DNA from: Ruditapes philippinarum | Lineage: Eukaryota | Assembly (NCBI RefSeq): GCF_026571515.1 | Contig: NW_026856417.1 | Location: 1-64,000 of the forward strand | Direction of reading: 5' to 3' | Length of the DNA stretch: 64,000 nucleotides | Program-made: the position numbers and the translations under genes | Notes under the pieces: model-generated | Databases searched by the model: none | What the model saw: only the letters and a program-made list of their open reading frames with translations | What the model was told of the DNA's origin: nothing | Shown here: one piece after another, positions 1 to 64,000 of the stretch | How the letters are laid out: each line of letters opens with the position of its first letter | Numbering within the stretch: position 1 is the stretch's first letter

Positions 1-3000
1 ATCTTCATGGACGTGTTCCTTGGGTTAGGGCTTTAAGACTTTTCATGTGCAAAGAAGACCCCCTCAAGTTGTACAAAATCAAATTTGCAACGGAATTGAT
101 CAAATGGTTTTTGAATGGTAGGCTCGTGAATATGATGTTTCTTCCCGAAATTTACATAGAGAAAGAACAAAATCGCCGGTGCAAAAAAAATGACCAAGCC
201 ATGCGGAAATCTCCTGGACATATTACTTGGGTTAGGGCTTTAGGCCTTTTCATGTGCAAAGAAGACCCTCTCTAGTTGTACAAAATCGAATTTGCATTGG
301 AATTGGTCAAATGGCTTTTGAACGGTAAGCTCGTAAAATTGATGTTTTTTTTTTTCCGAAATTTATATACAGAAAAAGCAAATCGCTGGCAAGTGACCTA
401 GCCATGCGGAGATCTCAGATGGACGTGTTCCTTGGGTTAGGGCTTTAAGCCTTATCATGTGCAAAGAAGACCCCCTCAAGTTGTACAAAATCAAATTTGC
501 AACGGAATTGATCAAATGGTTTTTGAATGGTAGGCTCGTGAATATGATGTTTCTTCCCGAAATTTACATACAGAAAGAACAAATCGCCGGTGCAAAAAAA
601 TGACCAGGCCATGCGAAAATCTCCTGGATATATTACTTGAGTTAGGGCTTTAAGCCTTTTCATGTGCAAAGAATACCCTCTCTAGTTGTACAAAATCGAA
701 TTTGCATTGGAATTGGTCAAATGGCTTTTGAACGGTAAGCTCGTAAAATTGATGTTTTTTTTTTTTCAAAATTTATATACAGAAAAAGCAAATCGCTGGC
801 AAGTGACCTAGCCATGCGGAGATCTCATGGACGTGTTCCTTGGGTTAGGGCTTTAAGACTTTTCATGTGCAAAGAAGACCCCCTCAAGTTGTACAAAATC
901 AAATTTGCAACGGAATTGATCAAATGTTTTTTGAATGGTAGGCTCGTGAAAATGATGTTTCTTCCCGAAATTTACATAGAGACAGAACAAATCGCCGGTG
1001 CAAAAAAATGACCAAGCCATGCGGAAATCTCCTGGACATATTACTTAAGTTTGGGCTTTAAGCATTTTCATGTGCAAAGAAGACCCTCTCTAGTTGTACA
1101 AAATCGAATTTGCATTGGAATTGGTCAAATGGCTTTTGAACGGTAAGCTCGTAAAAATGATGTGTTTTTTTCGAAATTGATATACAGAAAAAGCAAATCA
1201 ATGGCCAGTGACCTAGCCATGCGGAGATCTCATGGACGTGTTCCTTGGGTTAGGGCTTTAAGACTTTTCATGTGCAAAGAAGACCCCCTCAAGTTGTACA
1301 AAATCAAATTTGCAACGGAATTGATCAAATGGTTTTTGAATGGTAGGCTCGTGAATATGATGTTTCTTCCCGAAATTTACATAGAGAAAGAACAAATCGC
1401 CGGTGCAAAAAAATGACCAAGCCATGCGGAAATCTCCTGGACATATTACTTGAGTTAGGGCTTTAAGCCTTTTCATGTGCAAAGAAGACCCTCTCTAGTT
1501 GTACAAAATCGAATTTGCATTGGAATTGGTCAAATGGCTTTTGAACGGTAAGCTCGTAAAATTGATGTTTTTTTCCGAAATTTATATACAGAAAAAGCAA
1601 ATCGCTGGCAAGTGACCTAGCCATGCGGAGATCTCATGGACGTGTTCCTTTGGTTAGGGCTTTAAGACTTTTCATGTGCAAAGAAGACCCCCTCAAGTTG
1701 TACAAAATCAAATTTGCAACGGAATTGATCAAATGGTTTTTGAATGGTAGGCTCGTGAATATGATGTTTCTTCCCGAAATTTACATAGAGAAAGAACAAA
1801 TCGCCGGTGCAATAAAATGACCAGGCCATGCGAAAATCTCCTGGATATATTACTTGAGTTAGGGCTTTAAGCCTTTTCATGTGCAAAGAATACCCTCTCT
1901 AGTTGTACAAAATCGAATTTGCATTGGAATTGGTCAAATGGCTTTTGAACGTTAAGCTCGTAAAATTGATGTTTTTTTTCAAAATTGATATACAGAAAAA
2001 ACAAATTGCTGGCAAAAGACCTAGCCATGCGGAGATCTCATGGACGAGTTCCTTGGGTTAGGGTTTTAAGACTTTTCATGTGCAAAGAAGACCCCCTCAA
2101 GTTGTACAATATCAAATTTGCAACGGAATTGATCAAATGGTTTTTGAATGGTAGGCTCGTGAATATGATGTTTCTTCCCGAAATTTACATAGAGAAAGAA
2201 CAAATCGCCGGTGCAAAAAAATGACCAAGCCATGCGGAAATCTCCTGGACATATTACTTGAGTTAGGGCTTTAAGCCTTTTCATGTGCAAAGAAGACCCT
2301 CTCTAGTTGTACAAAAATCGAATTTGCATTGGAATTGGTCAAATGGCTTTTGAACGGTAAGCTCGTAAAATTGATGTTTTTTTCCGAAATTTATATACAG
2401 AAAAAGCAAATCGCTGGCAAGTGACCTAGCCATGCGGAGATCTCATGGACGTGTTCCTTGGGTTAGGGCTTTAAGACTTTTCATGTGCAAATAAGACCCC
2501 CTCAAGTTGTACAAAATCAAATTTGTAACGGAATTGATCAAATGGTTTTTGAATGGTAGGCTCGTGAATATGATGTTTCTTCCCGAAATTTACATAGAGA
2601 AAGAACAAATCGCCGGTGCAAAAAAATGACCAAGCCATGCGGAAATCTCCTGGACATATTACTTGAGTTAGGGCTTTAAGCCTTTTCATGTGCAAAGAAG
2701 ACCCTCTCTAGTTGTACAAAATCGAATTTGCATTGGAATTGGTCAAATGGCTTTTGAACGGTAAGCTCGTAAAATTGATGTTTTTTTCCGAAATTTATAT
2801 ACAGAAAAAGCAAATCGCTGGCAAGTGACCTAGCCATGCGGAGATCTCATGGACGTGTTCCTTGGGTTAGGGCTTTAAGACTTTTCATGTGCAAAGAAGA
2901 CCCCCTCAAGTTGTACAAAATCAAATTTGCAACGGAATTGATCAAATGGTTTTTGAATGGTAGGCTCGTGAATATGATGTTTCTTCCCGAAATTTACATA

Positions 3001-4700
3001 GAGAAAGAACAAATCGCCGGTGCAAAAAATGACCAAGCCATGCGGAAATCTCCTGGACATATTACTTGAGTTAGGGCTTTAGGCCTTTTCATGTGCAAAG
3101 AAGACCCTCTCTAGTTGTACAAAATCGAATTTGCATTGGAATTGGTCAAATGGCTTTTGAACGGTAAGCTCGTAAAATTGATGTTTTTTTCCGAAATTTA
3201 TATACAGAAAAAGCAAATCGCTGGCAAGTGACCTAGCCATGCGGAGATCTCATGGACGTGTTCCTTGGGTTAGGGCTTTAAGACTTTTCATGTGCAAAGA
3301 AGACCCCCTCAAGTTGTACAAAATCAAATTTGCAACGGAATTGATCAAATGGTTTTTGAATGGTAGGCTCGTGAATATGATGTTTCTTCCCGAAATTTAC
3401 ATAGAGAAAGAACAAATCGCCGGTGCAAAAAATGACCAAGCCACGCGGAAATCTCCTGGACATATTACTTGAGTTAGGGCTTTAGGCCTTTTCGTGTGCA
3501 AAGAAGACCCTCTCTAGTTGTACAAAATTGAATTTGCATTGGAATTGGTCAAATGGCTTTTGAACGGTAAGCTCGTAAAATTGATGGTTTTTTTGCAGAA
3601 TTTTTAAACAGAAAAAGCAAATCGCCGGCAAGTGACTTAGCCATGCGGAGATCTCATGGACGTGTTCCTTGGGTTAGAGCTTTAAGACTTTTCATGTGCA
3701 TAGAAGACCCCCTCAAGTTGTACAAAATCAAATTTGCAACGGAATTGATCAAATGATTTTTGATTGGTAGGCTCGTGAATATGATGTTTCTTCCCGAAAT
3801 TTACATAGAGAAAGAACAAATCGCCGGTGCAAAAAATGACCAAGCCATGCGGAAATCTCCTGGACATATTACTTGAGTTAGGGCTTTAAGCCTTTTCATG
3901 TGCAAAGAAGACCCTCTTTAGTTGTATAATTTCGAATTTGCATTGGAATTGTTTTAATGGTTTTTGAACGGTAAGCTCGTAAAATTGATGTTTTTTTCCG
4001 AAATTTATGTACAGAAAAAGCAAATGGCTGGCAAGTGACCTAGCCATGCGAAGATCTCATGGACTTGTTCCTTCGGTTAGGGCTTAAAGCTTTATCATGT
4101 GCAAAGAAGACCCCCTCAAGATGTACAAAATCAAATTTGCAACGGAATTCATCAAATGGTTTTTGAATGGTAGGCTCGTGAATATGATGTTTTTTCCCGA
4201 ACTTCACATAGAGATAAAACAATCCGCCGGTGCAAAAAAAAGACCAAGCCACTCGGAAATCTCCTGGACAAATTACTTGGGTTTGGGCTTTAGGCCTTTT
4301 CGTGTGCTAAGAAGACCCTCTTTATTTGTACAAAATTGAATTTGCATTGGAATTGGTCAAATGGCTTTTGAACGGTAGGCTAGTAAAATTGATGTTTTTT
4401 CTTCTGAAATATATAGACAGAAAAAACAAATCGCTGGCAAGTGACTTAGCCATGCGGAGATCTCATGGACGTGTTTCTTGGGTTAGGGCTTTAAGACTTA
4501 TCATGTGCAAAGAAGACCCCCTCAAGTTGTACAAAATTGAATTTGCAACGGAATTGATCAAATTGTTTTTGAATGGCAGGCTCGTGAATATGATGTTTCT
4601 TCCCGAAATTTACATAGAGACAAAACAAATCGCCGCTGCAACAAATGACTAAGCCACGAGCAAATCTCCTGGACATATTACTTTTGGGATAGGGCTTTAG
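1..4700. repeat. Tandem satellite, ~404-bp period made of two related ~200-bp subunits (A/B dimer), about 11-12 dimers
   Basis: ATCTCATGGACGTGTTCCTTGGGTTAGGGC recurs near 822, 1631, 2440, 2844, 3247, 3651 and 4460. A diverged half (ATCTCCTGGACATATTACTTGAGTTAGGGC) lies midway between. Homopolymer indels shift the frames of the repeated ORFs. Confidence 0.97.
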
Positions 4701-6000
4701 GCCTTATAATATTCAAAGAAGACGCTCCAAAATTGTACATAATCGAAAATGTTCAAATAGTTTTTGAACGGTTTGCTCGATGATTTTTCCTAAAATTTAT
4801 ATAGAGAAAGAACCAATCGCCTGTCAAAAAATGTATCAAGTTACGCGAAAATCTCCTGGACATATTGCTTGGGTTAGAGCTTGATGCCTTATTATGTGCA
4901 AAGAAGACCCTCCAAAGTGTTACAAAAACGAATTTGCAGAATGGTGTTTTAACGGTTTGCTCTAGAATACAGTGGGCTTTTTTACGAAAAATATACACTT
5001 TATTGAAAAATAATCAATTGCCGGTCTAAAAATGACCGTGTCGCGAACATATCCCGGACATATGTTTGGGTTAATGTTTTAGTCCTCATTTTATGCAAAG
5101 AAGTCACTTAAGTTGTACAAAACTGAATATGCAACGGAATCAGACAAATTTCTAACAGTTGGCTCTAAAATATAGTGGGTTTTTTTTTACGAAATATAAT
5201 ACACCATAATAATATATATATAGAGGGAGAACAAATCGACTGTCTTAAAATTGGCCATGCCACGCTGAAATCTCCCGGACATAATGTTTGAATAAGGGCT
5301 TTGGTGTTCATTTTGGACAAAGAAAACCCTCAAAAATTGTACAGATACAAATTTGCAACGTAATCAAACAAATGATGTATAAACAGTTCGCTTTAGAATA
5401 TGGTGCTTTTTACGAAATTTCTCAGACTTCATATACTTTAGAACTAAACGCCGGTTCAAAAAGCGATTATTTATGGGGCCTCTTTCTTTTATTTTTCTTG
5501 CGTTATCTAGGTTTTTTAAAATATTTATTGCTGTGAAGAAGATCCTCTTTATCACCACAATCTTCGTGATCATTCCACTTTTTCTCTTAATACGTAGCGA
5601 TCATTTTTACTATGGCTAACTGTACATGACGTTAATTCCTGTGAGAACGTGCTCTAAATTGCGTCTCTTTGTCACACACCACTAAATAACATTTCTATAG
5701 AGCTGTGATTGGTCAAAATAATGTAAAACACATCTTAAGGAGGGTTTTATCTCCGTAATGACACTTTGTAAGTTTTCAATTTATCTACGGTTATATCGAA
5801 AACAGCAATTCGCCGGTCGAAAAACGACCAAGCCATGCGGATTTCCACGAATCCATTTTGATGTTAGAGCTTTAATCGTCATATTGTGCAAGAAGATGAA
5901 TTTACAACGGAATCACGCACATGCTGTTTTAACGGTTGGCTCTAGAATATTGTGTGTTTTACAAAAAAATATTCACTTTATAAATAGAAAATGTCAGTAC
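4701..6000. repeat. Degenerate edge copies of the same ~200-bp satellite monomer
   Basis: Motifs GCAAAGAAGACC, ATCGCCGG, ATCTCC(T/C)GGACAT and AACGGAAT persist with rising divergence. Confidence 0.85.
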
Positions 6001-6039
6001 AATGTAGTTAAGTTGTTTAAAATGGGAAACCAAGAACAT

Positions 6040-7000
6040 TTCTAGCGTAAGGAAATACAATATGGATGAAATAACTCACAGTGATAGGCCTTTTGAGTAG
6101 GACTTAACAGGGAAAACCAAAAACATTTAAGCCTCAGGAAATACACTCAGTTTGACCAAACCCATGGTTATAGGCCTTTCAGTAGGTATCAACGGAAAAC
6201 CAAGCCCGGATCTATCTTAAATGCATTCAGTCAAGCTGACCAAACTCCCAATGAAAGACTTTTTAGTAGTTCTTAACAGAAAACCAAGACCTTTACCTTT
6301 CTATGCATAGCCAATACAGTTATGCTTATCAGACCCATGGTGATAGGCCTTTTCAGTATTTCTTAACGGAAAACCAAGAACCTTTCTAGCCTCAGGAAAT
6401 ACTGTCAAGCTGAACAAACCCACGTTGAACGGCCTTTTTGTAATCCTTAACGGAAAACCAAGCCCGGTCCTACCCTCAGGGAATAATGTCAAGCTGGCCA
6501 AACCTACGGTGATGCAACATTTTAGTTATTCTAAACGGAAAACAAAGCCCGGTTCTAGCCTCAGGGGATGAGTCAATCTGACCAAATCCACGATGATAGG
6601 CCCTTTTAGAAGTTCTTAACGGCAAATTAAGAACCTTTCTAGCCTTAGAGAATACATTCAAGCTCATTAAATCCAATGTGATAGGCATTTCTTAACGGAA
6701 ACCCAAGCCCGATTCTAGAGTAAGCAAACACAGTCAAATTGACTAAACCCTATGTGATAGTTCCTAAAGAAAACGAAGGACCTTTCTAGCTTCAGGAAAT
6801 ACAGACAAGTTGACCAAATCCACAGTAATATGCCGTTGTAGTGTTTCTTAACAAAAAATCAAACCCGGCTCTAACCTCAGACTGACCAAACACACGATGA
6901 TGGGCCTTCTGAGTAGTCATTTTGATGGAAACCCAAGTCCGGTTTTAGCCTCGGGGAATAAAGTCAAGCTGACTAAATCCTTGGTGGAAGGCGGTTTTAG
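6040..7000. repeat. ~80-bp minisatellite (left part)
   Basis: Repeated AACGGAAAACCAAG...CCTCAGGAAATACAGTCAAGCTGACCAAACCCATGGTGATAGGCCTTTT. Confidence 0.9.
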
Positions 7001-7004
7001 AATG

Positions 7005-10000
7005 ATATAATATAATGAAATATATTTTCGAAAATCGGGAGGTATTGGTTTCCTAGTTAAAAACTCAGTTACTGAGTATGTTGAAATTAAGAAGTCTGAA
7101 CGCGAATATGTTTTTTGGCTAAAAATTTGTAAATCTGTGTTTACTGATTTAGACAAAGATTTTTTTATTGGTGTTATATATATATATCCCTCCCCAACAG
7201 TCGCGGTTGACAATAATGACGAATTTTTCAAATTCGAAAACAAGGCTTCTACTTCATGTAGTAACAACAAATATTGTATTATTCTGGGCGATGCAAATGC
7301 ACACACTGCCTATTTACCTGATTAAGTGATTTTTGATGAATTTCTTCAAACACTTTTTGATTTAAGTGAGGATTTTATAGGCGAATTAAGCACTACAGAG
7401 GTCCTAGAATAATGATATTCCATTGAATAGGACATCTAAAGATACAAAAACAAATGCTAAAGGGTTTAAATTCTATTCTATTCTATTCTAATGAAGTTAC
7501 ATTTTTATTTTAAATGGGCGTATAGGCAATGATTATAGAGTTGGAGAATTTACTTTTAGAGATACTTCTACCATAGACTACGTAGCGTCAACAATTAACT
7601 GTTTTAAAATTTTGCAAATTTTGAAATAGTAAACACTGATCCCCTGTTCTCTGACGGCCATGCCCTCCTTTCAGTCACTGTTAATTGTTCTTTTAATTTC
7701 CAAACAATATTCCCAAACCGCATGTAAATATTAACCATATGGCGACGTCGAAACCACCAAAATTGCAGAATAGGTTGACAAATAAATTCGTAGAAAACTT
7801 GTGTCGAAAAAATAAACGAAGTTTTAGTTATGGTAAAAAATATATCACCTCATTCCTTCTAAACGCGAAAAAAATTTGGTCTCAGATCATATTGCGGAAC
7901 TTTATGATTCGGCTACATCGACATTTCCTAAAAATTACTCATCTTTTCAATAAAAAAGATAAATCTAAAGCGTGTTTCGGGCCTCTTTGAGCTTAATAAA
8001 GGCAACGATACAACTCGGCGAGAAAGAAATGTATTTTGCGTAAGTCTGACCTATATAGACACGAATAAAATAGGGCGAGTAAAGTTTTAAAACAAACGAT
8101 GAATATCTTAAAGCGGCACGCCTCCAGATTCATGCTAATTTTCATGAAAATTTTGAAAATGTCTTTAAAAGTATTATTCAGTGAAATAACCAAAAGGAAG
8201 CAATTTACACAATATCAATGGCACTTACAACCCACGTAAATTACTAAAAAGAGGACAAAATATTCAAAAATAGCCCTTTCTGCGTTAGTAACGCAGTAGA
8301 AATATAGTTATAAATACTGAAAAATCGGTCATTGACCGCACATAACATGTAAATTATTCCTAGAACTTTGAATCTTTACACTTTTCCTAAAATCTTAGTA
8401 CATTTTTCTCAGGTTTGATTTTATTGAAATATTTTTCTCATCTGGAGGCGTGCAGCTTTAATACAAAAGCACAGATATAAAAATGAACGAAAACTCCGCT
8501 ATGTTGAAAATTTTGAATAGTCTTAATACTGAATCTAAACGTAATAAAATACCAGATTTCTGAATATTACGAATATTATAAAAATACTAATGCTGATACT
8601 GAATATGATGACAACTTTAATTTTGAATGTGACATTAGTTCACAAGAAAACAATAATGTCTATAATGGTAAAACCTCTTCTGCAGAAATAAGTAAAGCGT
8701 TTCGGAAATGTAATAACTCAAAAGTTACATCACCGCAAGACTATATACACATGTATAACAAATATTTAAAGAGTACTGAACATATAATGAAATCAATTTA
8801 CTGCGACTTCTTTAACAAAATATTTGATTCGGGTATTCTAGCTGATATCTGGTTAATAGGAACTATAACCCCAATTTTTAAACAGAAAAGGTCCCCACTC
8901 GCAGTGGAAATATAAAGACCAATAACAATATTAAGCGGTTTACAAAACGATGTTTACTGCGATTCTAAATGAAATAAGTTTCTTTTATTCAATAACTCAT
9001 TAAACAAAAAAAGCAGGTTTTGGATTAACTATTCAACGTCAGACCAAGTTTTTATGTTAAAACTTCTTATAGATAAGTTAAGAGCTAAAAAGAAAAAACT
9101 ATTTGTTCGTTCATTGATTTTTCTGCATCCTTCGACAAAATTTGGATAGTGGGTTTATGGAGCAAGTTACTACAAACCGGTATAAATGGGAAACTATTCC
9201 AGGTCATTTTTAACATGAATGCAGATATAAAGTCCTGTGTCACATTAAATTATAATATTTTTCCGTTTTTTAAACGCCAGTGTGGAGTCAGGCAAGGTGA
9301 AAATATGTCTCTGATCCTGTTTTATATTTATCTTAACGATCTAGAATCTTATCTTGCTATAAACAACAACGGAATCATAATTTAACGCCCAAATACTGAC
9401 ATAGGCCTATATTTAAAATTGTTTAACTTGTTCTATGCAGACGACACATTTCAAACCTTATTGAACGATTTTCATAAATATTGTCAAACTTGGAAATTGA
9501 AAATAAACATGAATAAAACAAAAATAATAATATTTGGAACGAACAAACCGAAAACTTATTACTTAATGGAGAACCAGTTGAAATTGTTAAAGAATATAAA
9601 TACCTATGAGTTTTATTTTCACCTTCAGGAAGCTTTCTCAGTGCTAGAAAATTAATTTCGAGTCAAGCAAACAAAGCAATGCAGCTATTAAATGCAAACA
9701 TATTTTACCTTGATCTTCCTTTAGATATTCAATTTAAATTGTTTGATCAGACTATACTACCAATACTAATTGCGAGGTCTGGGGTTTTGAGAATATTGAG
9801 ATTATTGAAAAAGTACATTACGACTTTCTTAGATAAAATACGAAAGTAATAAAAGTACACCCCTCTATATGCTTTACGGAAAATTAGGCAGATCTCCCCT
9901 AGAAATTATAATTTAATCAAGAATTATTAAATTCTGGAGCAACTTAATTTCCGGAAATCAAAATAAAATACATAAAATATGTTACGGCAATATGTTGAAT

Positions 10001-11050
10001 TCCAATACAAATAACAAATGGTTTAATTTGCTCAGAGATATTCTTTACTCCACCAGTCCACAGGGAACACCTTTTTTGGATACATCAAAGTACAAATAAT
10101 CTTAAAATGTTAATAAAATTACTCTTATTGATTACTTTTTACAGAAAAAAACTGACGTAAAACTTGAACCATATCTAAAAGTCTTACCAAGCCATTTGAG
10201 ACTGACTTTATTTCATTTTAGAACATAAACTACTGGTTGAAACTTGGCGGTGGTACAACTTCCGCGTCCAATACGAAAATAGAAAATGCATTTTGTGTCC
10301 ACTTGACGAAATTGGCGACAAATTTCACTATTAATTTAAATGTCCATTTCTTTGACAAGAATAAAATTTATTCCGAAAACTTACTATAAGAGACCGAACG
10401 TCCCGAGGTTTGCGGAACTGTTTTCCGCCGATTCATTAAACATAATGCACATGTCGCAACAAATAATGAACCATTTTCGAAATTAAATAACAAAGGTTAA
10501 CCGTGAAAATACAAAGCATGCAAATATTGCACATTACTATTAATACTTATGTCTTGCTTACCTTTCGTTAATCCCAAGAGCCCGAATCAATATGAATATT
10601 TCTATCAACAATAAATCCATTTATTATTTTTCACAGTGACAAGTGCGCGAGCATTCGATTTTCGACCACACCGTTGCTTCGTTACGCCGAAAGAGATTAA
10701 ATCTTGGCCACGCTTACTTTTGATAATCTATGAATGAAAAATCGTGCTTCCCGTGCGTCACGGACATTGATAGTTAATTTGTAGAAACTATATCTCAGCG
10801 GTGTATTGATTTCAGTTTGTCCCGTTAGATTTGAATTTACCTATTCAATTTGTTTTTATATACGAAGATACTTTGTTTATCTAGAATATAAAAAACTTAC
10901 TACTTCTTTTACACATTGATAAATTGTTACATACAAAAATTACTTTCTCAACCTGTTCCTTATATTACTTTCATTTAAGCTATAGTCATTCTATGTTATC
11001 GGATATAGTTTGAAAATATAATTAAAATGCCAACAATAAGAAAAAATAAA
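7005..11050 (+). mobile_element. 5'-truncated, degenerate non-LTR retrotransposon (LINE; APE endonuclease + reverse transcriptase ORF2 remnants)
   Basis: APE motifs SGGIGFLVK (~7030), IILGDANAHT (~7280), LNGRIGND..GEFTF..STIDY (~7510-7585) and SDGHA. RT motifs GVRQGENMS..LF.IYLNDL (~9285-9345) and LFYADD (~9430). C-terminal C-x2-C...IGD.FHY...CP near 10290-10345. Many stops and frameshifts. A-rich tract at ~11035-11050, so the 3' end is approximate. Confidence 0.92.
8112..8457. mobile_element. Non-autonomous Kolobok-type DNA transposon (MITE) nested in the LINE
   Basis: TTAA at 8108-8111 and 8458-8461. 18-bp TIR AGCGGCACGCCTCCAGAT / ATCTGGAGGCGTGCAGCT (1 mismatch), AG...CT termini. Removing it restores the LINE frame KQTMNIL|IQKHRYKNERKLR. 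Confidence 0.9.
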
Positions 11051-11179
11051 ACTTTTTGATCATGTTGTTGCATTTACATGTATGTGACCTGATTCTAAAT
11101 AAAAGCATTTTTGTTGTTGTTGTTTTTTGTGGTTTTTTTGTGTTTTTTTTTTGGTTTTGTTTTTGTTGTTTGTTGTAAG

Positions 11180-11500
11180 TAGTACTAAACGGAAAACGAA
11201 GAACATTTCTAGCTTCAAAGAATAGTCAATACAGGAATACAGCACGGTGATAGACCTTTTAAGTAGTTTGTAACGGAAAACTGAACCCGGTAAACCTCAG
11301 TGAATACAATAAAATTGACCAAACCAACGTCAAACGATGAGTTCGTAATTGAAAACCAAGCCCGGTCCTAGCCTCATTGGGTACAGTCAAGCTGCCCAAA
11401 ACCACGGTGATTGGCCTTTAAATAGTTCTTAACGGAAAACTAATTGCGGTTCTAGTATCAGGGAATACATTGAAGCTGACTAAATCCACTACCTTTTAGA
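11180..11500. repeat. ~80-bp minisatellite (right part, resumes after the LINE)
   Basis: Same unit as 6040-7000 (AACGGAAAAC, AAGCCCGGTCCTAGCCTCA, CAGTCAAGCTG, CACGGTGAT.GGCCTTTT). Confidence 0.85.
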
Positions 11501-11974
11501 AAGTAGTCGGGCTTTTGTGCGAAAAAACAACTGAGTATCCTGATGGAGCACGCATGGTGTTCCAGTATCAATCTTTCTATATATCAGTTTTAATTTTTCA
11601 TGAAAAGTTCTTCATATTTTTTTGCAATAAATGCAAAGTATGAATTATCTACTACCTCCTTGTAGGTAGTTTGGGATTTACGCAAATAACAAACCGAGTT
11701 CCCTGGTCGACATTGGGATACGGGGTGATACATTTTGGTAGAACTCATTTTTCTTTTCATATGTTTCTTTTTTTTATTCTGAAAAAAATGTTACTGATTT
11801 TAGAGAAATACAAATTATATTCTTTCAATTTATGATGTAGGGGGTGGGCGGTATAATAATATAAAACAAAACACATATTTGGATACATTACCATTAAATT
11901 TGTTTCAGAAAAATACTTTTATAGTAAATTTATAATCTAATAGTAGTAATATGTAGTATCTCATCTGTTAAAGC

Positions 11975-12315
11975 TGGTGTTGTATGTTCTATTTTGTCTC
12001 ATTATCATATGTATATTTTGTTTAATTTCATTTTGTATGTCTTGTTCTGTTTATTGTCATGCTGTAAGTTCGCTTTAGTCTCGAATTGTATGTTCTGTTC
12101 TGTTTAGTCTCATGTTGTATGTTCTGTGCTGTTAAGTCTCATAGTGTATGTCCTGTGCTGTTAAGTATCATGTGGTATGTTGTGTGCTGTTACTTCTCAT
12201 GTCGTATGTTCTGTGCTGTTAATTCTCATGTCGTATGTTCTTTGCTGTTAAGTCTCATGTCGTATGTTATGTGCTGTAAAGTCTCATGTCGTATGTTCTT
12301 TCCTGTTAGGTTCAT
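11975..12315. repeat. ~26-bp minisatellite (GTATGTTCTGTGCTGTTAAGTCTCATGTC-like)
   Basis: Direct tandem copies are visible. Confidence 0.85.
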
Positions 12316-13159
12316 GTATAATGCATACTCACCGCATTGAAAAATTAAGAATTATTTATGAAACAAAGTGCGGATTTTATTTTCTTTATTTTCACTGTAT
12401 AAATTTATTTTTCACTGCAGTGAAACATATTTTCCGTATTTTCACTGGTACCTTGCCGGACTACCTTCCTCTAAATTAAACCAATACACAGAATTAAAAG
12501 GGAATTTTGCCTATTTATAGGTTAAAAATTTATAAAATAAACAGAAAATTTATGTTTTTTTTCCTACAAATACAGGATTTATTGTCAGCTAGTGGTATGA
12601 AAGTTATTATATTTCACCCGATGAAAAAAAATCCTGTATTTATAGAGGAAACTTGTATAAACTTCTTCTATAACTTCAAAATGCGAGAACACAACAGAGA
12701 CAGCAACAGTAATGTTTGTAGGTAATTAGACAATTTCGTTTAAATTCTTTTAGGAAGAATGGCTTGTCTTATTTCAAGTAATTGTTAAAAATTAAAGTAA
12801 ATATAAGTTACTAAACCTATGAACGGCAAACCATGTTGTGCTCTGACTTCCACTTAGATAATATTTATAATAGCCCAAAACGAAACAAATAATCTCAAAT
12901 TATCATGCACTATGATTAAAATTGAGTCAGTGCATCGAAAACGTTACCAATAATACCAACAGAAACCAAATGATACATGTACCAAGTAAAAAGGAAATAT
13001 CTAAACTATAAAATTGAACTATCAATACTGTAACTTTTCATTGAACATTTTATTTTAATTGGATAGGGAAAGGAAGCCTTATTTCGTACACATATTAAAG
13101 CAAAATTTGATTGTAATTTGATTGTATTTGACAAAAGAAATAAATCTAATTAGATTTAT

Positions 13160-13318
13160 NNNNNNNNNNNNNNNNNNNNNNNNNNNNNNNNNNNNNNNNN
13201 NNNNNNNNNNNNNNNNNNNNNNNNNNNNNNNNNNNNNNNNNNNNNNNNNNNNNNNNNNNNNNNNNNNNNNNNNNNNNNNNNNNNNNNNNNNNNNNNNNNN
13301 NNNNNNNNNNNNNNNNNN
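13160..13318. other. Assembly gap (159 N)
   Basis: Run of N. Confidence 1.
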
Positions 13319-13434
13319 ATTCCTTTAATATTGCCTTCTATTTCAAAGAAAAATACAAGTTATTATATTGCCATAGGAAACTAAAAATAAATAAAGATTA
13401 AGGTGATGGCTCACACTTTCCAATAAACAGAATG

Positions 13435-13620
13435 TAAGAATTCATGAACACTGTTTCAGCTTCATGAATTTATGATTTCAACTTCACAAATGCAGGATTT
13501 GAACTTTGTCAATTTACTATTTTAACTTCGCGAATACACGATTTTTACTATTTCAAGTACACGAATTGACAATTTCAACTTAACGAATGTTTTAAACCTC
13601 GAGATTTCAATTTCATCAGT
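13435..13620. repeat. ~21-bp degenerate repeat (AATTCACGATTTCAACTTCACG-like); related patch at 19545-19655
   Basis: The same motif occurs in the same orientation at both sites. Confidence 0.65.
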
Positions 13621-14124
13621 TTCTCTCTTTTTGTTTAGAATTCTAAAATACCATTATCATTAAATCATATCGTTAAATCAAAATTACAGGACTCACCATA
13701 AACGCAGAATACAAATCGTCAATCGCAAGTGTTCATTACGAGCCATATAGCCAAATTTATGCTAGACTTTACTTTGAACAGTAAAATTTAAACATGAAAT
13801 ATGTTGAAATTGTCTTAATAGATGTCTGCGGATTTTAAACAGAATGAATATGGGCTAAAAAGTAAAGGCTAGAATACCGTGTTGCGTTGTATATCTTAAT
13901 ACAAATAAAGAGATAATCGAATATATATTGTCGTTTATTGTTTGTTCAGTCAAAGATCTATCGATGCTTTACATATACAGTGCACTGACTATATAATCAG
14001 TATGCAACTGACATGTTAATAAATCTAGGAAATATATCATTTAGCTGGGTAAAACTTTATAATTTTAATGTTACTCTGGCAAATATCTGACATACGAAAG
14101 CCTAATATTAATTGAATATGGTAT

Positions 14125-14290
14125 TGGTAAGGCGTTATAACGCGAAACAAAAGGAGTGATAACGCGAAAAGGGGCATTATCACGAGAATAAAGGCGTAGT
14201 AATTAACGCAAATAAAGGCGTTATAACGCAAAAATGCGTTATTACACGAAACAAAGGGCATAGTAACGCGAATCAAAAGACGTGATTACG
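14125..14290. repeat. ~22-bp minisatellite (AAGGCGTTATAACGCGAAA-like)
   Basis: About 7 degenerate tandem copies. Confidence 0.75.
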
Positions 14291-14956
14291 TTTTATAATT
14301 TAGGCAGTTTTATATTGTAACATAAACATTTTTCTTTTGGTCAATTACAATTATAAAAGCCAATCTTTTGAAAAATATTACTGAAACAATTTGACAAGCT
14401 TAAAAGTGAGCATACTATCACTTTCATCGTGTAACTATGATGACTCTTTGGTGGAAATAAGAATACGTAGCTAGCTTTAAAACCCATCCTGTCCACGCAG
14501 CGAGCCATTACTTGATTATTTAAGTAGATTTATCTAAATTAATGATTTCCTAAAAAGGAACTTTTTTTGCACCTCACACCTATAAATGAACTTATAGTGA
14601 ATACATTGAATAAACAATTAGAATACCATTGATAATGTCAGAGTGTACTTTTCGTACAGAGAAATTCGGTCAGTTTTATCATACATTACTTTGGATACAT
14701 AGACACCAAATATTTTGGTAACAATAGCACATCGTTCCAAAATTAGCAAGATTCTTTGGTTGTCGGATGAACATGCATTATTTAAGACAAAAAAAAGAAA
14801 TGCAGATCTAGACATAGTATGTCTTGATAAGGACCTTTGAATACGTGAAACACGATACACACGCGATACGACATTCAACTCGTCACTGTGTTACATTCTT
14901 TACAATACATGACTGAAGAAACAGGCTGAAGGGTTAAGGTGGACAAATTCAGAAGA

Positions 14957-17900
14957 ATGATTTATTTCAAAGTTATTCTACGACTTTGTTTCGCTTTGTT
15001 TCATTTAGTGGGAAATGTGCATATGTATTCAATTGTGAAACGTCAAGGTAAGATTTTTTTACTTTTTAATAAAAGAACATAATTAGAAAATCAAATAAAA
15101 AAGGAATATAATTTTATAATAAAACATAATAAATCAATAATAAATTAATATATTAGCTTGATTAAGATACTTCTAACTCTACTTGTATATTTTTTTTTTG
15201 GAATTTGTAACCCCATACCCTGATATCACAAGGGGAAGCGTGGTCATAAACCGATTAGAGCTTTAACCAACTTTATCCTGGTAAAGCGGTATACATCTTA
15301 ACGTTAGGCATCCACCCACACACACACCCACTGACTATACAGTGATTTATTGTCGAATAGGAACACAAACAACAAAATATATATATGGAAGCTTTATGCA
15401 ACTTTATTCTATTTGTCATTGAATATATTTAAGGTAAATTAACGCTAAATTATGTGTCTATTAATATGTAAATGTTTTTCCTCCGCTACATGAACATTTT
15501 GCATAAAACATGTGTATCGGAATGTTATCTGCGTGAATGATAAGACAAATTGCGTATGTGTGTATATTGTAATATAATAACAAAGAGGACGAGTATCATG
15601 TGCACTTATTATACGGAAATGTCAGCACAAATTAACCATTATATCTAATTATGCATGCAATATTTTAATGAAAAACTTTTTTTTTAATTTTTTTTTAAGT
15701 GCCGAATTTTCAGTGGTATCAAGCCGGTCATGTGACATCCCACAAGATAACCGAGGCGTCTGGACTTGCTGCAAGTCGTAAACATCCGGGAGCTATTTAT
15801 ACTCACAATGATCATGGGGGCGCTGCTGAAATCTACGTCATTAATGCTTTAACTGGAGAAAAAGAGGCTACACTTACAATAAGTGGCGTCACGTCAAATG
15901 ATTGGGAGGATATAGCTCTCGGGAAATGTCACCCTGATCCGAACAGTGGCTTTTGTATCTATATAGGTGCATAAGTTTTGTCTTTTTTTTCTTTTCTTTT
16001 AATTTGATTTGCTTTAATTGGTTGCTTGTAATTGACAGATGTCTATTTTCACTAGCCGAATGCATTCAAACCCCGTCAGGGGCAAGTTGTTGTTTCTTTG
16101 AGCAAGAAACTTTACACTCATTGCGCAGTACTGGTTGGTACCAGTGTAACGTTTTGGCATTTTTTTATAATTAACTAGTTTTGAATAAAGATTATCGTTT
16201 GCTGAAATGATTTTAGTGTAACTTTACAATTATGTTAATTGTTTATATTGCGACAATATATTTTAGTTTACGGTACTTTACAATATACGTTTAGTATACG
16301 TATTTTCAATGAACGTTTGATATCATATAATGTAATTAACGTCTCAGTGATCATGATCATTCTTATCAGCCAATGAAAATAAAGTCATGCTTGAGCGATT
16401 ATCTCAGCAGGTATAAATACGGCGATTAGAAAAAAATTACTCAGTCTGCAGAGGAATTCACCGGGACCAGGTTACTTTATGTAATTGAAGCCTCGCTTCA
16501 TACATAGAGGATAAGTTCGTCTACCTAACTGAAGCCTAGCTTCATAGGTAGAAAAGAAGAATTGGCAAAACTTAATACCCTTGTCTATCCAATTGAAGTC
16601 TAGCTTCATGGATATAGTGTCGTTCTAGTTTAGTTGTGAAATTGTATTTGACTCTGGGTACTTATAGATTTCCATATTTTCTGAAAGCCTCGCTATCAGG
16701 AAATTGGTAACATATAGGTATTAAAAATCCAGAGGTATACCAATAACGAATAAGTTTGTATAGATAAAACAGTTGGAACTTTGTAACAGTTGTAATTCCC
16801 CGCCAGCAGCTTATCTTTCTATCTAAATAGAAGCCTCGCTTCATAGATAGGGAGGTAGTTGCTGGACTATAGGAAATTATCGGGTTGCAGCGTGATATCT
16901 ATAGCTTTTGAATTATTTCATAGTGTTATATTGTAAACATATTTACTGTATTGTGACTTTTAATAATTTAATAGTGTATTTTGGAGTATTAATTCAAGCT
17001 GATTGTTTATGATATATGATAATTTCATAATCATTTGTATCTAATCAAACGGCAGGTAGCCCAAAGAAAAATTTATTATATATTCGTTGTACATCCGCTC
17101 GGTACACGTTACACCAGGAAAGGATTGGAGAGTGTGTCTATAACCTTATAGCTCCCATACAATCGAAGTAAACAAAATTTGTATAGACCAAACAATAAGT
17201 GTACAGTTTCATTCTTACGGATATAACGACTTGCACTTAACGGGGTTTGAACCAAAGGAGCCAGCAATCCGTAGATTATTAACCCGACTCATTAACTATA
17301 CCGATACCTGTATATAGCTTTTTTAACTAATTGCTTTACACACTTAAAACACAACATATTGTAAAATAATTGTAAAAAAAAAACGCGTATGTTTATGATC
17401 TCAAATGTTATATTATAAGAACTGAGCATTGCTTAGCATTGTATAGCTATTAAGTGTTTATTTTTTACGTTCCAGGCGACTTTGGTAACAGTGGCAAGGG
17501 AGCTCTGAATAATATTTACAGAGTTACTGAACCTGATGATCTAAGCAGTCAAACAATACATGTTGGTTCAAACGATAAATTAGAGTTCTCGTAAGCATCA
17601 CGTCTAAAATTTACACGTCTAAAGTAAACATTATATCCGTACTAATACTTTGCTGTATAATGTGTATTATAATAAATCACAACATATCAGTTCATATACA
17701 AAATCTTTACTCTTGACTCTACAGATTTTATTCATTACAGATGGAACTTTGATGATTGTGAGACGTTGATGGTGGACCCAAGTGCCAATCTGTTCATAAT
17801 TTCCAAAGTTTCAAACGGTCACGGTACTATTGCTCAGCTGCCAAATTCTGCTTGGGGTTCGAGCTCGAGAGTTTCTTTAAGCTCCACGGCGGTAGTTAAC

Positions 17901-19193
17901 ATTGAATCAGGCTCGAATGATCCTGTTGGTGGTGATATTTCTCCGAATGGGAATGAGGTTCTTGTAAAGGTATTTACTCCGTTATTAACCTTTTTTATAA
18001 AGGTTTCCACTACGTTATTACTCTTTTTATAGAGGTATTAACTCCATTATTGACCTTTTATAAAATTATTCACTCAATTATTGCCCTTTTGTTAAAATGT
18101 TTACTCCGACATTTCCTTTTTATAAAGGCATTTACTACCTTTCAAAAATTCATTTACTCCGTTATTTTTATGAAGGTATTTTCTCCGTTACTTCTTTTTA
18201 TTTATAAAGGTATTTAATCCATCATTTCTTTTTTATATAGGTGTTTTCTCCGTCATTTCTCTTTACATAAGTATTTACTCCTTCATTTCGTTTAATATAA
18301 ATATTTACTCCGTTATGTCTTTTTTATGAAGGTATTTACTCCGTTATTTCTCTTTTTATAAATCATTTACTCTGTTACAACGCTTTTATAATAGCGTATT
18401 TTCGTTATTACCATTTACTCCTTAACTCTCCTTCTTTCAAGGTATTAACTCTGATATTATCCTTTCATAATTTTATATACTCGGTTATTTCCCCTTTGTT
18501 AAAGGTATCCACTCTTATATCGACGGTATCCTTAAGTTTTGTAAAGTTATTTACTTGGTTTTTCATAACATCTTTAAGTCCGATTACCTTATTGATTTTT
18601 TTGCGACATGGCAACAAAGCATGACTTAAATTAAGTATTCGTCTAGAAGATTGGTGTCCATTACATAGCATTATCTTATCTAGTTATATAGTCGTGGCCG
18701 ACAAGACCTTTCGAGAAATATGTAATTTTCGTTAAAATTCACAGCTGGTCCAAGGACTGGCATATGAATGTATTTTTTTAATTCAAATATCCTAAAATGC
18801 TCTAAGAAACTATGAAATAATCCCTTTTCCCACAGAAAACAATGTGTGTACGTTTCTATAATAAAACATCACATTCTCCTTATATTCCATTAACTCGTGA
18901 ACTTTTTCAGCCAATCGCTGGCTATTTAGCAAGGAAGTAACACCTTATCTATAAAATTATTTTATTATTGCAGCTATAATACTATATCGTCTCTGTTTCA
19001 GACCCATCACAATATCTATTATTGGAATTTACACGGTTCAAATGACTATTTAGCCACGCTACAGACACCTGGGACAAAATTAGCATATAAAGATGAGCCC
19101 CAAGGGGAGGCCGTTTGTTGGGACGCAACTGGGCTCGGATACTACACTCTCAGTGAGGGACAAGATCAAATTCTTTATCACTACGTCAAATGA
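14957..19193 (+). CDS. 5-exon secreted protein (297 aa) resembling uncharacterised bacterial-type beta-propeller proteins
   Basis: Exons 14957-15047, 15700-15966, 17476-17590, 17741-17969 and 19002-19193; all introns GT-AG; 894 nt open. Signal-like N-terminus MIYFKVILRLCFALFHLVGNVHM. Motifs ITEASGLAASRKHPGAIYTHND, DWEDIA, YIGDFGN, IYRVTEP, DCETLMVDP, GGDISPNG, EPQGEAVCW and GYYTLSEG. Confidence 0.9.
16060..16160 (+). mobile_element. Degenerate SINE fragment (CORE-like) in intron 2
   Basis: TTTCTTTGAGCAAGAAACTTTACACTCATTGCGCAGTACTGGTTGGTACCAG. It shares the CAGT(A/G)CTGGTTGGT.CCAG segment with the SINE at 60546-60682. Confidence 0.55.
17966..18510. repeat. ~31-33-bp intronic minisatellite whose unit begins with the exon-4 splice donor (AAAG|GTATTTACTCCGTTATT)
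   Basis: Degenerate copies near 17966, 17999, 18031, 18172, 18206, 18328 and 18501. Confidence 0.85.
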
Positions 19194-19245
19194 TACTACA
19201 CTCTTAGTGAGGGACAAGATCAAATTCTTTATCACTACGTCAAAT
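19138..19245 (+). repeat. 54-bp tandem duplication spanning the stop codon
   Basis: 19138-19191 is repeated at 19192-19245 with a single C>T difference. Confidence 0.95.
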
Positions 19246-20397
19246 GATAATCCTTGTGAAAATATAACATGTATTTATTTTTGACATTAAAATGTTAACA
19301 TTTACTAATTTAGAATTTTTGTGCCACCTTTTTGAATATGTTGTCCCTCCTCCAAGTACATAACTTTGAATCGCAACATGAACATCCATATTTTTAACGT
19401 TCTCAGAAGTCTAGTTTTGGAAAGGTTTAAGGATGCCTGAAAATGATATATAATAGAAGTATAAGGAAAGGTATAGTATAGATGGATATTAAACGCGTGA
19501 TCTGAAATGACGTCATCTTCATTAATACACAATTTCAACATACAGAATTCACAAATTCAGTATTTCAGCTCCATAAATTCACGATTTCAACTTATTTAAA
19601 CTTCATGAAATCACGAGTTCAACTTCAATCATGAATTCACGATTTCAACTTAATGCCATCTGGTATCACACAAAACTACACAGAAGCAATTATTAATACA
19701 CTTGGAATATAACCAACTAAACTAGTTATTACTTCAAATATTTAAAGAATTATTTTCTAGAATATAACCAGTCGTTTCATATAATTGTCAAATCAAAAGA
19801 ATTAAAGTGAAATAATTAAGAATTGTGTCGTCGATAAAATACGATTACAATAAGAAAACCCTTCGAAACCTCTACATGTCCTCTCTCTATATGTAAATTA
19901 AAATAAAGCCGATCTTCTATCTTTAAGAAACGAACGTCTCTGCGCGCTATAAATAATTCTCGAGGCGCTGTCTTGGAGAAGACTTAAAAGTGATATGATG
20001 CACTTTTCCTTGGTAATATTACTGAGATAATTAGTTTGTAACATCACATAATTGTTTTGTTTTGTTTTTTTCAACAAAAATGAGCTAAAGACAGCTTTAA
20101 TTATACAGAAACATTAACGCCTACTTTAATATCGAGCAAATCTAAAAATCATGATTTATTCAAATATCATTATATATACGCTTCTCTGATTATTGTGAGA
20201 TCCATGAACCGAGAATTGTTCTTACAATATCTGTTGGTGATGAATTAATTAAAACTAATTAGTTTTATTGTATTTGTATGATTTGCAAGGGTGCAGCGGT
20301 CGATTGATCTTTGAAAAACTATGAAAACAACATATCCATTTGCATAGGAGCGTCACTTGAACTAAATGGAGATAATGAAATAATTCTTATTACAGCA

Positions 20398-23261
20398 ATG
20401 GGATTATACAAATACAAATATTTTGCTGCTTTATATGTTTTGATAGTTACTATTGCATGTTATATTACAAGAAGCAACGGATCAAAATTTAAGTATAACA
20501 TTTCAAGTTGGAAATTTTGTTTAAAATCCGACCATATTTTGTCGACGCTGACACAAGTAACGCTATCGCAGTGTGTTGATGAATGTGCCACACGAACAGA
20601 CTGTCAGGCGGTTAACTATTTCAAGAGTTACCACATCTGTGAACTTATTCCGGAAAACAATGGTGTGTTGTTTGAAACTACAAAGGTCAATCGTGGATGC
20701 GTTTTGGTAAAAAAGGATGATATGATCACAACCGAGGTAATGTTTTTTAGATAAAAACGATTGTAGAATTTAAATACATATTTCTTTTGAGAAAATCAAC
20801 CCAAGATTATAAAAAAGATCATTGAAGTAACAAAATTATAATGACGTCTAGGATTTTCATTATTATATTAAAGATGCATCGGTATAAATGCAAATGTGAA
20901 TGTTTAAAGTGTGTTTTAAATCGAATGTTTGTTCATTTAATAGTGATTTGCAAAAGGTAAATATGACATTAAGACAATACAGTTTTTTATCTGAATAAAA
21001 CTAAAGTAGAAACAGAAAAAAACAACAACACGATGACCAACAACAACATCAACAACATCATGCAATTACTGTTGGAATGAATACTGCTACCACTATTACT
21101 AATACTGCCGCGGCTGCTACATCTACTACTACTACTTCTACTACTACTGTTAGTGCTGCTACTGCTTGTGCTGCTACTGCTACTTTTATTACTAATGCTA
21201 CTACAACTACTGCTTTTACTACTGCTATAAAGGCTGCTACTACTACAGCTACTGCTGTTTCTGTTGTTGTTGTTGCTACTTCTGCTCATACTACTAATGC
21301 TACTGATGCCTCTGTTGTTGTTGCTGCTACTTTTGCTGCTATTACGATTGCTTTTGCTACTATGTCTGCTACTACTTCTGCTTCTTCTACTACTACTGCT
21401 TTTACTACTGTTGTTGCTGTTGTTGCTACTACTGCTGCTAATGCTTATACTGTTACTGCTGCTAATGCGTCTGCTTCTACTACTGCTGCTGCTACTAATA
21501 CTACTTCTTTTGCTACTTCTTTTGCTACAACTACTGCTGCTTTGACTATTACATGTAATGCCGCGGGTTTATATCTTTAACTTAAGTCTGAAACAGTCAA
21601 ACACTTGCTCGATAACCAATACTGATTGATGAATTTCCTTACAATTAGATTAATGAAAGCTGTCCTTGTGGCGCGAGGGAGTCATGTGACCTTGAATTAG
21701 ATGTGTCTTGCACGATTAAAGGTAAATATTATGTCTCCAGTGATAATAAATACAATATGAACTATTCAATTTAGAATTGCTCTCAACAGATAATGATCAA
21801 ATTCTTTACACTGTAAATGAACAGGTATTTGGAAAAAAGCTTTCCCGCAATTATCTGTATTAAATAATTAAATAACAATATAATCATTCAGATCACACGT
21901 TAATATATTTTTTAAAATAATGTGTTCATATGAATAGGCTTCATTAACAAAGCTTTCCTTTTTCATAGAATGCGAAACTTTAACGATACAAAATGGTCGA
22001 GTAAATGGAAATATGCGGTCAATAGGATCTTCAATAACATACGAATGCAACCAAATGTACATTGCAACATTTCAAGAATCAGGAGCGACCTGCCTTGCAA
22101 ATGGGACATGGTCATACACTCCCGATTGTACAAAAGGTTTTCCTTTTTGCTATATATAGGAACATTTTATGTTTTACTGAGTGGAATGGAAAAGAAAAAT
22201 AAGTTAGCAAACAAAAAATCTCCTGGTAAAAGTTTGGCTGAAATGAAATTGAGATCAAAAGTAAAACAACTTTTCTTGAGTAAGGTTTTTGTACCGTTCC
22301 TTTCAGTGTATGTCTTTCTTTTTCTTTAAACCTATTAGAATAATAAAAGAAATGCATCAATATTAATAAGCATGACATTGTATATGTTATTGAATACGCC
22401 AATGGTTTGTTCGATATTACGGTCGCCACCATAATAGTACATGTTGTTTCACTATTTTAGTCAAAGAAAACCAGAAGAGAAATTTTCGAACTCTTTTTTG
22501 TCTCAATTTATTGCACATCATATACAAGTATATTACACATTGATATTGCACACATTCCTAGTGTATATTGGTCAATAAACCACTATATTTTAGATACTGA
22601 AGGTAATAACATTTGCAAGGGTTGTATACGTCCGAGAGATTGTCAAGATGTTAAAGCAGTTAACAAAACAGCAGAAACAGGGTTGTTTAAGATTTATCCA
22701 ATTGGAAGCAATGGGTTTATGGTTCGCTGTGATATGGACACGCAACCTGGCGGCTGGACGGTGTTTCAACGCAGAGAATCAAATAGTGATTTTGAAAAAG
22801 ACTGGGAAGCATATAAGGAAGGGTTTGGGCAGTTGGCTAATAATTTCTGGTTAGGGAACGATAAGATATGGAAACTTACAAGCAGAGGGCTGTACAAACT
22901 ACGAGTTGATCTCATAGACCAAAATGGCTCGGAGGGATATGCGGAATACAGTTCTTTTTCAATCGGAAATGAGTCGACGAAATATGTCTTGAATATCGCT
23001 GGCCAAAGTGGAACAGCCGATGACAGCTTGATCGTGGGTCATAACGGAATGATGTTCAGCACTATTGACCGAGACAACGATACATATTTTAGATCTTGTG
23101 TATATCTTTTTAAGGGAGGGTGGTGGTACTCTGACTGTCAGGTTTCAAACTTAAACGGACCATATGGGAACGTCCGTTGTAATCGCGGAATGACGTGGAA
23201 ACAATGGAGAGGTAATTGCGTGTTTATGAAATTTACTGAAATGAAAATTCGTCGAAAGTAA
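20398..23261 (+). CDS. FReD paralogue A: signal peptide-PAN/apple-4Cys-CCP/sushi-fibrinogen C domain protein (415 aa)
   Basis: Exons 20398-20736, 21649-21721, 21969-22136 and 22594-23261 (1248 nt, GT-AG). PAN motif QCVDECATRTDCQAVNY...CEL. CCP motif C...NG...G..ITYEC...TCLANGTWS..PDC. Fibrinogen motifs CDMDT..GGWTVFQRR, W..YKEGFG, FWLGN, GGWWY..C..SNLNG and EMKIR. Confidence 0.95.
21020..21545. repeat. Degenerate trinucleotide microsatellite (ACT/GCT/GTT)n in intron 1 of paralogue A
   Basis: Low-complexity NCT repeats that generate the spurious poly-Thr/Ala, poly-Leu and poly-Ser ORFs. Confidence 0.95.
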
Positions 23262-23454
23262 CTACAATGTTTTGAGAACAGAGATAAAGCATGCTGTTTA
23301 TTTGATAACTTTTTATTGCAGCAAAATCGCTTTAATTTCAATGAAAGAAATTAATATTTTGCGTTAGTGTCAAATATTTCACCGTAAGATGCACATAAAC
23401 ATTATAACATCATCTTATGTATATAACAATTGTTCTTTATATTATTCTGAAAAG

Positions 23455-24790
23455 TGAAATCCTTTAAAATCATTATTTTATTTTTTATAACTACCGCACT
23501 TAAATCATAATTTCCGTTTTGATAAATGATAGCGCTTTAACTTCATTATTTAAATTGTAATAAATGATATCGCTCTTAGATCATTATTTCGATTCTGTTA
23601 AATAATAGCGCTCTAAAGCATTTTCTAACACTATCGGAATTTTTTCTATATAAACAAAGAAGGCCCGAATCGTGCATTATTCTACAACAATGCACTCGCC
23701 GTTCTTATCATCTCCCTGTGCATTTTCACATTGAGGGCGCCATTTTGTTTGAAAAATCTGATAAACAAAGAAAAATTTGTTGCGAAAACTATTTAGAATG
23801 AAAGAAAATGGTCTTACTATGAAAATGAATCCGAACATCAATATCTTTAATTCAGTCGTTAACGCTGCACAGACGTTTAAACTGTTGTTTACGTGACGTC
23901 ACAATGTAGCGCCAAACAGCACGTGCAAAACAATCAAATCAAGTACGCTATTTCAATATCGCAAACGAGTTAAGTTTTACATTTATTTCACTTTTAATAA
24001 TTTGTATTTCGCTTGAAAAATTATAGAGTGAAATAAAATAAACAAAGTTTTACTAACGTTTTCAAAATTCGTTATTCTCAAAATGTTTCTAAATACGGTA
24101 GATTTAACGACAGTTTTTTCAACCCACTGGAACAGCCTTTAAAGAACGTTTCTATTGGAAATTCTGAGGCGAAAACAAGTTTAATCACCAAACATAATGT
24201 ACAACTTTATAATAATAATTATAATTTATATCTTTTCTTGACGTGTTGGAATGAAAATAGATATTAATTCTTCGTGCATTATTGTATAATAATACACGTT
24301 TTTCGTTCAAATGCTTTGTAATTAATCACTCAGGCCTATCGGCCTTCCTGATTATATTACTACGCATTTGAACTCAAACCGTGCATTATTCTACAACAAT
24401 GCACTAAGAATTTATATCTATTTCCTTAATTTACGTTTGGAAAAAATCATAGCGCTGTATGTTTTTTTTTCTGATAACGCCCTGAACTCTTATTTTTCCG
24501 ATAAATTACAGCGCTTTTAAAGCATCATTTCAATTCTCATAAATGATGTCGCTCTTAAAATCATTATGTCGATTTTGTTAAATAATAGCACTCTAAAATC
24601 ATTATTTTCATTCTGATAAATGATAGCGCTTTAAAATCATTGTATAAGTTCTGTTAAATAGTAGCGCTCCAAATTTATAATTTCCATTCTGATTAATATA
24701 GCACTCAAAAATCATTATTTCCATCCTGATAAATAATAGAACTCTAAATTTTTTATTTCCTTTCTAAAAAAATGATAATGATCAAAGAGC
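23455..24790. repeat. ~39-bp minisatellite (TTCTGATAAATGATAGCGCTCTAAAATCATTATT) interrupted by nested element fragments at ~23625-24430
   Basis: The unit is present at 23460-23620 and again at 24440-24780. Confidence 0.8.
24255..24423. mobile_element. Long imperfect palindrome, probable transposon terminus
   Basis: AAATAGATAT..ATTCTT.GTGCATT.TTGTA.AATAAT.CACG...TTCAAATGC is mirrored about the centre AGGCCTATCGGCCT. Confidence 0.7.
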
Positions 24791-25389
24791 TTAGTTTTTA
24801 TTGTGATATGCTGATATAAAGGGCATCTAAAACATTCTTGAATTTCTTATGCCTTTGTACTTTTACACAAATCATTTTAACAACATCTGTTTTCTAAAGC
24901 AGCATGCCTCCAGTTTATGCTAATTTTGTAAAATTTTGAAAATGTATTGAAAAGTAAACATTTTGAAATAAACAATAAAAAGGTAATTGATATATTGTAA
25001 ACGGCATTTACAATCCGTGTGAATTACCAAAATGATGTCAAAATATGCAAAAATAACCCTCACTGCGTTTATTACGCAGTAGAAATATAATGATAAATAC
25101 TTCAAAATCAGTGTTCAAAAGCACAAAACATATGAATTATTACTCAAATATTTAAATCATTTTACTGTTCTTTAAATATTCCATAAATATAGAGAGCACA
25201 ACAGAGCGTCATATATACTCCAGACTTGGTAAACTATCTATTACTTTTGAGATGGATACTTGAAGCTTTGCTAATTTAAACTTGTTGCTAATAAATTAAT
25301 TAGAACTAAATATTCTCGCTTCGCCTTAGTGATTAAGAAATCGGTATTGTATTCGCATAAGATAATTATAAAATGCATTTTTTCTTTAG

Positions 25390-27590
25390 ATGGCAGTGTC
25401 GGTTAACCTTGAATAAATGGAATACGATCTCTTATTACAGAGATTGGGTCGCACAAACTTATAGTCATATTACATGCTTTCTTAGCACCAATTTATGTTG
25501 CGTATCAATGACCAAAGGAGTCAATGTAAAGTACAATATTTCGAGCTTTAAAAACTACTGTTTACAGCAGGACCGTTTTTTACGACGCTGACACAAGTAT
25601 CGCAATAGCATTATGTGGATGAACGTGCAACAGGAACACACTGTCAGGCTATTAACTATTTCAATCTTTATCACGCCTGTGAACTTATTCCGGACAATGA
25701 TGGTGCGCTGTTTGAAAGACTCCATCATGTATCTTCGTTCATGAAGCTGACATGGACCTAAGTAATGTACTTTAATGAGCATAAATATCTCAAAAATATG
25801 ATGAGTTCATGAAGGTAATTTAAAGCTGAAATATCGTTTTAAACGTACAAAATATGTTTAATATGGTACACTTGATGAATTGAAATTTTATGATTTGATT
25901 TAAACGCCTGTTTTTTTTTCTAGTATGAATTATACGAATCGTTTGTAATAACCAATTTGATCAAGATCTATTTCTAAGTGATGTTATATTACCAAAAGGT
26001 TAATGACAAATGTTCTTGTAACCCTAGGGAGTCATGTGATATCGAAACTGATGTCTCATGTGCGATAAAAAGGTAAATACTATTTTCATATCTTGTTCTT
26101 CTGTTGTGATGTTTTGGGGTTTTTAAAATAACTGTTTTTTTTGCAGACGGGAAAGAAGTACACAAACTAATTACCCTTTCTATAATATTATTGTACGTAT
26201 ATTGAAAAAGTTACATTACTCTACATTTTTTGTATATTTTCGTAAATAGTCTTGTCCCATGTCAATTCACGAGAACATAAAGCTTTACAATAACACATTG
26301 GATACATAATTAAATGTGATTAACCGCTCGTTTGTTCTTGCTGGAAAGAGTGTGAAAGTTTTAGGATTCAAAATGGTCAAGTAAAAGGAAATGTGCAGTC
26401 CATAGGAACTTCAATGACATACGAGGGCAACCAAATGTTTATTGCAACATTTCAAGAATCAATCGCGACTAATCTTGCAAATGCCGAATGGTCATACGCT
26501 CCAGATTGTAAGAAAATGTTTACGTATCATTGCACTAGTATCTTTTATATATGTTGCAACATATCTCTTAGAAGAAAATTTAACAAAAATTCAAACATGC
26601 TTCAGTTTTTGGCCTAAATGATTAAAAACCGATTTTTCTTCGAACAATGGCCACATAGTACTTGTTTTTTTAGGATTATGTCACTTACATTCTTATATAT
26701 GAATAATTTACTAAATAATAATTATCAACATTCTAATATTTGATGTTTTTCTTCTTATTACATTGTACCTAATGTATAACAGGGATTAAGGGCAAAAAGT
26801 ATGTCAATTGCTTTTTGTTGAACTGTTTCCGTCCTTTCATCAATTTGTCTTTTGCGATTGCATAAAATCTATATTAGCAGTTTACGTTTTAAAACATACT
26901 TTACACAAGTCAAAGTCACTTTTACTTGAATCTTTCAAATTTTCTGTATTTAAGATACTAATGGGCATAACATTTGCAAGGGTTGTTTACTTGCGAGAGA
27001 TTGTCAAGATGTTCAAGCAGTTAACATGACAGCAGAAACAGGAGTGTTTGAGATTTAACCAACAGGAAGCAATGGCTTCATGGCTCGTTGTGACATGGAC
27101 ACGACAGCTGGCGGTTGGACGGTGTTTCAAAACATATAATTACATAGTGATTTTCTAAAGACCTGGGAAGTATAAGGAAAGGTTTGGTCAATTGAATGAC
27201 ACGTTTTGGTTAGGGAACGATAAGATATGGAAAGTTACACACAGTGAGCAGTAAAAGCTACGAGATTATCTCAAAGATCAACAGGGTATGCCAAAAACGA
27301 TTTATTTTAAATAGGAGCTGATACGACGAAATGTATTTATAATATCGCTGGGCATAGCGGAACACGGATAGTTTGATTGAGAGACACAACGGAATGAATT
27401 TCATTAATCATCACCATGATACTTCTATTAAGTATGATTGTGCAGAATATTATAAATGAGGCTGGTGGTATTGCGACTGTCAGTCACCGAATATAAATGG
27501 GTCATATGGAGATTATCGGTTGAAATTACGAAATGACTTGGAAAGATTGGAGAAATCCATGCGTGTTTATTAGACTTACGAACCATAATT
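25390..27590 (+). pseudogene. FReD paralogue B (pseudogene, same 4-exon layout)
   Basis: Frameshifted PAN exon ~25390-25762, 4-Cys exon ~25999-26072, CCP exon ~26349-26515 with lost Cys, and fibrinogen exon from 26955. In-frame TAA at 27056-27058 (Tyr codon in paralogues) plus further stops and indels. Confidence 0.92.
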
Positions 27591-28184
27591 GGGTGCAATA
27601 ATGTTATATTTAATACTTTTAATATGTTCTCGTTATATCTAATCAAACTTTGCTAACATAAATTATCATCAAACAGAAATTCCATTATGTTGTTGTTTTG
27701 TTTTTTCAATTAAAAATTCAATGTTAACCTATGTCATTTTTTTCAATCGTTTTAAAACAACCACACCAACAGAAAACAATGTATTTTTACACTTCAATCT
27801 ATTTGAGATAGACACTTCCATAGAACTATCGATTATTTTATTAATTTAAGGACATTTATTTTACAGTCATCTTAGTTATGAGTAGTTATTCAATCCGGAA
27901 GTTTAAAATATAAAAGTAAAAATCAATAAGAGTCAGCGCCGTTCACTATGATAGCCCAAAGCACACGACTACCTCATGTTTACTGATATATTCTGAAGAA
28001 AATAAAGAATGTCAGAATATTCAAATCCAAACACTTATTATAAATAATAACTACATGTATATAATTGTTCGATGCTGAAGATTAACACCAATGTTCAAAG
28101 CTTTTTTGTGAAGAAACTCACAGACGAGTTATTAAAAAAAACCATCTATAAACCCTGTACTTAGTTACACCCGTCTGAATATTA

Positions 28185-28460
28185 CGCGACACCGGTAAAA
28201 ACAACACACGACCATGCCACTCAGAAATCCCCTGCTTTGGTAAGGACTTTGAGCCTTATATTGCTGTAAAGAAGACCCTCAAAACTAATGGAAAACCAAA
28301 TCATAAACAGAATCAGACTAAAAGTGTTTCGTATTTTATTTAATATACCCTTTACATACATAACCCTAGAAAACAACATGTCATGCGAAAATATCCCGGC
28401 CATTTTGCTTTGGTTATTGCTTCGGGCCTGATAATGCTTTGAAGAAGATCTTACAAAATA
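28185..28460 (+). repeat. Isolated degenerate copy of the ~200-bp satellite monomer
   Basis: ACCGG...GACCATGCCACTCAGAAATCCCCTG...AAAGAAGACCCTC and CATGCGAAAATATCCCGG match the edge monomers at 4700-5900. Confidence 0.7.
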
Positions 28461-28559
28461 AAGGGAAAATGAGGATCCCTGGTTTGAGTACAAGTCAGGT
28501 TGCACCTTTTCTCTCCCTAAATGACAATTGCAATGATTGTGATGTCATCCTGCTGCTGT

Positions 28560-29050
28560 TTCTCAAACATGATGATAGTGGTCCTTATTATTGTAAACTA
28601 TTAGGCTGATGATTAAAGAATTGATGAGAAACTACACTTATTTTGATGGTGGTGATGATGATGATGTTGATAATGATGATGATGATAACGATGATCACAC
28701 TGTTGATTTTGCTGGTATTCCTCATAATCATGATCATGCTGTTACTCTTCATTTAATAATTGAAGAAAAAAATGTTATTGATGATGATGATTCAATGATT
28801 GTGATGATGATGATTATGATATTGATGATGGTTGGCATACTTTTGCATCTAATACTGATGATTATTTTCTTAATAATTGAAATAGTCATGTTGCTGATGA
28901 TTCTGATAATAAGTAATAGTATGTTGATTGCTTTAATGAGGATGGTGCTATTGAAGATGATAATGATGAATGTGAGGGTAAGAAGAAGCATATTGATTGG
29001 TATGCTGCTGCTGCTGATGATAATAATGATATGTTGATATCCTTTGAATG
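28560..29050. repeat. Degenerate (GAT)n microsatellite
   Basis: Low-complexity GAT/AAT/GCT repeats. Confidence 0.9.
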
Positions 29051-31460
29051 ATTTTCTTTAGTTTACTGCAGTAAATTAAAATGATCTGGAATCAAATTCT
29101 AAATATTTGTTTACGATAAAATATAATAATTGCTGTACTCTAGTCAGTGTGTGTTGTTTAAGTCAGCTACATTTCTAATAAAGGTGCTCTTGGTAGGGTA
29201 AATTTCTACTTGATATTTCCTATTTAAAGAAAAGCAATGTTGAGGTGAATATATGTGTGTCACAAATTTAAATGATTTAATATTTATAAGACCCAGTTTA
29301 ACTCTATCTAGGTACATTTATGATCTATTAATCAAAGATGCAAGTATCTGACAATAACAAATAAAGACAAAGGTATATCTAGAAAGGACCATGTGCATCA
29401 GTTTTAATTTCAATGATGTTCTATAATTCAAAGATTAATTAAACATTAAAGAAATGACATGGCTACGCCCGTTATGAATTATTACGGGAACGCGGCAAGG
29501 CACCGAGGAAAATTTCAAGAACAAAGAGAGAAGAGCGACACCAAGGAAGACCCCCGTTCACACATTGCATTGTTTAAATTAACAATTTAGTAATTAAAGT
29601 TGAACAACCTGAAGGATTTCTTACATACCAACATAAAACAGGTAATTAGGTAAATAATTTTCCTTTTATCCTAGACTAAAATTTTGTTTTTTGTTTTTGG
29701 GGTTACAGTGAACACTTATGCACTTATTGGTGAAATGAACGAATTTCCATTTTACTGCATGAAGGAAGAGCAAAAAATGCCCTTAAAAGAAATTTAATAA
29801 ATTTAGGCAACGAATTTAAAGGGAATGTAAAACAGACGTTTGCAAGTTAGCTGCATAGCTTCAGTCACAATAAAAAGGGAATTGAAAGTCTTCAGTCGGG
29901 AATTGAATCCCATAGCGAGAGGGCAAAGTTGGTTTGGAAAGTCAAGTACCATCAGCTCAGCATCGCCCTGAAGCAGAAATTAACTTAAAGAAGATGAAAT
30001 TTTGTTTTGATCAGCTGTTCTTTATTGGAAATATATTCTCAGTGAGTAATATTTTGTTGAACGACTTGCAACCGCTATATGAACACATCTGCTGATGTTT
30101 CAAAATTTGCCAGTTCAATGTTAAATGTTTAATTCTGCTTAAGCCGGTGCTCGGAGGCGTGAACGGTAGCATGCAATTACCACTACCACCCTTAAACAGG
30201 CTCAATCAATCCAAGTCTGTGACATTTTCAATTTTGCCGTGTTGTGCTTTCTTTAGGAATTCTGCTTTTCTCTTTTTGCTGAAAGAACAGATGCAAACGT
30301 TATGCACTTGCATTGGAATGAAAAGAAAAAAACAAGATAAAACCATTATTTTACTTGCATACAATATCATTGGCAAAAGAGTAGACGAAAAATACATTCA
30401 AAAGAAGATTTAATAAAAAGCTTAATTTGATAGATAGATAGATATATAGATTTATTTCGGCATAAAGGTAAACATGTTACATGATAAACAAACACAATAT
30501 AGATTAAAACAATTACAAATAAATAAATAAATAAATAAATGAATAAATACTATATTATGTAAAGGATTTTACTTTTAATTTATAAAGAGATGTAAACAAG
30601 ATGTATTTACTTAGTATTTTAGATCAATTTAAAGTTCTTTAGAGTCTTACATAATGACGGTTCAAAATGAGGAATTTGAAATCTTCTTAAGATAGAGAGA
30701 ATTAAAGAATCCCATAAGAGCGTACAAAACGATAAAATTGTAAAAGTTGCAGGCTCGGTAATGGAAAGTGCAATTTACCATCCATGCCTGCAAGCATCGA
30801 CTGAAGCAGAATTCAACATTAATCATGGTAATGATGAAACTTTGAATTTAGAAACATCCGCAGTTATATGCATATGGTGGTTATCATGGAACCTTCAATG
30901 TGACACTTTCGTGCCATTCAATGAAAAGCGATGTATGGTCCCGAAAATAAGAAATTTCCTCACCTCTTAATTTTTCACAATTGCAGCAACTTAGAAATAA
31001 AAGGTATACTAGACTTCAGATTGCATACCTTTTTATCATACCATTACATGAAATTTCAAAAAGTTTGTAAAGAAAAGATTTATTGTCATATTTCAATTTC
31101 AAACATATTTTGTTCTGGTGCCAAGGGAATGTTCTAATCAGGACAATGCAATTTCATTCTCAGCTCTGCCTCTGTGTTCGTTATATGTTTTATTCATATA
31201 CACCTTATTACGTTAATGGCGTGGCTAAAAAATGAGGTTATAAAACATTGAAAAGTCATATGTTATTCAAAATATAAATTATTGATGAGAGTCTAGTTTT
31301 AGACAGGCTTGTTGAAAGTTCTTAATAGTGTCGTTGTAAGTGGATTATTGTTCAGTTTTCGGTCGGTTCAGAATTTGTTTTTTGGCAACTGCAAAGAATA
31401 CTGTGGTTTAGTACTACCAGCATAGTAACATTAACTTACATAAGAAGCCGTGCTGCAGGA

Positions 31461-34400
31461 ATGGGCTACTACAAAACGATCAAAACTATTTCTGTATTGT
31501 GTTTTTCGTTTGTAACTATTACATTAAGCATTTTCACAAATGACGAACTAAAAGTTAAGTTCAGAATTTCGAGTATGAAATTTTGTTTAAAATCTGACGA
31601 TATTTTGACGACGTTGACACAGGTTTCGCTATCGCAGTGTGTAGATGAATGTGCAACAAGAACAGATTGTAAGGCTATTAACTATTTCAACCGACTTCAC
31701 ACATGTGAGCTTATCCCGGACGATGATGAGGAGCTATTTGAAAATGCCAGGAGAAATCGTGCATGTGTTTTCGTAAAAAAGACTGACATGGATGTAAGCG
31801 AGGTATGGATGTAAAGAAAATCGCACTTGTGGAATGTTCAGAATTGATTTCATTTTAATAATCAATAGATGTCTTTTTCTACTTCTATTAAATTAAATGC
31901 ATATTTATAAAATGACAGATAACATATTTAAAAACACAAATTATTTTGTTTATTTTGATATATTTATATTTTCATACAAATATCTAATATTTCTCAGAGG
32001 CGTGAGGCGTGGGGGAAGATGCACTTTTTCATTATCTATTACATACAGACTCTATCAAACCGAATTTTCACGAACTTTGATGTGATTAATGCTTCCTAGG
32101 GATCACTCTATAGCCATATTTTTATTCCGAAACGCCTTAGTCAAATATTTTTTGTTGTAAATGTTGGCCTACAAAGTTGTGTAGTACAATGCATGTCATT
32201 CATTTCATATAATTTCTTTCACTAGATAAATGACAAGTGTGCCTGTGACGCTGCGGAGACTTGTAATGTTGAACCCGATGCTTCATGTGCCATTAAAGGT
32301 AAATATTGATTCTTGATTTCTTGATTTATGGAGGATATGTTTCCAAATCAACGGTATTTGTATATTTTATTTGACAACACCACCAACGCAATGACAGGAA
32401 ATTTGGTCATTCATTACTGCCAAAAACTTTAACAGTGCTTTTATGAAAGTATTGTGTCTGGAAAATCGTTTTTCAAATACCCAACCCATCCATCATAATA
32501 CTAAACATAAATATACTAGCCTTCCACTTACGGGTTTTGAATTTGTGCGTTTAGCAATCCTTGATTTACTAGTCTTCAACGTTTACCGGGTGGCCACGCT
32601 AAATCTATATTCATGATTGTGTTAGATCGCACAGGTAAAATAATGACAACATTTTTCATCTTAAAATTAATATGGGAAAATACAGAAATTTGACCATATC
32701 TTACTTCTTTTTTGTAATTTCAAAATAAAATCTTATGAAACAGTGTCTCGCAATTTAACTACCATTGTTTAAATGAATCCATTTAGCTACATGTTAGGTG
32801 TATGTGTTTGCTTGTTTGGTTCTTTTTACGGCGAATCAACACAGTAAAGGTCATATAACGCCGGAACAGGAAAGATGATTTTGGCTAACCTCGTGTGTTA
32901 CAAACTTCAACACCAAGGGTCAAAACCACCTCAGCTGCTGAAGCTGTAGAAGTATAGACTCCAATTATTCAAACCCATTTTGTCGCCTCTTACGATCACA
33001 TAGGGATAAACTTAAGTTGCAATTCTTATGCCTCGAACATCGACGGCAACCCCTCAACCACAAAGGGAAAAGTGGTATGAAAAACACATTTAGAGTTACC
33101 TTTAGATTCTATATATTGTATATAGGTCATCAGGAATAGATAAATCATAAAAAAATCACAATAAAATTGTTGTACATGTAAAACAAGATCATGAACATAC
33201 AAAACAACGCTGGACATTAATTCAATTAATGTCTTTTAAACATTTCAACCAATAATAAATTGTTAATAATTTAAACAATATATTTCTACAAAGACGTTTA
33301 AGTCGGAATATACTCGTAAACAACAAATCTCGAAAGCAGTTATCATGTTTGAATCAACGAGCACATGCAAATGAATAATGTATGTAGATCTTATCAAAAT
33401 ATTATTGATTTAGTTTAAAAGGAACGCTAACTAAAAGCCTGCGTATTATTATCTCGTATTTTGAAACCATTCACTCTTTCTTGTTCATTTTTTAAAGTAC
33501 AATCCACAATGTATATGCCAATATGGAAATAAGTTTGATTCAAAATAAATTCAAACTATTAAATGAATTTAATAGTACATATTGCTTTCATATGTATACC
33601 TGACACTAAGTTAATGTTTCAGAAACCTTTTACGAGATAAAAAAGGGATACCGGTGGGTTTTGTAAACGTTTAACTTAATACGGTCTTTGTCAAATCTGG
33701 ATTAAAGGCTTAAAAATTTGCAAATGTCTCTTGTCGCTATCATATTCATCTTTCAAATTATAACCATTGTTCATATATATACTTTGACACTGTTATAAGT
33801 TAATGGCAAAACATGGCCATCGGGCATGCATATCTAAATCGAAGATAGCATACAATATATACAGTCGAACTCGCTTATAACGAATTATCGTTAATAACAA
33901 ACTAATTCTGAATTCCCCGGCCGATTCCTACTTTATTTTATATTAAATTCAATCACATTGCTTAGTTCGTTCTCTATTAAAACGAATTTTCGGCTATAGC
34001 GAATCATTTTTTCACGTCAAACCGGCGAAAAATACGTAAAATTCGTCGGTTAAAACAATCTGTTATAATTGAAATATGATGGTGCAACGATTAATTTTGA
34101 AATTGCTTATGGTTTAAATTCTATTGTATCATAGTTTGGAGACCTTTCTGTTGAAAATGTGTCAGGGTTAAATCGTATACATATACATGCACAGTGCGTT
34201 AACTGGAGTGCGGGTATTAGTTACCCGCACTCCAGAGCATGCCCATTGATTGGCTAATTTTTGCTGGGGTTTACATACTGTGACGACAGAGAAAGGGAAA
34301 GCGACAGAAATGTCATATTCAGATGTTCGTTCATTAGTTCATTTTTGCCGGGGTTTCATATTGTGACAACAGGGAACGTGCTTTTATGTTTGACTATGAT

Positions 34401-36251
34401 ACAAAAGAGAAAGAACACCAAACCACTCGGCAATCTGATTAATACTCGGGGGCTACGCCCCCTCGTACAAATCAGATAGCCTCGTGTTTCGGTGCTCTTT
34501 CTATTACTAAGCTTTTGGACGTTTGATGATTGAACGAATTGGAGTGTTCTATATATGATAAACTGAATGTGAAAGTTTCATTTATATATATGTTTTAAGA
34601 AAATAAACTTATTAGCTCATTAACTTATTATACGATCTTATTAGCATGGGAATACAATACATGTCCATAAACATGTACCTGTGTATATAAGTAAATGCAT
34701 GTATAAGAAAGAAAGTACTTACGATGATAGTATATTTGTATATTTTCGTCAGAGTTTAATTGTATGAAATAATTTATATATATAAATAAATAGAAATATG
34801 ACAAAAATAACTATAATGCAAGATTCCTAAATAATAAAAGATCATAATAAATATAAAAGTTTAATGGTAATAACTGTTGTCACTTTAGCAAATTAACTAT
34901 TAAGGTCAAATTTATAAACGTATTCTTGTATATTATTTATTATTAGTGAGTTGTTTTTTTTTCGTTTATATGGACTTAAAATTTTCTTTCAACAGAGTGT
35001 AAGAGTTTAAGAATACGTAATGGCAGAGTAAATAGAAATATGCGGTCCATAGGAGCCTCTGTAACATTCGGATGCAACCAAATGTACATTGCAACATTTC
35101 AGGCAACAGGAGCGACTTGTCTGGCAAACGGAACATGGTCTCACAAACTAGATTGTGAAGAAGGTTTAGTTTTATGTACTATATGTTTGAAATAACTACC
35201 TATACATATGAATGTGTTAGACGGCCGTAAAAAATTCAGAAAGAATTTAGATAAAACTGCTTGATAATTTGATAAGCGTCTGCAGCGACATTCATACAGA
35301 GGCATAAACTTCACTTCAACACGTCAATCAATGTTTCTTTTCTTTTTCATAATTTGTGAAAAATGTTTTCACAAACAAGTAAAAATGTGCCTTCATGTAT
35401 AATTACCTTACCTTTAAACATTTTTGCATATCATTGAAGATCCTCTATTTCGTAGATATAATGCAGTTTGTTTGTTTTGTTGTTTTGTTAAACAAGCACA
35501 TTTTTCACAGTGTGTCATTGTTGTTAAAACTTAGCATATTACAATATTCACACGTTCACAATTGATAAATGTCATATTGTTTTCAGATGCTGATGATAAT
35601 AGAACTTGTTGTACATTTCTTCCGGGAGATTGTCAGGATATACAAACTATAAACAAGGCAGCAGAAACTGGGGTGTTTAAAATTTATCCAACGGGAAGCG
35701 ATGGCTTCATGGTTCGTTGTGACATGGACACGCCACCTGGCGGGTGGACTGTGTTTCAGCACAGAGAATCAAATAGCGATTTCCTACAAAACTGGGAGGC
35801 ATATAAGGAAGGGTTTGGTCAGTTGGCTAATAATTTTTGGTTAGGGAATGATAAGATATCGAAACTTACAAGCAGTGGTCAGTACAAACTACGAGTTGAT
35901 CTCATAGATCAGGAAGGCTTAGAGGGATATGCGGAATACAGTTCATTTTCAATCGGAAATGAGGCGACAAAATATGTCTTGAATATCGCGGGGCATAATG
36001 GAACAGCATCGGACAGTTTAGTTGAGAAACATGACGGAATGATGTTCAGCACATTTGACCAAGACAACGACAAAGTAACTGGTAATTGTGCGAAAAGATT
36101 TGAAGGAGGTTGGTGGTATCGTGGCTGTCAGACATCGAATTTAAACGGACCATATGGGGATGGCGATTGTAATCACGGAATGACGTGGAAAAAATGGAGA
36201 CATCAATGTGTCTTTATGAAATTTACTGAAATGAAAATACGTCGGAAGTAG
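31461..36251 (+). CDS. FReD paralogue C: signal peptide-PAN-4Cys-CCP-fibrinogen C domain protein (415 aa)
   Basis: Exons 31461-31802, 32226-32298, 34996-35163 and 35587-36251 (1248 nt, GT-AG, same intron phases 0/1/1 as paralogue A). Confidence 0.95.
32800..32870 (-). mobile_element. SINE/LINE-type 3' tail fragment in intron 2 of paralogue C
   Basis: The reverse complement GGCGTTATATGACCTTTACTGTGTTGATTCGCCGTAAAAAGAACCAAACAAGCAAAC resembles the tail of the SINE at 38149-38429. Confidence 0.6.
33862..34070 (+). mobile_element. 5' fragment of a Tc1/pogo-like MITE
   Basis: TA followed by CAGTCGAACTCGCTTATAACGAA, with internal repeats of the TATAACGAA-like motif. No partner TIR found. Absent from the paralogous intron of D. 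Confidence 0.55.
34408..34502. mobile_element. ~95-bp hairpin (probable transposon terminus)
   Basis: AGAAAGAACACC...ATCTGATT...GGGGGC TAC GCCCCC...AATCAGAT...GGTGCTCTTTCT. Confidence 0.75.
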
Positions 36252-36779
36252 GATGGACATTTTTAACTGTCAAGCATTGTGTGTTTAAATTTGAAAATTA
36301 AGTTATTAAAGCTTCTATTTCTTTAAATAAAACTTTAATAAGTGTATGGAAAAGGTGCAGCATGGCATGATAAGGCCTGATACAAAGAAAGCATTGTTAT
36401 AAATTCTTAATTTTCTTACCTTAACCAATTCATCCGGGCAGCAAATGATAAAGTACTTCATTCAAATGTTGTTTGTATTCTAACATACTTATTAAGCAAG
36501 ATAAACAAACAATAAGGACAGACAAACCGCGCATTATTAAAAGACGATGCACTAAATAATCATTTATATTTCCATAATAGCATGTTCAAAAGATATAAAT
36601 TAAAGTAATACAAAATACACTAAAGATCTTATTCAATTTTATACATAATGCTATTGTAGAATGTTATATATGTATCTATGTCACCTTTCTTTTCTGGATT
36701 AAATACTTACTATATTATAGTATTTATTGTTAAGTAGATCATCAAACCTTTAATTGCATTCAATCTTAAATTTATTCTT

Positions 36780-37260
36780 TTTAACTTTAACTGGCGTTGT
36801 ATCCTTTCTGCTATTTATATTTAATCTCCTTCTACAAAGCGGAGAGGGTATTTTTAACTTACACTGGCGTTGTATCATTTCTGCTATAAATATTAAATCT
36901 TCTACAAAGCGGAGAGGGTTTTATTTTTAATTTTTACTGGAGTTGTATCCTTTCTGCTATTAATATTTTATCTCCTTCTACAAAGCGTAGAGGGTATTTT
37001 TAACTTATACTGGCGTTGTATCCTTTCCGCTATTAATATTTAATCTCCTTCTACAAAGCAGAGAGGGTATTTTTAACTTATACTGGCGTTGTATCCTTTC
37101 CACTATTAATATTTAATGTCCTTCTACAAAGCGGAGAGGGTATTTTTAACTTTCACTGGCGTTGTATCCTTTCTGCTATTAATATTTAATCTCCTTCTAC
37201 AAAACGGAGAGGGTATTTTTAACTTTTACTGGAGTTGTATCATTTCTGCAATTAATTTTT
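36780..37260. repeat. 73-bp tandem array (~6.5 copies) at the 5' junction of a helentron-like element
   Basis: CTGGCGTTGTATC occurs at 36791, 36864, 37010 and 37083 (period 73). Confidence 0.92.
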
Positions 37261-38645
37261 TATTCCCTTCCGCAAAGCGGGGAGGGGATCATAGGTATGG
37301 CCTGCGTCTGTCAGTCAGTCCGTCCGTTCGTCTGTCTGTCCGTAACACTTTTGCGTTTGCTTGTGTGTTTTTATCTATCTCGCGGCCACGGGATACTTAG
37401 TCTTGCGCACGAGATATTTAAGTTGTGCGCAAGAGTAACTATATCTTGGCTACGAGTTACTATTTTGTGCGCACAAATTAATAAAGTGGTACACATGAGA
37501 TAAAATGTTAGTCGTAGGAACGAGATAATTAAGTGATGCACACGAGATACTATGTCGCGGTCACGATTTACTAATTGGTGCGTTCGATATACTATGTCGT
37601 GGCCACAAGTTACTAAATCGGGGGAACGAGATAATTAAGTAGTGCCCACGATATACTTAGCCTGAACGACGAGTAACTAAGTCTCGTGTGCAAGAGATAA
37701 TCAAGTGGTGCACACGAGATATTATGACGTGGTCACTAGTAACTAAGTCGTGGTACCGAGATATTTATGTGGTGTGCACGAGATACAATGTCGTGGTCAC
37801 AAGTTTTAATTCGTACGTATGAGATAATTAAATGGTACGTACGCGATACTTTAAGCTTAATGCGTGTCTTCAGGGTCATATTAGGAGATCACTATCCAAG
37901 GCCCATAGATCAGACTTTAATTTTGACTTAGTTTGTTGAGACCATCCTCTGATAGGTTTGATCAGATTGAAAGTACTAACGGCCTGTTAACATGGTTCAT
38001 ACAAAGGAATTAGCCCTGGTTTATTTTATTTGGTAGGGACATTGCCCATGGTCAGTAGATGGCCTACATTAATGTTTGAGGTCATAGGTCAAAATCAATG
38101 TAACTGTGACACTTCATGTAAAATCATTGTCTGATAAATAACTTGAGAGGGACGTCCGTGGCCGAGTGGTTAATGTCGTTGACTTCAAATCACTTGCACC
38201 TCACCGCTGTGGGTTCGAATCCTGACAGGGACTTTGGAATCTTTTATGTGAGGAAGCTATCCAGCTAGCTTATGGAACGTCGATGGTTCTACTCAGGTGC
38301 CCGTTCGTGCCTGAAATAATGCACGGAAGGGCACCTGAGGTCTTTCTCCACCAGTAAAGCTGAATCGTCGCGATATGACCTATACTGTGTCGATGTGACG
38401 TAAAACCCAAAAACAAAAAAGAAACAAAGAATAACTTGAGAAGAAATAAGCTATAATTTATATAACCTAGTTAGTACATTGCACTTGATCAGTACAACTA
38501 AAAATTTTGAAGGCATTGGGTCACAAATCAGGTTTAAAATGATACTGAATATTAAATCATTGTCCAAACAATAACTTTTATGTATGGCAAAATAACATGC
38601 AGATGAAGTAGGGGCAGCATTGTCCTATGGCACATTTCAAGTTAA
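37256..38645 (+). mobile_element. Helentron/HINE (DINE-1-like) non-autonomous element with nested insertions
   Basis: T-run start, CCCTTCCGCAAAGCGGGGAGGG hairpin, (GTCC/GTCT)n microsatellite, GGTCA..GGTCA core repeats, and a 3' end ...GGGGCAGCATTGTCCTATGGCACATTTCAAGTT. Boundaries are approximate. Confidence 0.65.
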
Positions 38646-39180
38646 CTAGGAAAAATCATATATAGAGTGTAATCTAAGTTTTAATTATCTCGTGCGCATA
38701 TCTTAATCATCTCGTTCCAACAACTCAGGTACTCGACATATATTCTCTTGAGAACCATTTAATTTTCTCGTTCCCACGACTTAGTAACTTGTTGCCACGA
38801 CATAGTATCTCGTGCGTACAATTTAGTATCTCGTTCCAACGACTTTGTTACTCGTGGGCAAGACAAAGTATCCCGTGAAAAGAAACTTGAATATCTTGTG
38901 CGTACGACTAAGTAACTCGTGCCCACGACTCAGTAGCTAGTGCCCATGACACATAATCCCGTGTGCAACAATTAATTATTTCGTTCTTACGACTAAGTAA
39001 CTCAAGGTCATGGCATAGTTTCTCGTGCGCACGACTTAATTATCTCGTTCCCACGACTTAGTAGCTCGTGGCCACGACAAAGTATCTCGTTCGCACCACC
39101 TAATAATCTCGTGCTCACGAATTAATAACTTGCTGCAACAACATAGTATCACGTGCGCACAAGATAAATAAAAACGCACA
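37362..39180. repeat. Two inverted arrays of ~21-bp repeats (37362-37850 forward; 38685-39180 reverse), foldback-like
   Basis: GTGTGTTTTTATCTATCTCGCGGCCACGGGATACT matches the reverse complement of AGTATCACGTGCGCACAAGATAAATAAAAACGCAC. The unit is CACGAGATA(ATTAAG/CTATG)TCGTG. Confidence 0.8.
38149..38429 (+). mobile_element. Full-length tRNA-derived SINE with 12-bp target-site duplication
   Basis: A box TGGCCGAGTGG, B box GGTTCGAATCC, A-rich tail. TSD AATAACTTGAGA at 38137-38148 and 38430-38441. Confidence 0.93.
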
Positions 39181-40419
39181 AATGTCAACTCTGTGCCACC
39201 CTATTATGCACAAGCCTAAAAAGTCACAAATATCATGCATCGGAGGAGTACTTTGCAAAAAAAACTCATAATTTTAGCAACTTAACCAATTACTTCATGA
39301 GCGTTTGTTGAAAATGACATTTTTCATTGAGAAGCCTCCTGTTACAATTTCAAATTGCTATAAAACTATACAAAAATGCTTTATTGCTGATTAAACTTAG
39401 CACAAATGTTAACTGGACCATAGTCATTATAACGACATGCTTAATCCTATATTTCTTGTTATCATGGCAACGAGGGACTATCTTAAACTTGCAAAAAATC
39501 ATTTTGCATAGATTTATTTTCTTTTTAAACTGATTTTAAAGTGCTGCAACTTCTCAAAGGATTGGGATAGAGTCAAAGTTCTTCAGTGTTTGTTACAACT
39601 TATCTTAAGATCGACGTGAGGCTACTTTAGCCTCTCACAAGTCCAAAATATAATTCTTGGTGTTGAAAGGGGCGAATGCCCTCTTCAGACCCTAAACAGA
39701 AGAGGGCACACACATTCTCTCTGGTTCCCCTGACGTATCTTTTCGATAGAGGGGCGGCGCCGAAAAAAGTGATCACTTTTTTAACAACATTTCTCAAACG
39801 AAAACAAGTGTTTCGGACCTAAAAATTACATGTTTTACTATCTGAGGCCTCAAAGGTGGTCGAAAGTGCGTTGATTTGCGTATATATGAGGTAAAGTTTT
39901 AAATTAAAAGGTATACTCGCCTTTAAATTGCATACTTCTTCTTTCATAAAAAGCTATTAATGACATATTTTAGAAACTGCAGATACATATAAACATAAAT
40001 CATTTTTTAAAAAGTTTGTAAGGATAACAAATGCTTTCATATTACAATTTCAAACATGATATGTCATGGTACCTAGGGTATGGTCTAATCAGAACAATGA
40101 AATTTCATTCACTGTCCCTAATGCATCTTTGTTCGTTCTATGTTTTATTCATATAAACATTATTACTTGACTAACGTGGCTAATAATGGAAACATTAAAT
40201 ATTGAAAGGTCACATGTTATTTAAAATATAAACTATTGAAACGATTCAGTTTCAAGACAGGCTTATTGAATGTACTCAACAGTGTCGTTATTTTTAAGCC
40301 AATTATTGTTCATTTTTCGGTCGGTTCAATACACGCTTTTTGGCATCAGCAAACAATATTTTGGTTTAGTACAGCAAGCTACAAGTACATTAACTTACGT
40401 AAGAAACCGTGCCGCTGAA

Positions 40420-43400
40420 ATGGGATTCTACAAAACGATCAAAACTTTTTCTGTATTATGTGTTTCGTTTGTTACTATTACATTAACCTTTTTCGATAGT
40501 GAAGGACTAAAAGTTAAGTTCAAAATTTCGAGTATGAAATTTTGTTTAAAATCTGACGATATTTTGACGACGTTGATACAAGTATCGCTATCGCAGTGTG
40601 TGGATGAATGTGCAACAAGAACAGATTGTAAGGCTGTTAACTATTTCAACCGACTTCACACATGTGAACTTATCCCGGACGATGATGAGGAGCTATTTGA
40701 AAATGCCAGGAAAAATCATGCATGTGTTTTCGTTAAAAAGACTGACATGGATGTAATCGAAGTATGACCTTTTAAAAAATCGCTCGCTCTTATGGAATGT
40801 TGTGGTGCTTTCAAATAAATAAATGATAGATTTTTCTTTTTACACTTGAATCTATTGAATCAAATGCATAATTATCAAAATGACAGATAACAGATTTATT
40901 TACATAAATTAATTTGTTAATTTCAATATATTTTTCATTTTTAACAAATATCTCATATAGCTGATTTGGTTTTTATGTTTGAATAAACTAATTAATGATA
41001 ACTGATTTAAAAAATATATAAAATATTAAAATAGTATGCTTAAATAATACTTAAACATACATTTACGTCTGTTGTGACCGTTTACTTAAAAAACAGCAGC
41101 AAAACTGACGGCACAACAAAAAAGACAATAAAATAATATTCTGACAAAGATGATGGATAATGGTATAATTATACATCTAGGTATATAAGCCAGTGCTTGG
41201 GGCGTATGGGGTGTATCACATTTTCATTATCCCATACATACAGACTCAATCAAATATTGTCTGCAATTTTCATGTAATGTGTAATTTTGTTGTGATTAAT
41301 GCTTCTAAGGGATCACTTTTTCGCAAGATTTTTATTCCGAAACGCTTAAGTCAAAGTTTTAATGTAAATGTCTGCCCACCAATTTGTTCAGCACGTCCAT
41401 ACGCCATTCATTTCAGATAATTCATGTAATTATGTGTGTTAAATAGTGGTAAAGGTTTATCAAGATTTATTGTTGAGTGATAATTTCTTACTTCTAGATA
41501 AATGACAAGTGTACCTGTGACACTGCAGAGACTTGTAATGTTGAGCCCGATGCTTCATGTACAATTAAAGGTAAATTTTGATTTCTTAACTTAGGATGGA
41601 TGTGGTTCCAAACCAACGGTATGTGTACATTTTATTAAACAACACCAACACAATACAGGTAATGTTACCATTCGTTACTGCTCAAACGTTTTATAGTACT
41701 TTCATGAAACTATTGTATCGAAAAAGACTTCTTCTTTCTAGTATAATTTAGATAAATGGAATGTGCAGATACATAAACAGATTGTTATTTGTTTCCAACT
41801 CAAGGGATGGATTTTTATAATATTTTTTACGATTATTGTTAGAGTGTTTTTTGTGCAATTGTGTAGGAAAACCTATACACATATAGCTAGCCAGTGCTGC
41901 GTTTCTTTCCCATGGGATTGCCCCCGACGGGATTTAAGCTCCCGCGTTCAGCAATCTTTGGATTACTAGTTAGACAAGCTTGGATACTGATATTTATGCT
42001 TGCGTTTGATCGCATAGGTAGACTGTAAAATATGATAATCTTTCAATGAAAGTATAGTTATTTAACCGTTTCTTATTTGTTTTGTATAATGTCAAATATC
42101 TAGTTGGGATTCTGAAAAAAAATTTTTTTTAAATGTTGTCTCGCAATTTAACTACCATTACTTCATAAGAGTATTGATATAGTTCAATTAAGCTACCACC
42201 TAGTGGTATGTGTTTGTTAGGTGTGTCTATGGCTGCAATCATTATGCCTCAAACTTGACGGCAACCCCTCAGCCACAAGGGAATAGTGGTATGTGTTTGT
42301 TAGGTGTGTCTATGGCTGCAATTCTTATGCCTCAAACTTGACGGCAACCCCTAAGCCACAAGGGAATAGTGGTATGTGTTTGTTATGTGTGTCTATGGCT
42401 GCAATTATTATGCCTCAAACTTGGCGGCAACCCTTCAGTCACAAAGGGAATAGTGGTATGTGTTAGATTTTATGATAAATTATTTATCTTTTCAATGAGG
42501 GAATAATTTATTTCTTCATCAAACTATGTATATTATATATAATAACATTATAATATTCACATTAATAATATTTGTCATATGTTGCGGTTTGGATCGGAAT
42601 ATCCGTCCCGAGGGATTGCCTTGTTACCATCTATGGGCGGGTTCACCAGGGATGGATATTTTGATCCGAACCGCAAACATATATCAGATATTTCTTTTTG
42701 AATATTCTACCATATTCTATTATATTTTAAATTCTTTACTGTAACATGTTATTACATCCGTAACTATTCTCTTACAACAGCATATAAAATTACAGATTCA
42801 TTCATAACGGTATATTTACGTCTTCCTAAGCAAGCCATTGTGTATCACGCGACTCATCCCTCCATATCTCATGGGTAGAACTAACGGAAACGCCAGTCTG
42901 ATATGCAAGAATGCACGCACCGTGTTTTGTAGCACGTCATTACCAATAGATAAGTCAGAAAGTAATTTATTATTAATAATAAATTCATTTCAATAACGCG
43001 TTTCCATATTCGCATAAACATTGTTGTTCAATTATTGTTCATGTAAAGCGAGAAAATGAACATACAGAAAACGCTAAATATTTTATGCAGTCAATGTCCA
43101 TTTGATATCTCATTTATTATAAATTGTTTATAATTCAAACAATATGTTCAAACAAAATATTAACGTCGGAATAAACTCGGAAACAACACATCTCGAAAGC
43201 AGTTTTCATGTTTTGAATCAACGAACACAAGCAAATGAATAATGCATGTTAATATCAAAATTTTATTGATTTAGTTGGGAAGGAAATATGGAAACGCATT
43301 GTTTAAGTAAGTATAATTCAAAATAAATTCAAATTATTTAATAAATTTAATGGAAAATTTTTCTTTTATCTGTATATCTGAATTTCTAGTAAAGTTACAG

Positions 43401-45560
43401 TTTCAGAAACCTTTTAAGAGATGAAAAAGGATGGGATAAGTAAACGTTTAACTTAATATGATCTTTGTCAAATATGAATCAAGCGCTTAACAGTTTGCAA
43501 ACATAGAAAATGTCCTTTTTTGCCATCATTTTCATTTTTCTATATTCAAATTAGAACCTTAGTTTTTGTTCATAAACATAATTTGACAATGTTGTTTGCT
43601 AAAGGCAAAACAGGGAAAGTAGGCATGAATATAATTATCATTTTTAAAATCATCTAGACCAAATATAACATTCAGGCGAAATAATCTTAAATAAAGTTTA
43701 AATAATGCTAAAATGAACAAAATAAAAAAAGAAAAAGAAATGACTTACAGTTTCATTGATTTTTGAGAGTGCTCATGGTAAAAACTGCTCTAGTTTATGG
43801 AAGCTTGATGTTTTTAGATATGACAATCATGAAAATGCTTGTCCTTCTATTTATATATTTCAAGGAAAAGAATCTTAAGATTCTACAAGCAGAGGATACA
43901 ACACATGTCCATGAACATGTACCCATGTATATTAGTATACACATGTATAAGAAAGAAAACAATTTACGATGAGAGTATATTTGTATATTTTCGCCAGAGT
44001 CCAAATAATTATATGAAATGATTTATAATAGAAATTGAACAAAAATATACATACATTTTTCCCAAATAATAAATGAACATAATAAAATAAACAAATTTAA
44101 TCATCTTGATAACTATTATCACATTATTAATTTTACAATTTAGGTCAAACCTATACATGTATATCATTTAAGTGATTATTTTCTAAATGGACTCAAATTT
44201 TTCTTTCAACAGAGTGTAAGAGTTTTACCCTACGAAACGGCAGAGTAAATGGAAATATGCGGTGCATAGGAGCTTCTGTAACATTCGAATGCAGCCAAAT
44301 GTACATTCCAACTTTTCAGGCTCTAGGAGCGACTTGTCTTGCGAACGGAACATGGTCTCACAAACTCGATTGTGAAGCAGGTTTTTATGTTTGTGTATAT
44401 ATATGTTTAAATGATTGATTATAATAAAATCGATACAAGTACGATAAAATCTCCGAGTGTAGCTTATATTTTTTAAAACATTTATAAGCGGTTCCGGGTC
44501 AGCATCGTCATTCATACACAAGCATAAACTCATCCCACTTCAAAAATATACTCATCTGCTATATGCATGAACTATCTTTTGCATCTTATCCCTGTTTGCA
44601 ATTGGTATAATCTTAGTTAATAAGTATTTAGCATGGACATCTAAGTACTACTTTGTTACCTTTATGCCATAAAACTGCATGTTCAGTACTTCTTTTTATT
44701 TTGAAAAACATCTTATTATTTAAACATTATTTAACCCATGTTTGATATTTCTAAAGAATTAAAAGAAATATGCATTTCTGAGGCATAATATATAATACTA
44801 CATATAGTACAATTAAATCATTTTTCGTATATCATAGTAAATAGCATAACATATTTACACGTTTACAATTAATTTTCATTTGCAATCTTCAGATGCTGAT
44901 GATAATAGCATTTGCGACGGTTGTATACTCCCGAGAGATTGTCAAGACATAAAAACTATAAACGAGACAGCGGAAACAGGGGTGTTTGAGATTTATCCAA
45001 CAGGAAGCGATGGTTTAATCGTTCGCTGTGACATGGACACGCTACCTGGCGGCTGGACAGTGTTTCAACGAAGAGAATCAAATAGCGATTTCCAAAAGGA
45101 CTGGAAAACATATAAGGAAGGGTTTGGACAATTGAATGACAATTTCTGGTTAGGGAATGATAAAATATGGAAACTTACACACAGTGGTCAGTACAAACTA
45201 CGAGTTGATCTCATAGATCAAAATGGCTCAGAGGGATATGCGGAATACAGTTCATTTTCAATCGGAAATGAGTCGACAAAATATGTCTTGAATATCGCGG
45301 GGCATAGTGGAACTGCTACAGACAGTTTAGTTGGGAGGCATAACGGAATGATGTTCAGTACTATCGACCAAGACAACGACATCTATCCCCGTAATTGTGC
45401 GGGTCGTTTTAAAGGGGGTTGGTGGTATTGCAACTGCCAGTCTTCGAACTTAAACGGACCATATGGAGACGTCGTGAATAATCGTGGAATGACGTGGAAA
45501 GATTGGAGACAACCAAATGTCTTCATGAAATTTACTGAAATGAAAATTCGTCGGAAGTAG
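40420..45560 (+). CDS. FReD paralogue D: signal peptide-PAN-4Cys-CCP-fibrinogen C domain protein (416 aa)
   Basis: Exons 40420-40761, 41498-41570, 44213-44380 and 44893-45560 (1251 nt, GT-AG). Introns and flanks align with paralogue C. Confidence 0.95.
42200..42462. repeat. ~83-bp tandem triplication in intron 2 of paralogue D
   Basis: TAGTGGTATGTGTTTGTTAGGTGTGTCTATGGCTGCAAT..TTATGCCTCAAACTTGACGGCAACCCC occurs three times. A single related copy lies in C near 33015-33080. Confidence 0.9.
42575..42690. mobile_element. Hairpin (probable transposon terminus) in intron 2 of D
   Basis: ATATGTTGCGGTTTGGATC..AATATCC.TCCC ... GGGATGGATATT..GATCCGAACCGCAAACATAT. Confidence 0.7.
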
Positions 45561-45570
45561 GATGGACATT

Positions 45571-48176
45571 TTTAGCTCGACTTTTTTTTTTGAAAAAAAA
45601 ATAGAGGTATTGCTACAGTCAGGTCGGCGTTGCCGTTGCCGTTGCCGTTGCCGTCCGAAAACTTGTACCTGGATCATAACTTTTTTATTTTCTTTGTGTA
45701 TTGTCTTCATACTTGGCCACAACAACCCTTGGGACAAGACCTTTCAGTAGACCACACTAACCTTGACCTTCATCCATAAATGACCTTGACCTTCAAGGTT
45801 AAAAGTCCAATTTTTGCTTGTTCATGCTGTTATTGGCTGTAACTTTGTTATTTTTGAATGGATTGTCTTCAAACTTGAACATAATAATCTTTAAGGATAT
45901 CCCTTAAAAATAACCAGCCAGACCTTGACCTTCACTCATAAATGACCTTGACTTTGAAGGTCAAATTATTGAAATTTTCATTTTTTTGGCTTTTATTGGC
46001 TGTAAGTTTGTTATTTTTGAATGGATTGTCCTGAAACTTGAACATAATAATCTTCAAAGATTACTGTTAAAGATATACCGGAAGACCTTGACCTTCACAC
46101 ATTAATGACATTGTCTTTGAAGGTCAAATTATTGAAATTTTCATTGTTTTGGCGGTCACTGACTGTAACTTTGCTATTATTGAAAGGATCAACTTCATAT
46201 TATTAGAGAACATTCTTAAGGACCAGACCTTGTTTTTTATCAAACCCAACTTTGCTTGGGCTCTTAAATGACCTTGACCTTGAAGGTTAAATTACTGAAT
46301 TTTCTCAGATTTGTGCAGTAAATGACCATATTTAAATATTTATTGGTGTGTGTGTGTCTATATATATATATTTACAACAACAACAACAATAACTAAAATT
46401 GTGTCATTGTTTCTATTTATAGAATTGCGTCATTGTTTCTATTTATAGAATTGCGTCATTGTTTCTATTTAGAGAAATTGGGTCATTGTTTTTTTGGGGT
46501 TTTTTTATAGAAATGCGTCATTGTTTCTATTTTTAGAGATTGCAACATTTTTTCTATTTTTAGAAATTGCATCATAATTTCTATTTTTAGAAATTGCATC
46601 ATTTTTTTTCTATTTTTAGATATTGCGTCATAATTTCTATTTTTAGTATTTTTAGAGATTGCATCATTTTTTCTATTTTTAGAAATTGTGTCATAATTTC
46701 TATTTTTAGAAATTGCGTCATAATTTCTATTTTTAGAAATTGCGTCATTGGTGCTATTTTTAGATATTGCGTCATTTTTTCTATTTTTTAGAAATTGCGT
46801 CATAATTTCTATTTTTAGTATTTTTAGAGATTGCATCATTTTTTCTATTTTTTAGAAATTGCGTCATAATTTCTATTTTTAGAAATTGCATCATTGGTGC
46901 TATTTCAGAAACTGTGTCATAATTTCTATTTTTATAAATTGCGTCGTAAATTTCTATTTTTAGAAATTGCGTCATTGGTGCTATTTTTAGATATTGCGTC
47001 ATTTTTTCTATTTTTAGAAATTGCGTCATAATTTCTATTTTTAGTATTTTTAGAGATTGCATCATTTTTGCTATTTTTAGAAATTGCGTCATAATTTCTG
47101 TTTTTAGAAATTGCATCATTGGTGCTATTTTTAGAATTTGCGTCATTGTTGCTATTTTTAGAAAATGCGTCATTGTTTCTAATTTTAGAGATTGTGTCAT
47201 TTTTTCTATTTTTAGAAATTGTGTCATAATTTCTATTTATAGAAATTGCGTCATTGTTTCTATTTTTAGAAATTGCGTCATTTTTTTTCTTTTTAGAAAT
47301 TGCGTCATTTTTTTCTATTTTTAGAAATTGCGTCATAATTTCTATTTTTAGAAATTGCGTCATTGGTGCTATTTTTAGAAATTGCGTCATTTTTTCTATT
47401 TTTAGAAATTGCGTCATAATTTCTATTTTTAGAAATTGCGTCATTTTTTCTATTTTTAGAAAATTGCGTCATTTTTTCTATTTTTAGAAATTGCGTCATA
47501 ATTTCTATTTTTAGAAATTGCGTCATTTTTTCTATTTTTAGAAATTGCGTCATTGTTGCTATTTTTAGAAATTGCGTCATTTTTTAGAAATTGCGTCATA
47601 ATTTCTATTTTTAGAAATTGCGTCATAATTTCTATTTTAGAAATTGCGTCATTGGTGCTATTTTTAGAAATTGCGTCATTTTTTCTACTTTTAGAAATTG
47701 CGTCATAATTTCTATTTTTAGATATTGCGTCATAATTTCTATTTTAGTATATCTAGAAATTGCGTCATTTTTTTCTTTTTTTAGAAATTGCTTCATTTTT
47801 TCTATTTTTAGAAATTGCGTCAATTTTTCTATTTTTAGAAATTGCATCATTGTTGCTATTTTTAGAAATTGCATCACTTTTTTATTTTTAGAAATTATGT
47901 CATTTTTTGTATTTTTAGAAATTGCGTCATTTTTTCTATATTGAGAAATTGCGTCATGTTGCTATTTTAAGAAATTGCGTACTGTTGCTATTTTTAGAAA
48001 TATGCTTAATGTTTCTATTCATATATATACAAAATATATAAAGAAAACTAATGTGACAAGACAGACAAATTAAATTTATAAAAAGGAAACGTTAATATAT
48101 GTTCAAACCTTTCTATGTTTGCGTTTAGAAAAAGTAAAAAGTCGAGCGTTGCCCCCGCCCGGCGGTGGCTCTTGTT
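45571..48176 (+). mobile_element. Helentron/HINE element inserted ~10 bp after the stop codon of paralogue D
   Basis: Starts TTTAGCTCGACTTTTT and ends AAAAGTCGAGCG...CCGCCCGGCGGTGGCTCTTGTT (subterminal inverted repeat plus 3' hairpin). Contains a (GCCGTT)n microsatellite and TGACCTTGACCT core repeats. The empty site is visible in paralogue C (GGACATTTTTAACTGTCAAGCATTGTGTG). Confidence 0.88.
46395..48015. repeat. ~27-29-bp minisatellite (TTTTTAGAAATTGCGTCATAATTTCTA) expanded inside the HINE
   Basis: More than 50 tandem units with a variable central hexamer. Confidence 0.97.
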
Positions 48177-48704
48177 AATGTCACGCACTGTGTGTTTGAA
48201 TTTGAAAATCTCGTTTCTTAAAATTTCTATTTTATGACAGTATTCTTTTAAAACAAACTTCAATAATTGTATCGAAAAGGTGCAGCATGTGGAGGCCTGG
48301 TACAAAGACAGCATAGTAATATTAAAAGGCCTCAAAAATTTTACCTGATTCAATTCGCCCGGGAAGCAAATGATAGTACTTCAACAAACAGTTGTTTCTG
48401 TTCTTACATACGTACTAAACAAAATTAACAAACTAGATAGGAAGACAAATCGCGCATAATTAAAAGGCAACGCACTGAAAAATATTTTATATTTCTACTC
48501 TAACATGTTCAAAAAGAAAGAAAATATAGTAATACAAATAGTAAAGATCTTATTCAATTGTGTAGATACTGCTGATGTAGCATGTTATCTATGTTATCGT
48601 TCTTTTATGGAATGTACTAGTAGTTATTGTAAAATAAATTGTCAAACTTTTAAAAGCATTAAATTTTAAATATTTCACTTAAGGTGTATCCTTTCTGCTA
48701 TTCA

Positions 48705-49436
48705 TTTTTATGCCCCATATAGTAATTGAACCGTCCATATATCCATCTCCCCGTCCGTATTAGTTTAACCTAAAACAGCATATATTGATTTTCTTAAGTT
48801 CTACCTGTACCAAGCATTTCATAATTTACACACTTACTAACAATTCAAATTTCATGATCTGGGCAAGTTACATAACTATGGCTTCCATTTTTCCAAGTTA
48901 TTGCCCTTTTCAACTTTTAGAAAATGATTATGGATATCCTTATCCGGCAAGTTGGTTATATCTTAAGTTCTGTTTATACTGATGGCTTCATTATTTCCAC
49001 ACTTACAAACCAATACAAAGTGCATGATATTGCCAAGTTATAAAACTGTGCCATCCACAATCCCAGTGATTTCCCTTTTTATCACTTTGGAATTGGGCAT
49101 TGTGTAATTAACCTATTCCGGCAAGTTGGATTTATCTTGAATTTCTTCTAACTACTTCATTAAATCAATGACATATTTGGTAGATGGATACCCTCAATGG
49201 TCCTCTAACATTTTGTGGAGAAGGGGTCACTGCGCTCATTGTCATTGGTGTAAAAAATAAATTTCAACATTTCTGCTCATATCGCTCTAATTTTAAATTG
49301 ATGTCTTTCATATTTAATACGGACGTGCCTAAGAAGGTCGTCTTACTTTGGGTTCAGTAAATGGCCATTTGGGTCAAAGGTCGATAGGTAGGTAGGTAGG
49401 TAGGTAGGTCGGTCGGTCGGTCGTCGGCAGGTAGAT
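48705..49436. mobile_element. Degenerate HINE-like sequence ending in a (GTAG/GTCG)n microsatellite at the gap
   Basis: TTTTTATGCCCC start, CCGTCC motifs, repeated GGCAAGTT blocks, and GGGTCAAAGGTC followed by the tetranucleotide repeat. Confidence 0.5.
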
Positions 49437-49595
49437 NNNNNNNNNNNNNNNNNNNNNNNNNNNNNNNNNNNNNNNNNNNNNNNNNNNNNNNNNNNNNNNN
49501 NNNNNNNNNNNNNNNNNNNNNNNNNNNNNNNNNNNNNNNNNNNNNNNNNNNNNNNNNNNNNNNNNNNNNNNNNNNNNNNNNNNNNNNNNNNNNNN
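49437..49595. other. Assembly gap (159 N)
   Basis: Run of N. Confidence 1.
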
Positions 49596-50228
49596 TAAAA
49601 TGTAAGCGTTTAGTAATATGGGTATTTTTTCAGTATTAAGCAGTATTTTGGTCAAAACTCTTATTTTATTTTTTAAGATATTTAATTTACGATTTATTTA
49701 TTAATTGCTAATTAAAAGAATAGTCTACTTCGAATGCATTTTGTAACTCTTTCTTTTAAAATGATTGTATTTTGTTTGTTTTGTTTTTTCATTCTATGTT
49801 TGTCATACATGTCGTAAAAACCTTCTTTATATATAATGTTAATTTCTAAAATGCAGTACGCATAACGCAATATGTTCCGTAAACTGCTAGCTCTACTGTA
49901 AACAATCAATGGCCTCTTTTATGTGCCTTATTTTTTATTAATAAATGCTTTAAATTAGTTTAGCTGAGCAATATAGTCTTCTTGTTTCAAATACGCTTGA
50001 ATGGCATAGTATAATAGTTATGCGTATGTATGTATTGCTAAATATTGCATTAACCACGTGTTATTAGCGTATGTCATATCACGAGCGGGAACTCTAAAAC
50101 AAAACTATATAATACGATTTTGTAAGTAAATCCAATGTCCACCTAAGTGTGATGTTTGAAAATAGTTTGTAACGAAAATGTTGACTAAAATCAGATGCCC
50201 CTGTAAAGTCGGAAATTTGAAATGTGTA

Positions 50229-50621
50229 CGGAAGCGTCCTGGTGCCAATTTAACATGTTCTAGAAAAAAAGATAACTCCTTAGTAGGACTTTGCAACTCC
50301 TACGTAGGACTTTATAACTCTTACGTAGGAGATATAAAAAAAGCCTTATTAGGAGTTTATAACTTCTACGTAGGACTTTATAAGGTTAAAAAAGCCTAAT
50401 TAGGTTATAATTAGGATATAATTAGGTTTTTATATCTCCTACGTAGGAGTTATAAAGTCCTACGTATGACTAATACAGTCCTACGTAGGACTTACAAACT
50501 CCTACGTAGGAGTTATAAACTCCTAATTAGGCTTTTTTATCTCCTACGTAGGAGTAATAAAGTCCTACGTAGGAGTTGCATTTTTTATAGAACATGTAAA
50601 ATTGGCACCAGGACGCTTCCG
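50229..50621. mobile_element. Palindromic foldback MITE with TA target-site duplication
   Basis: TA|CGGAAGCGTCCTGGTGCCAATTT(A/T)ACATGTTCTA ... TAGAACATGTAAAATTGGCACCAGGACGCTTCCG|TA. Internal 21-bp CCTACGTAGG repeats are mirrored about ~50415. Confidence 0.93.
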
Positions 50622-52093
50622 TAAATTTGGCTATGACAGTGTCGGTGCAATTAAACATTTGCACTCAATCACCGGAAAAAAATTGCGATTCCACTTGAAA
50701 ACTGTCGGGCCGCAATTTATATTCTGCTGTTAAAAAGTGGCACATATCTATATATCTCAGAATGCTGGAAAAAACAGTTTTGAGATACACTATGGCCAAC
50801 TTTGATATTAAAAGATATTTATAATTGCTTCACAGTCTCTTTGTAAATATAAAATAAACATGTTTTGATTTCACACAAAGTAGATTTATTATGTCTAAAA
50901 TTCTACACACCATAGGTGGTCACAATATGAATATATAGTGTCATTAAAAAAAACTGGCAGTTTTTTTTAAGGAAAGACCAATTGTCCTTGTCACATAATA
51001 AGAAATGCAGCTGCCCATACATACTATATTCATTCTTTTATTCAAATAAGACATATTCAGTAAGAATTTCATAGATTTCAATGAATCTCTGTGAGTCAAA
51101 TGTTTTACTTAATGATGGGCATAGTATATCTTTTATAATGTTTTAAGTGTCGTGCAGTTATCTTATGAAAACGAATTACTATTTACTCTAATTCTTCATA
51201 ATTTGTAAACTCACTGTAACATTTTCATCTGCGCTTTATCATTTTTAGGGCGGTGAAAAACGGATTACACATGTACAAAAACTGTATCCAAAATAGTGTA
51301 ACTCCTACTCACTGTTTGGTTCACCAAAATCTTCATCGGTTTAAAAGCTATTTTTAGTTTCAGGTAAAACATAAGATAGTGACACTTTCGTATGAGGACG
51401 TCATTCTCAGAAAATTTTATTGAACATTGATATTTGCCCATTCATGTATTGTCATTTGAGACAATGAAATAATCTTGATTTGTAGTGCCGTAAAAAATAT
51501 ACATAAACTCTTGTTTGGCCAATTCTTTTAGAGGTATCCGAAAACTGAAAGAAAGAGATAATTGTTTGGGATATAACGACAGTATCCGACATTAACGGAT
51601 GTTTAATATTCCACTATGGTCCATAATCCTTAATAGAAAACTTGAAGTCTGGTATTTGAGGCAGTTTGTTTTTGTCGGCAGTTCTGGTGACGTTTGAGCG
51701 AAGTTGCACAGAAATTTGTTAACGGTCCGTCGAAATATATATAAGGAAATGAATATTTGAAGTTTTGTATATAATAAGCGAAACTTCATCTTACAATGAT
51801 TCCCTTATCATTATCTTTTGATACATTTCAAAGACTTTTATAAGATTTAAATATCAAAAAGTCATGTGTTACCTCTCTTTATTAAACCGGAATAGATAAG
51901 CTTAGGGTCAACACTAAACAAGTCAAAAGAGGACATTCACGCGCTAAAAAAGGAGGAAAAAGGAATTCCTAAAGAAAAGCTCGAAATGAAAATATTGCAA
52001 ACTCGTTTTTATTTAAAGTGTTGAACAATTACACTTGTACACGTGCGCACACTCGCAGTTATACAATATTTTCGAAGCTTGTTTAAAAAAGTA

Positions 52094-55000
52094 TTACTCT
52101 GTCCGGCGTATTTTCATTTCAGTAAATCTCATAAAGACACATTCATTCCTCCAATCTTTCCAAGTCATTCCGCGATTACAAGCAACGTTCCCATATGGTC
52201 CGTTTAAATTAGATGACTGACAGTCGCAATACCACCAACCTCCTTTATAATATTCTGCACAATCGTGATGATTAGAAGTATCATGATGTCGGTCAAAAGT
52301 GCTGAACACCATTCCGTTATGTCTCTCAACCAAACTGTCTGTGGCTGTTCCGCTATGCCCAGCGATATTCAAAATATATTTCGCCGACTCATTTCCAATA
52401 GAAAATGAACTGTATTCTGCATATCCCTCCGAGCCATTTTGATCTATAAGATCAACTCGTAGTTTGTACTGACCTCTGCTTGTAAGTTTCCATATTTTAT
52501 CGTTCCCTAACCAAAAATTGTTATCTAACTTTCCAAACCCTTCCTTATATGCTTCCCAGTTCTTGAAGAAACTGCTATTTGATTGTCTTCGTTGAATAAC
52601 CGTCCAGCCACCAGGTGGCGTGTCCATGTCACAGCGAACGCTAAAACCATCGCTTCCTGTTGGATAAATCTCAAACAGCCCTGTCTCTGCTGTCTTGTTT
52701 ATAGTTTGTATGTCTCGACAATCTCTCGGGCGTATGCAACCTGTGCAGGTGCGTTTTCCTTTAGTATCTAAAAAAGCAACACAAAGAAAATCATGTTGTT
52801 GTGCCTTTGAATGAGTGCAAAGCTTGATGCAATATTGTTACAACTGTTAGACAACGATTCAAGCGACCTTAATTGATATAGTGATTAAGCTGACATTATG
52901 AAAAAGGGGCTTAAAATAAATAGAGTAAAAGACAATGATCTAAAATCAAGACATTTTCCTTTCTTTATTCAAATTGAAAAGTTGTTGGAAGTAATACTTT
53001 AATATAAACATCAACGTCCTGTGATTATGATTTATAGCAGTAAATGTTTGTAAAACCAAACGCTAAACAAGGTTTTATCATTTTGGTCCGAGTGGTTAAA
53101 GTCGTTTACTTTAAAACACTTGCATATCACCGCTGTAGGTTTGAGCCGCGTCAGCGTGTCCGGATTCTTTCATTTGAGAAAGCTATCCAGCTATCTTAAG
53201 GAACTTCGGTGCTTCTATCGGGGTGCCCGTTTGTGCCTGAAAAAATTCAGAGAGGGGCACCTGAGGTCGTCCTCCATCAGTACAGGTGGTAAGTCGCCAT
53301 ATGACCTATAATGCGTTGGTGCGACTATAAACCCAACAAAAATATCTAGGTTCACGCAGTAGAGTGACTTTGTGGCTTGCGCGCACTTCTGTTGAATGCT
53401 CTCATAAAAACATGTATACGTGAAAAATTAAAGTGAAAACCTTTTATACAATCGGGTGTGTATGACCATGTCCCATTTGCAAGACAAGTCGCCCCTGGTG
53501 CTTGAAATGTTGCAATGTACATTTGGTTGCATTCGTATGTTATTGAAGCCCCTATTGACCGCATATTTCCATTTACTATGCCATTTTCTATTGTTAATCT
53601 TTCGCATTCTGTCACATAAGAAAGAGAGTTCAATCATATACAAGTTAAAAATACTTGAAGCATATACATCTGCGTACGAAATAGACATTAATCGTCTAAT
53701 ATGATCATCTTAATATAAGCATATACCTAAGTTTTCACTTTATCATAAGACATCTACATTTTTTCTATTATGTTATAAATTAAATAGTCCATTGTTTTTA
53801 TTTGCTTGAAGAATAGTATTTCTTTAATTTTATTTTCTTTTCTTCATATTCTAAACCTTTCCGATATACATTTGTATTTGTCAACACACATAATTGATTT
53901 GGAAATTGTTTATAATGATAACAAACGTCTTAGAATTCGATTACGAAAGTAATTACAAAAAGGTGTTAAGTGAGTTACAATCTAGAAATAAATATGCTTT
54001 CTAAAACCAGGAATCATGAACTCAAAACATACAGAAATGTTAGTTGCATCTTCACCCGAAATATATTTAGCGGGAACTTTTTCAGTTTAATTGAATTTAT
54101 GCTCCGCCTTCCAATATAAGAAAAAGAAGAAAAAAACACAAGCGAACATTATATTTACCTTTAATCACACATGATAAATTGGGTTCAAAACCGCATGACT
54201 CCCCAGGGTTACAAGAACAGTTTTCGTTAACCTACCGGGATAGGAAAAACACTTAATAATGGATTTTGAATAACTTGTATATTAAAAATGATGTTGTACA
54301 CGTTTAGATCCGGAGGGTCAGGGTCAAATGAAACATTTAATTTTTCAAGAATTTTAAAACGTATTAGTTCAGAAACATTATTCGAGAAGCCTCAAAAATG
54401 TATTTATTTATTCCTCTTATGCTTATACGCAGGTCATCGGATTTGTTAATCAAGGATTCTTTGGTTTTATCATCGGCCGTAGCAAAAATTGTCCGAGACA
54501 ATTTATCTCTAAAATTTTACTCAGAAATTTATGTTTGATTAGTTGTTTAGTAGATACGGTTGACCGACGTCAAGTTGGTGTTGAAGTCGGTGTTTAATGG
54601 GCTAAACAAACACATTTCACGGTAATAGTGTCTGAAAATCAATTTTTTGTGTTCAAAATATTACTTTCAATTAACTAATTTATAATAACTATAATCTAGA
54701 AACACAATGTAAAGATATTTTCCAACATTCCTGATAAAGGTTTTTGTACATTATTAAGTTGAAATAAACATCCTGAAGATATAAAGTAATTGTATACGAT
54801 TTATTATTTACATATTTATATAATAATGAAATAATAGAAAAAGTACATAAAAATATTAAAAAAAACAATTTTCTTGAAATCCATACCTTGCTTACACCCA
54901 TGTCAGCTTTTTTAACGAAGATACACCCACGAGTTTTCTTTGCACTCTGAAGCAAGACACCATTATCATCCGAGATAAGTTCACATGTGTGAAGTCGGTT

Positions 55001-55219
55001 GAAATAGTTAACCGCCTGACAATTTGTTCTTGTTGCACATTCATCCACACACTGCGATAGCGATACTTGTATCAACGTCGTCAAAATATCGTCAGATTTT
55101 AAACAAAATGTCATACTCGAAATGCTGTACTTTACGTTGAATTCTTCGCTTCGTGAAAAACAGCATTTGATTGCTGCTAGACAAACAAACAATACAAAAC
55201 TATGGTTGTTTATTGCCAT
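52094..55219 (-). CDS. FReD paralogue E: signal peptide-PAN-4Cys-CCP-fibrinogen C domain protein (415 aa)
   Basis: Exons 55219-54887, 54231-54159, 53608-53441 and 52767-52094 (1248 nt, GT-AG, same phases as A, C and D). Confidence 0.95.
53083..53343 (+). mobile_element. Second, more diverged copy of the tRNA-derived SINE (intron 3 of E)
   Basis: TGGTCCGAGTGGTTAA...GAAGCTATCCAGCTA...GGTGCCCGTTTGTGCCTGAAA...GGGGCACCTGAGGTC...ATATGACCTATA matches 38149-38429. Confidence 0.9.
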
Positions 55220-55955
55220 TGCTTTGATGATATTTCTTGTTTTAATAACTGAAACCTTACAGACGCTAACTTGTAAATAAAATGTTATGGTATTGTTTTT
55301 TCTCAAAGCGAATATGACCGACAGATTAACCTTGTCATCACTCGTCAGTTGTGACGAAATTGTTCGGTTTATTGCTAACGAGCATTTTTTGAACTAGCAT
55401 CGCTTCAAATGTCTCAAATATAATAGCTTGACAAGTCTTGCGTATAATTGACACTTTGATATGTACATATATGATTTGTTTCATATAACATGAATTAAGT
55501 ATAATGAAAATAATTCGATCGATTTCTGTTTTACTTGTTTATCAATATAGCTGATCAATAAAGGTTTAGTTTATTTACAATACCATTTTGCATACAAAAT
55601 AAGTTTAAACAAATACATTCAAGTGTTTGCACCTGAATATATTTCAAAAGAATCGTTGTAAAAAAATGTTATTCCATTTACGTGATGTTAATTATCTGTT
55701 ATGCGTAAGTGCGACTAAATTAACAGTTTTATGCACTTAAACTGGCTATACCCGAAGCAAAATGGGTTTGCATTGAAACAAAAATGTGAGTTTTATGATG
55801 CAAATCGATGGAACTTGGAATAAATATCTGTTTCATTACATCTTTAATGTTTTCATTTATTTGTGATTTACATACGTTATTGATTTTAGTGGAATATTTA
55901 TACTTTACAATAGCACTTTCATTTAAATAACGCTTTTGATAAAAGTCTTTGTTGG

Positions 55956-58900
55956 AGTGACATTATGCTCATTTTTTTAATCTAAAGTTATTTTTACTTG
56001 GTTTAAACTGGTTTAAAATTTTAAATGCATCATTTCTGCCCAAAGAGCTAGTTTTCCATAATTATTCCCTGACATAAGGATAGAAGCACAGATAAGGAAA
56101 TCACCACTGTGAAGGCGCTTATTCAAAACCGGCTGGGAACACCAAGACATACTGACATGACCACTCTGACACACCTGAAAAAAAAGATGTTTATTGTTAT
56201 GAACATTTAGAGCATAAGTATAAAGTTATAAGTAAACATGTAAATGCTCTTTAATTTTCCGGCAGGCAAAAATCTTACATTTACTATTAAATGTACAATG
56301 ACCTAGACCTGATTAATGATGTAGCAGATAGAACTCATCAATATGCATGTTAAATCTGCATACAATGTTTGAGGTCTCCCCTTTAACAGTATTTAATTTA
56401 ATAACAAATTTTATGTTTTGTCATTTTAAGGACAAAAGAACTTGATCTTTTGACCTATTTATTGTAGTGACAGTAAACAATTCACTTAGGCAAAGGTCAA
56501 TAAAGTTATGTATGAATAAATTAATTAAAAAAAAGAAACATACCCATTTCAAATACAAAGCAGATCCCACAAAGTCAGTTGAAATCTTTAGAGATTTTGC
56601 ACAATCAAGTGATGAACATTTCTCTATATGTATACTTGCTAAGCCTTTCAATTGTTCAAGTTCAACTATACATTTTGTAGATTTACTCAAATCCTCACAT
56701 TCTTGAGGTGTTGTAATTCTATTTATAGAGCTAAATGTTGGTAGATCTTCATCAAGTTCCAATTCCTCTTCAATCATACCATTTTCTATTTCAAACCCAA
56801 ATTCAGCCTCTTCATACGCTACATCTTCTGCAGCTTCATCTATATTTCTTGGACTAAAAATCATAATTACATACTTGAATACTTATCATCTTACGAGGGT
56901 AAGCATTTTATGAAAAATATTTTGAATATTGACTTTAACAGCATCAAAACCTTTTCTGAATTTTGAATCAGACTATACATTAGTATTTATTGAATTGAAC
57001 ACTTTTTCAATGTGATATGGCAAATTTCTTACTATATAATATGTATAGGTTAAAGTTTATTAGTACCTATTTACAAAAATAAATTGGTCAGGCGCTACCA
57101 ATTAAATTTTGTAAGTGTGTACTTATAAATTTTAACTGGGTTAGTGTATTAAATTATTTTTATGAACAGTTGATTTACTAGACTGGTTAAAAGTTTCCCG
57201 AGTTAACAAAGTAAATGTGTTACGATTCATTTGAAACAAGCAATCTTATTGGACAAAAAATAATTTCAAACACTAAGAGCAGTTAAAATGAAAGTTCTTT
57301 CCCATACTAAGTAAAAAAGTGAAGTTCATAGTTTAGTATAACAGGGATTAATTATTTCATTCTTTATAGAGTTCTAAATGGGAATGCTATGTGCTTATAT
57401 TTAATTGAAAGTTTTCAGTGTCTTTATTTAGATGTCACTATAAGCTTCTGTTGTATACTTGTGCTTACTTTAAAGGCCATTTAAAATTATTCATGTGAAA
57501 TTGGAGGGCAAATCTTATTTGTGGTTATGGAAATGTTTCAGGAGATTGTGGGTCACACCACACAACAAACATCATTTCATCACAAAGCTCATCTATTACT
57601 GTATTAGTACAAAGTAATCTAAAATAAACTTTACTTACAGTACTGCTTCTATGGTAAAACTTGGCTCATAATCTGGGTCATCAGATTCTTCCTCCTCCTC
57701 AACAGTAGTGATATCTATGGTCAAACTAAAATAAAAAAAATAGGTGTATACATCAGCTTTTTGTGTCAACAATTTTAACATTTAAACCATACATTAATAT
57801 ATTTTTATAACATTCATAATATGTAACATGCAACTTGAAGAAATTATCTGTAATGGTACTAATGGATTTAACAAAAAAATCCCCATGTGCATATGAAATT
57901 CACAACTGTGCTATTGTAAAGCTTTGGTCATTTTACAATAATCATAGAATTAAAAATTGGACAAATTCATACCCAAATAATTGACCAAAATGCTTCAATT
58001 AATTGTCAAACTTAAGCTAAGTAACATTAAGCAAAGGACAATGGAACTTAACTACATAAACAGTTAAAAATATTATCAGATATATAAACAGTATAATTTC
58101 TACATACTTGAATGGGTCAATGAAAGAATCAGATAATTTCTTTACTCCAGTTTGCCTGCCTGCTTTTGAAATAGTCTGTTGTACACCACTTGGTCTGCAA
58201 CAAGAGAAAAAAAAATATTTACAACATTTTTGTTTCAACAGACATAATTGTTAAGTAATTGTATTGCCAACAAAACTGTTTTCTATGCACTTTTATCATT
58301 ATGAATGTGAATATATAGAGAGCATGATTTTATTTTTGTGTAAGGTTTATAATTGTAAAAAAGAGAGCACTAGAGATAATATTTCATATTGATGATTTAC
58401 TTTTGCTAATGTTACAAATGAAATGTAAAACATTTATTACATGTATAAGAAACAAATCAAAATATCTGCTGCTGTATAGGTGTATTTTTCCTTATTGTTA
58501 TTTTAATTATGAGAAATAAAATACCATACTGTATACATATTTGATATACATGTATATCAAATTGCCCTATATGTTACAGAGAGATTTTATACTTTACTTT
58601 ACACATTCTCCTGTATCACTTTTTATTGAAATTTTATATGTTTAACTGATCCAATAATGGGTTAGTTTATTTGAGATACAACTGGAATTCAAGTATGCCA
58701 TGTATTGATACTGACCAGTGAGAAAATGTAAATAACCCAAATTAAAACAATGAAAATATACACACCCAGATGAGACTTTTCCATTGCTGTCTTCTGAATG
58801 CCTTAACTCTTCAAACCCCGACAGCTCATGATGTTGCTCTCTGAAATGTTTAGACACTTTCATTCAATAATCATTTTGTTGACAATAGTAAATAAAACAC

Positions 58901-60491
58901 ACTTTATTGAACAAAAAAGGGACACCAACCATGAATGATACCGGCAACTATTATATGTGTTGGTTCTTCCATAATCAATATTGTATAATATTGCTTACAT
59001 AAGAATATAAATGAAATCAAAAGAAAATTTCTTAATATGTTTATTATATTTCTGACTTTTTCATACAACTTCAATGGCGTTTATCTTATACATACTAACA
59101 TAGTAAAAATATTTTAGCGTGTATCATTTCCTACTAACCTTTCAGACTCAGGTCCAGACACTTCTGATACTGATGGTGTTTTGACCTCAGAAATTGGGAG
59201 GTCTTTCATTGAGGCAGGGGTTGAGGACTTTTGAAGCTGTAGTAATCTAGGCTGAGTAGGCATTATAACCATCTGCTGTTGTGATTCTGTCCTTTTGTAA
59301 CTGAAATATAAATAATTTATTGGTTTAGAGGTACAAATTTGTATTTTACCTTACATTTTGCATTTACATGTGGGTGCTTATAAGATTATTACAATAAAAT
59401 ACATTTACAGTTTTATATGTGCTACTGGTACGATGGTATGTACTGCTGAAATATTATCTGCATTGCAGTAGCATGCAAATTACAATTTTATTCAATATGC
59501 TCATTATTATCATAAGCAGTCCAATTATAACTGAAATGAAGTCACTTTGCAGCACACGGCTCACCTACACCCCTACCAAATCAATGATAGATGTAATACT
59601 TCAGCATATGTGAAACAAACTTACAATTTTCAACACCAATTTAAGGAAAGAAGGCCTCTTGATTAAGTTGATACAATTCAAAACGAACATTCAGCTTCCT
59701 GGGTTGTTCAATCTTTTGAGTTTACAAAATATTTCTTTTTCTTTCGAAATAGTTCAATTAGCTTATTGGAATAAAACTGTTAACGCTGTAAATGACTACC
59801 TGTCCATTACGCAACATACTCTATAATTTGTTACGAATAGTTTTGTGTACGAAGTAAACATATTTTGTTTCCGAGTTCTGTTCTATTCACCACAAGTAAG
59901 TAACAAACGAAAATGATAATACAGAGTAACTGCTTAAAAACTATTATTAAAAATCATTAACAATGATAGTTTGTGACTTACTTGTCTATAAGAAGGGTTG
60001 CAACTTCACGGTCCGTTTTCAAATTTTTCTCTTTCTTCAATTCTGCCCATCGAATCTGCTCAGTCCCAAGATACACTCTCGACTTGTGGAATTGTATGTT
60101 CCGCTTTATCTTCCTTCTCTTTCTTTCCGTGTCTGTTAACTTTCTTTTCCTCTTACAGGGATTCAAACCCACGTTTTCCTCCTTCGAATTCCCCTCTTTC
60201 GACTCGCCTGTAGCATCCGCCATTGTTGTTTTTTCTTCTTCTCATGAATAATTTATGAACCACGTGACTACCGGAAATTTCCGTAAATGTTCGCCGGGAG
60301 TTATCGGTAACGTTCGGGCGATCAAAAGAGTGGGGCAGTCTTTTTATATTTTGACATTTTATACACTTTATTAAAAACCTTTCTAACTGTCATATACATG
60401 TATTTGTCAATCGTCATTAAAAAAGGTAATCTTTTGAAATATATAGCTAATTCAACTAAACTTGACAATGAAAAATGAGCATAATATCACT
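55956..60491 (-). mobile_element. Internally deleted Kolobok-type DNA transposon (~4.5 kb)
   Basis: TIR AGTGA(C/T)ATTATGCTCATTTTT at 55956 and inverted at 60471-60491. TTAA at 60492-60495; the left flank reads TTGG. Encloses a spliced transposase-like ORF. Confidence 0.8.
56013..60223 (-). CDS. 7-exon, C-terminally truncated Kolobok transposase-like ORF (374 aa)
   Basis: Exons 60223-59982, 59300-59139, 58840-58766, 58194-58108, 57725-57639, 56853-56544 and 56174-56013 (1125 nt open, GT-AG). Basic NLS-like N-terminus with RVYLG..RW.ELK...D.EVA.LLID.Y, acidic DPDYEP linker, then C..C...GSALYLKWVC..GH...WCSQP...GDFL..ASILMSGNNY. It stops before any DDE catalytic domain. Confidence 0.75.
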
Positions 60492-60545
60492 TTAAACATA
60501 TTTATTTTAGCTCGATTGCGAAACAAGTTCTTACAACTTATATTA

Positions 60546-60682
60546 ATCACTTTTGAGTCCGCTTCCTGGAACCAACCAGCACTGGTGTCATATGAAGAAA
60601 CCTGGTCGTGACCCGAGTAGGGCTCGAACCCATGACTCTGTGTTGAGAGGCAGACACCTTAACCACTAGGCCACCGCTGCCC
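60546..60682 (-). mobile_element. tRNA-derived SINE (second family)
   Basis: Reverse complement GGGCAGCGGTGGCCTAGTGGTTAAGG...GGGTTCGAGCCC (A and B boxes), followed by the non-tRNA body CACCAGTGCTGGTTGGTTCCAGGAAGCGGACTC. Confidence 0.85.
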
Positions 60683-61325
60683 TATTTTTACTTCACATGT
60701 ACACCCTCTGTTTACATTTTGATGGGCATAATTTCACATTTTTGAATAATACAACTTTAATAATGAAAGTTATTCGTCATGTAGCATAATTTATTCTATG
60801 ATAAGTTAACGGAACATTATGTCTAAAAGAATAAGAAACGAGAATATGTTATATTTTGGTATCTTGTTACAGTTTCAAGAAACACATTGGCTATATATTA
60901 AGTTATTTATCTTTTGTATTTTGGCACAAGTACAGTTATTGTGATTCGGTATCATGTATGGTAGTTGAATACCACTTTGTTTATATTTTTCTTTCTTTAT
61001 TACAAATTATTTCACATTCAGTGCTTTTTCATTCATGTGAAATGCATCGAACATCTTTTTAATCAATAACTTCACGTTATAAAATACATTTTAGCACTTT
61101 CTACAGAGAAACAAAAATCTTTTTTTATTCTTAATTTGCCTTTTTTCTAAAAAAATGAACTCAGGTATTCAAGCCATTCTTATAAGCCAGTGTTAAGTAC
61201 TTCATTTTCACAGTTTTACTCTCCGTGTGACAGAGTAGAAATATAAACTGACACATGAAATGCATGGTGCACTTAATTCAAGTGAAATTTTGTTGTTGTT
61301 GTTTTTTCAGCAATAAAGGCATATA

Positions 61326-62348
61326 CGAGGGGTGATCCAAAAATTCGTGGACACGCTGCATAAAACAAAAAGTAATAAAGCAAATCATATGAAATTCTAG
61401 TATCTTATTTAGTGAGCATATGTCGACACATTCTCAAAATATTGTAAAGATTGTACAAGAATTAACGATTTTGCACCAGTTTGTATACATAGACATGACA
61501 AAACGCGGCGCAGCTTACGACGTCACAAACGACGTTATGCTACCATAGGAAGTAATCTATGTTACCGTTTTGCCTTATAACTTTTCAAAGTATTCCCCTT
61601 TAACCCGCACACATTTTTCATAGCGGCGGACCGAGTCTCTAAATGTACTCGCATACCATTCTCGGCTGAATGATGACAGTATGCATTGGGTGGCTCCTCT
61701 CAACTCGTCCAGATTGTCAAAACGTTTCCCTCTCGACTCTTTCTTTAACCTGGGAAACAAGGCGAGGTCACACGGGGAAAGATCAGGCGAATATGGTGAA
61801 TGACTTAGTACTTCTGCTCAAGAACTAGAGAACGACACACTGACGGTTTATTTGTCACACTTTCGATCATTGTTTTTGTCTCGCCAGGCGTCTTTCCAAG
61901 ATTTACACAGAACTGTATAACTGTCCGAAGTTTTTGCTGGATCCGTGACGTCCATTTTTGATAAAGCTGTTTTTAGCACCTGTCCTTTAAAGCACGGCGT
62001 AAAATAACCGCAACTTCAAAATGTCTTCTAATACTGACAGAATGCCGTCAAACACATCAAAACAACGTTATTATAACGTTTCCGCAATTTTCTTTGTTTG
62101 CACAGGTTTTACATGTGTTTAAATGAGATGAAAACGTTTACATCACAGAGAAAAAGTAAGCTGCGCCGCAATTTTGATACTTCATGTTTTTATGTTGTCA
62201 TATATAGATAAAAAATGCAATTTGTGTTTTAAAATTTGGTCAATTTATTAAAAAAGCATTGATTAATAATATCCAAAGAGTTCACCTCGGTAGGACGTCA
62301 CGTTATGGAGATACACACATTGTCCACGAATTTTTGGATCACCCCTCG
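61326..62348 (-). mobile_element. Internally deleted mariner element (1023 bp)
   Basis: Perfect 28-bp TIR CGAGGGGTGATCCAAAAATTCGTGGACA with TA TSD. The N-terminal remnant RTVIQFCVNLGKTPGET is joined to the C-terminal HSPYSPDLSPCDLALFPRLKK...RGKRF...KCVRVKGEYFE (mariner YSPDL motif). Confidence 0.95.
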
Positions 62349-63029
62349 TATATATACCAACTTTGCAAAATATATTGTTTACATAATTGTTTACTTTTGG
62401 AACGATATTTCCACCGGCTTCTTTTTAGAAAAGTTTAGTTCATATATCTTTTTGATCATTTCTAATTGGCTGGTTCCAATATTTATACTTGAATAATGTT
62501 TAAATGTTGCGTTCTTTCCACATTTGTCTTTTGAGGTCCTAACTGTGATTTGCAGGCCTAATAACTTCTGATCTCCTTTCAAAAATCCCGTTTTGTTTGG
62601 TTTCGTCAGTTGATTTTTTGTTTGGGACGCATGCTTTCTTTCCCTTTGGGACCATACGCTGCTTTTCATTTAATGACACAAAAGTGTTGCATTGAAGATT
62701 CCATAATAACATCCGTGAACACATCTACGGATACATCTAAATTTAAAATTTTGAACGTGGACGGTAGTTTGCACTTGCTTGACCTTACCGTCCACGAGAA
62801 CGCTCAATCACACCAATCCTGAAACATTTTAAATTTTTGCTGTTTTGGAGTTTCTTCAGGGATTCATATTTTCTCTTTTTATCAAAACGTCAATTATGTC
62901 AGATCCATGCGGTCGAGAACACTTGTTGATCCAGATTCAACTGATCATATATACGTGTCACTTATATGTAAATGCTTTTGATATCATCTGTACCCTCTTT
63001 TATCTCAAAAATACCATGTGTACAACTAA

Positions 63030-63540
63030 AAAATGCAATTCCGTATATCCCCTGTATATATCAAAAATACGATTCCGCATATCCCCGGTATATGTAGAAT
63101 ATACAATTCCGTATATCATCTGTATATGTAGAAAATACGATCCCGTATATCCTCTGTATATGAAGAAAATACGGTTCCGTATATCCTATGTATACGTAGA
63201 AAAAACGAGTCCATATATCCTCTGTATATGTAGAAAATACGGTTCCGTATATCGTTGGTGTATTTAAAGTTTAAAGATAGCAACCTTGATAAAGTCCGTA
63301 TACGGGATTTTATTCTCCGTATACTTCAAAAGTACGAACAAATATACGTACATGTATATGGGGCAAATACGGAATTCCGTATATGCCTGATGCATATACG
63401 GACTTCCCGAATATCCGGTGTTCCCTATACGGACTGGTATACATGGTCCGTATATTCGACAAATACATCCCGTACACGCCTGTATATGACAAATATACGG
63501 GACCGTATATTCCCGTATATCAATATTTTTCCGCAGTGTC
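63030..63540. repeat. ~34-bp repeat array (AATACGGTTCCGTATATCCTCTGTATATGTAGAA) with partly inverted distal copies; probable MITE
   Basis: Tandem copies at 63035-63255, with TACGG/CCGTA mirrored motifs to ~63520. Confidence 0.75.
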
Positions 63541-63544
63541 AAAA

Positions 63545-63705
63545 TAAGAAAATCCGGATACAACTGATAATATATCACGTTAGACAAGTTTCAAAAATGA
63601 GAAAATACGGATACAACTGATCATCTGTCACGTTAGACAATTTAAAAATGAGAAACTCCGATAAAATCCGGTTACAACTTCTCATCTGTCACGTTATACA
63701 AGATT
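63545..63705. repeat. ~55-bp degenerate tandem repeat (ATCCGGATACAACTGAT...TCACGTTAGACAA)
   Basis: Three copies, plus a related half-copy near 62928-62960. Confidence 0.7.
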
Positions 63706-64000
63706 ATAATTATAAAAAACAGACTTTTGAAAAATTTGATATCAAATATGCAAACATTTTGCATATTTATTAATCACTTTGCAAACTTTGTGAAAAGACG
63801 TGCACACGTTTTTTACCTGCCAGTGTAGTATACCAATAGCTTAAAATAATAAAAATTGTTATAAGACATAATTATGCAAGCAAGCCTTCTCGTGAGTTAT
63901 GAATATGATAATTTATTTTTTTAAACTATTAGGATTAATGTTTTAAAAATGTAAACTCGCGAATGAAGTTGTTTAAAGCAATGTAAATCTCCATTTAGTT

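What the first reader, a model, noticed from the sequence alone, without database searches (positions are those of the whole stretch)
14957..19193. Intron-containing secreted gene that looks bacterial: candidate horizontally acquired beta-propeller enzyme beside an immune cluster
Seen: a clean 5-exon, 297-aa ORF with a signal-like N-terminus, not evident as one gene from the ORF track. From recall, not a search: the motif series E.SGLA.S...PG..THND.G / DWEDIA / YIGD.GN / D.E.L.VDP / GGDISP.G / EPQGEAV / Y.LSEG matches a widespread uncharacterised secreted bacterial family with a predicted beta-propeller fold, and I do not recognise it from vertebrates or insects. The acidic residues at these motif positions suggest a metal-binding, phytase/esterase-like centre. 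Inference: an ancient bacterium-to-mollusc transfer with intron gain, lying 1.2 kb upstream of a putative pattern-recognition cluster on the same strand.
Basis: partly seen in the sequence, partly recalled or inferred. Interest (0 to 1): 0.8.

Follow-up and report, generated by a model that had tools for sequence, protein, structure and literature searches.

The report
Bacterial-type secreted propeller gene in clam
This is a real, spliced and transcribed clam gene for a secreted five-bladed propeller protein of an uncharacterised family that is common in bacteria but, among animals seen here, only in molluscs and a brachiopod, so it is a plausible but unproven ancient gene transfer.

Summary
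The 5-exon, 297-aa model is correct. Its five exon translations and three split codons match RefSeq XP_060591579.1 (uncharacterized LOC132746447, Ruditapes philippinarum) exactly. All four GT..AG introns are skipped in contigs of two sequencing runs, one recorded as RNA-Seq.

The protein has no Pfam or NCBIfam model. AlphaFold gives a confident all-beta propeller (pLDDT 93.8), which I read as five-bladed.

The family is very large in bacteria: 8,591 50%-identity clusters across many phyla, often with a T9SS sorting tail. Named eukaryote hits were only molluscs (bivalves, Haliotis, a chiton), the brachiopod Lingula and Symbiodiniaceae.

Animal sequences form one clan (100/99). Its branching order follows the species tree, so any acquisition predates the molluscs. 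Nesting inside bacteria, a donor, and a separate origin from the dinoflagellate copies (AU p = 0.10) are not shown. Horizontal transfer is therefore the most economical reading, not a demonstrated one.

This genome holds seven loci with partly different intron positions. The fibrinogen-gene neighbourhood recurs only at a segmental duplicate, so an immune link is unsupported. The metal-dependent enzyme function is inferred only.

The parts
14890..14956 (+). 5' untranslated part of the transcript (minimum extent)
   Evidence: An RNA-Seq contig of run X13 (record 6) covers 14890-15044 and continues across intron 1.
14957..15047 (+). Exon 1 coding part: start codon, hydrophobic signal-like N-terminus and a short stretch ending in K-R-Q. 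It ends in phase 1.
   Evidence: Its translation equals residues 1-30 of P0324. It is modelled as a helix at residues 2-23. A (K/R)-R-Q motif stands at the same place in the nearest relatives P0209, P0208 and P0015.
15048..15699 (+). Intron 1 (652 nt, GT..AG)
   Evidence: Splice sites were read. A joint skipping 652 nt is seen in X1 and X13.
15700..15966 (+). Exon 2: blade 1 and the start of blade 2. It carries E49, S51-G52, H66-N67-D68 and D98-W-E100-D101.
   Evidence: Its translation equals residues 32-119 of P0324. The conserved columns are in alignment A4.
15967..17475 (+). Intron 2 (1509 nt, GT..AG). It holds a dispersed repeat at about 16032-16185.
   Evidence: A joint skipping 1509 nt is seen in X1 and X13. 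Depth over 16032-16185 is about 1,590 in X1 and 570 in X13, with many loose ends.
17476..17590 (+). Exon 3: the rest of blade 2, with Y-I-G-D-x-G-N completed across the junction and Y134...E138-P139.
17591..17740 (+). Intron 3 (150 nt, GT..AG). This is the only intron position shared by all seven loci of this genome.
   Evidence: Paralogue exon map.
17741..17969 (+). Exon 4: blade 3 and the start of blade 4, with C-E165-T-L, K180 and G-G-D223-I-S-P-N-G228.
17970..19001 (+). Intron 4 (1032 nt, GT..AG). It starts inside a 31-nt minisatellite (17965-18391) whose unit repeats the donor-site sequence.
19002..19193 (+). Exon 5 coding part: the rest of blade 4 and blade 5, with E-P-Q-G269-E270-A-V and Y-T-L-S285-E286-G. 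The TGA stop is at 19191-19193.
19138..19249 (+). 54-nt tandem duplication (2.1 copies, 98% identical) of the last 53 coding bases, the stop and one base beyond. The protein is unchanged because the first copy keeps the stop.
   Evidence: The transcript contig of X13 departs from the window right after 19194 and resumes like the sequence after the second copy, so that transcript lacks the duplication (table 7).
19285..19290 (+). First AATAAA/ATTAAA hexamer after the stop, a candidate poly(A) signal
   Evidence: Script scan only. No read ends were seen there.

Best explanation
This is an ordinary, expressed nuclear gene of the Manila clam (RefSeq LOC132746447). It encodes a secreted single-domain protein of about 30 kDa that folds as a five-bladed beta-propeller.

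The domain belongs to an uncharacterised family with no Pfam or NCBIfam model. The family is very large in bacteria across many phyla, where it often carries a type IX secretion sorting tail. Among named eukaryotes seen here, it occurs only in molluscs, the brachiopod Lingula and Symbiodiniaceae dinoflagellates.

The most economical history (inferred) is a single capture of a bacterial gene by a lophotrochozoan ancestor before the mollusc-brachiopod split. After that came vertical descent, duplication into a small family (seven loci in this genome), an exon carrying a eukaryotic signal peptide, and intron gains and losses that differ between paralogues.

The clam protein keeps every family-invariant residue. 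In each of the five blades a conserved acidic or polar residue lies at the start of the strand I take to be innermost: E49/S51, E100/D101, E165, D223 and E270. H66-N67-D68, E138, K180 and E286 are also conserved. From what is known of propeller enzymes with a single central metal site, I infer one central, probably calcium- or metal-binding, catalytic pocket. That would make it an extracellular hydrolase, possibly acting on a glycan or a phosphoester. Substrate and role are unknown.

Its position 1.1 kb upstream of a PAN/fibrinogen-related gene is most likely incidental.
For: Gene, splicing and expression:
- establish the model, the identical RefSeq protein and the four spliced joints.
- Seven loci lie on five contigs of the 1.4-Gb genome.
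- CDS GC is 42% and GC3 is 36%, similar to the neighbouring fibrinogen exon. The introns are AT-rich.

Fold:
- AlphaFold2 gives pLDDT 93.8 and pTM 0.88 for P0324, and 92.6 for the Mactra relative. Both are all-beta with 21-22 strands, which I read as 5 blades of 4.
- An A2 profile search of PDB sequences hits only designed or WD40-type propellers.
- Foldseek finds only propellers.

Family size and range:
- 8,591 cluster representatives at E <= 1e-3 and 3,655 at E <= 1e-10.
- 578 of 600 pattern matches in GTDB species genomes were confirmed. They include Bacteroidota, Ignavibacteriota, Calditrichota, Planctomycetota, Myxococcota, Armatimonadota and Rhodothermota.
- Full-length identity between animal and bacterial proteins is 30-47%.

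Eukaryote range:
-.

Tree:
- The animal clan has support 100/99 on a stem of 0.6.
- Branching is Lingula, then chiton, then the conchiferans (95/86).

Conserved residues and function hints:
- T9SS, PKD and FlgD-Ig tails occur in bacteria.
- WSC and Sushi fusions occur in Haliotis.
Against: - The tree is unrooted, and the animal clan is simply one side of the longest inner branch. It joins the bacteria at a node with support 52/77 and 41/36, so neither nesting nor a donor is shown.
- Holding animals and dinoflagellates together costs 19.5 lnL units but is not rejected (p-AU 0.10).
- Absence from other animals rests on the named fraction of capped hit lists. Two unnamed transcripts (P0034, P0333) at the base of the animal clan are of unknown origin.
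- No solved structure or characterised relative supports catalysis. Foldseek TM is at most 0.55 to any PDB entry (best: papaya glutaminyl cyclase 2iwa).
- Bacterial gene neighbourhoods are heterogeneous and give no functional hint.
- I could not inspect model coordinates, so blade count, innermost-strand assignment and the central ring of acidic residues are inferred from strand positions, not measured.
Confidence: 0.6

Rival explanations
1. The family is an ancient eukaryotic or metazoan gene inherited vertically. It was lost in almost all lineages and survives in lophotrochozoans and dinoflagellates. The bacterial and eukaryotic versions diverged at the root.
For: - The animal clan is one side of the longest inner branch, so the root may lie on that branch.
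- The order inside the clan follows the species tree.
- A single clan of animals plus dinoflagellates is not rejected (p-AU 0.10).
Against: - This needs very many independent losses. No named hit came from any other animal phylum, fungi, plants or other protists.
- Animal proteins are 35-47% identical to bacterial ones over the full length.
- In the free trees the dinoflagellates sit beside P0305 within a group that includes Myxococcota, away from the animals.
- Intron positions differ even among paralogues of one genome.
Confidence: 0.22
2. The protein is not an enzyme. It is a secreted binding protein, such as a lectin-like pattern-recognition molecule, that works with the neighbouring PAN/fibrinogen-related genes in immunity.
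For: - It is secreted and has a propeller fold, as some invertebrate lectins do.
- It lies 1.1 kb upstream of, and on the same strand as, a PAN exon (20311-20754) and a Fibrinogen_C exon (22683-23261).
- Haliotis relatives are fused to carbohydrate-binding WSC or Sushi domains.
- UniRef labels two Mya relatives 'Fucose-specific lectin'. This is an automatic name and was not tested.
Against: - The blades are not equivalent. Conservation points to one central site, not to five repeated sugar sites.
- Fibrinogen or PAN neighbours occur only at the C11096 segmental duplicate (flanks 83-92% identical). None lie in about 10 kb of flank on each side of the other five paralogues (the 8.6-9.3 kb gap between tandem copies).
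- Co-expression was not tested.
Confidence: 0.2
3. The stretch is bacterial contamination or an assembly artefact, not an animal gene.
For: The only support is its strong similarity to bacterial proteins.
Against: - It has four spliceosomal GT..AG introns that are removed in sequenced transcripts.
- Animal repeats and animal genes lie on both sides in the same contig.
- Seven intron-bearing loci lie on five contigs.
- An identical RefSeq gene model exists, and orthologues occur in many chromosome-scale mollusc assemblies.
Confidence: 0.01

Closest known systems
Unnamed bacterial secreted propeller family (hypothetical proteins; often annotated only as 'T9SS type A sorting domain-containing protein')
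   Same: They align over the full length at 30-47% identity. The motif series is the same: E-x-SGL, HND-x-G, DWEDIA, Y-x-GD-x-GD, Y-R-x-x-EP, (D/N)-x-E-x-L, GGD-I-S-x-DG, EPQGEA and Y-T-x-SEG. The domain size is the same, about 260 aa.
   Different: The clam gene has introns and a eukaryotic signal exon, and it lacks the T9SS, PKD or FlgD-Ig tail. Like its nearest mollusc relatives, it has a Cys pair around the blade-2 loop (G-x-C...C-I-Y-I), where most Bacteroidota-type members have G-P-G-P.
Pfam PF13449 'Phytase-like' (esterase-like activity of phytase) and PF06977 'SdiA-regulated' (YjiK-type) propellers
   Same: They are secreted or periplasmic bacterial propeller domains with an SGL-type first-blade motif and conserved Asp/Glu. 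They are the nearest Pfam-bearing clusters in the ESM Atlas (scores 0.87-0.91, leads only). PF13449 gives sub-threshold hits in 6 of 60 relatives.
   Different: The clam protein and its whole-length relatives score nothing. No relative reaches the 27.6-bit cut-off. hhalign of the family profile against one true PF13449 member gave probability 0.8%. Neither family has a well-established activity, so even membership would not fix the function.
Five-bladed propeller enzymes with a central metal or acid site (plant-type glutaminyl cyclase 2iwa; from general knowledge also the Ca-dependent apyrase/CANT1 type and GH43/GH32-type hydrolases)
   Same: By my reading of the strand pattern, the blade number and the placement of conserved acidic residues at the start of each blade's first strand are the same. 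2iwa is the best PDB match by TM-score (0.55/0.62).
   Different: Sequence identity to 2iwa is 9% and no sequence-level relationship was found. TM 0.55 shows a shared architecture only. The apyrase and GH comparisons are from memory and were not tested here.
Known bacterium- or phage-to-bivalve gene transfers, e.g. phage-type lysozymes co-opted by bivalves (PMC5303276)
   Same: These are secreted hydrolase-type genes of prokaryotic type, integrated in the host genome, intron-bearing and expressed, with a patchy animal distribution.
   Different: Here the range spans three mollusc classes plus a brachiopod, so the event would be much older. No donor clade is resolved and the activity is unknown.

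Membership tests
Pfam PF13449 Phytase-like | Whole-protein hmmscan score at or above the gathering cut-off (27.6 bits) | tested here: not met
   There was no hit for the exons or for whole P0324. The best score among relatives was 22.4 bits, and 6 of 60 members matched at E <= 1 (best E 2.8e-5), none at the cut-off. hhalign against one member gave probability 0.8%.
Pfam PF06977 SdiA-regulated | hmmscan score at or above the gathering cut-off | tested here: not met
   One of 60 relatives hit at E = 0.15. The ESM Atlas feature scores of 0.87-0.89 are leads only.
Beta-propeller fold | Four-stranded antiparallel sheets arranged radially, predicted with high confidence | tested here: met
   AlphaFold2 gives pLDDT 93.8 and pTM 0.88, all-beta with 21 strands. 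All Foldseek hits are propellers. Profile hits go to designed WD40-type propellers at E = 4e-12. The blade number of five was counted from the strand list, not from coordinates.
WD40 / PD40 repeat families | Pfam repeat models above cut-off; seven or more similar blades | tested here: not met
   No WD40 model hit. PD40 hit in 3 of 60 relatives at E >= 0.094. TM to seven-bladed WD40 structures is only 0.37-0.47.
Horizontally acquired animal gene of bacterial origin | Physically integrated in the host genome (host flanks, spliceosomal introns) and transcribed | tested here: met
Horizontally acquired animal gene of bacterial origin | Patchy distribution in the recipient domain against a broad distribution in the donor domain | tested here: met
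   Named eukaryote hits were only Mollusca, Lingula and Symbiodiniaceae. Bacterial hits number in the thousands across many phyla. Limits: the hit lists are capped and only part of the hits carry names.
Horizontally acquired animal gene of bacterial origin | Recipient clade nested within donor sequences with strong support | tested here: inconclusive
   The animal clan has support 100/99, but it attaches at an unresolved deep node and the tree is unrooted. An animal-plus-dinoflagellate clan is not rejected (p-AU 0.10).
Horizontally acquired animal gene of bacterial origin | Identifiable donor lineage | tested here: not met
   The nearest bacterial branches have weak support: a Bacillota MAG at 52/77 and 73.
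Type IX secretion cargo (bacterial relatives) | C-terminal Por_Secre_tail (PF18962 / TIGR04183) | tested here: not met
   The tail is present in many bacterial relatives and absent from the clam protein, which ends with the propeller.

The most novel reading that the evidence does not exclude
A bacterial secreted propeller enzyme was captured once by the stem lineage of molluscs and brachiopods more than half a billion years ago. It was retained and expanded in these shell-forming, filter-feeding animals as a new extracellular metallo-hydrolase family. Its role would lie in handling microbial or matrix glycans or phosphoesters. Symbiodiniaceae would have acquired the same family independently.
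Probability: 0.3. Interest if true: 0.65.

Novelty: new member of a known kind. Interest (0 to 1): 0.45.

Why it matters
If the transfer reading holds, this would be one of the older bacterium-to-animal gene captures. It would be shared by two phyla and still be expanding in bivalves. It would also give a handle on a family with thousands of bacterial members that has no Pfam or NCBIfam model and no known function. The clam, oyster and abalone copies are easy to express and could define that function. As it stands, the gene is an annotated 'uncharacterized protein' whose origin is suggestive rather than proven, and whose supposed tie to the immune cluster does not hold.

Tried and rejected
- **Family scans.** Pfam and NCBIfam found nothing, exon by exon or on the whole database protein.
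- **Word search with exon 2.** It found only four exon-sized fragments because of the length filter.
- **Profile comparison.** hhalign against a single PF13449 member was negative. A proper family profile was not available.
- **Bacterial gene neighbourhoods.** Across 144 flanking ORFs of the family-bearing bacterial loci there was no recurrent partner. The top family, DDAH (13 of 144), probably reflects synteny among related genomes (not checked).
- **Literature.** Searches by topic and by accession found no paper on this family or on its transfer.
- **Earlier scan notes.** None cover this gene.
- **Misleading first tree.** The first FastTree placed five divergent Haliotis domains among bacteria. 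With a site-heterogeneous model they return to the mollusc clan, so that was a long-branch effect.
- **Contamination.** Rejected; see the rival explanations.
- I never joined the exons into a protein myself. Whole-protein analyses used P0324, an identical database protein returned by a tool.
Full report
**1. Observation**

Reading 14700-19500 and translating the candidate exons gives five exons on the + strand:
- 14957-15047
- 15700-15966
- 17476-17590
- 17741-17969
- 19002-19193

They total 894 nt, which is 297 codons plus TGA. The four introns (652, 1509, 150 and 1032 nt) all begin with GT and end with AG.

A cluster look-up then returned P0324, which is RefSeq XP_060591579.1, 'uncharacterized protein LOC132746447 [Ruditapes philippinarum]', 297 aa. 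The five exon translations lie in it exactly at residues 1, 32, 121, 159 and 235. The three split codons (GTG, GGC, TCA) give its V31, G120 and S158. It is also already annotated as one gene, and the window is from that clam or something nearly identical.

Laying public runs on 14800-19400 shows joints that skip exactly 652, 1509, 150 and 1032 nt, with GT..AG ends, in contigs of two runs from different studies. X13 is RNA-Seq on record; X1 is only guessed to be RNA. Depth in those two runs lies on the exons. A 974-nt Logan contig encodes P0210, 95-100% identical to exons 2-5 read contiguously. Expression in two raw-read RNA runs was low.

**2. The gene in its genome**

Six-frame searches of the 1.4-Gb assembly with exons 2, 4 and 5 find seven loci on five contigs:
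- the window (C4904)
- C11096, 95-99% identical in protein, with an in-frame TAA in exon 2
- two tandem copies on C11993
- two copies on C507
- one copy on C9173

The flanks of the C11096 copy are collinear with the window at 83-92% DNA identity, so it is a segmental duplicate or a very divergent haplotype.

An approximate exon map shows the following:
- Only intron 3, between blades 2 and 3, is at the same place in all seven loci.
- Intron 2 is present in the window, C11096 and C9173 only.
- Intron 1 is missing in the second C11993 copy.
- Four copies carry an extra intron inside the exon-2 region.
- The C507 copies lack intron 4 and have two other introns.

Coding GC (42%, GC3 36%) is like that of the neighbouring fibrinogen exon, and the introns are 27-33% GC. 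Contamination is excluded.

**3. Family**

Pfam and NCBIfam give nothing for the exons, for the whole protein or for most relatives. Only 6 of 60 relatives give sub-threshold hits to PF13449 Phytase-like. hhalign of the family profile against one true PF13449 member was negative, with probability 0.8%.

A profile of exon-2 pieces (A1) searched against 1.84 billion representatives found 8,591 proteins at E <= 1e-3 and 3,655 at E <= 1e-10. The best loci come from Cytophagales and other Bacteroidota, Ignavibacteriota, Calditrichota, Planctomycetota, Myxococcota, Armatimonadota and Rhodothermota. Named protein hits add Actinomadura, KSB1 and Krumholzibacteriota.

Many bacterial members carry a T9SS sorting tail, PKD or FlgD-Ig domains. 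Their gene neighbours are heterogeneous.

**4. Eukaryote range**

Named eukaryote hits fall into three groups:
- Bivalves: Mactra, Mercenaria, Mya, Dreissena, Sinanodonta, Potamilus, Mytilus, Tegillarca, Pinctada, oysters and scallops.
- Other lophotrochozoans: the gastropod Haliotis, the chiton Liolophura and the brachiopod Lingula anatina.
- Dinoflagellates: two-domain proteins of Symbiodiniaceae.

The ESM Atlas agrees: the only eukaryotic neighbour cluster is molluscan. No vertebrate, arthropod, cnidarian, fungal or plant hit was named. That absence rests on capped lists in which only part of the hits carry names.

**5. Phylogeny**

A first FastTree of 380 domains scattered five very divergent Haliotis domains among bacteria. 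With LG+C20 they rejoin the molluscs.

The finished careful tree (79 rows) has these features:
- One animal clan (30 named molluscs, Lingula and 8 unnamed transcripts) with UFBoot 100 and SH-aLRT 99 on a stem of about 0.6.
- Inside it, two unnamed transcripts branch first, then Lingula, then the chiton, then the other molluscs (95/86). This order follows the species tree.
- The clan joins the bacteria at a node with support 52/77 and 41/36. No donor is resolved, and because the tree is unrooted, nesting within bacteria is not shown.

The dinoflagellates sit elsewhere, beside P0305 within a group that includes Myxococcota. Forcing them together with the animals costs 19.5 log-likelihood units but is not rejected (p-AU 0.10).

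The case for transfer therefore rests on distribution and on the 30-47% full-length identity to bacterial proteins, not on topology. If it was a transfer, it happened once and before the mollusc-brachiopod split. It was not a transfer into molluscs.

**6. Fold and likely mechanism**

AlphaFold2 with 60-sequence alignments gives pLDDT 92.6 for the Mactra relative and 93.8 (pTM 0.88) for the clam protein itself. The model has an N-terminal helix (the signal) followed by 21-22 strands. I read these as five four-stranded blades closed by the first strand.

Foldseek finds only propellers. Seven-bladed WD40 proteins match at TM 0.37-0.47. The best TM is to the five-bladed papaya glutaminyl cyclase (0.55/0.62, 9% identity). 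No characterised close structure exists.

Alignment A4 shows:
- invariant: S51, G52, E100, E138
- nearly invariant: E49, S56, H66, N67, D68, G70, D98, D101, E165, K180, D223, G228, G269, E270, S285, E286

All are kept in the clam protein. One conserved acidic or polar residue sits at the start of the first strand of each blade, which I take to be innermost. In propeller enzymes this is where a single central metal or acid site is built. That comparison is general knowledge and was not measured here, because I had no model coordinates.

Two further hints point the same way: secretion in both bacteria and animals, and WSC or Sushi fusions in Haliotis. Together they make an extracellular metal-dependent hydrolase the most likely function, at roughly 40%. 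A non-catalytic binding protein is the main alternative.

**7. Neighbourhood**

A PAN exon (20311-20754) and a Fibrinogen_C exon (22683-23261) follow on the same strand. Among the paralogues, only the C11096 duplicate has such neighbours. None lie in about 10 kb of flank on each side of the other five (the 8.6-9.3 kb gap between tandem copies). The adjacency is most simply a by-product of one segmental duplication in a genome rich in fibrinogen-related genes.

**8. Novelty**

The locus is annotated but unnamed. It is a new candidate of a known kind: a bacterial-type secreted gene domesticated by an animal lineage.

Noticed in passing
G000:C11096:84001-87394 (loci L002, L010, L017): A second copy of the whole gene, 95-99% identical in protein, carries an in-frame TAA in exon 2 (at the codon matching K85). 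Its exon 2-to-exon 4 span is about 830 nt shorter than the window's. Its flanks are collinear with the window at 83-92% identity and include a PAN and a fibrinogen exon. It may be a pseudogenised segmental duplicate or a divergent null haplotype.
   Followed up: partly
window 19138-19249: A 54-nt tandem duplication covers the end of the coding sequence and the stop. The transcript contig of run X13 lacks it, so it is polymorphic or specific to this assembly.
   Followed up: partly
window 17965-18391: A 31-nt minisatellite begins at the exon 4 donor. Each unit repeats the donor-like sequence AAAG|GTATTTACTCC, giving a row of potential alternative donors. The RNA contigs use only the first.
   Followed up: partly
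window 16032-16185 (inside intron 2): A short stretch has very high depth in all four runs (about 1,590 in X1 and 570 in X13), with many loose ends and variants. It behaves like a transcribed dispersed repeat (SINE-like) rather than part of this gene.
   Followed up: no
window 14957-15047 and relatives P0209, P0208, P0015, P0025: Exon 1 ends in a conserved (K/R)-R-Q just before the propeller starts. This could be a dibasic propeptide cleavage site after the signal peptide.
   Followed up: no
window 1-5000: Near-identical ORFs recur every 404 nt or so on both strands (for example 445-669, 1258-1482, 1662-1886, 2066-2290, 2471-2695), which indicates a satellite-like tandem array.
   Followed up: no
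window 9149-9655: Two adjacent ORFs look like fragments of a reverse transcriptase (non-LTR retrotransposon remnant). I judged this by eye only.
   Followed up: no
window 20987-21580: Long low-complexity ORFs (Ser-, Thr/Ala- and Leu-rich in three frames) lie between the PAN exon and the fibrinogen exon. This indicates a trinucleotide-type simple repeat.
   Followed up: no
proteins P0013, P0162, P0163 (Symbiodinium microadriaticum, Effrenium voratum): Symbiodiniaceae encode proteins with two tandem copies of the same propeller domain. In the free trees they sit beside P0305 within a bacterial group that includes Myxococcota, away from the animals, though a common eukaryote clan is not rejected.
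   Followed up: partly
proteins P0155, P0033, P0005, P0039, P0093 (Haliotis): In abalone the domain occurs in tandem pairs and fused to a WSC domain or a Sushi repeat. Some second domains are extremely divergent (end branches 1.65-1.97).
   Followed up: partly

Follow-up and report, generated by a model that had tools for sequence, protein, structure and literature searches.

The tandem array on a Ruditapes philippinarum contig (C4904) raises the question of whether its mosaic proteins make up a recognition system that is confined to one lineage and undescribed, as the initial annotation proposed. The window, i.e., the whole stretch of DNA analyzed, is 64,000 nucleotides long, and the array in it consists of four intact genes (g1, g3, g4, and g5) and one pseudogene (g2). 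Within the large family of fibrinogen-related mollusc proteins, the genes form a real subfamily that has gone unstudied; its architecture is already in public annotation, and its PAN-plus-fibrinogen core is already in the literature. As to function, we consider it reasonably probable that the cluster is a tandem array of the mollusc fibrinogen-related-domain (FReD) superfamily, belonging to a subfamily with the order signal-PAN/apple-(4-Cys linker)-(Sushi)n-fibrinogen, and that it encodes secreted recognition proteins of an agglutinin- or opsonin-like kind.

With exon peptides as tblastn queries, the PAN exon and the fibrinogen exon were each found five times, and no more, inside positions 20398-55219. 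The copies listed in Table 1 follow a common four-exon plan: an exon for the signal peptide and PAN domain (333-342 nt) that ends in phase 0, a 73-nt exon with four cysteines (4-Cys) that ends in phase 1, a 168-nt Sushi (CCP) exon of phase 1-1, and an intronless fibrinogen exon (665-674 nt) that starts in phase 1. The two short exons were located with AG/GT borders in each copy, which bears out the single exon plan first claimed for the five paralogues. The spliced models of g1, g3, g4, and g5 are 1248, 1248, 1251, and 1248 nt long and encode 415, 415, 416, and 415 amino acids, respectively; each has one stop codon, which is terminal, and GT-AG boundaries at every intron, in agreement with the initial count of four intact copies of 415-416 residues. 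Genes g1 to g4 lie on the forward strand and g5 on the reverse strand. The 6.5-kb spacer between the stop codons of g4 (45560) and g5 (52094) contains an assembly gap of N, the left flank of which is a (TAGG)n microsatellite. Since family exons are absent within 2.5 kb on either side, the gap interrupts no reading frame; the strand changes across it, and thus the adjacency of g4 and g5 and the inversion of g5 depend on an unverified scaffold join.

Table 1. Exons, pseudogene remnants, and assembly gap of the tandem array (positions in the window).
Feature	Position	Strand	Support or remark
g1 exon 1: start codon, signal peptide, PAN_1 (113 aa)	20398..20736	+	Pfam; identity to RefSeq XP_060591580.1
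g1 exon 2: 4-Cys, 73 nt	21649..21721	+	
g1 exon 3: Sushi/CCP, 168 nt, phase 1-1	21969..22136	+	Pfam
g1 exon 4: fibrinogen C-terminal domain, stop codon	22594..23261	+	Pfam
g2 pseudogene, whole	25496..27580 (about)	+	
g2 PAN remnant	about 25496-25769	+	frameshifts, TAG
g2 4-Cys exon, 74 nt	25999-26072	+	
g2 Sushi remnant	26349-26515	+	two Cys lost
g2 fibrinogen remnant	26957-27580	+	7 stops
g3 exon 1: signal peptide, PAN	31461..31802	+	
g3 exon 2: 4-Cys	32226..32298	+	
g3 exon 3: Sushi	34996..35163	+	
g3 exon 4: fibrinogen domain	35587..36251	+	RefSeq P0002, residues 154-415 only
g4 exon 1: signal peptide, PAN	40420..40761	+	Pfam
g4 exon 2: 4-Cys	41498..41570	+	
g4 exon 3: Sushi, one extra Cys	44213..44380	+	Pfam
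g4 exon 4: fibrinogen domain	44893..45560	+	Pfam
Assembly gap in g4-g5 intergenic spacer	49437..49595	.	no exon hit
g5 exon 4: fibrinogen domain, Ca-site motif D-R-H-H-D	52094..52767	-	Pfam
g5 exon 3: Sushi	53441..53608	-	Pfam
g5 exon 2: 4-Cys	54159..54231	-	
g5 exon 1: signal peptide, PAN	54887..55219	-	Pfam

The g1 model is identical to RefSeq protein XP_060591580.1 (P0001; 415 amino acids), which carries all three Pfam domains, and the partial RefSeq protein of g3 (P0002) has the same Sushi-fibrinogen junction as our model. In the database searches, for which the product of g1 was represented by the identical record P0001 and g3 to g5 were searched exon by exon, no full-length public protein was found for g4 or g5, and g1 alone has a full-length model. 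Two proteins from short contigs, P0270 (285 amino acids) and P0173 (163 amino acids), were rejected as cDNA evidence because they continue through intron DNA and are thus genomic open reading frames rather than transcripts. That g1 alone is represented at full length, with g3 modeled from residue 154 onward, could be taken to mean that g1 is the sole working gene, that most of the array is unexpressed or in decay, and that the integrity of g3 to g5 is transient. We regard this as very improbable, since in all four copies the frames are open, the introns keep their GT-AG sites, and no structural cysteine is lost, with a dN/dS ratio of approximately 0.3 overall (0.15-0.47 over the PAN, 4-Cys, and Sushi modules and both parts of the fibrinogen domain) that shows constraint on every coding exon. 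The copies are separated by a dS of 0.3-0.7, and neutral decay across such a distance would give stop codons, as in g2.

The domains were identified by Pfam above the respective cutoffs: PAN_1 with 31-33 bits (cutoff 21.4), Sushi with 26-37 bits (cutoff 20.7), and Fibrinogen_C (PF00147) with 208-219 bits (cutoff 22), the last of which covers profile positions 2-219 of 221. PAN_1 and the fibrinogen domain reside on one predicted polypeptide, as the g1 model and the RefSeq model are the same. In the Sushi module, four cysteines and a conserved tryptophan (C139, C164, C179, W185, and C191) are invariant. The 24-residue 4-Cys exon matches no Pfam family. From hydropathy alone, a hydrophobic core is present within the first 30 residues (2.2-2.6 in a 12-residue Kyte-Doolittle window), and no further membrane-like segment is found downstream of the N terminus. 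These scores and the RefSeq identity of g1 establish a tandem family of predicted-secreted PAN/4-Cys/Sushi/fibrinogen mosaics, as first annotated. The PAN exon of g1 also matches the sialic-acid-binding micronemal repeat (Pfam E = 0.01), but under the cutoff, and this match was discounted. An AlphaFold2 model of P0001, made with a 13-row alignment, has a mean pLDDT of 49 and is too poor for a fold search.

The N-terminal half of the products consists of the PAN, 4-Cys, and Sushi modules, with no Pfam match to collagen, and no exon matches the Ig family in Pfam. Among the complement hallmarks sought with Pfam, a single CCP module is present, and protease, von Willebrand factor A (vWA), and thioester domains are all absent. 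Proteins of the vertebrate complement and contact systems use Sushi and apple domains for docking, the fibrinogen heads of ficolins start the lectin pathway, and relatives have up to five Sushi modules; the PAN-Sushi stalk might thus dock either a serine protease or a thioester protein resembling C3, and a proteolytic cascade would start once the head bound its ligand. Such an initiator, which corresponds to the "complement-like" reading of the initial annotation, is improbable, since the collagen stalk, i.e., the MASP-binding element of ficolins, is absent, only one Sushi module is present, and no protease domain was found.

The solved structures nearest to the fibrinogen head are those of FIBCD1, M-ficolin, tenascin, and tachylectin-5A (E = 1e-46 to 4e-52). 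Both disulfide bonds of the head, C210/C239 in the A-domain and C362/C375 in the P-domain, are invariant. The calcium loop is D-R/Q-D-N-D in g1, g3, and g4, which retains the D-x-D-N-D motif; in g5, two Asp/Asn positions of this loop are occupied by His. In fibrinogen lectins of the ficolin, tachylectin-5A, and FIBCD1 type, the acetyl (S1) pocket is formed by the His that follows the second P-domain Cys and by two Tyr residues. In the alignment to FIBCD1 (4m7f), this His is replaced by Gln in g1, g3, g4, and g5, the key Tyr by Cys (g1, g3, and g5) or Asn (g4), and the last Tyr by Val. The ligand specificity is therefore probably unlike that of ficolins, and, judged from these residues, ficolin-type lectin activity of the clam proteins is not assured. 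The same replacements, together with the structural relationship of the head to Tenascin-R/C, MFAP4, and angiopoietins, are also compatible with a nonimmune extracellular role (matrix, adhesion, mucus, food-particle capture, or shell matrix), in which PAN and Sushi would be adhesion modules and the fibrinogen domain would be a ligand for matrix or receptors, as in tenascins, angiopoietin-like proteins, and MFAP4.

The pattern of divergence bears on this choice. Between paralogues, dN is 0.17-0.24 in the P-subdomain and 0.09-0.13 in the A/B part, a difference of about twofold. Because divergence is highest in this subdomain and the acetyl-binding residues are replaced, the paralogues probably differ in their ligands, which would not simply be N-acetyl sugars. 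The overall dN/dS lacks the gross positive selection that is often claimed for immune receptors, which would favor the nonimmune role. On the other hand, recognition lectins of invertebrates usually show just this combination of tandem expansion with pseudogenes, divergence concentrated where the ligand binds, and clades confined to one species, and the majority of characterized bivalve FReD proteins bind microbes (PMC11741071). We therefore regard the nonimmune role as possible but rather doubtful, and prefer recognition.

Within the array, the pseudogene g2, the dS values between copies, and the species-specific clades of Ruditapes and Mercenaria fit the birth-and-death evolution that had been suggested. 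At least 518 candidate fibrinogen exons are present in the R. philippinarum genome, where a PAN-(CCP)5-fibrinogen gene was also confirmed on another contig (C11229). The number of Sushi modules among the relatives is 1, 2, 3, or 5; of the exon shuffling originally invoked, the part that finds support is thus the modular evolution of this phase 1-1 exon.

The same architecture occurs in other bivalves. Three Mercenaria mercenaria proteins (P0006, P0121, and P0122), annotated as "fibrinogen-like protein A," "ficolin-1-like," or "tenascin-N-like," have an equal module order with one or two Sushi modules; two of the three have two, as opposed to the single module in the Ruditapes cluster. A colinear family of approximately 10 genes (11 proteins) is present in several Mytilus species, in which proteins named "techylectin-5B-like" or "angiopoietin-related" (XP_052080667.1, P0215) have the order PAN, Cys-rich linker, Sushi, and fibrinogen. 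The ESM Atlas contains a 53-member cluster of mollusc proteins with the modules in the same order. The Mercenaria and Mytilus relatives are about 385-470 amino acids long with an invariant cysteine framework, and the clam proteins are 55-61% identical to the Mercenaria proteins and 35% identical to Mytilus P0215. Unlike the clam cluster, the Mytilus proteins have kept the acetyl-pocket His and Tyr, their P-domain loop is longer, and their PAN and Sushi modules are so strongly diverged that precomputed Pfam mostly misses both. Since Mercenaria and Mytilus share the colinear architecture, the family is not "lineage-specific." A single origin of the PAN-Sushi-fibrinogen genes was rejected by the fibrinogen-domain tree (one clade of venerid and Mytilus genes, p-AU 0.005, for a group chosen after the tree was seen and with "other" clam exons classed solely by the lack of a PAN match on the same contig).

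Among described proteins, PAN/apple domains combined with a fibrinogen domain are reported in genome surveys for Crassostrea gigas (4 genes), some FReDs of Lottia gigantea, and Biomphalaria glabrata FREP1, with function stated as unclear (PMC7588048, PMC11741071). As described there, these proteins share with the clam cluster an N-terminal PAN_1/apple domain and a C-terminal fibrinogen domain in one protein, which in the clam is predicted to be secreted, whereas BgFREP1 differs in the IgSF between the two domains; a Sushi module or 4-Cys exon is not mentioned in the accessible reports, from whose descriptions the oyster and limpet proteins were compared. In FreD-C1 of another spiralian, the nemertean Lineus ruber, likewise compared by description, a Sushi/CCP module precedes the fibrinogen domain as in the clam, but no PAN domain is reported (PMC9835746). 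Neither the full PAN+Sushi+fibrinogen form nor any function for such proteins was found in the searchable literature. The label "undescribed" goes too far: the RefSeq g1 model already has the three domains, and the two partial combinations have been reported.

Ficolins and tachylectin-5A, which are secreted as the clam proteins are predicted to be, share with them the C-terminal fibrinogen recognition head, the calcium site, and both disulfides (E = 1e-46 to 1e-50). They differ in having the acetyl-pocket His and Tyr; moreover, ficolins have a collagen-like Gly-X-Y stalk, which the clam proteins lack, and the N terminus of tachylectin-5A is far smaller. Gastropod FREPs sensu stricto are, like the clam cluster, fibrinogen-headed mollusc mosaics in multigene families, but their one or two IgSF domains and coiled-coil interceding region are missing in the clam proteins, for which no evidence of somatic diversification was found either.

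On the preferred reading of a recognition array, each product would be a secreted, soluble protein, with the C-terminal fibrinogen head as the ligand-binding module and the calcium site kept in g1, g3, and g4. The PAN, Cys-rich, and Sushi stalk would replace the collagen of ficolins and the coiled coil or IgSF of snail FREPs, and it might serve in oligomerization, which is conceivable for these proteins, and/or in binding a second partner on a cell surface, in the matrix, or among other humoral factors. The molecule could then cross-link or tag its targets, acting as an agglutinin or opsonin; we infer this immune role by analogy with the roles of other FReD proteins. The size of the family would change as genes are duplicated in tandem, become pseudogenes, or undergo partial gene conversion, and as phase 1-1 Sushi exons are gained or lost. 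A much bolder extension, to which we give little credence, would make the PAN-(4-Cys)-(Sushi)n cassette a substitute, throughout the bivalves, for the ficolin collagen stalk, both joining the heads into oligomers and docking a thioester protein or a protease. In that case, an undescribed lectin-complement pathway of molluscs would have as its recognition arm the genes with 1, 2, or 5 Sushi modules, together with neighbors that lack the fibrinogen domain, such as g6, and the paralogues would each have their own non-acetyl ligands.

Bivalves have hundreds of fibrinogen-domain genes, and, to our knowledge, those with accessory domains are almost wholly unstudied. The cluster leaves the general picture of mollusc immunity unchanged, and it is a compact and well-defined case that combines a pseudogene and four intact copies with a remodeled binding pocket and with relatives whose Sushi modules vary in number. 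It could be used for testing what PAN and Sushi modules contribute to a fibrinogen lectin head and for tracing the diversification of ligand specificity in a clam of commercial importance that is affected by Vibrio and Perkinsus disease.

The contig that carries the cluster (C4904; Ruditapes philippinarum, Manila clam) is 542,709 bp long, and its first 64 kb form the window. As determined by tblastn with exon peptides, the region from 20398 to 55219 contains five PAN and five fibrinogen exons, and the rest of the window contains none. They belong to five tandem paralogues, the intact g1, g3, g4, and g5 and the pseudogene g2, which are listed in the table with the related features. In every copy, a 73-nt exon (74 nt in g2) encodes a conserved four-Cys motif, C-x-C-x5-C-x7-C, and is followed by a 168-nt Sushi (CCP) exon, both with AG and GT borders. 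The phase at the end of exon 1 is 0 and becomes 1 with the 73-nt exon; the Sushi module occupies a 1-1 exon, and a single undivided phase-1 exon encodes the fibrinogen domain of the family. The intact models each have a single terminal stop and GT-AG borders in all 12 introns, and their proteins are 68 to 81% identical in pairwise comparison. The tblastn matches, exon borders, and joined models thus agree in every detail with the initial annotation, which had described a shared exon plan, these phases, and four intact copies of 415 to 416 residues. The Sushi exon of g2 lacks two Cys residues, and its fibrinogen exon contains seven stops.

Coordinates of the cluster members and associated features (contig C4904 unless stated otherwise)
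Feature	Position	Strand	Description
g1	20398-23261	+	joined model, 415 aa
Open reading frame in g1 intron 1	21077-21580		167 aa, Thr/Ala-rich; not a gene
g2	~25496-27580		pseudogene; frameshifted PAN exon with TAG
g3	31461-36251	+	joined model, 415 aa
g4	40420-45560	+	joined model, 416 aa
Minisatellite	46396-48001		27 bp, ~58 copies; g4-g5 spacer
Long open reading frames	46781-47444	-	not genes
N run	49437-49595		tail-to-tail g4-g5 spacer; (TAGG)n microsatellite on left
g5	55219-52094	-	joined model, 415 aa
Sixth member	67870-64771	-	directly past right end of window; signal-PAN, family 4-Cys exon, three Sushi exons
Colinear segment	C11096:82883-107146		colinear with window 13.9-39 kb; 80-91% nucleotide identity
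Divergent gene	C11229:228055-239620	-	PAN-(Sushi)5-fibrinogen
Remnant	C11229:~243000-243900		decayed PAN and 4-Cys; upstream of the divergent gene

The g1 model is letter-for-letter identical to RefSeq XP_060591580.1, which is named "fibrinogen-like protein A" and has the precomputed domains PF00147, PF00024, and PF00084. The RefSeq model of g3 ("ryncolin-4-like") begins at residue 154, and its Sushi-fibrinogen junction agrees with that of the joined model. The g3 to g5 joined models entered the searches as separate exons; for neither g4 nor g5 did the protein searches find a public protein of full length. The open reading frame in g1 intron 1 is low-complexity repeat DNA, which also matches several offsets in C11096, another contig of the assembly. 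The minus-strand frames in the g4-g5 spacer are a product of the minisatellite. No reading frame crosses the N run in this spacer because the closest family exon is 2.5 kb off; the strand of the cluster switches across the run, and the adjacency and inversion of g5 therefore rest on a putative scaffold join.

Genome-wide, at least 518 candidate fibrinogen exons and approximately 90 signal+PAN first exons were found, and only three contigs (C4904, C11096, and C11229) were matched by both searches; most PAN leader exons must therefore join other C-terminal modules. The C11096 segment is either a divergent haplotype (haplotig) or a segmental duplicate; besides the upstream neighbor gene and the g2 pseudogene, it holds counterparts of g1 (intact; XP_060559348.1) and g3. 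Downstream of the sixth member of the cluster, no fibrinogen exon was detected over 9 kb (window 55300-64000), so the PAN-4Cys-Sushi cassette also occurs without the lectin head.

All three named domains score above their Pfam cut-offs (PAN_1, 31 to 33 bits against 21.4; Sushi, 26 to 37 bits against 20.7; Fibrinogen_C, 208 to 219 bits against 22), and the 24-residue product of the 4-Cys exon matches no Pfam family. Hydropathy reveals a hydrophobic core at the N-termini and no membrane-like stretch further on, a pattern that agrees with predicted secretion of the products. The Nei-Gojobori dN/dS ratios of 0.15 to 0.47 (dS, 0.3 to 0.7) for the PAN, 4-Cys, and Sushi modules and both fibrinogen halves indicate coding constraint on all four exons in all four copies; within the fibrinogen domain, dN in the ligand-binding P-subdomain is approximately twice that in the A/B part. 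Between g3 and g4, dS is 0.13 to 0.24 in the first two exons (31461-32298 and 40420-41570) and 0.38 to 0.66 in the fibrinogen exon, and the PAN exon of g4 is 85% identical in DNA to that of g5 (40498-40766 and 54882-55150) and 76% identical to that of g1. Such unevenness could stem from partial gene conversion or from mosaic duplication.

With scoring on the 195 N-terminal residues, all matches came from venerid clams. PAN_1, Sushi, and Fibrinogen_C occur together in three proteins of Mercenaria mercenaria (386, 468, and 469 residues), and two of these proteins have a second Sushi module. An exhaustive representative search detected a 417-residue Mytilus californianus protein that is colinear over residues 43 to 414 (35% identity), with Sushi slightly over and PAN_1 slightly under the Pfam cut-off; its N-terminal half recovers ten more proteins from several Mytilus species. 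The N-terminal halves of clam and mussel alone are colinear over approximately 150 residues (22 to 26% identity, E = 2e-12 to 1e-6), and the PAN, linker, and Sushi Cys residues are invariant in all 13 aligned sequences. These colinear proteins in Mercenaria and Mytilus make the term "lineage-specific", used in the initial annotation, an overstatement. In the ESM Atlas, one mollusc cluster of 53 members has Fibrinogen_C in 100%, Sushi in 57%, and PAN_1 in 40%, and a second, of 87 members, has PAN and Sushi without the fibrinogen domain.

The fibrinogen-domain tree places the copies from Ruditapes and Mercenaria in a single clade with strong support (100/100) and with species-specific subclades inside it, which indicates expansion, or homogenization, after the two species had separated. 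The Mytilus proteins group in a clade of their own (100/98), and the C11229 gene is placed apart, among heterodont fibrinogen-domain-only proteins. A single clade for all PAN-Sushi-fibrinogen genes, a group defined post hoc from the tree, was rejected (p-AU = 0.005). The tree and the varying number of Sushi modules together show that the cassette at the N-terminus and the fibrinogen exon were joined, or parted, more than once, a history that fits exon shuffling of phase-1 modules.

The best solved-structure matches of the head are FIBCD1, M-ficolin, tenascin-R/C, L-ficolin, and tachylectin-5A. The intact copies keep both canonical disulfides; the Ca loop is conserved in g1, g3, and g4 and differs in g5 (D-R-H-H-D). 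The g5 product has His at two positions of this loop, and its mature form has an odd Cys count. The aligned His and Tyr positions are assigned their pocket roles after the FIBCD1, TL5A, and ficolin structures. Compared with FIBCD1, the His following the second P-domain Cys is replaced by Gln in all four clam copies, the pocket Tyr by Cys in g1, g3, and g5 and by Asn in g4, and the last Tyr by Val, and one loop is three residues shorter. The Mytilus proteins, unlike the four intact copies of the cluster, retain the His and the longer loop; the C11229 gene also retains the His. Two extra residues, Cys389 and Cys402 (g1 numbering; window 23040-23261), occupy canonical acetyl-pocket positions and are present as a pair in g1, g3, and g5 and absent as a pair in g4, which suggests a disulfide bond that would bridge the former pocket.

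According to Lu et al. (2020; PMC7588048), Biomphalaria glabrata FREP1, four Crassostrea gigas genes, and some Lottia FReDs have a PAN/Apple domain. A CCP-bearing FreD has been described in a nemertean (PMC9835746). No description of the PAN+Sushi+fibrinogen architecture was found in the searchable literature, outside which the oyster and limpet primary papers lie. The initial view of a mosaic, tandemly evolving, and probably secreted family was right. Its novelty was overstated, since g1 is in RefSeq with three domains and the PAN+fibrinogen combination is published, whereas the Sushi form did not appear in the literature searched. An immune or complement function may be proposed by analogy, being carried over from other fibrinogen-domain proteins. 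The family belongs with the known accessory-domain FReD proteins of molluscs, specifically the PAN-containing ones, and adds to this known type a Sushi module, a 4-Cys linker, and a remodelled pocket.
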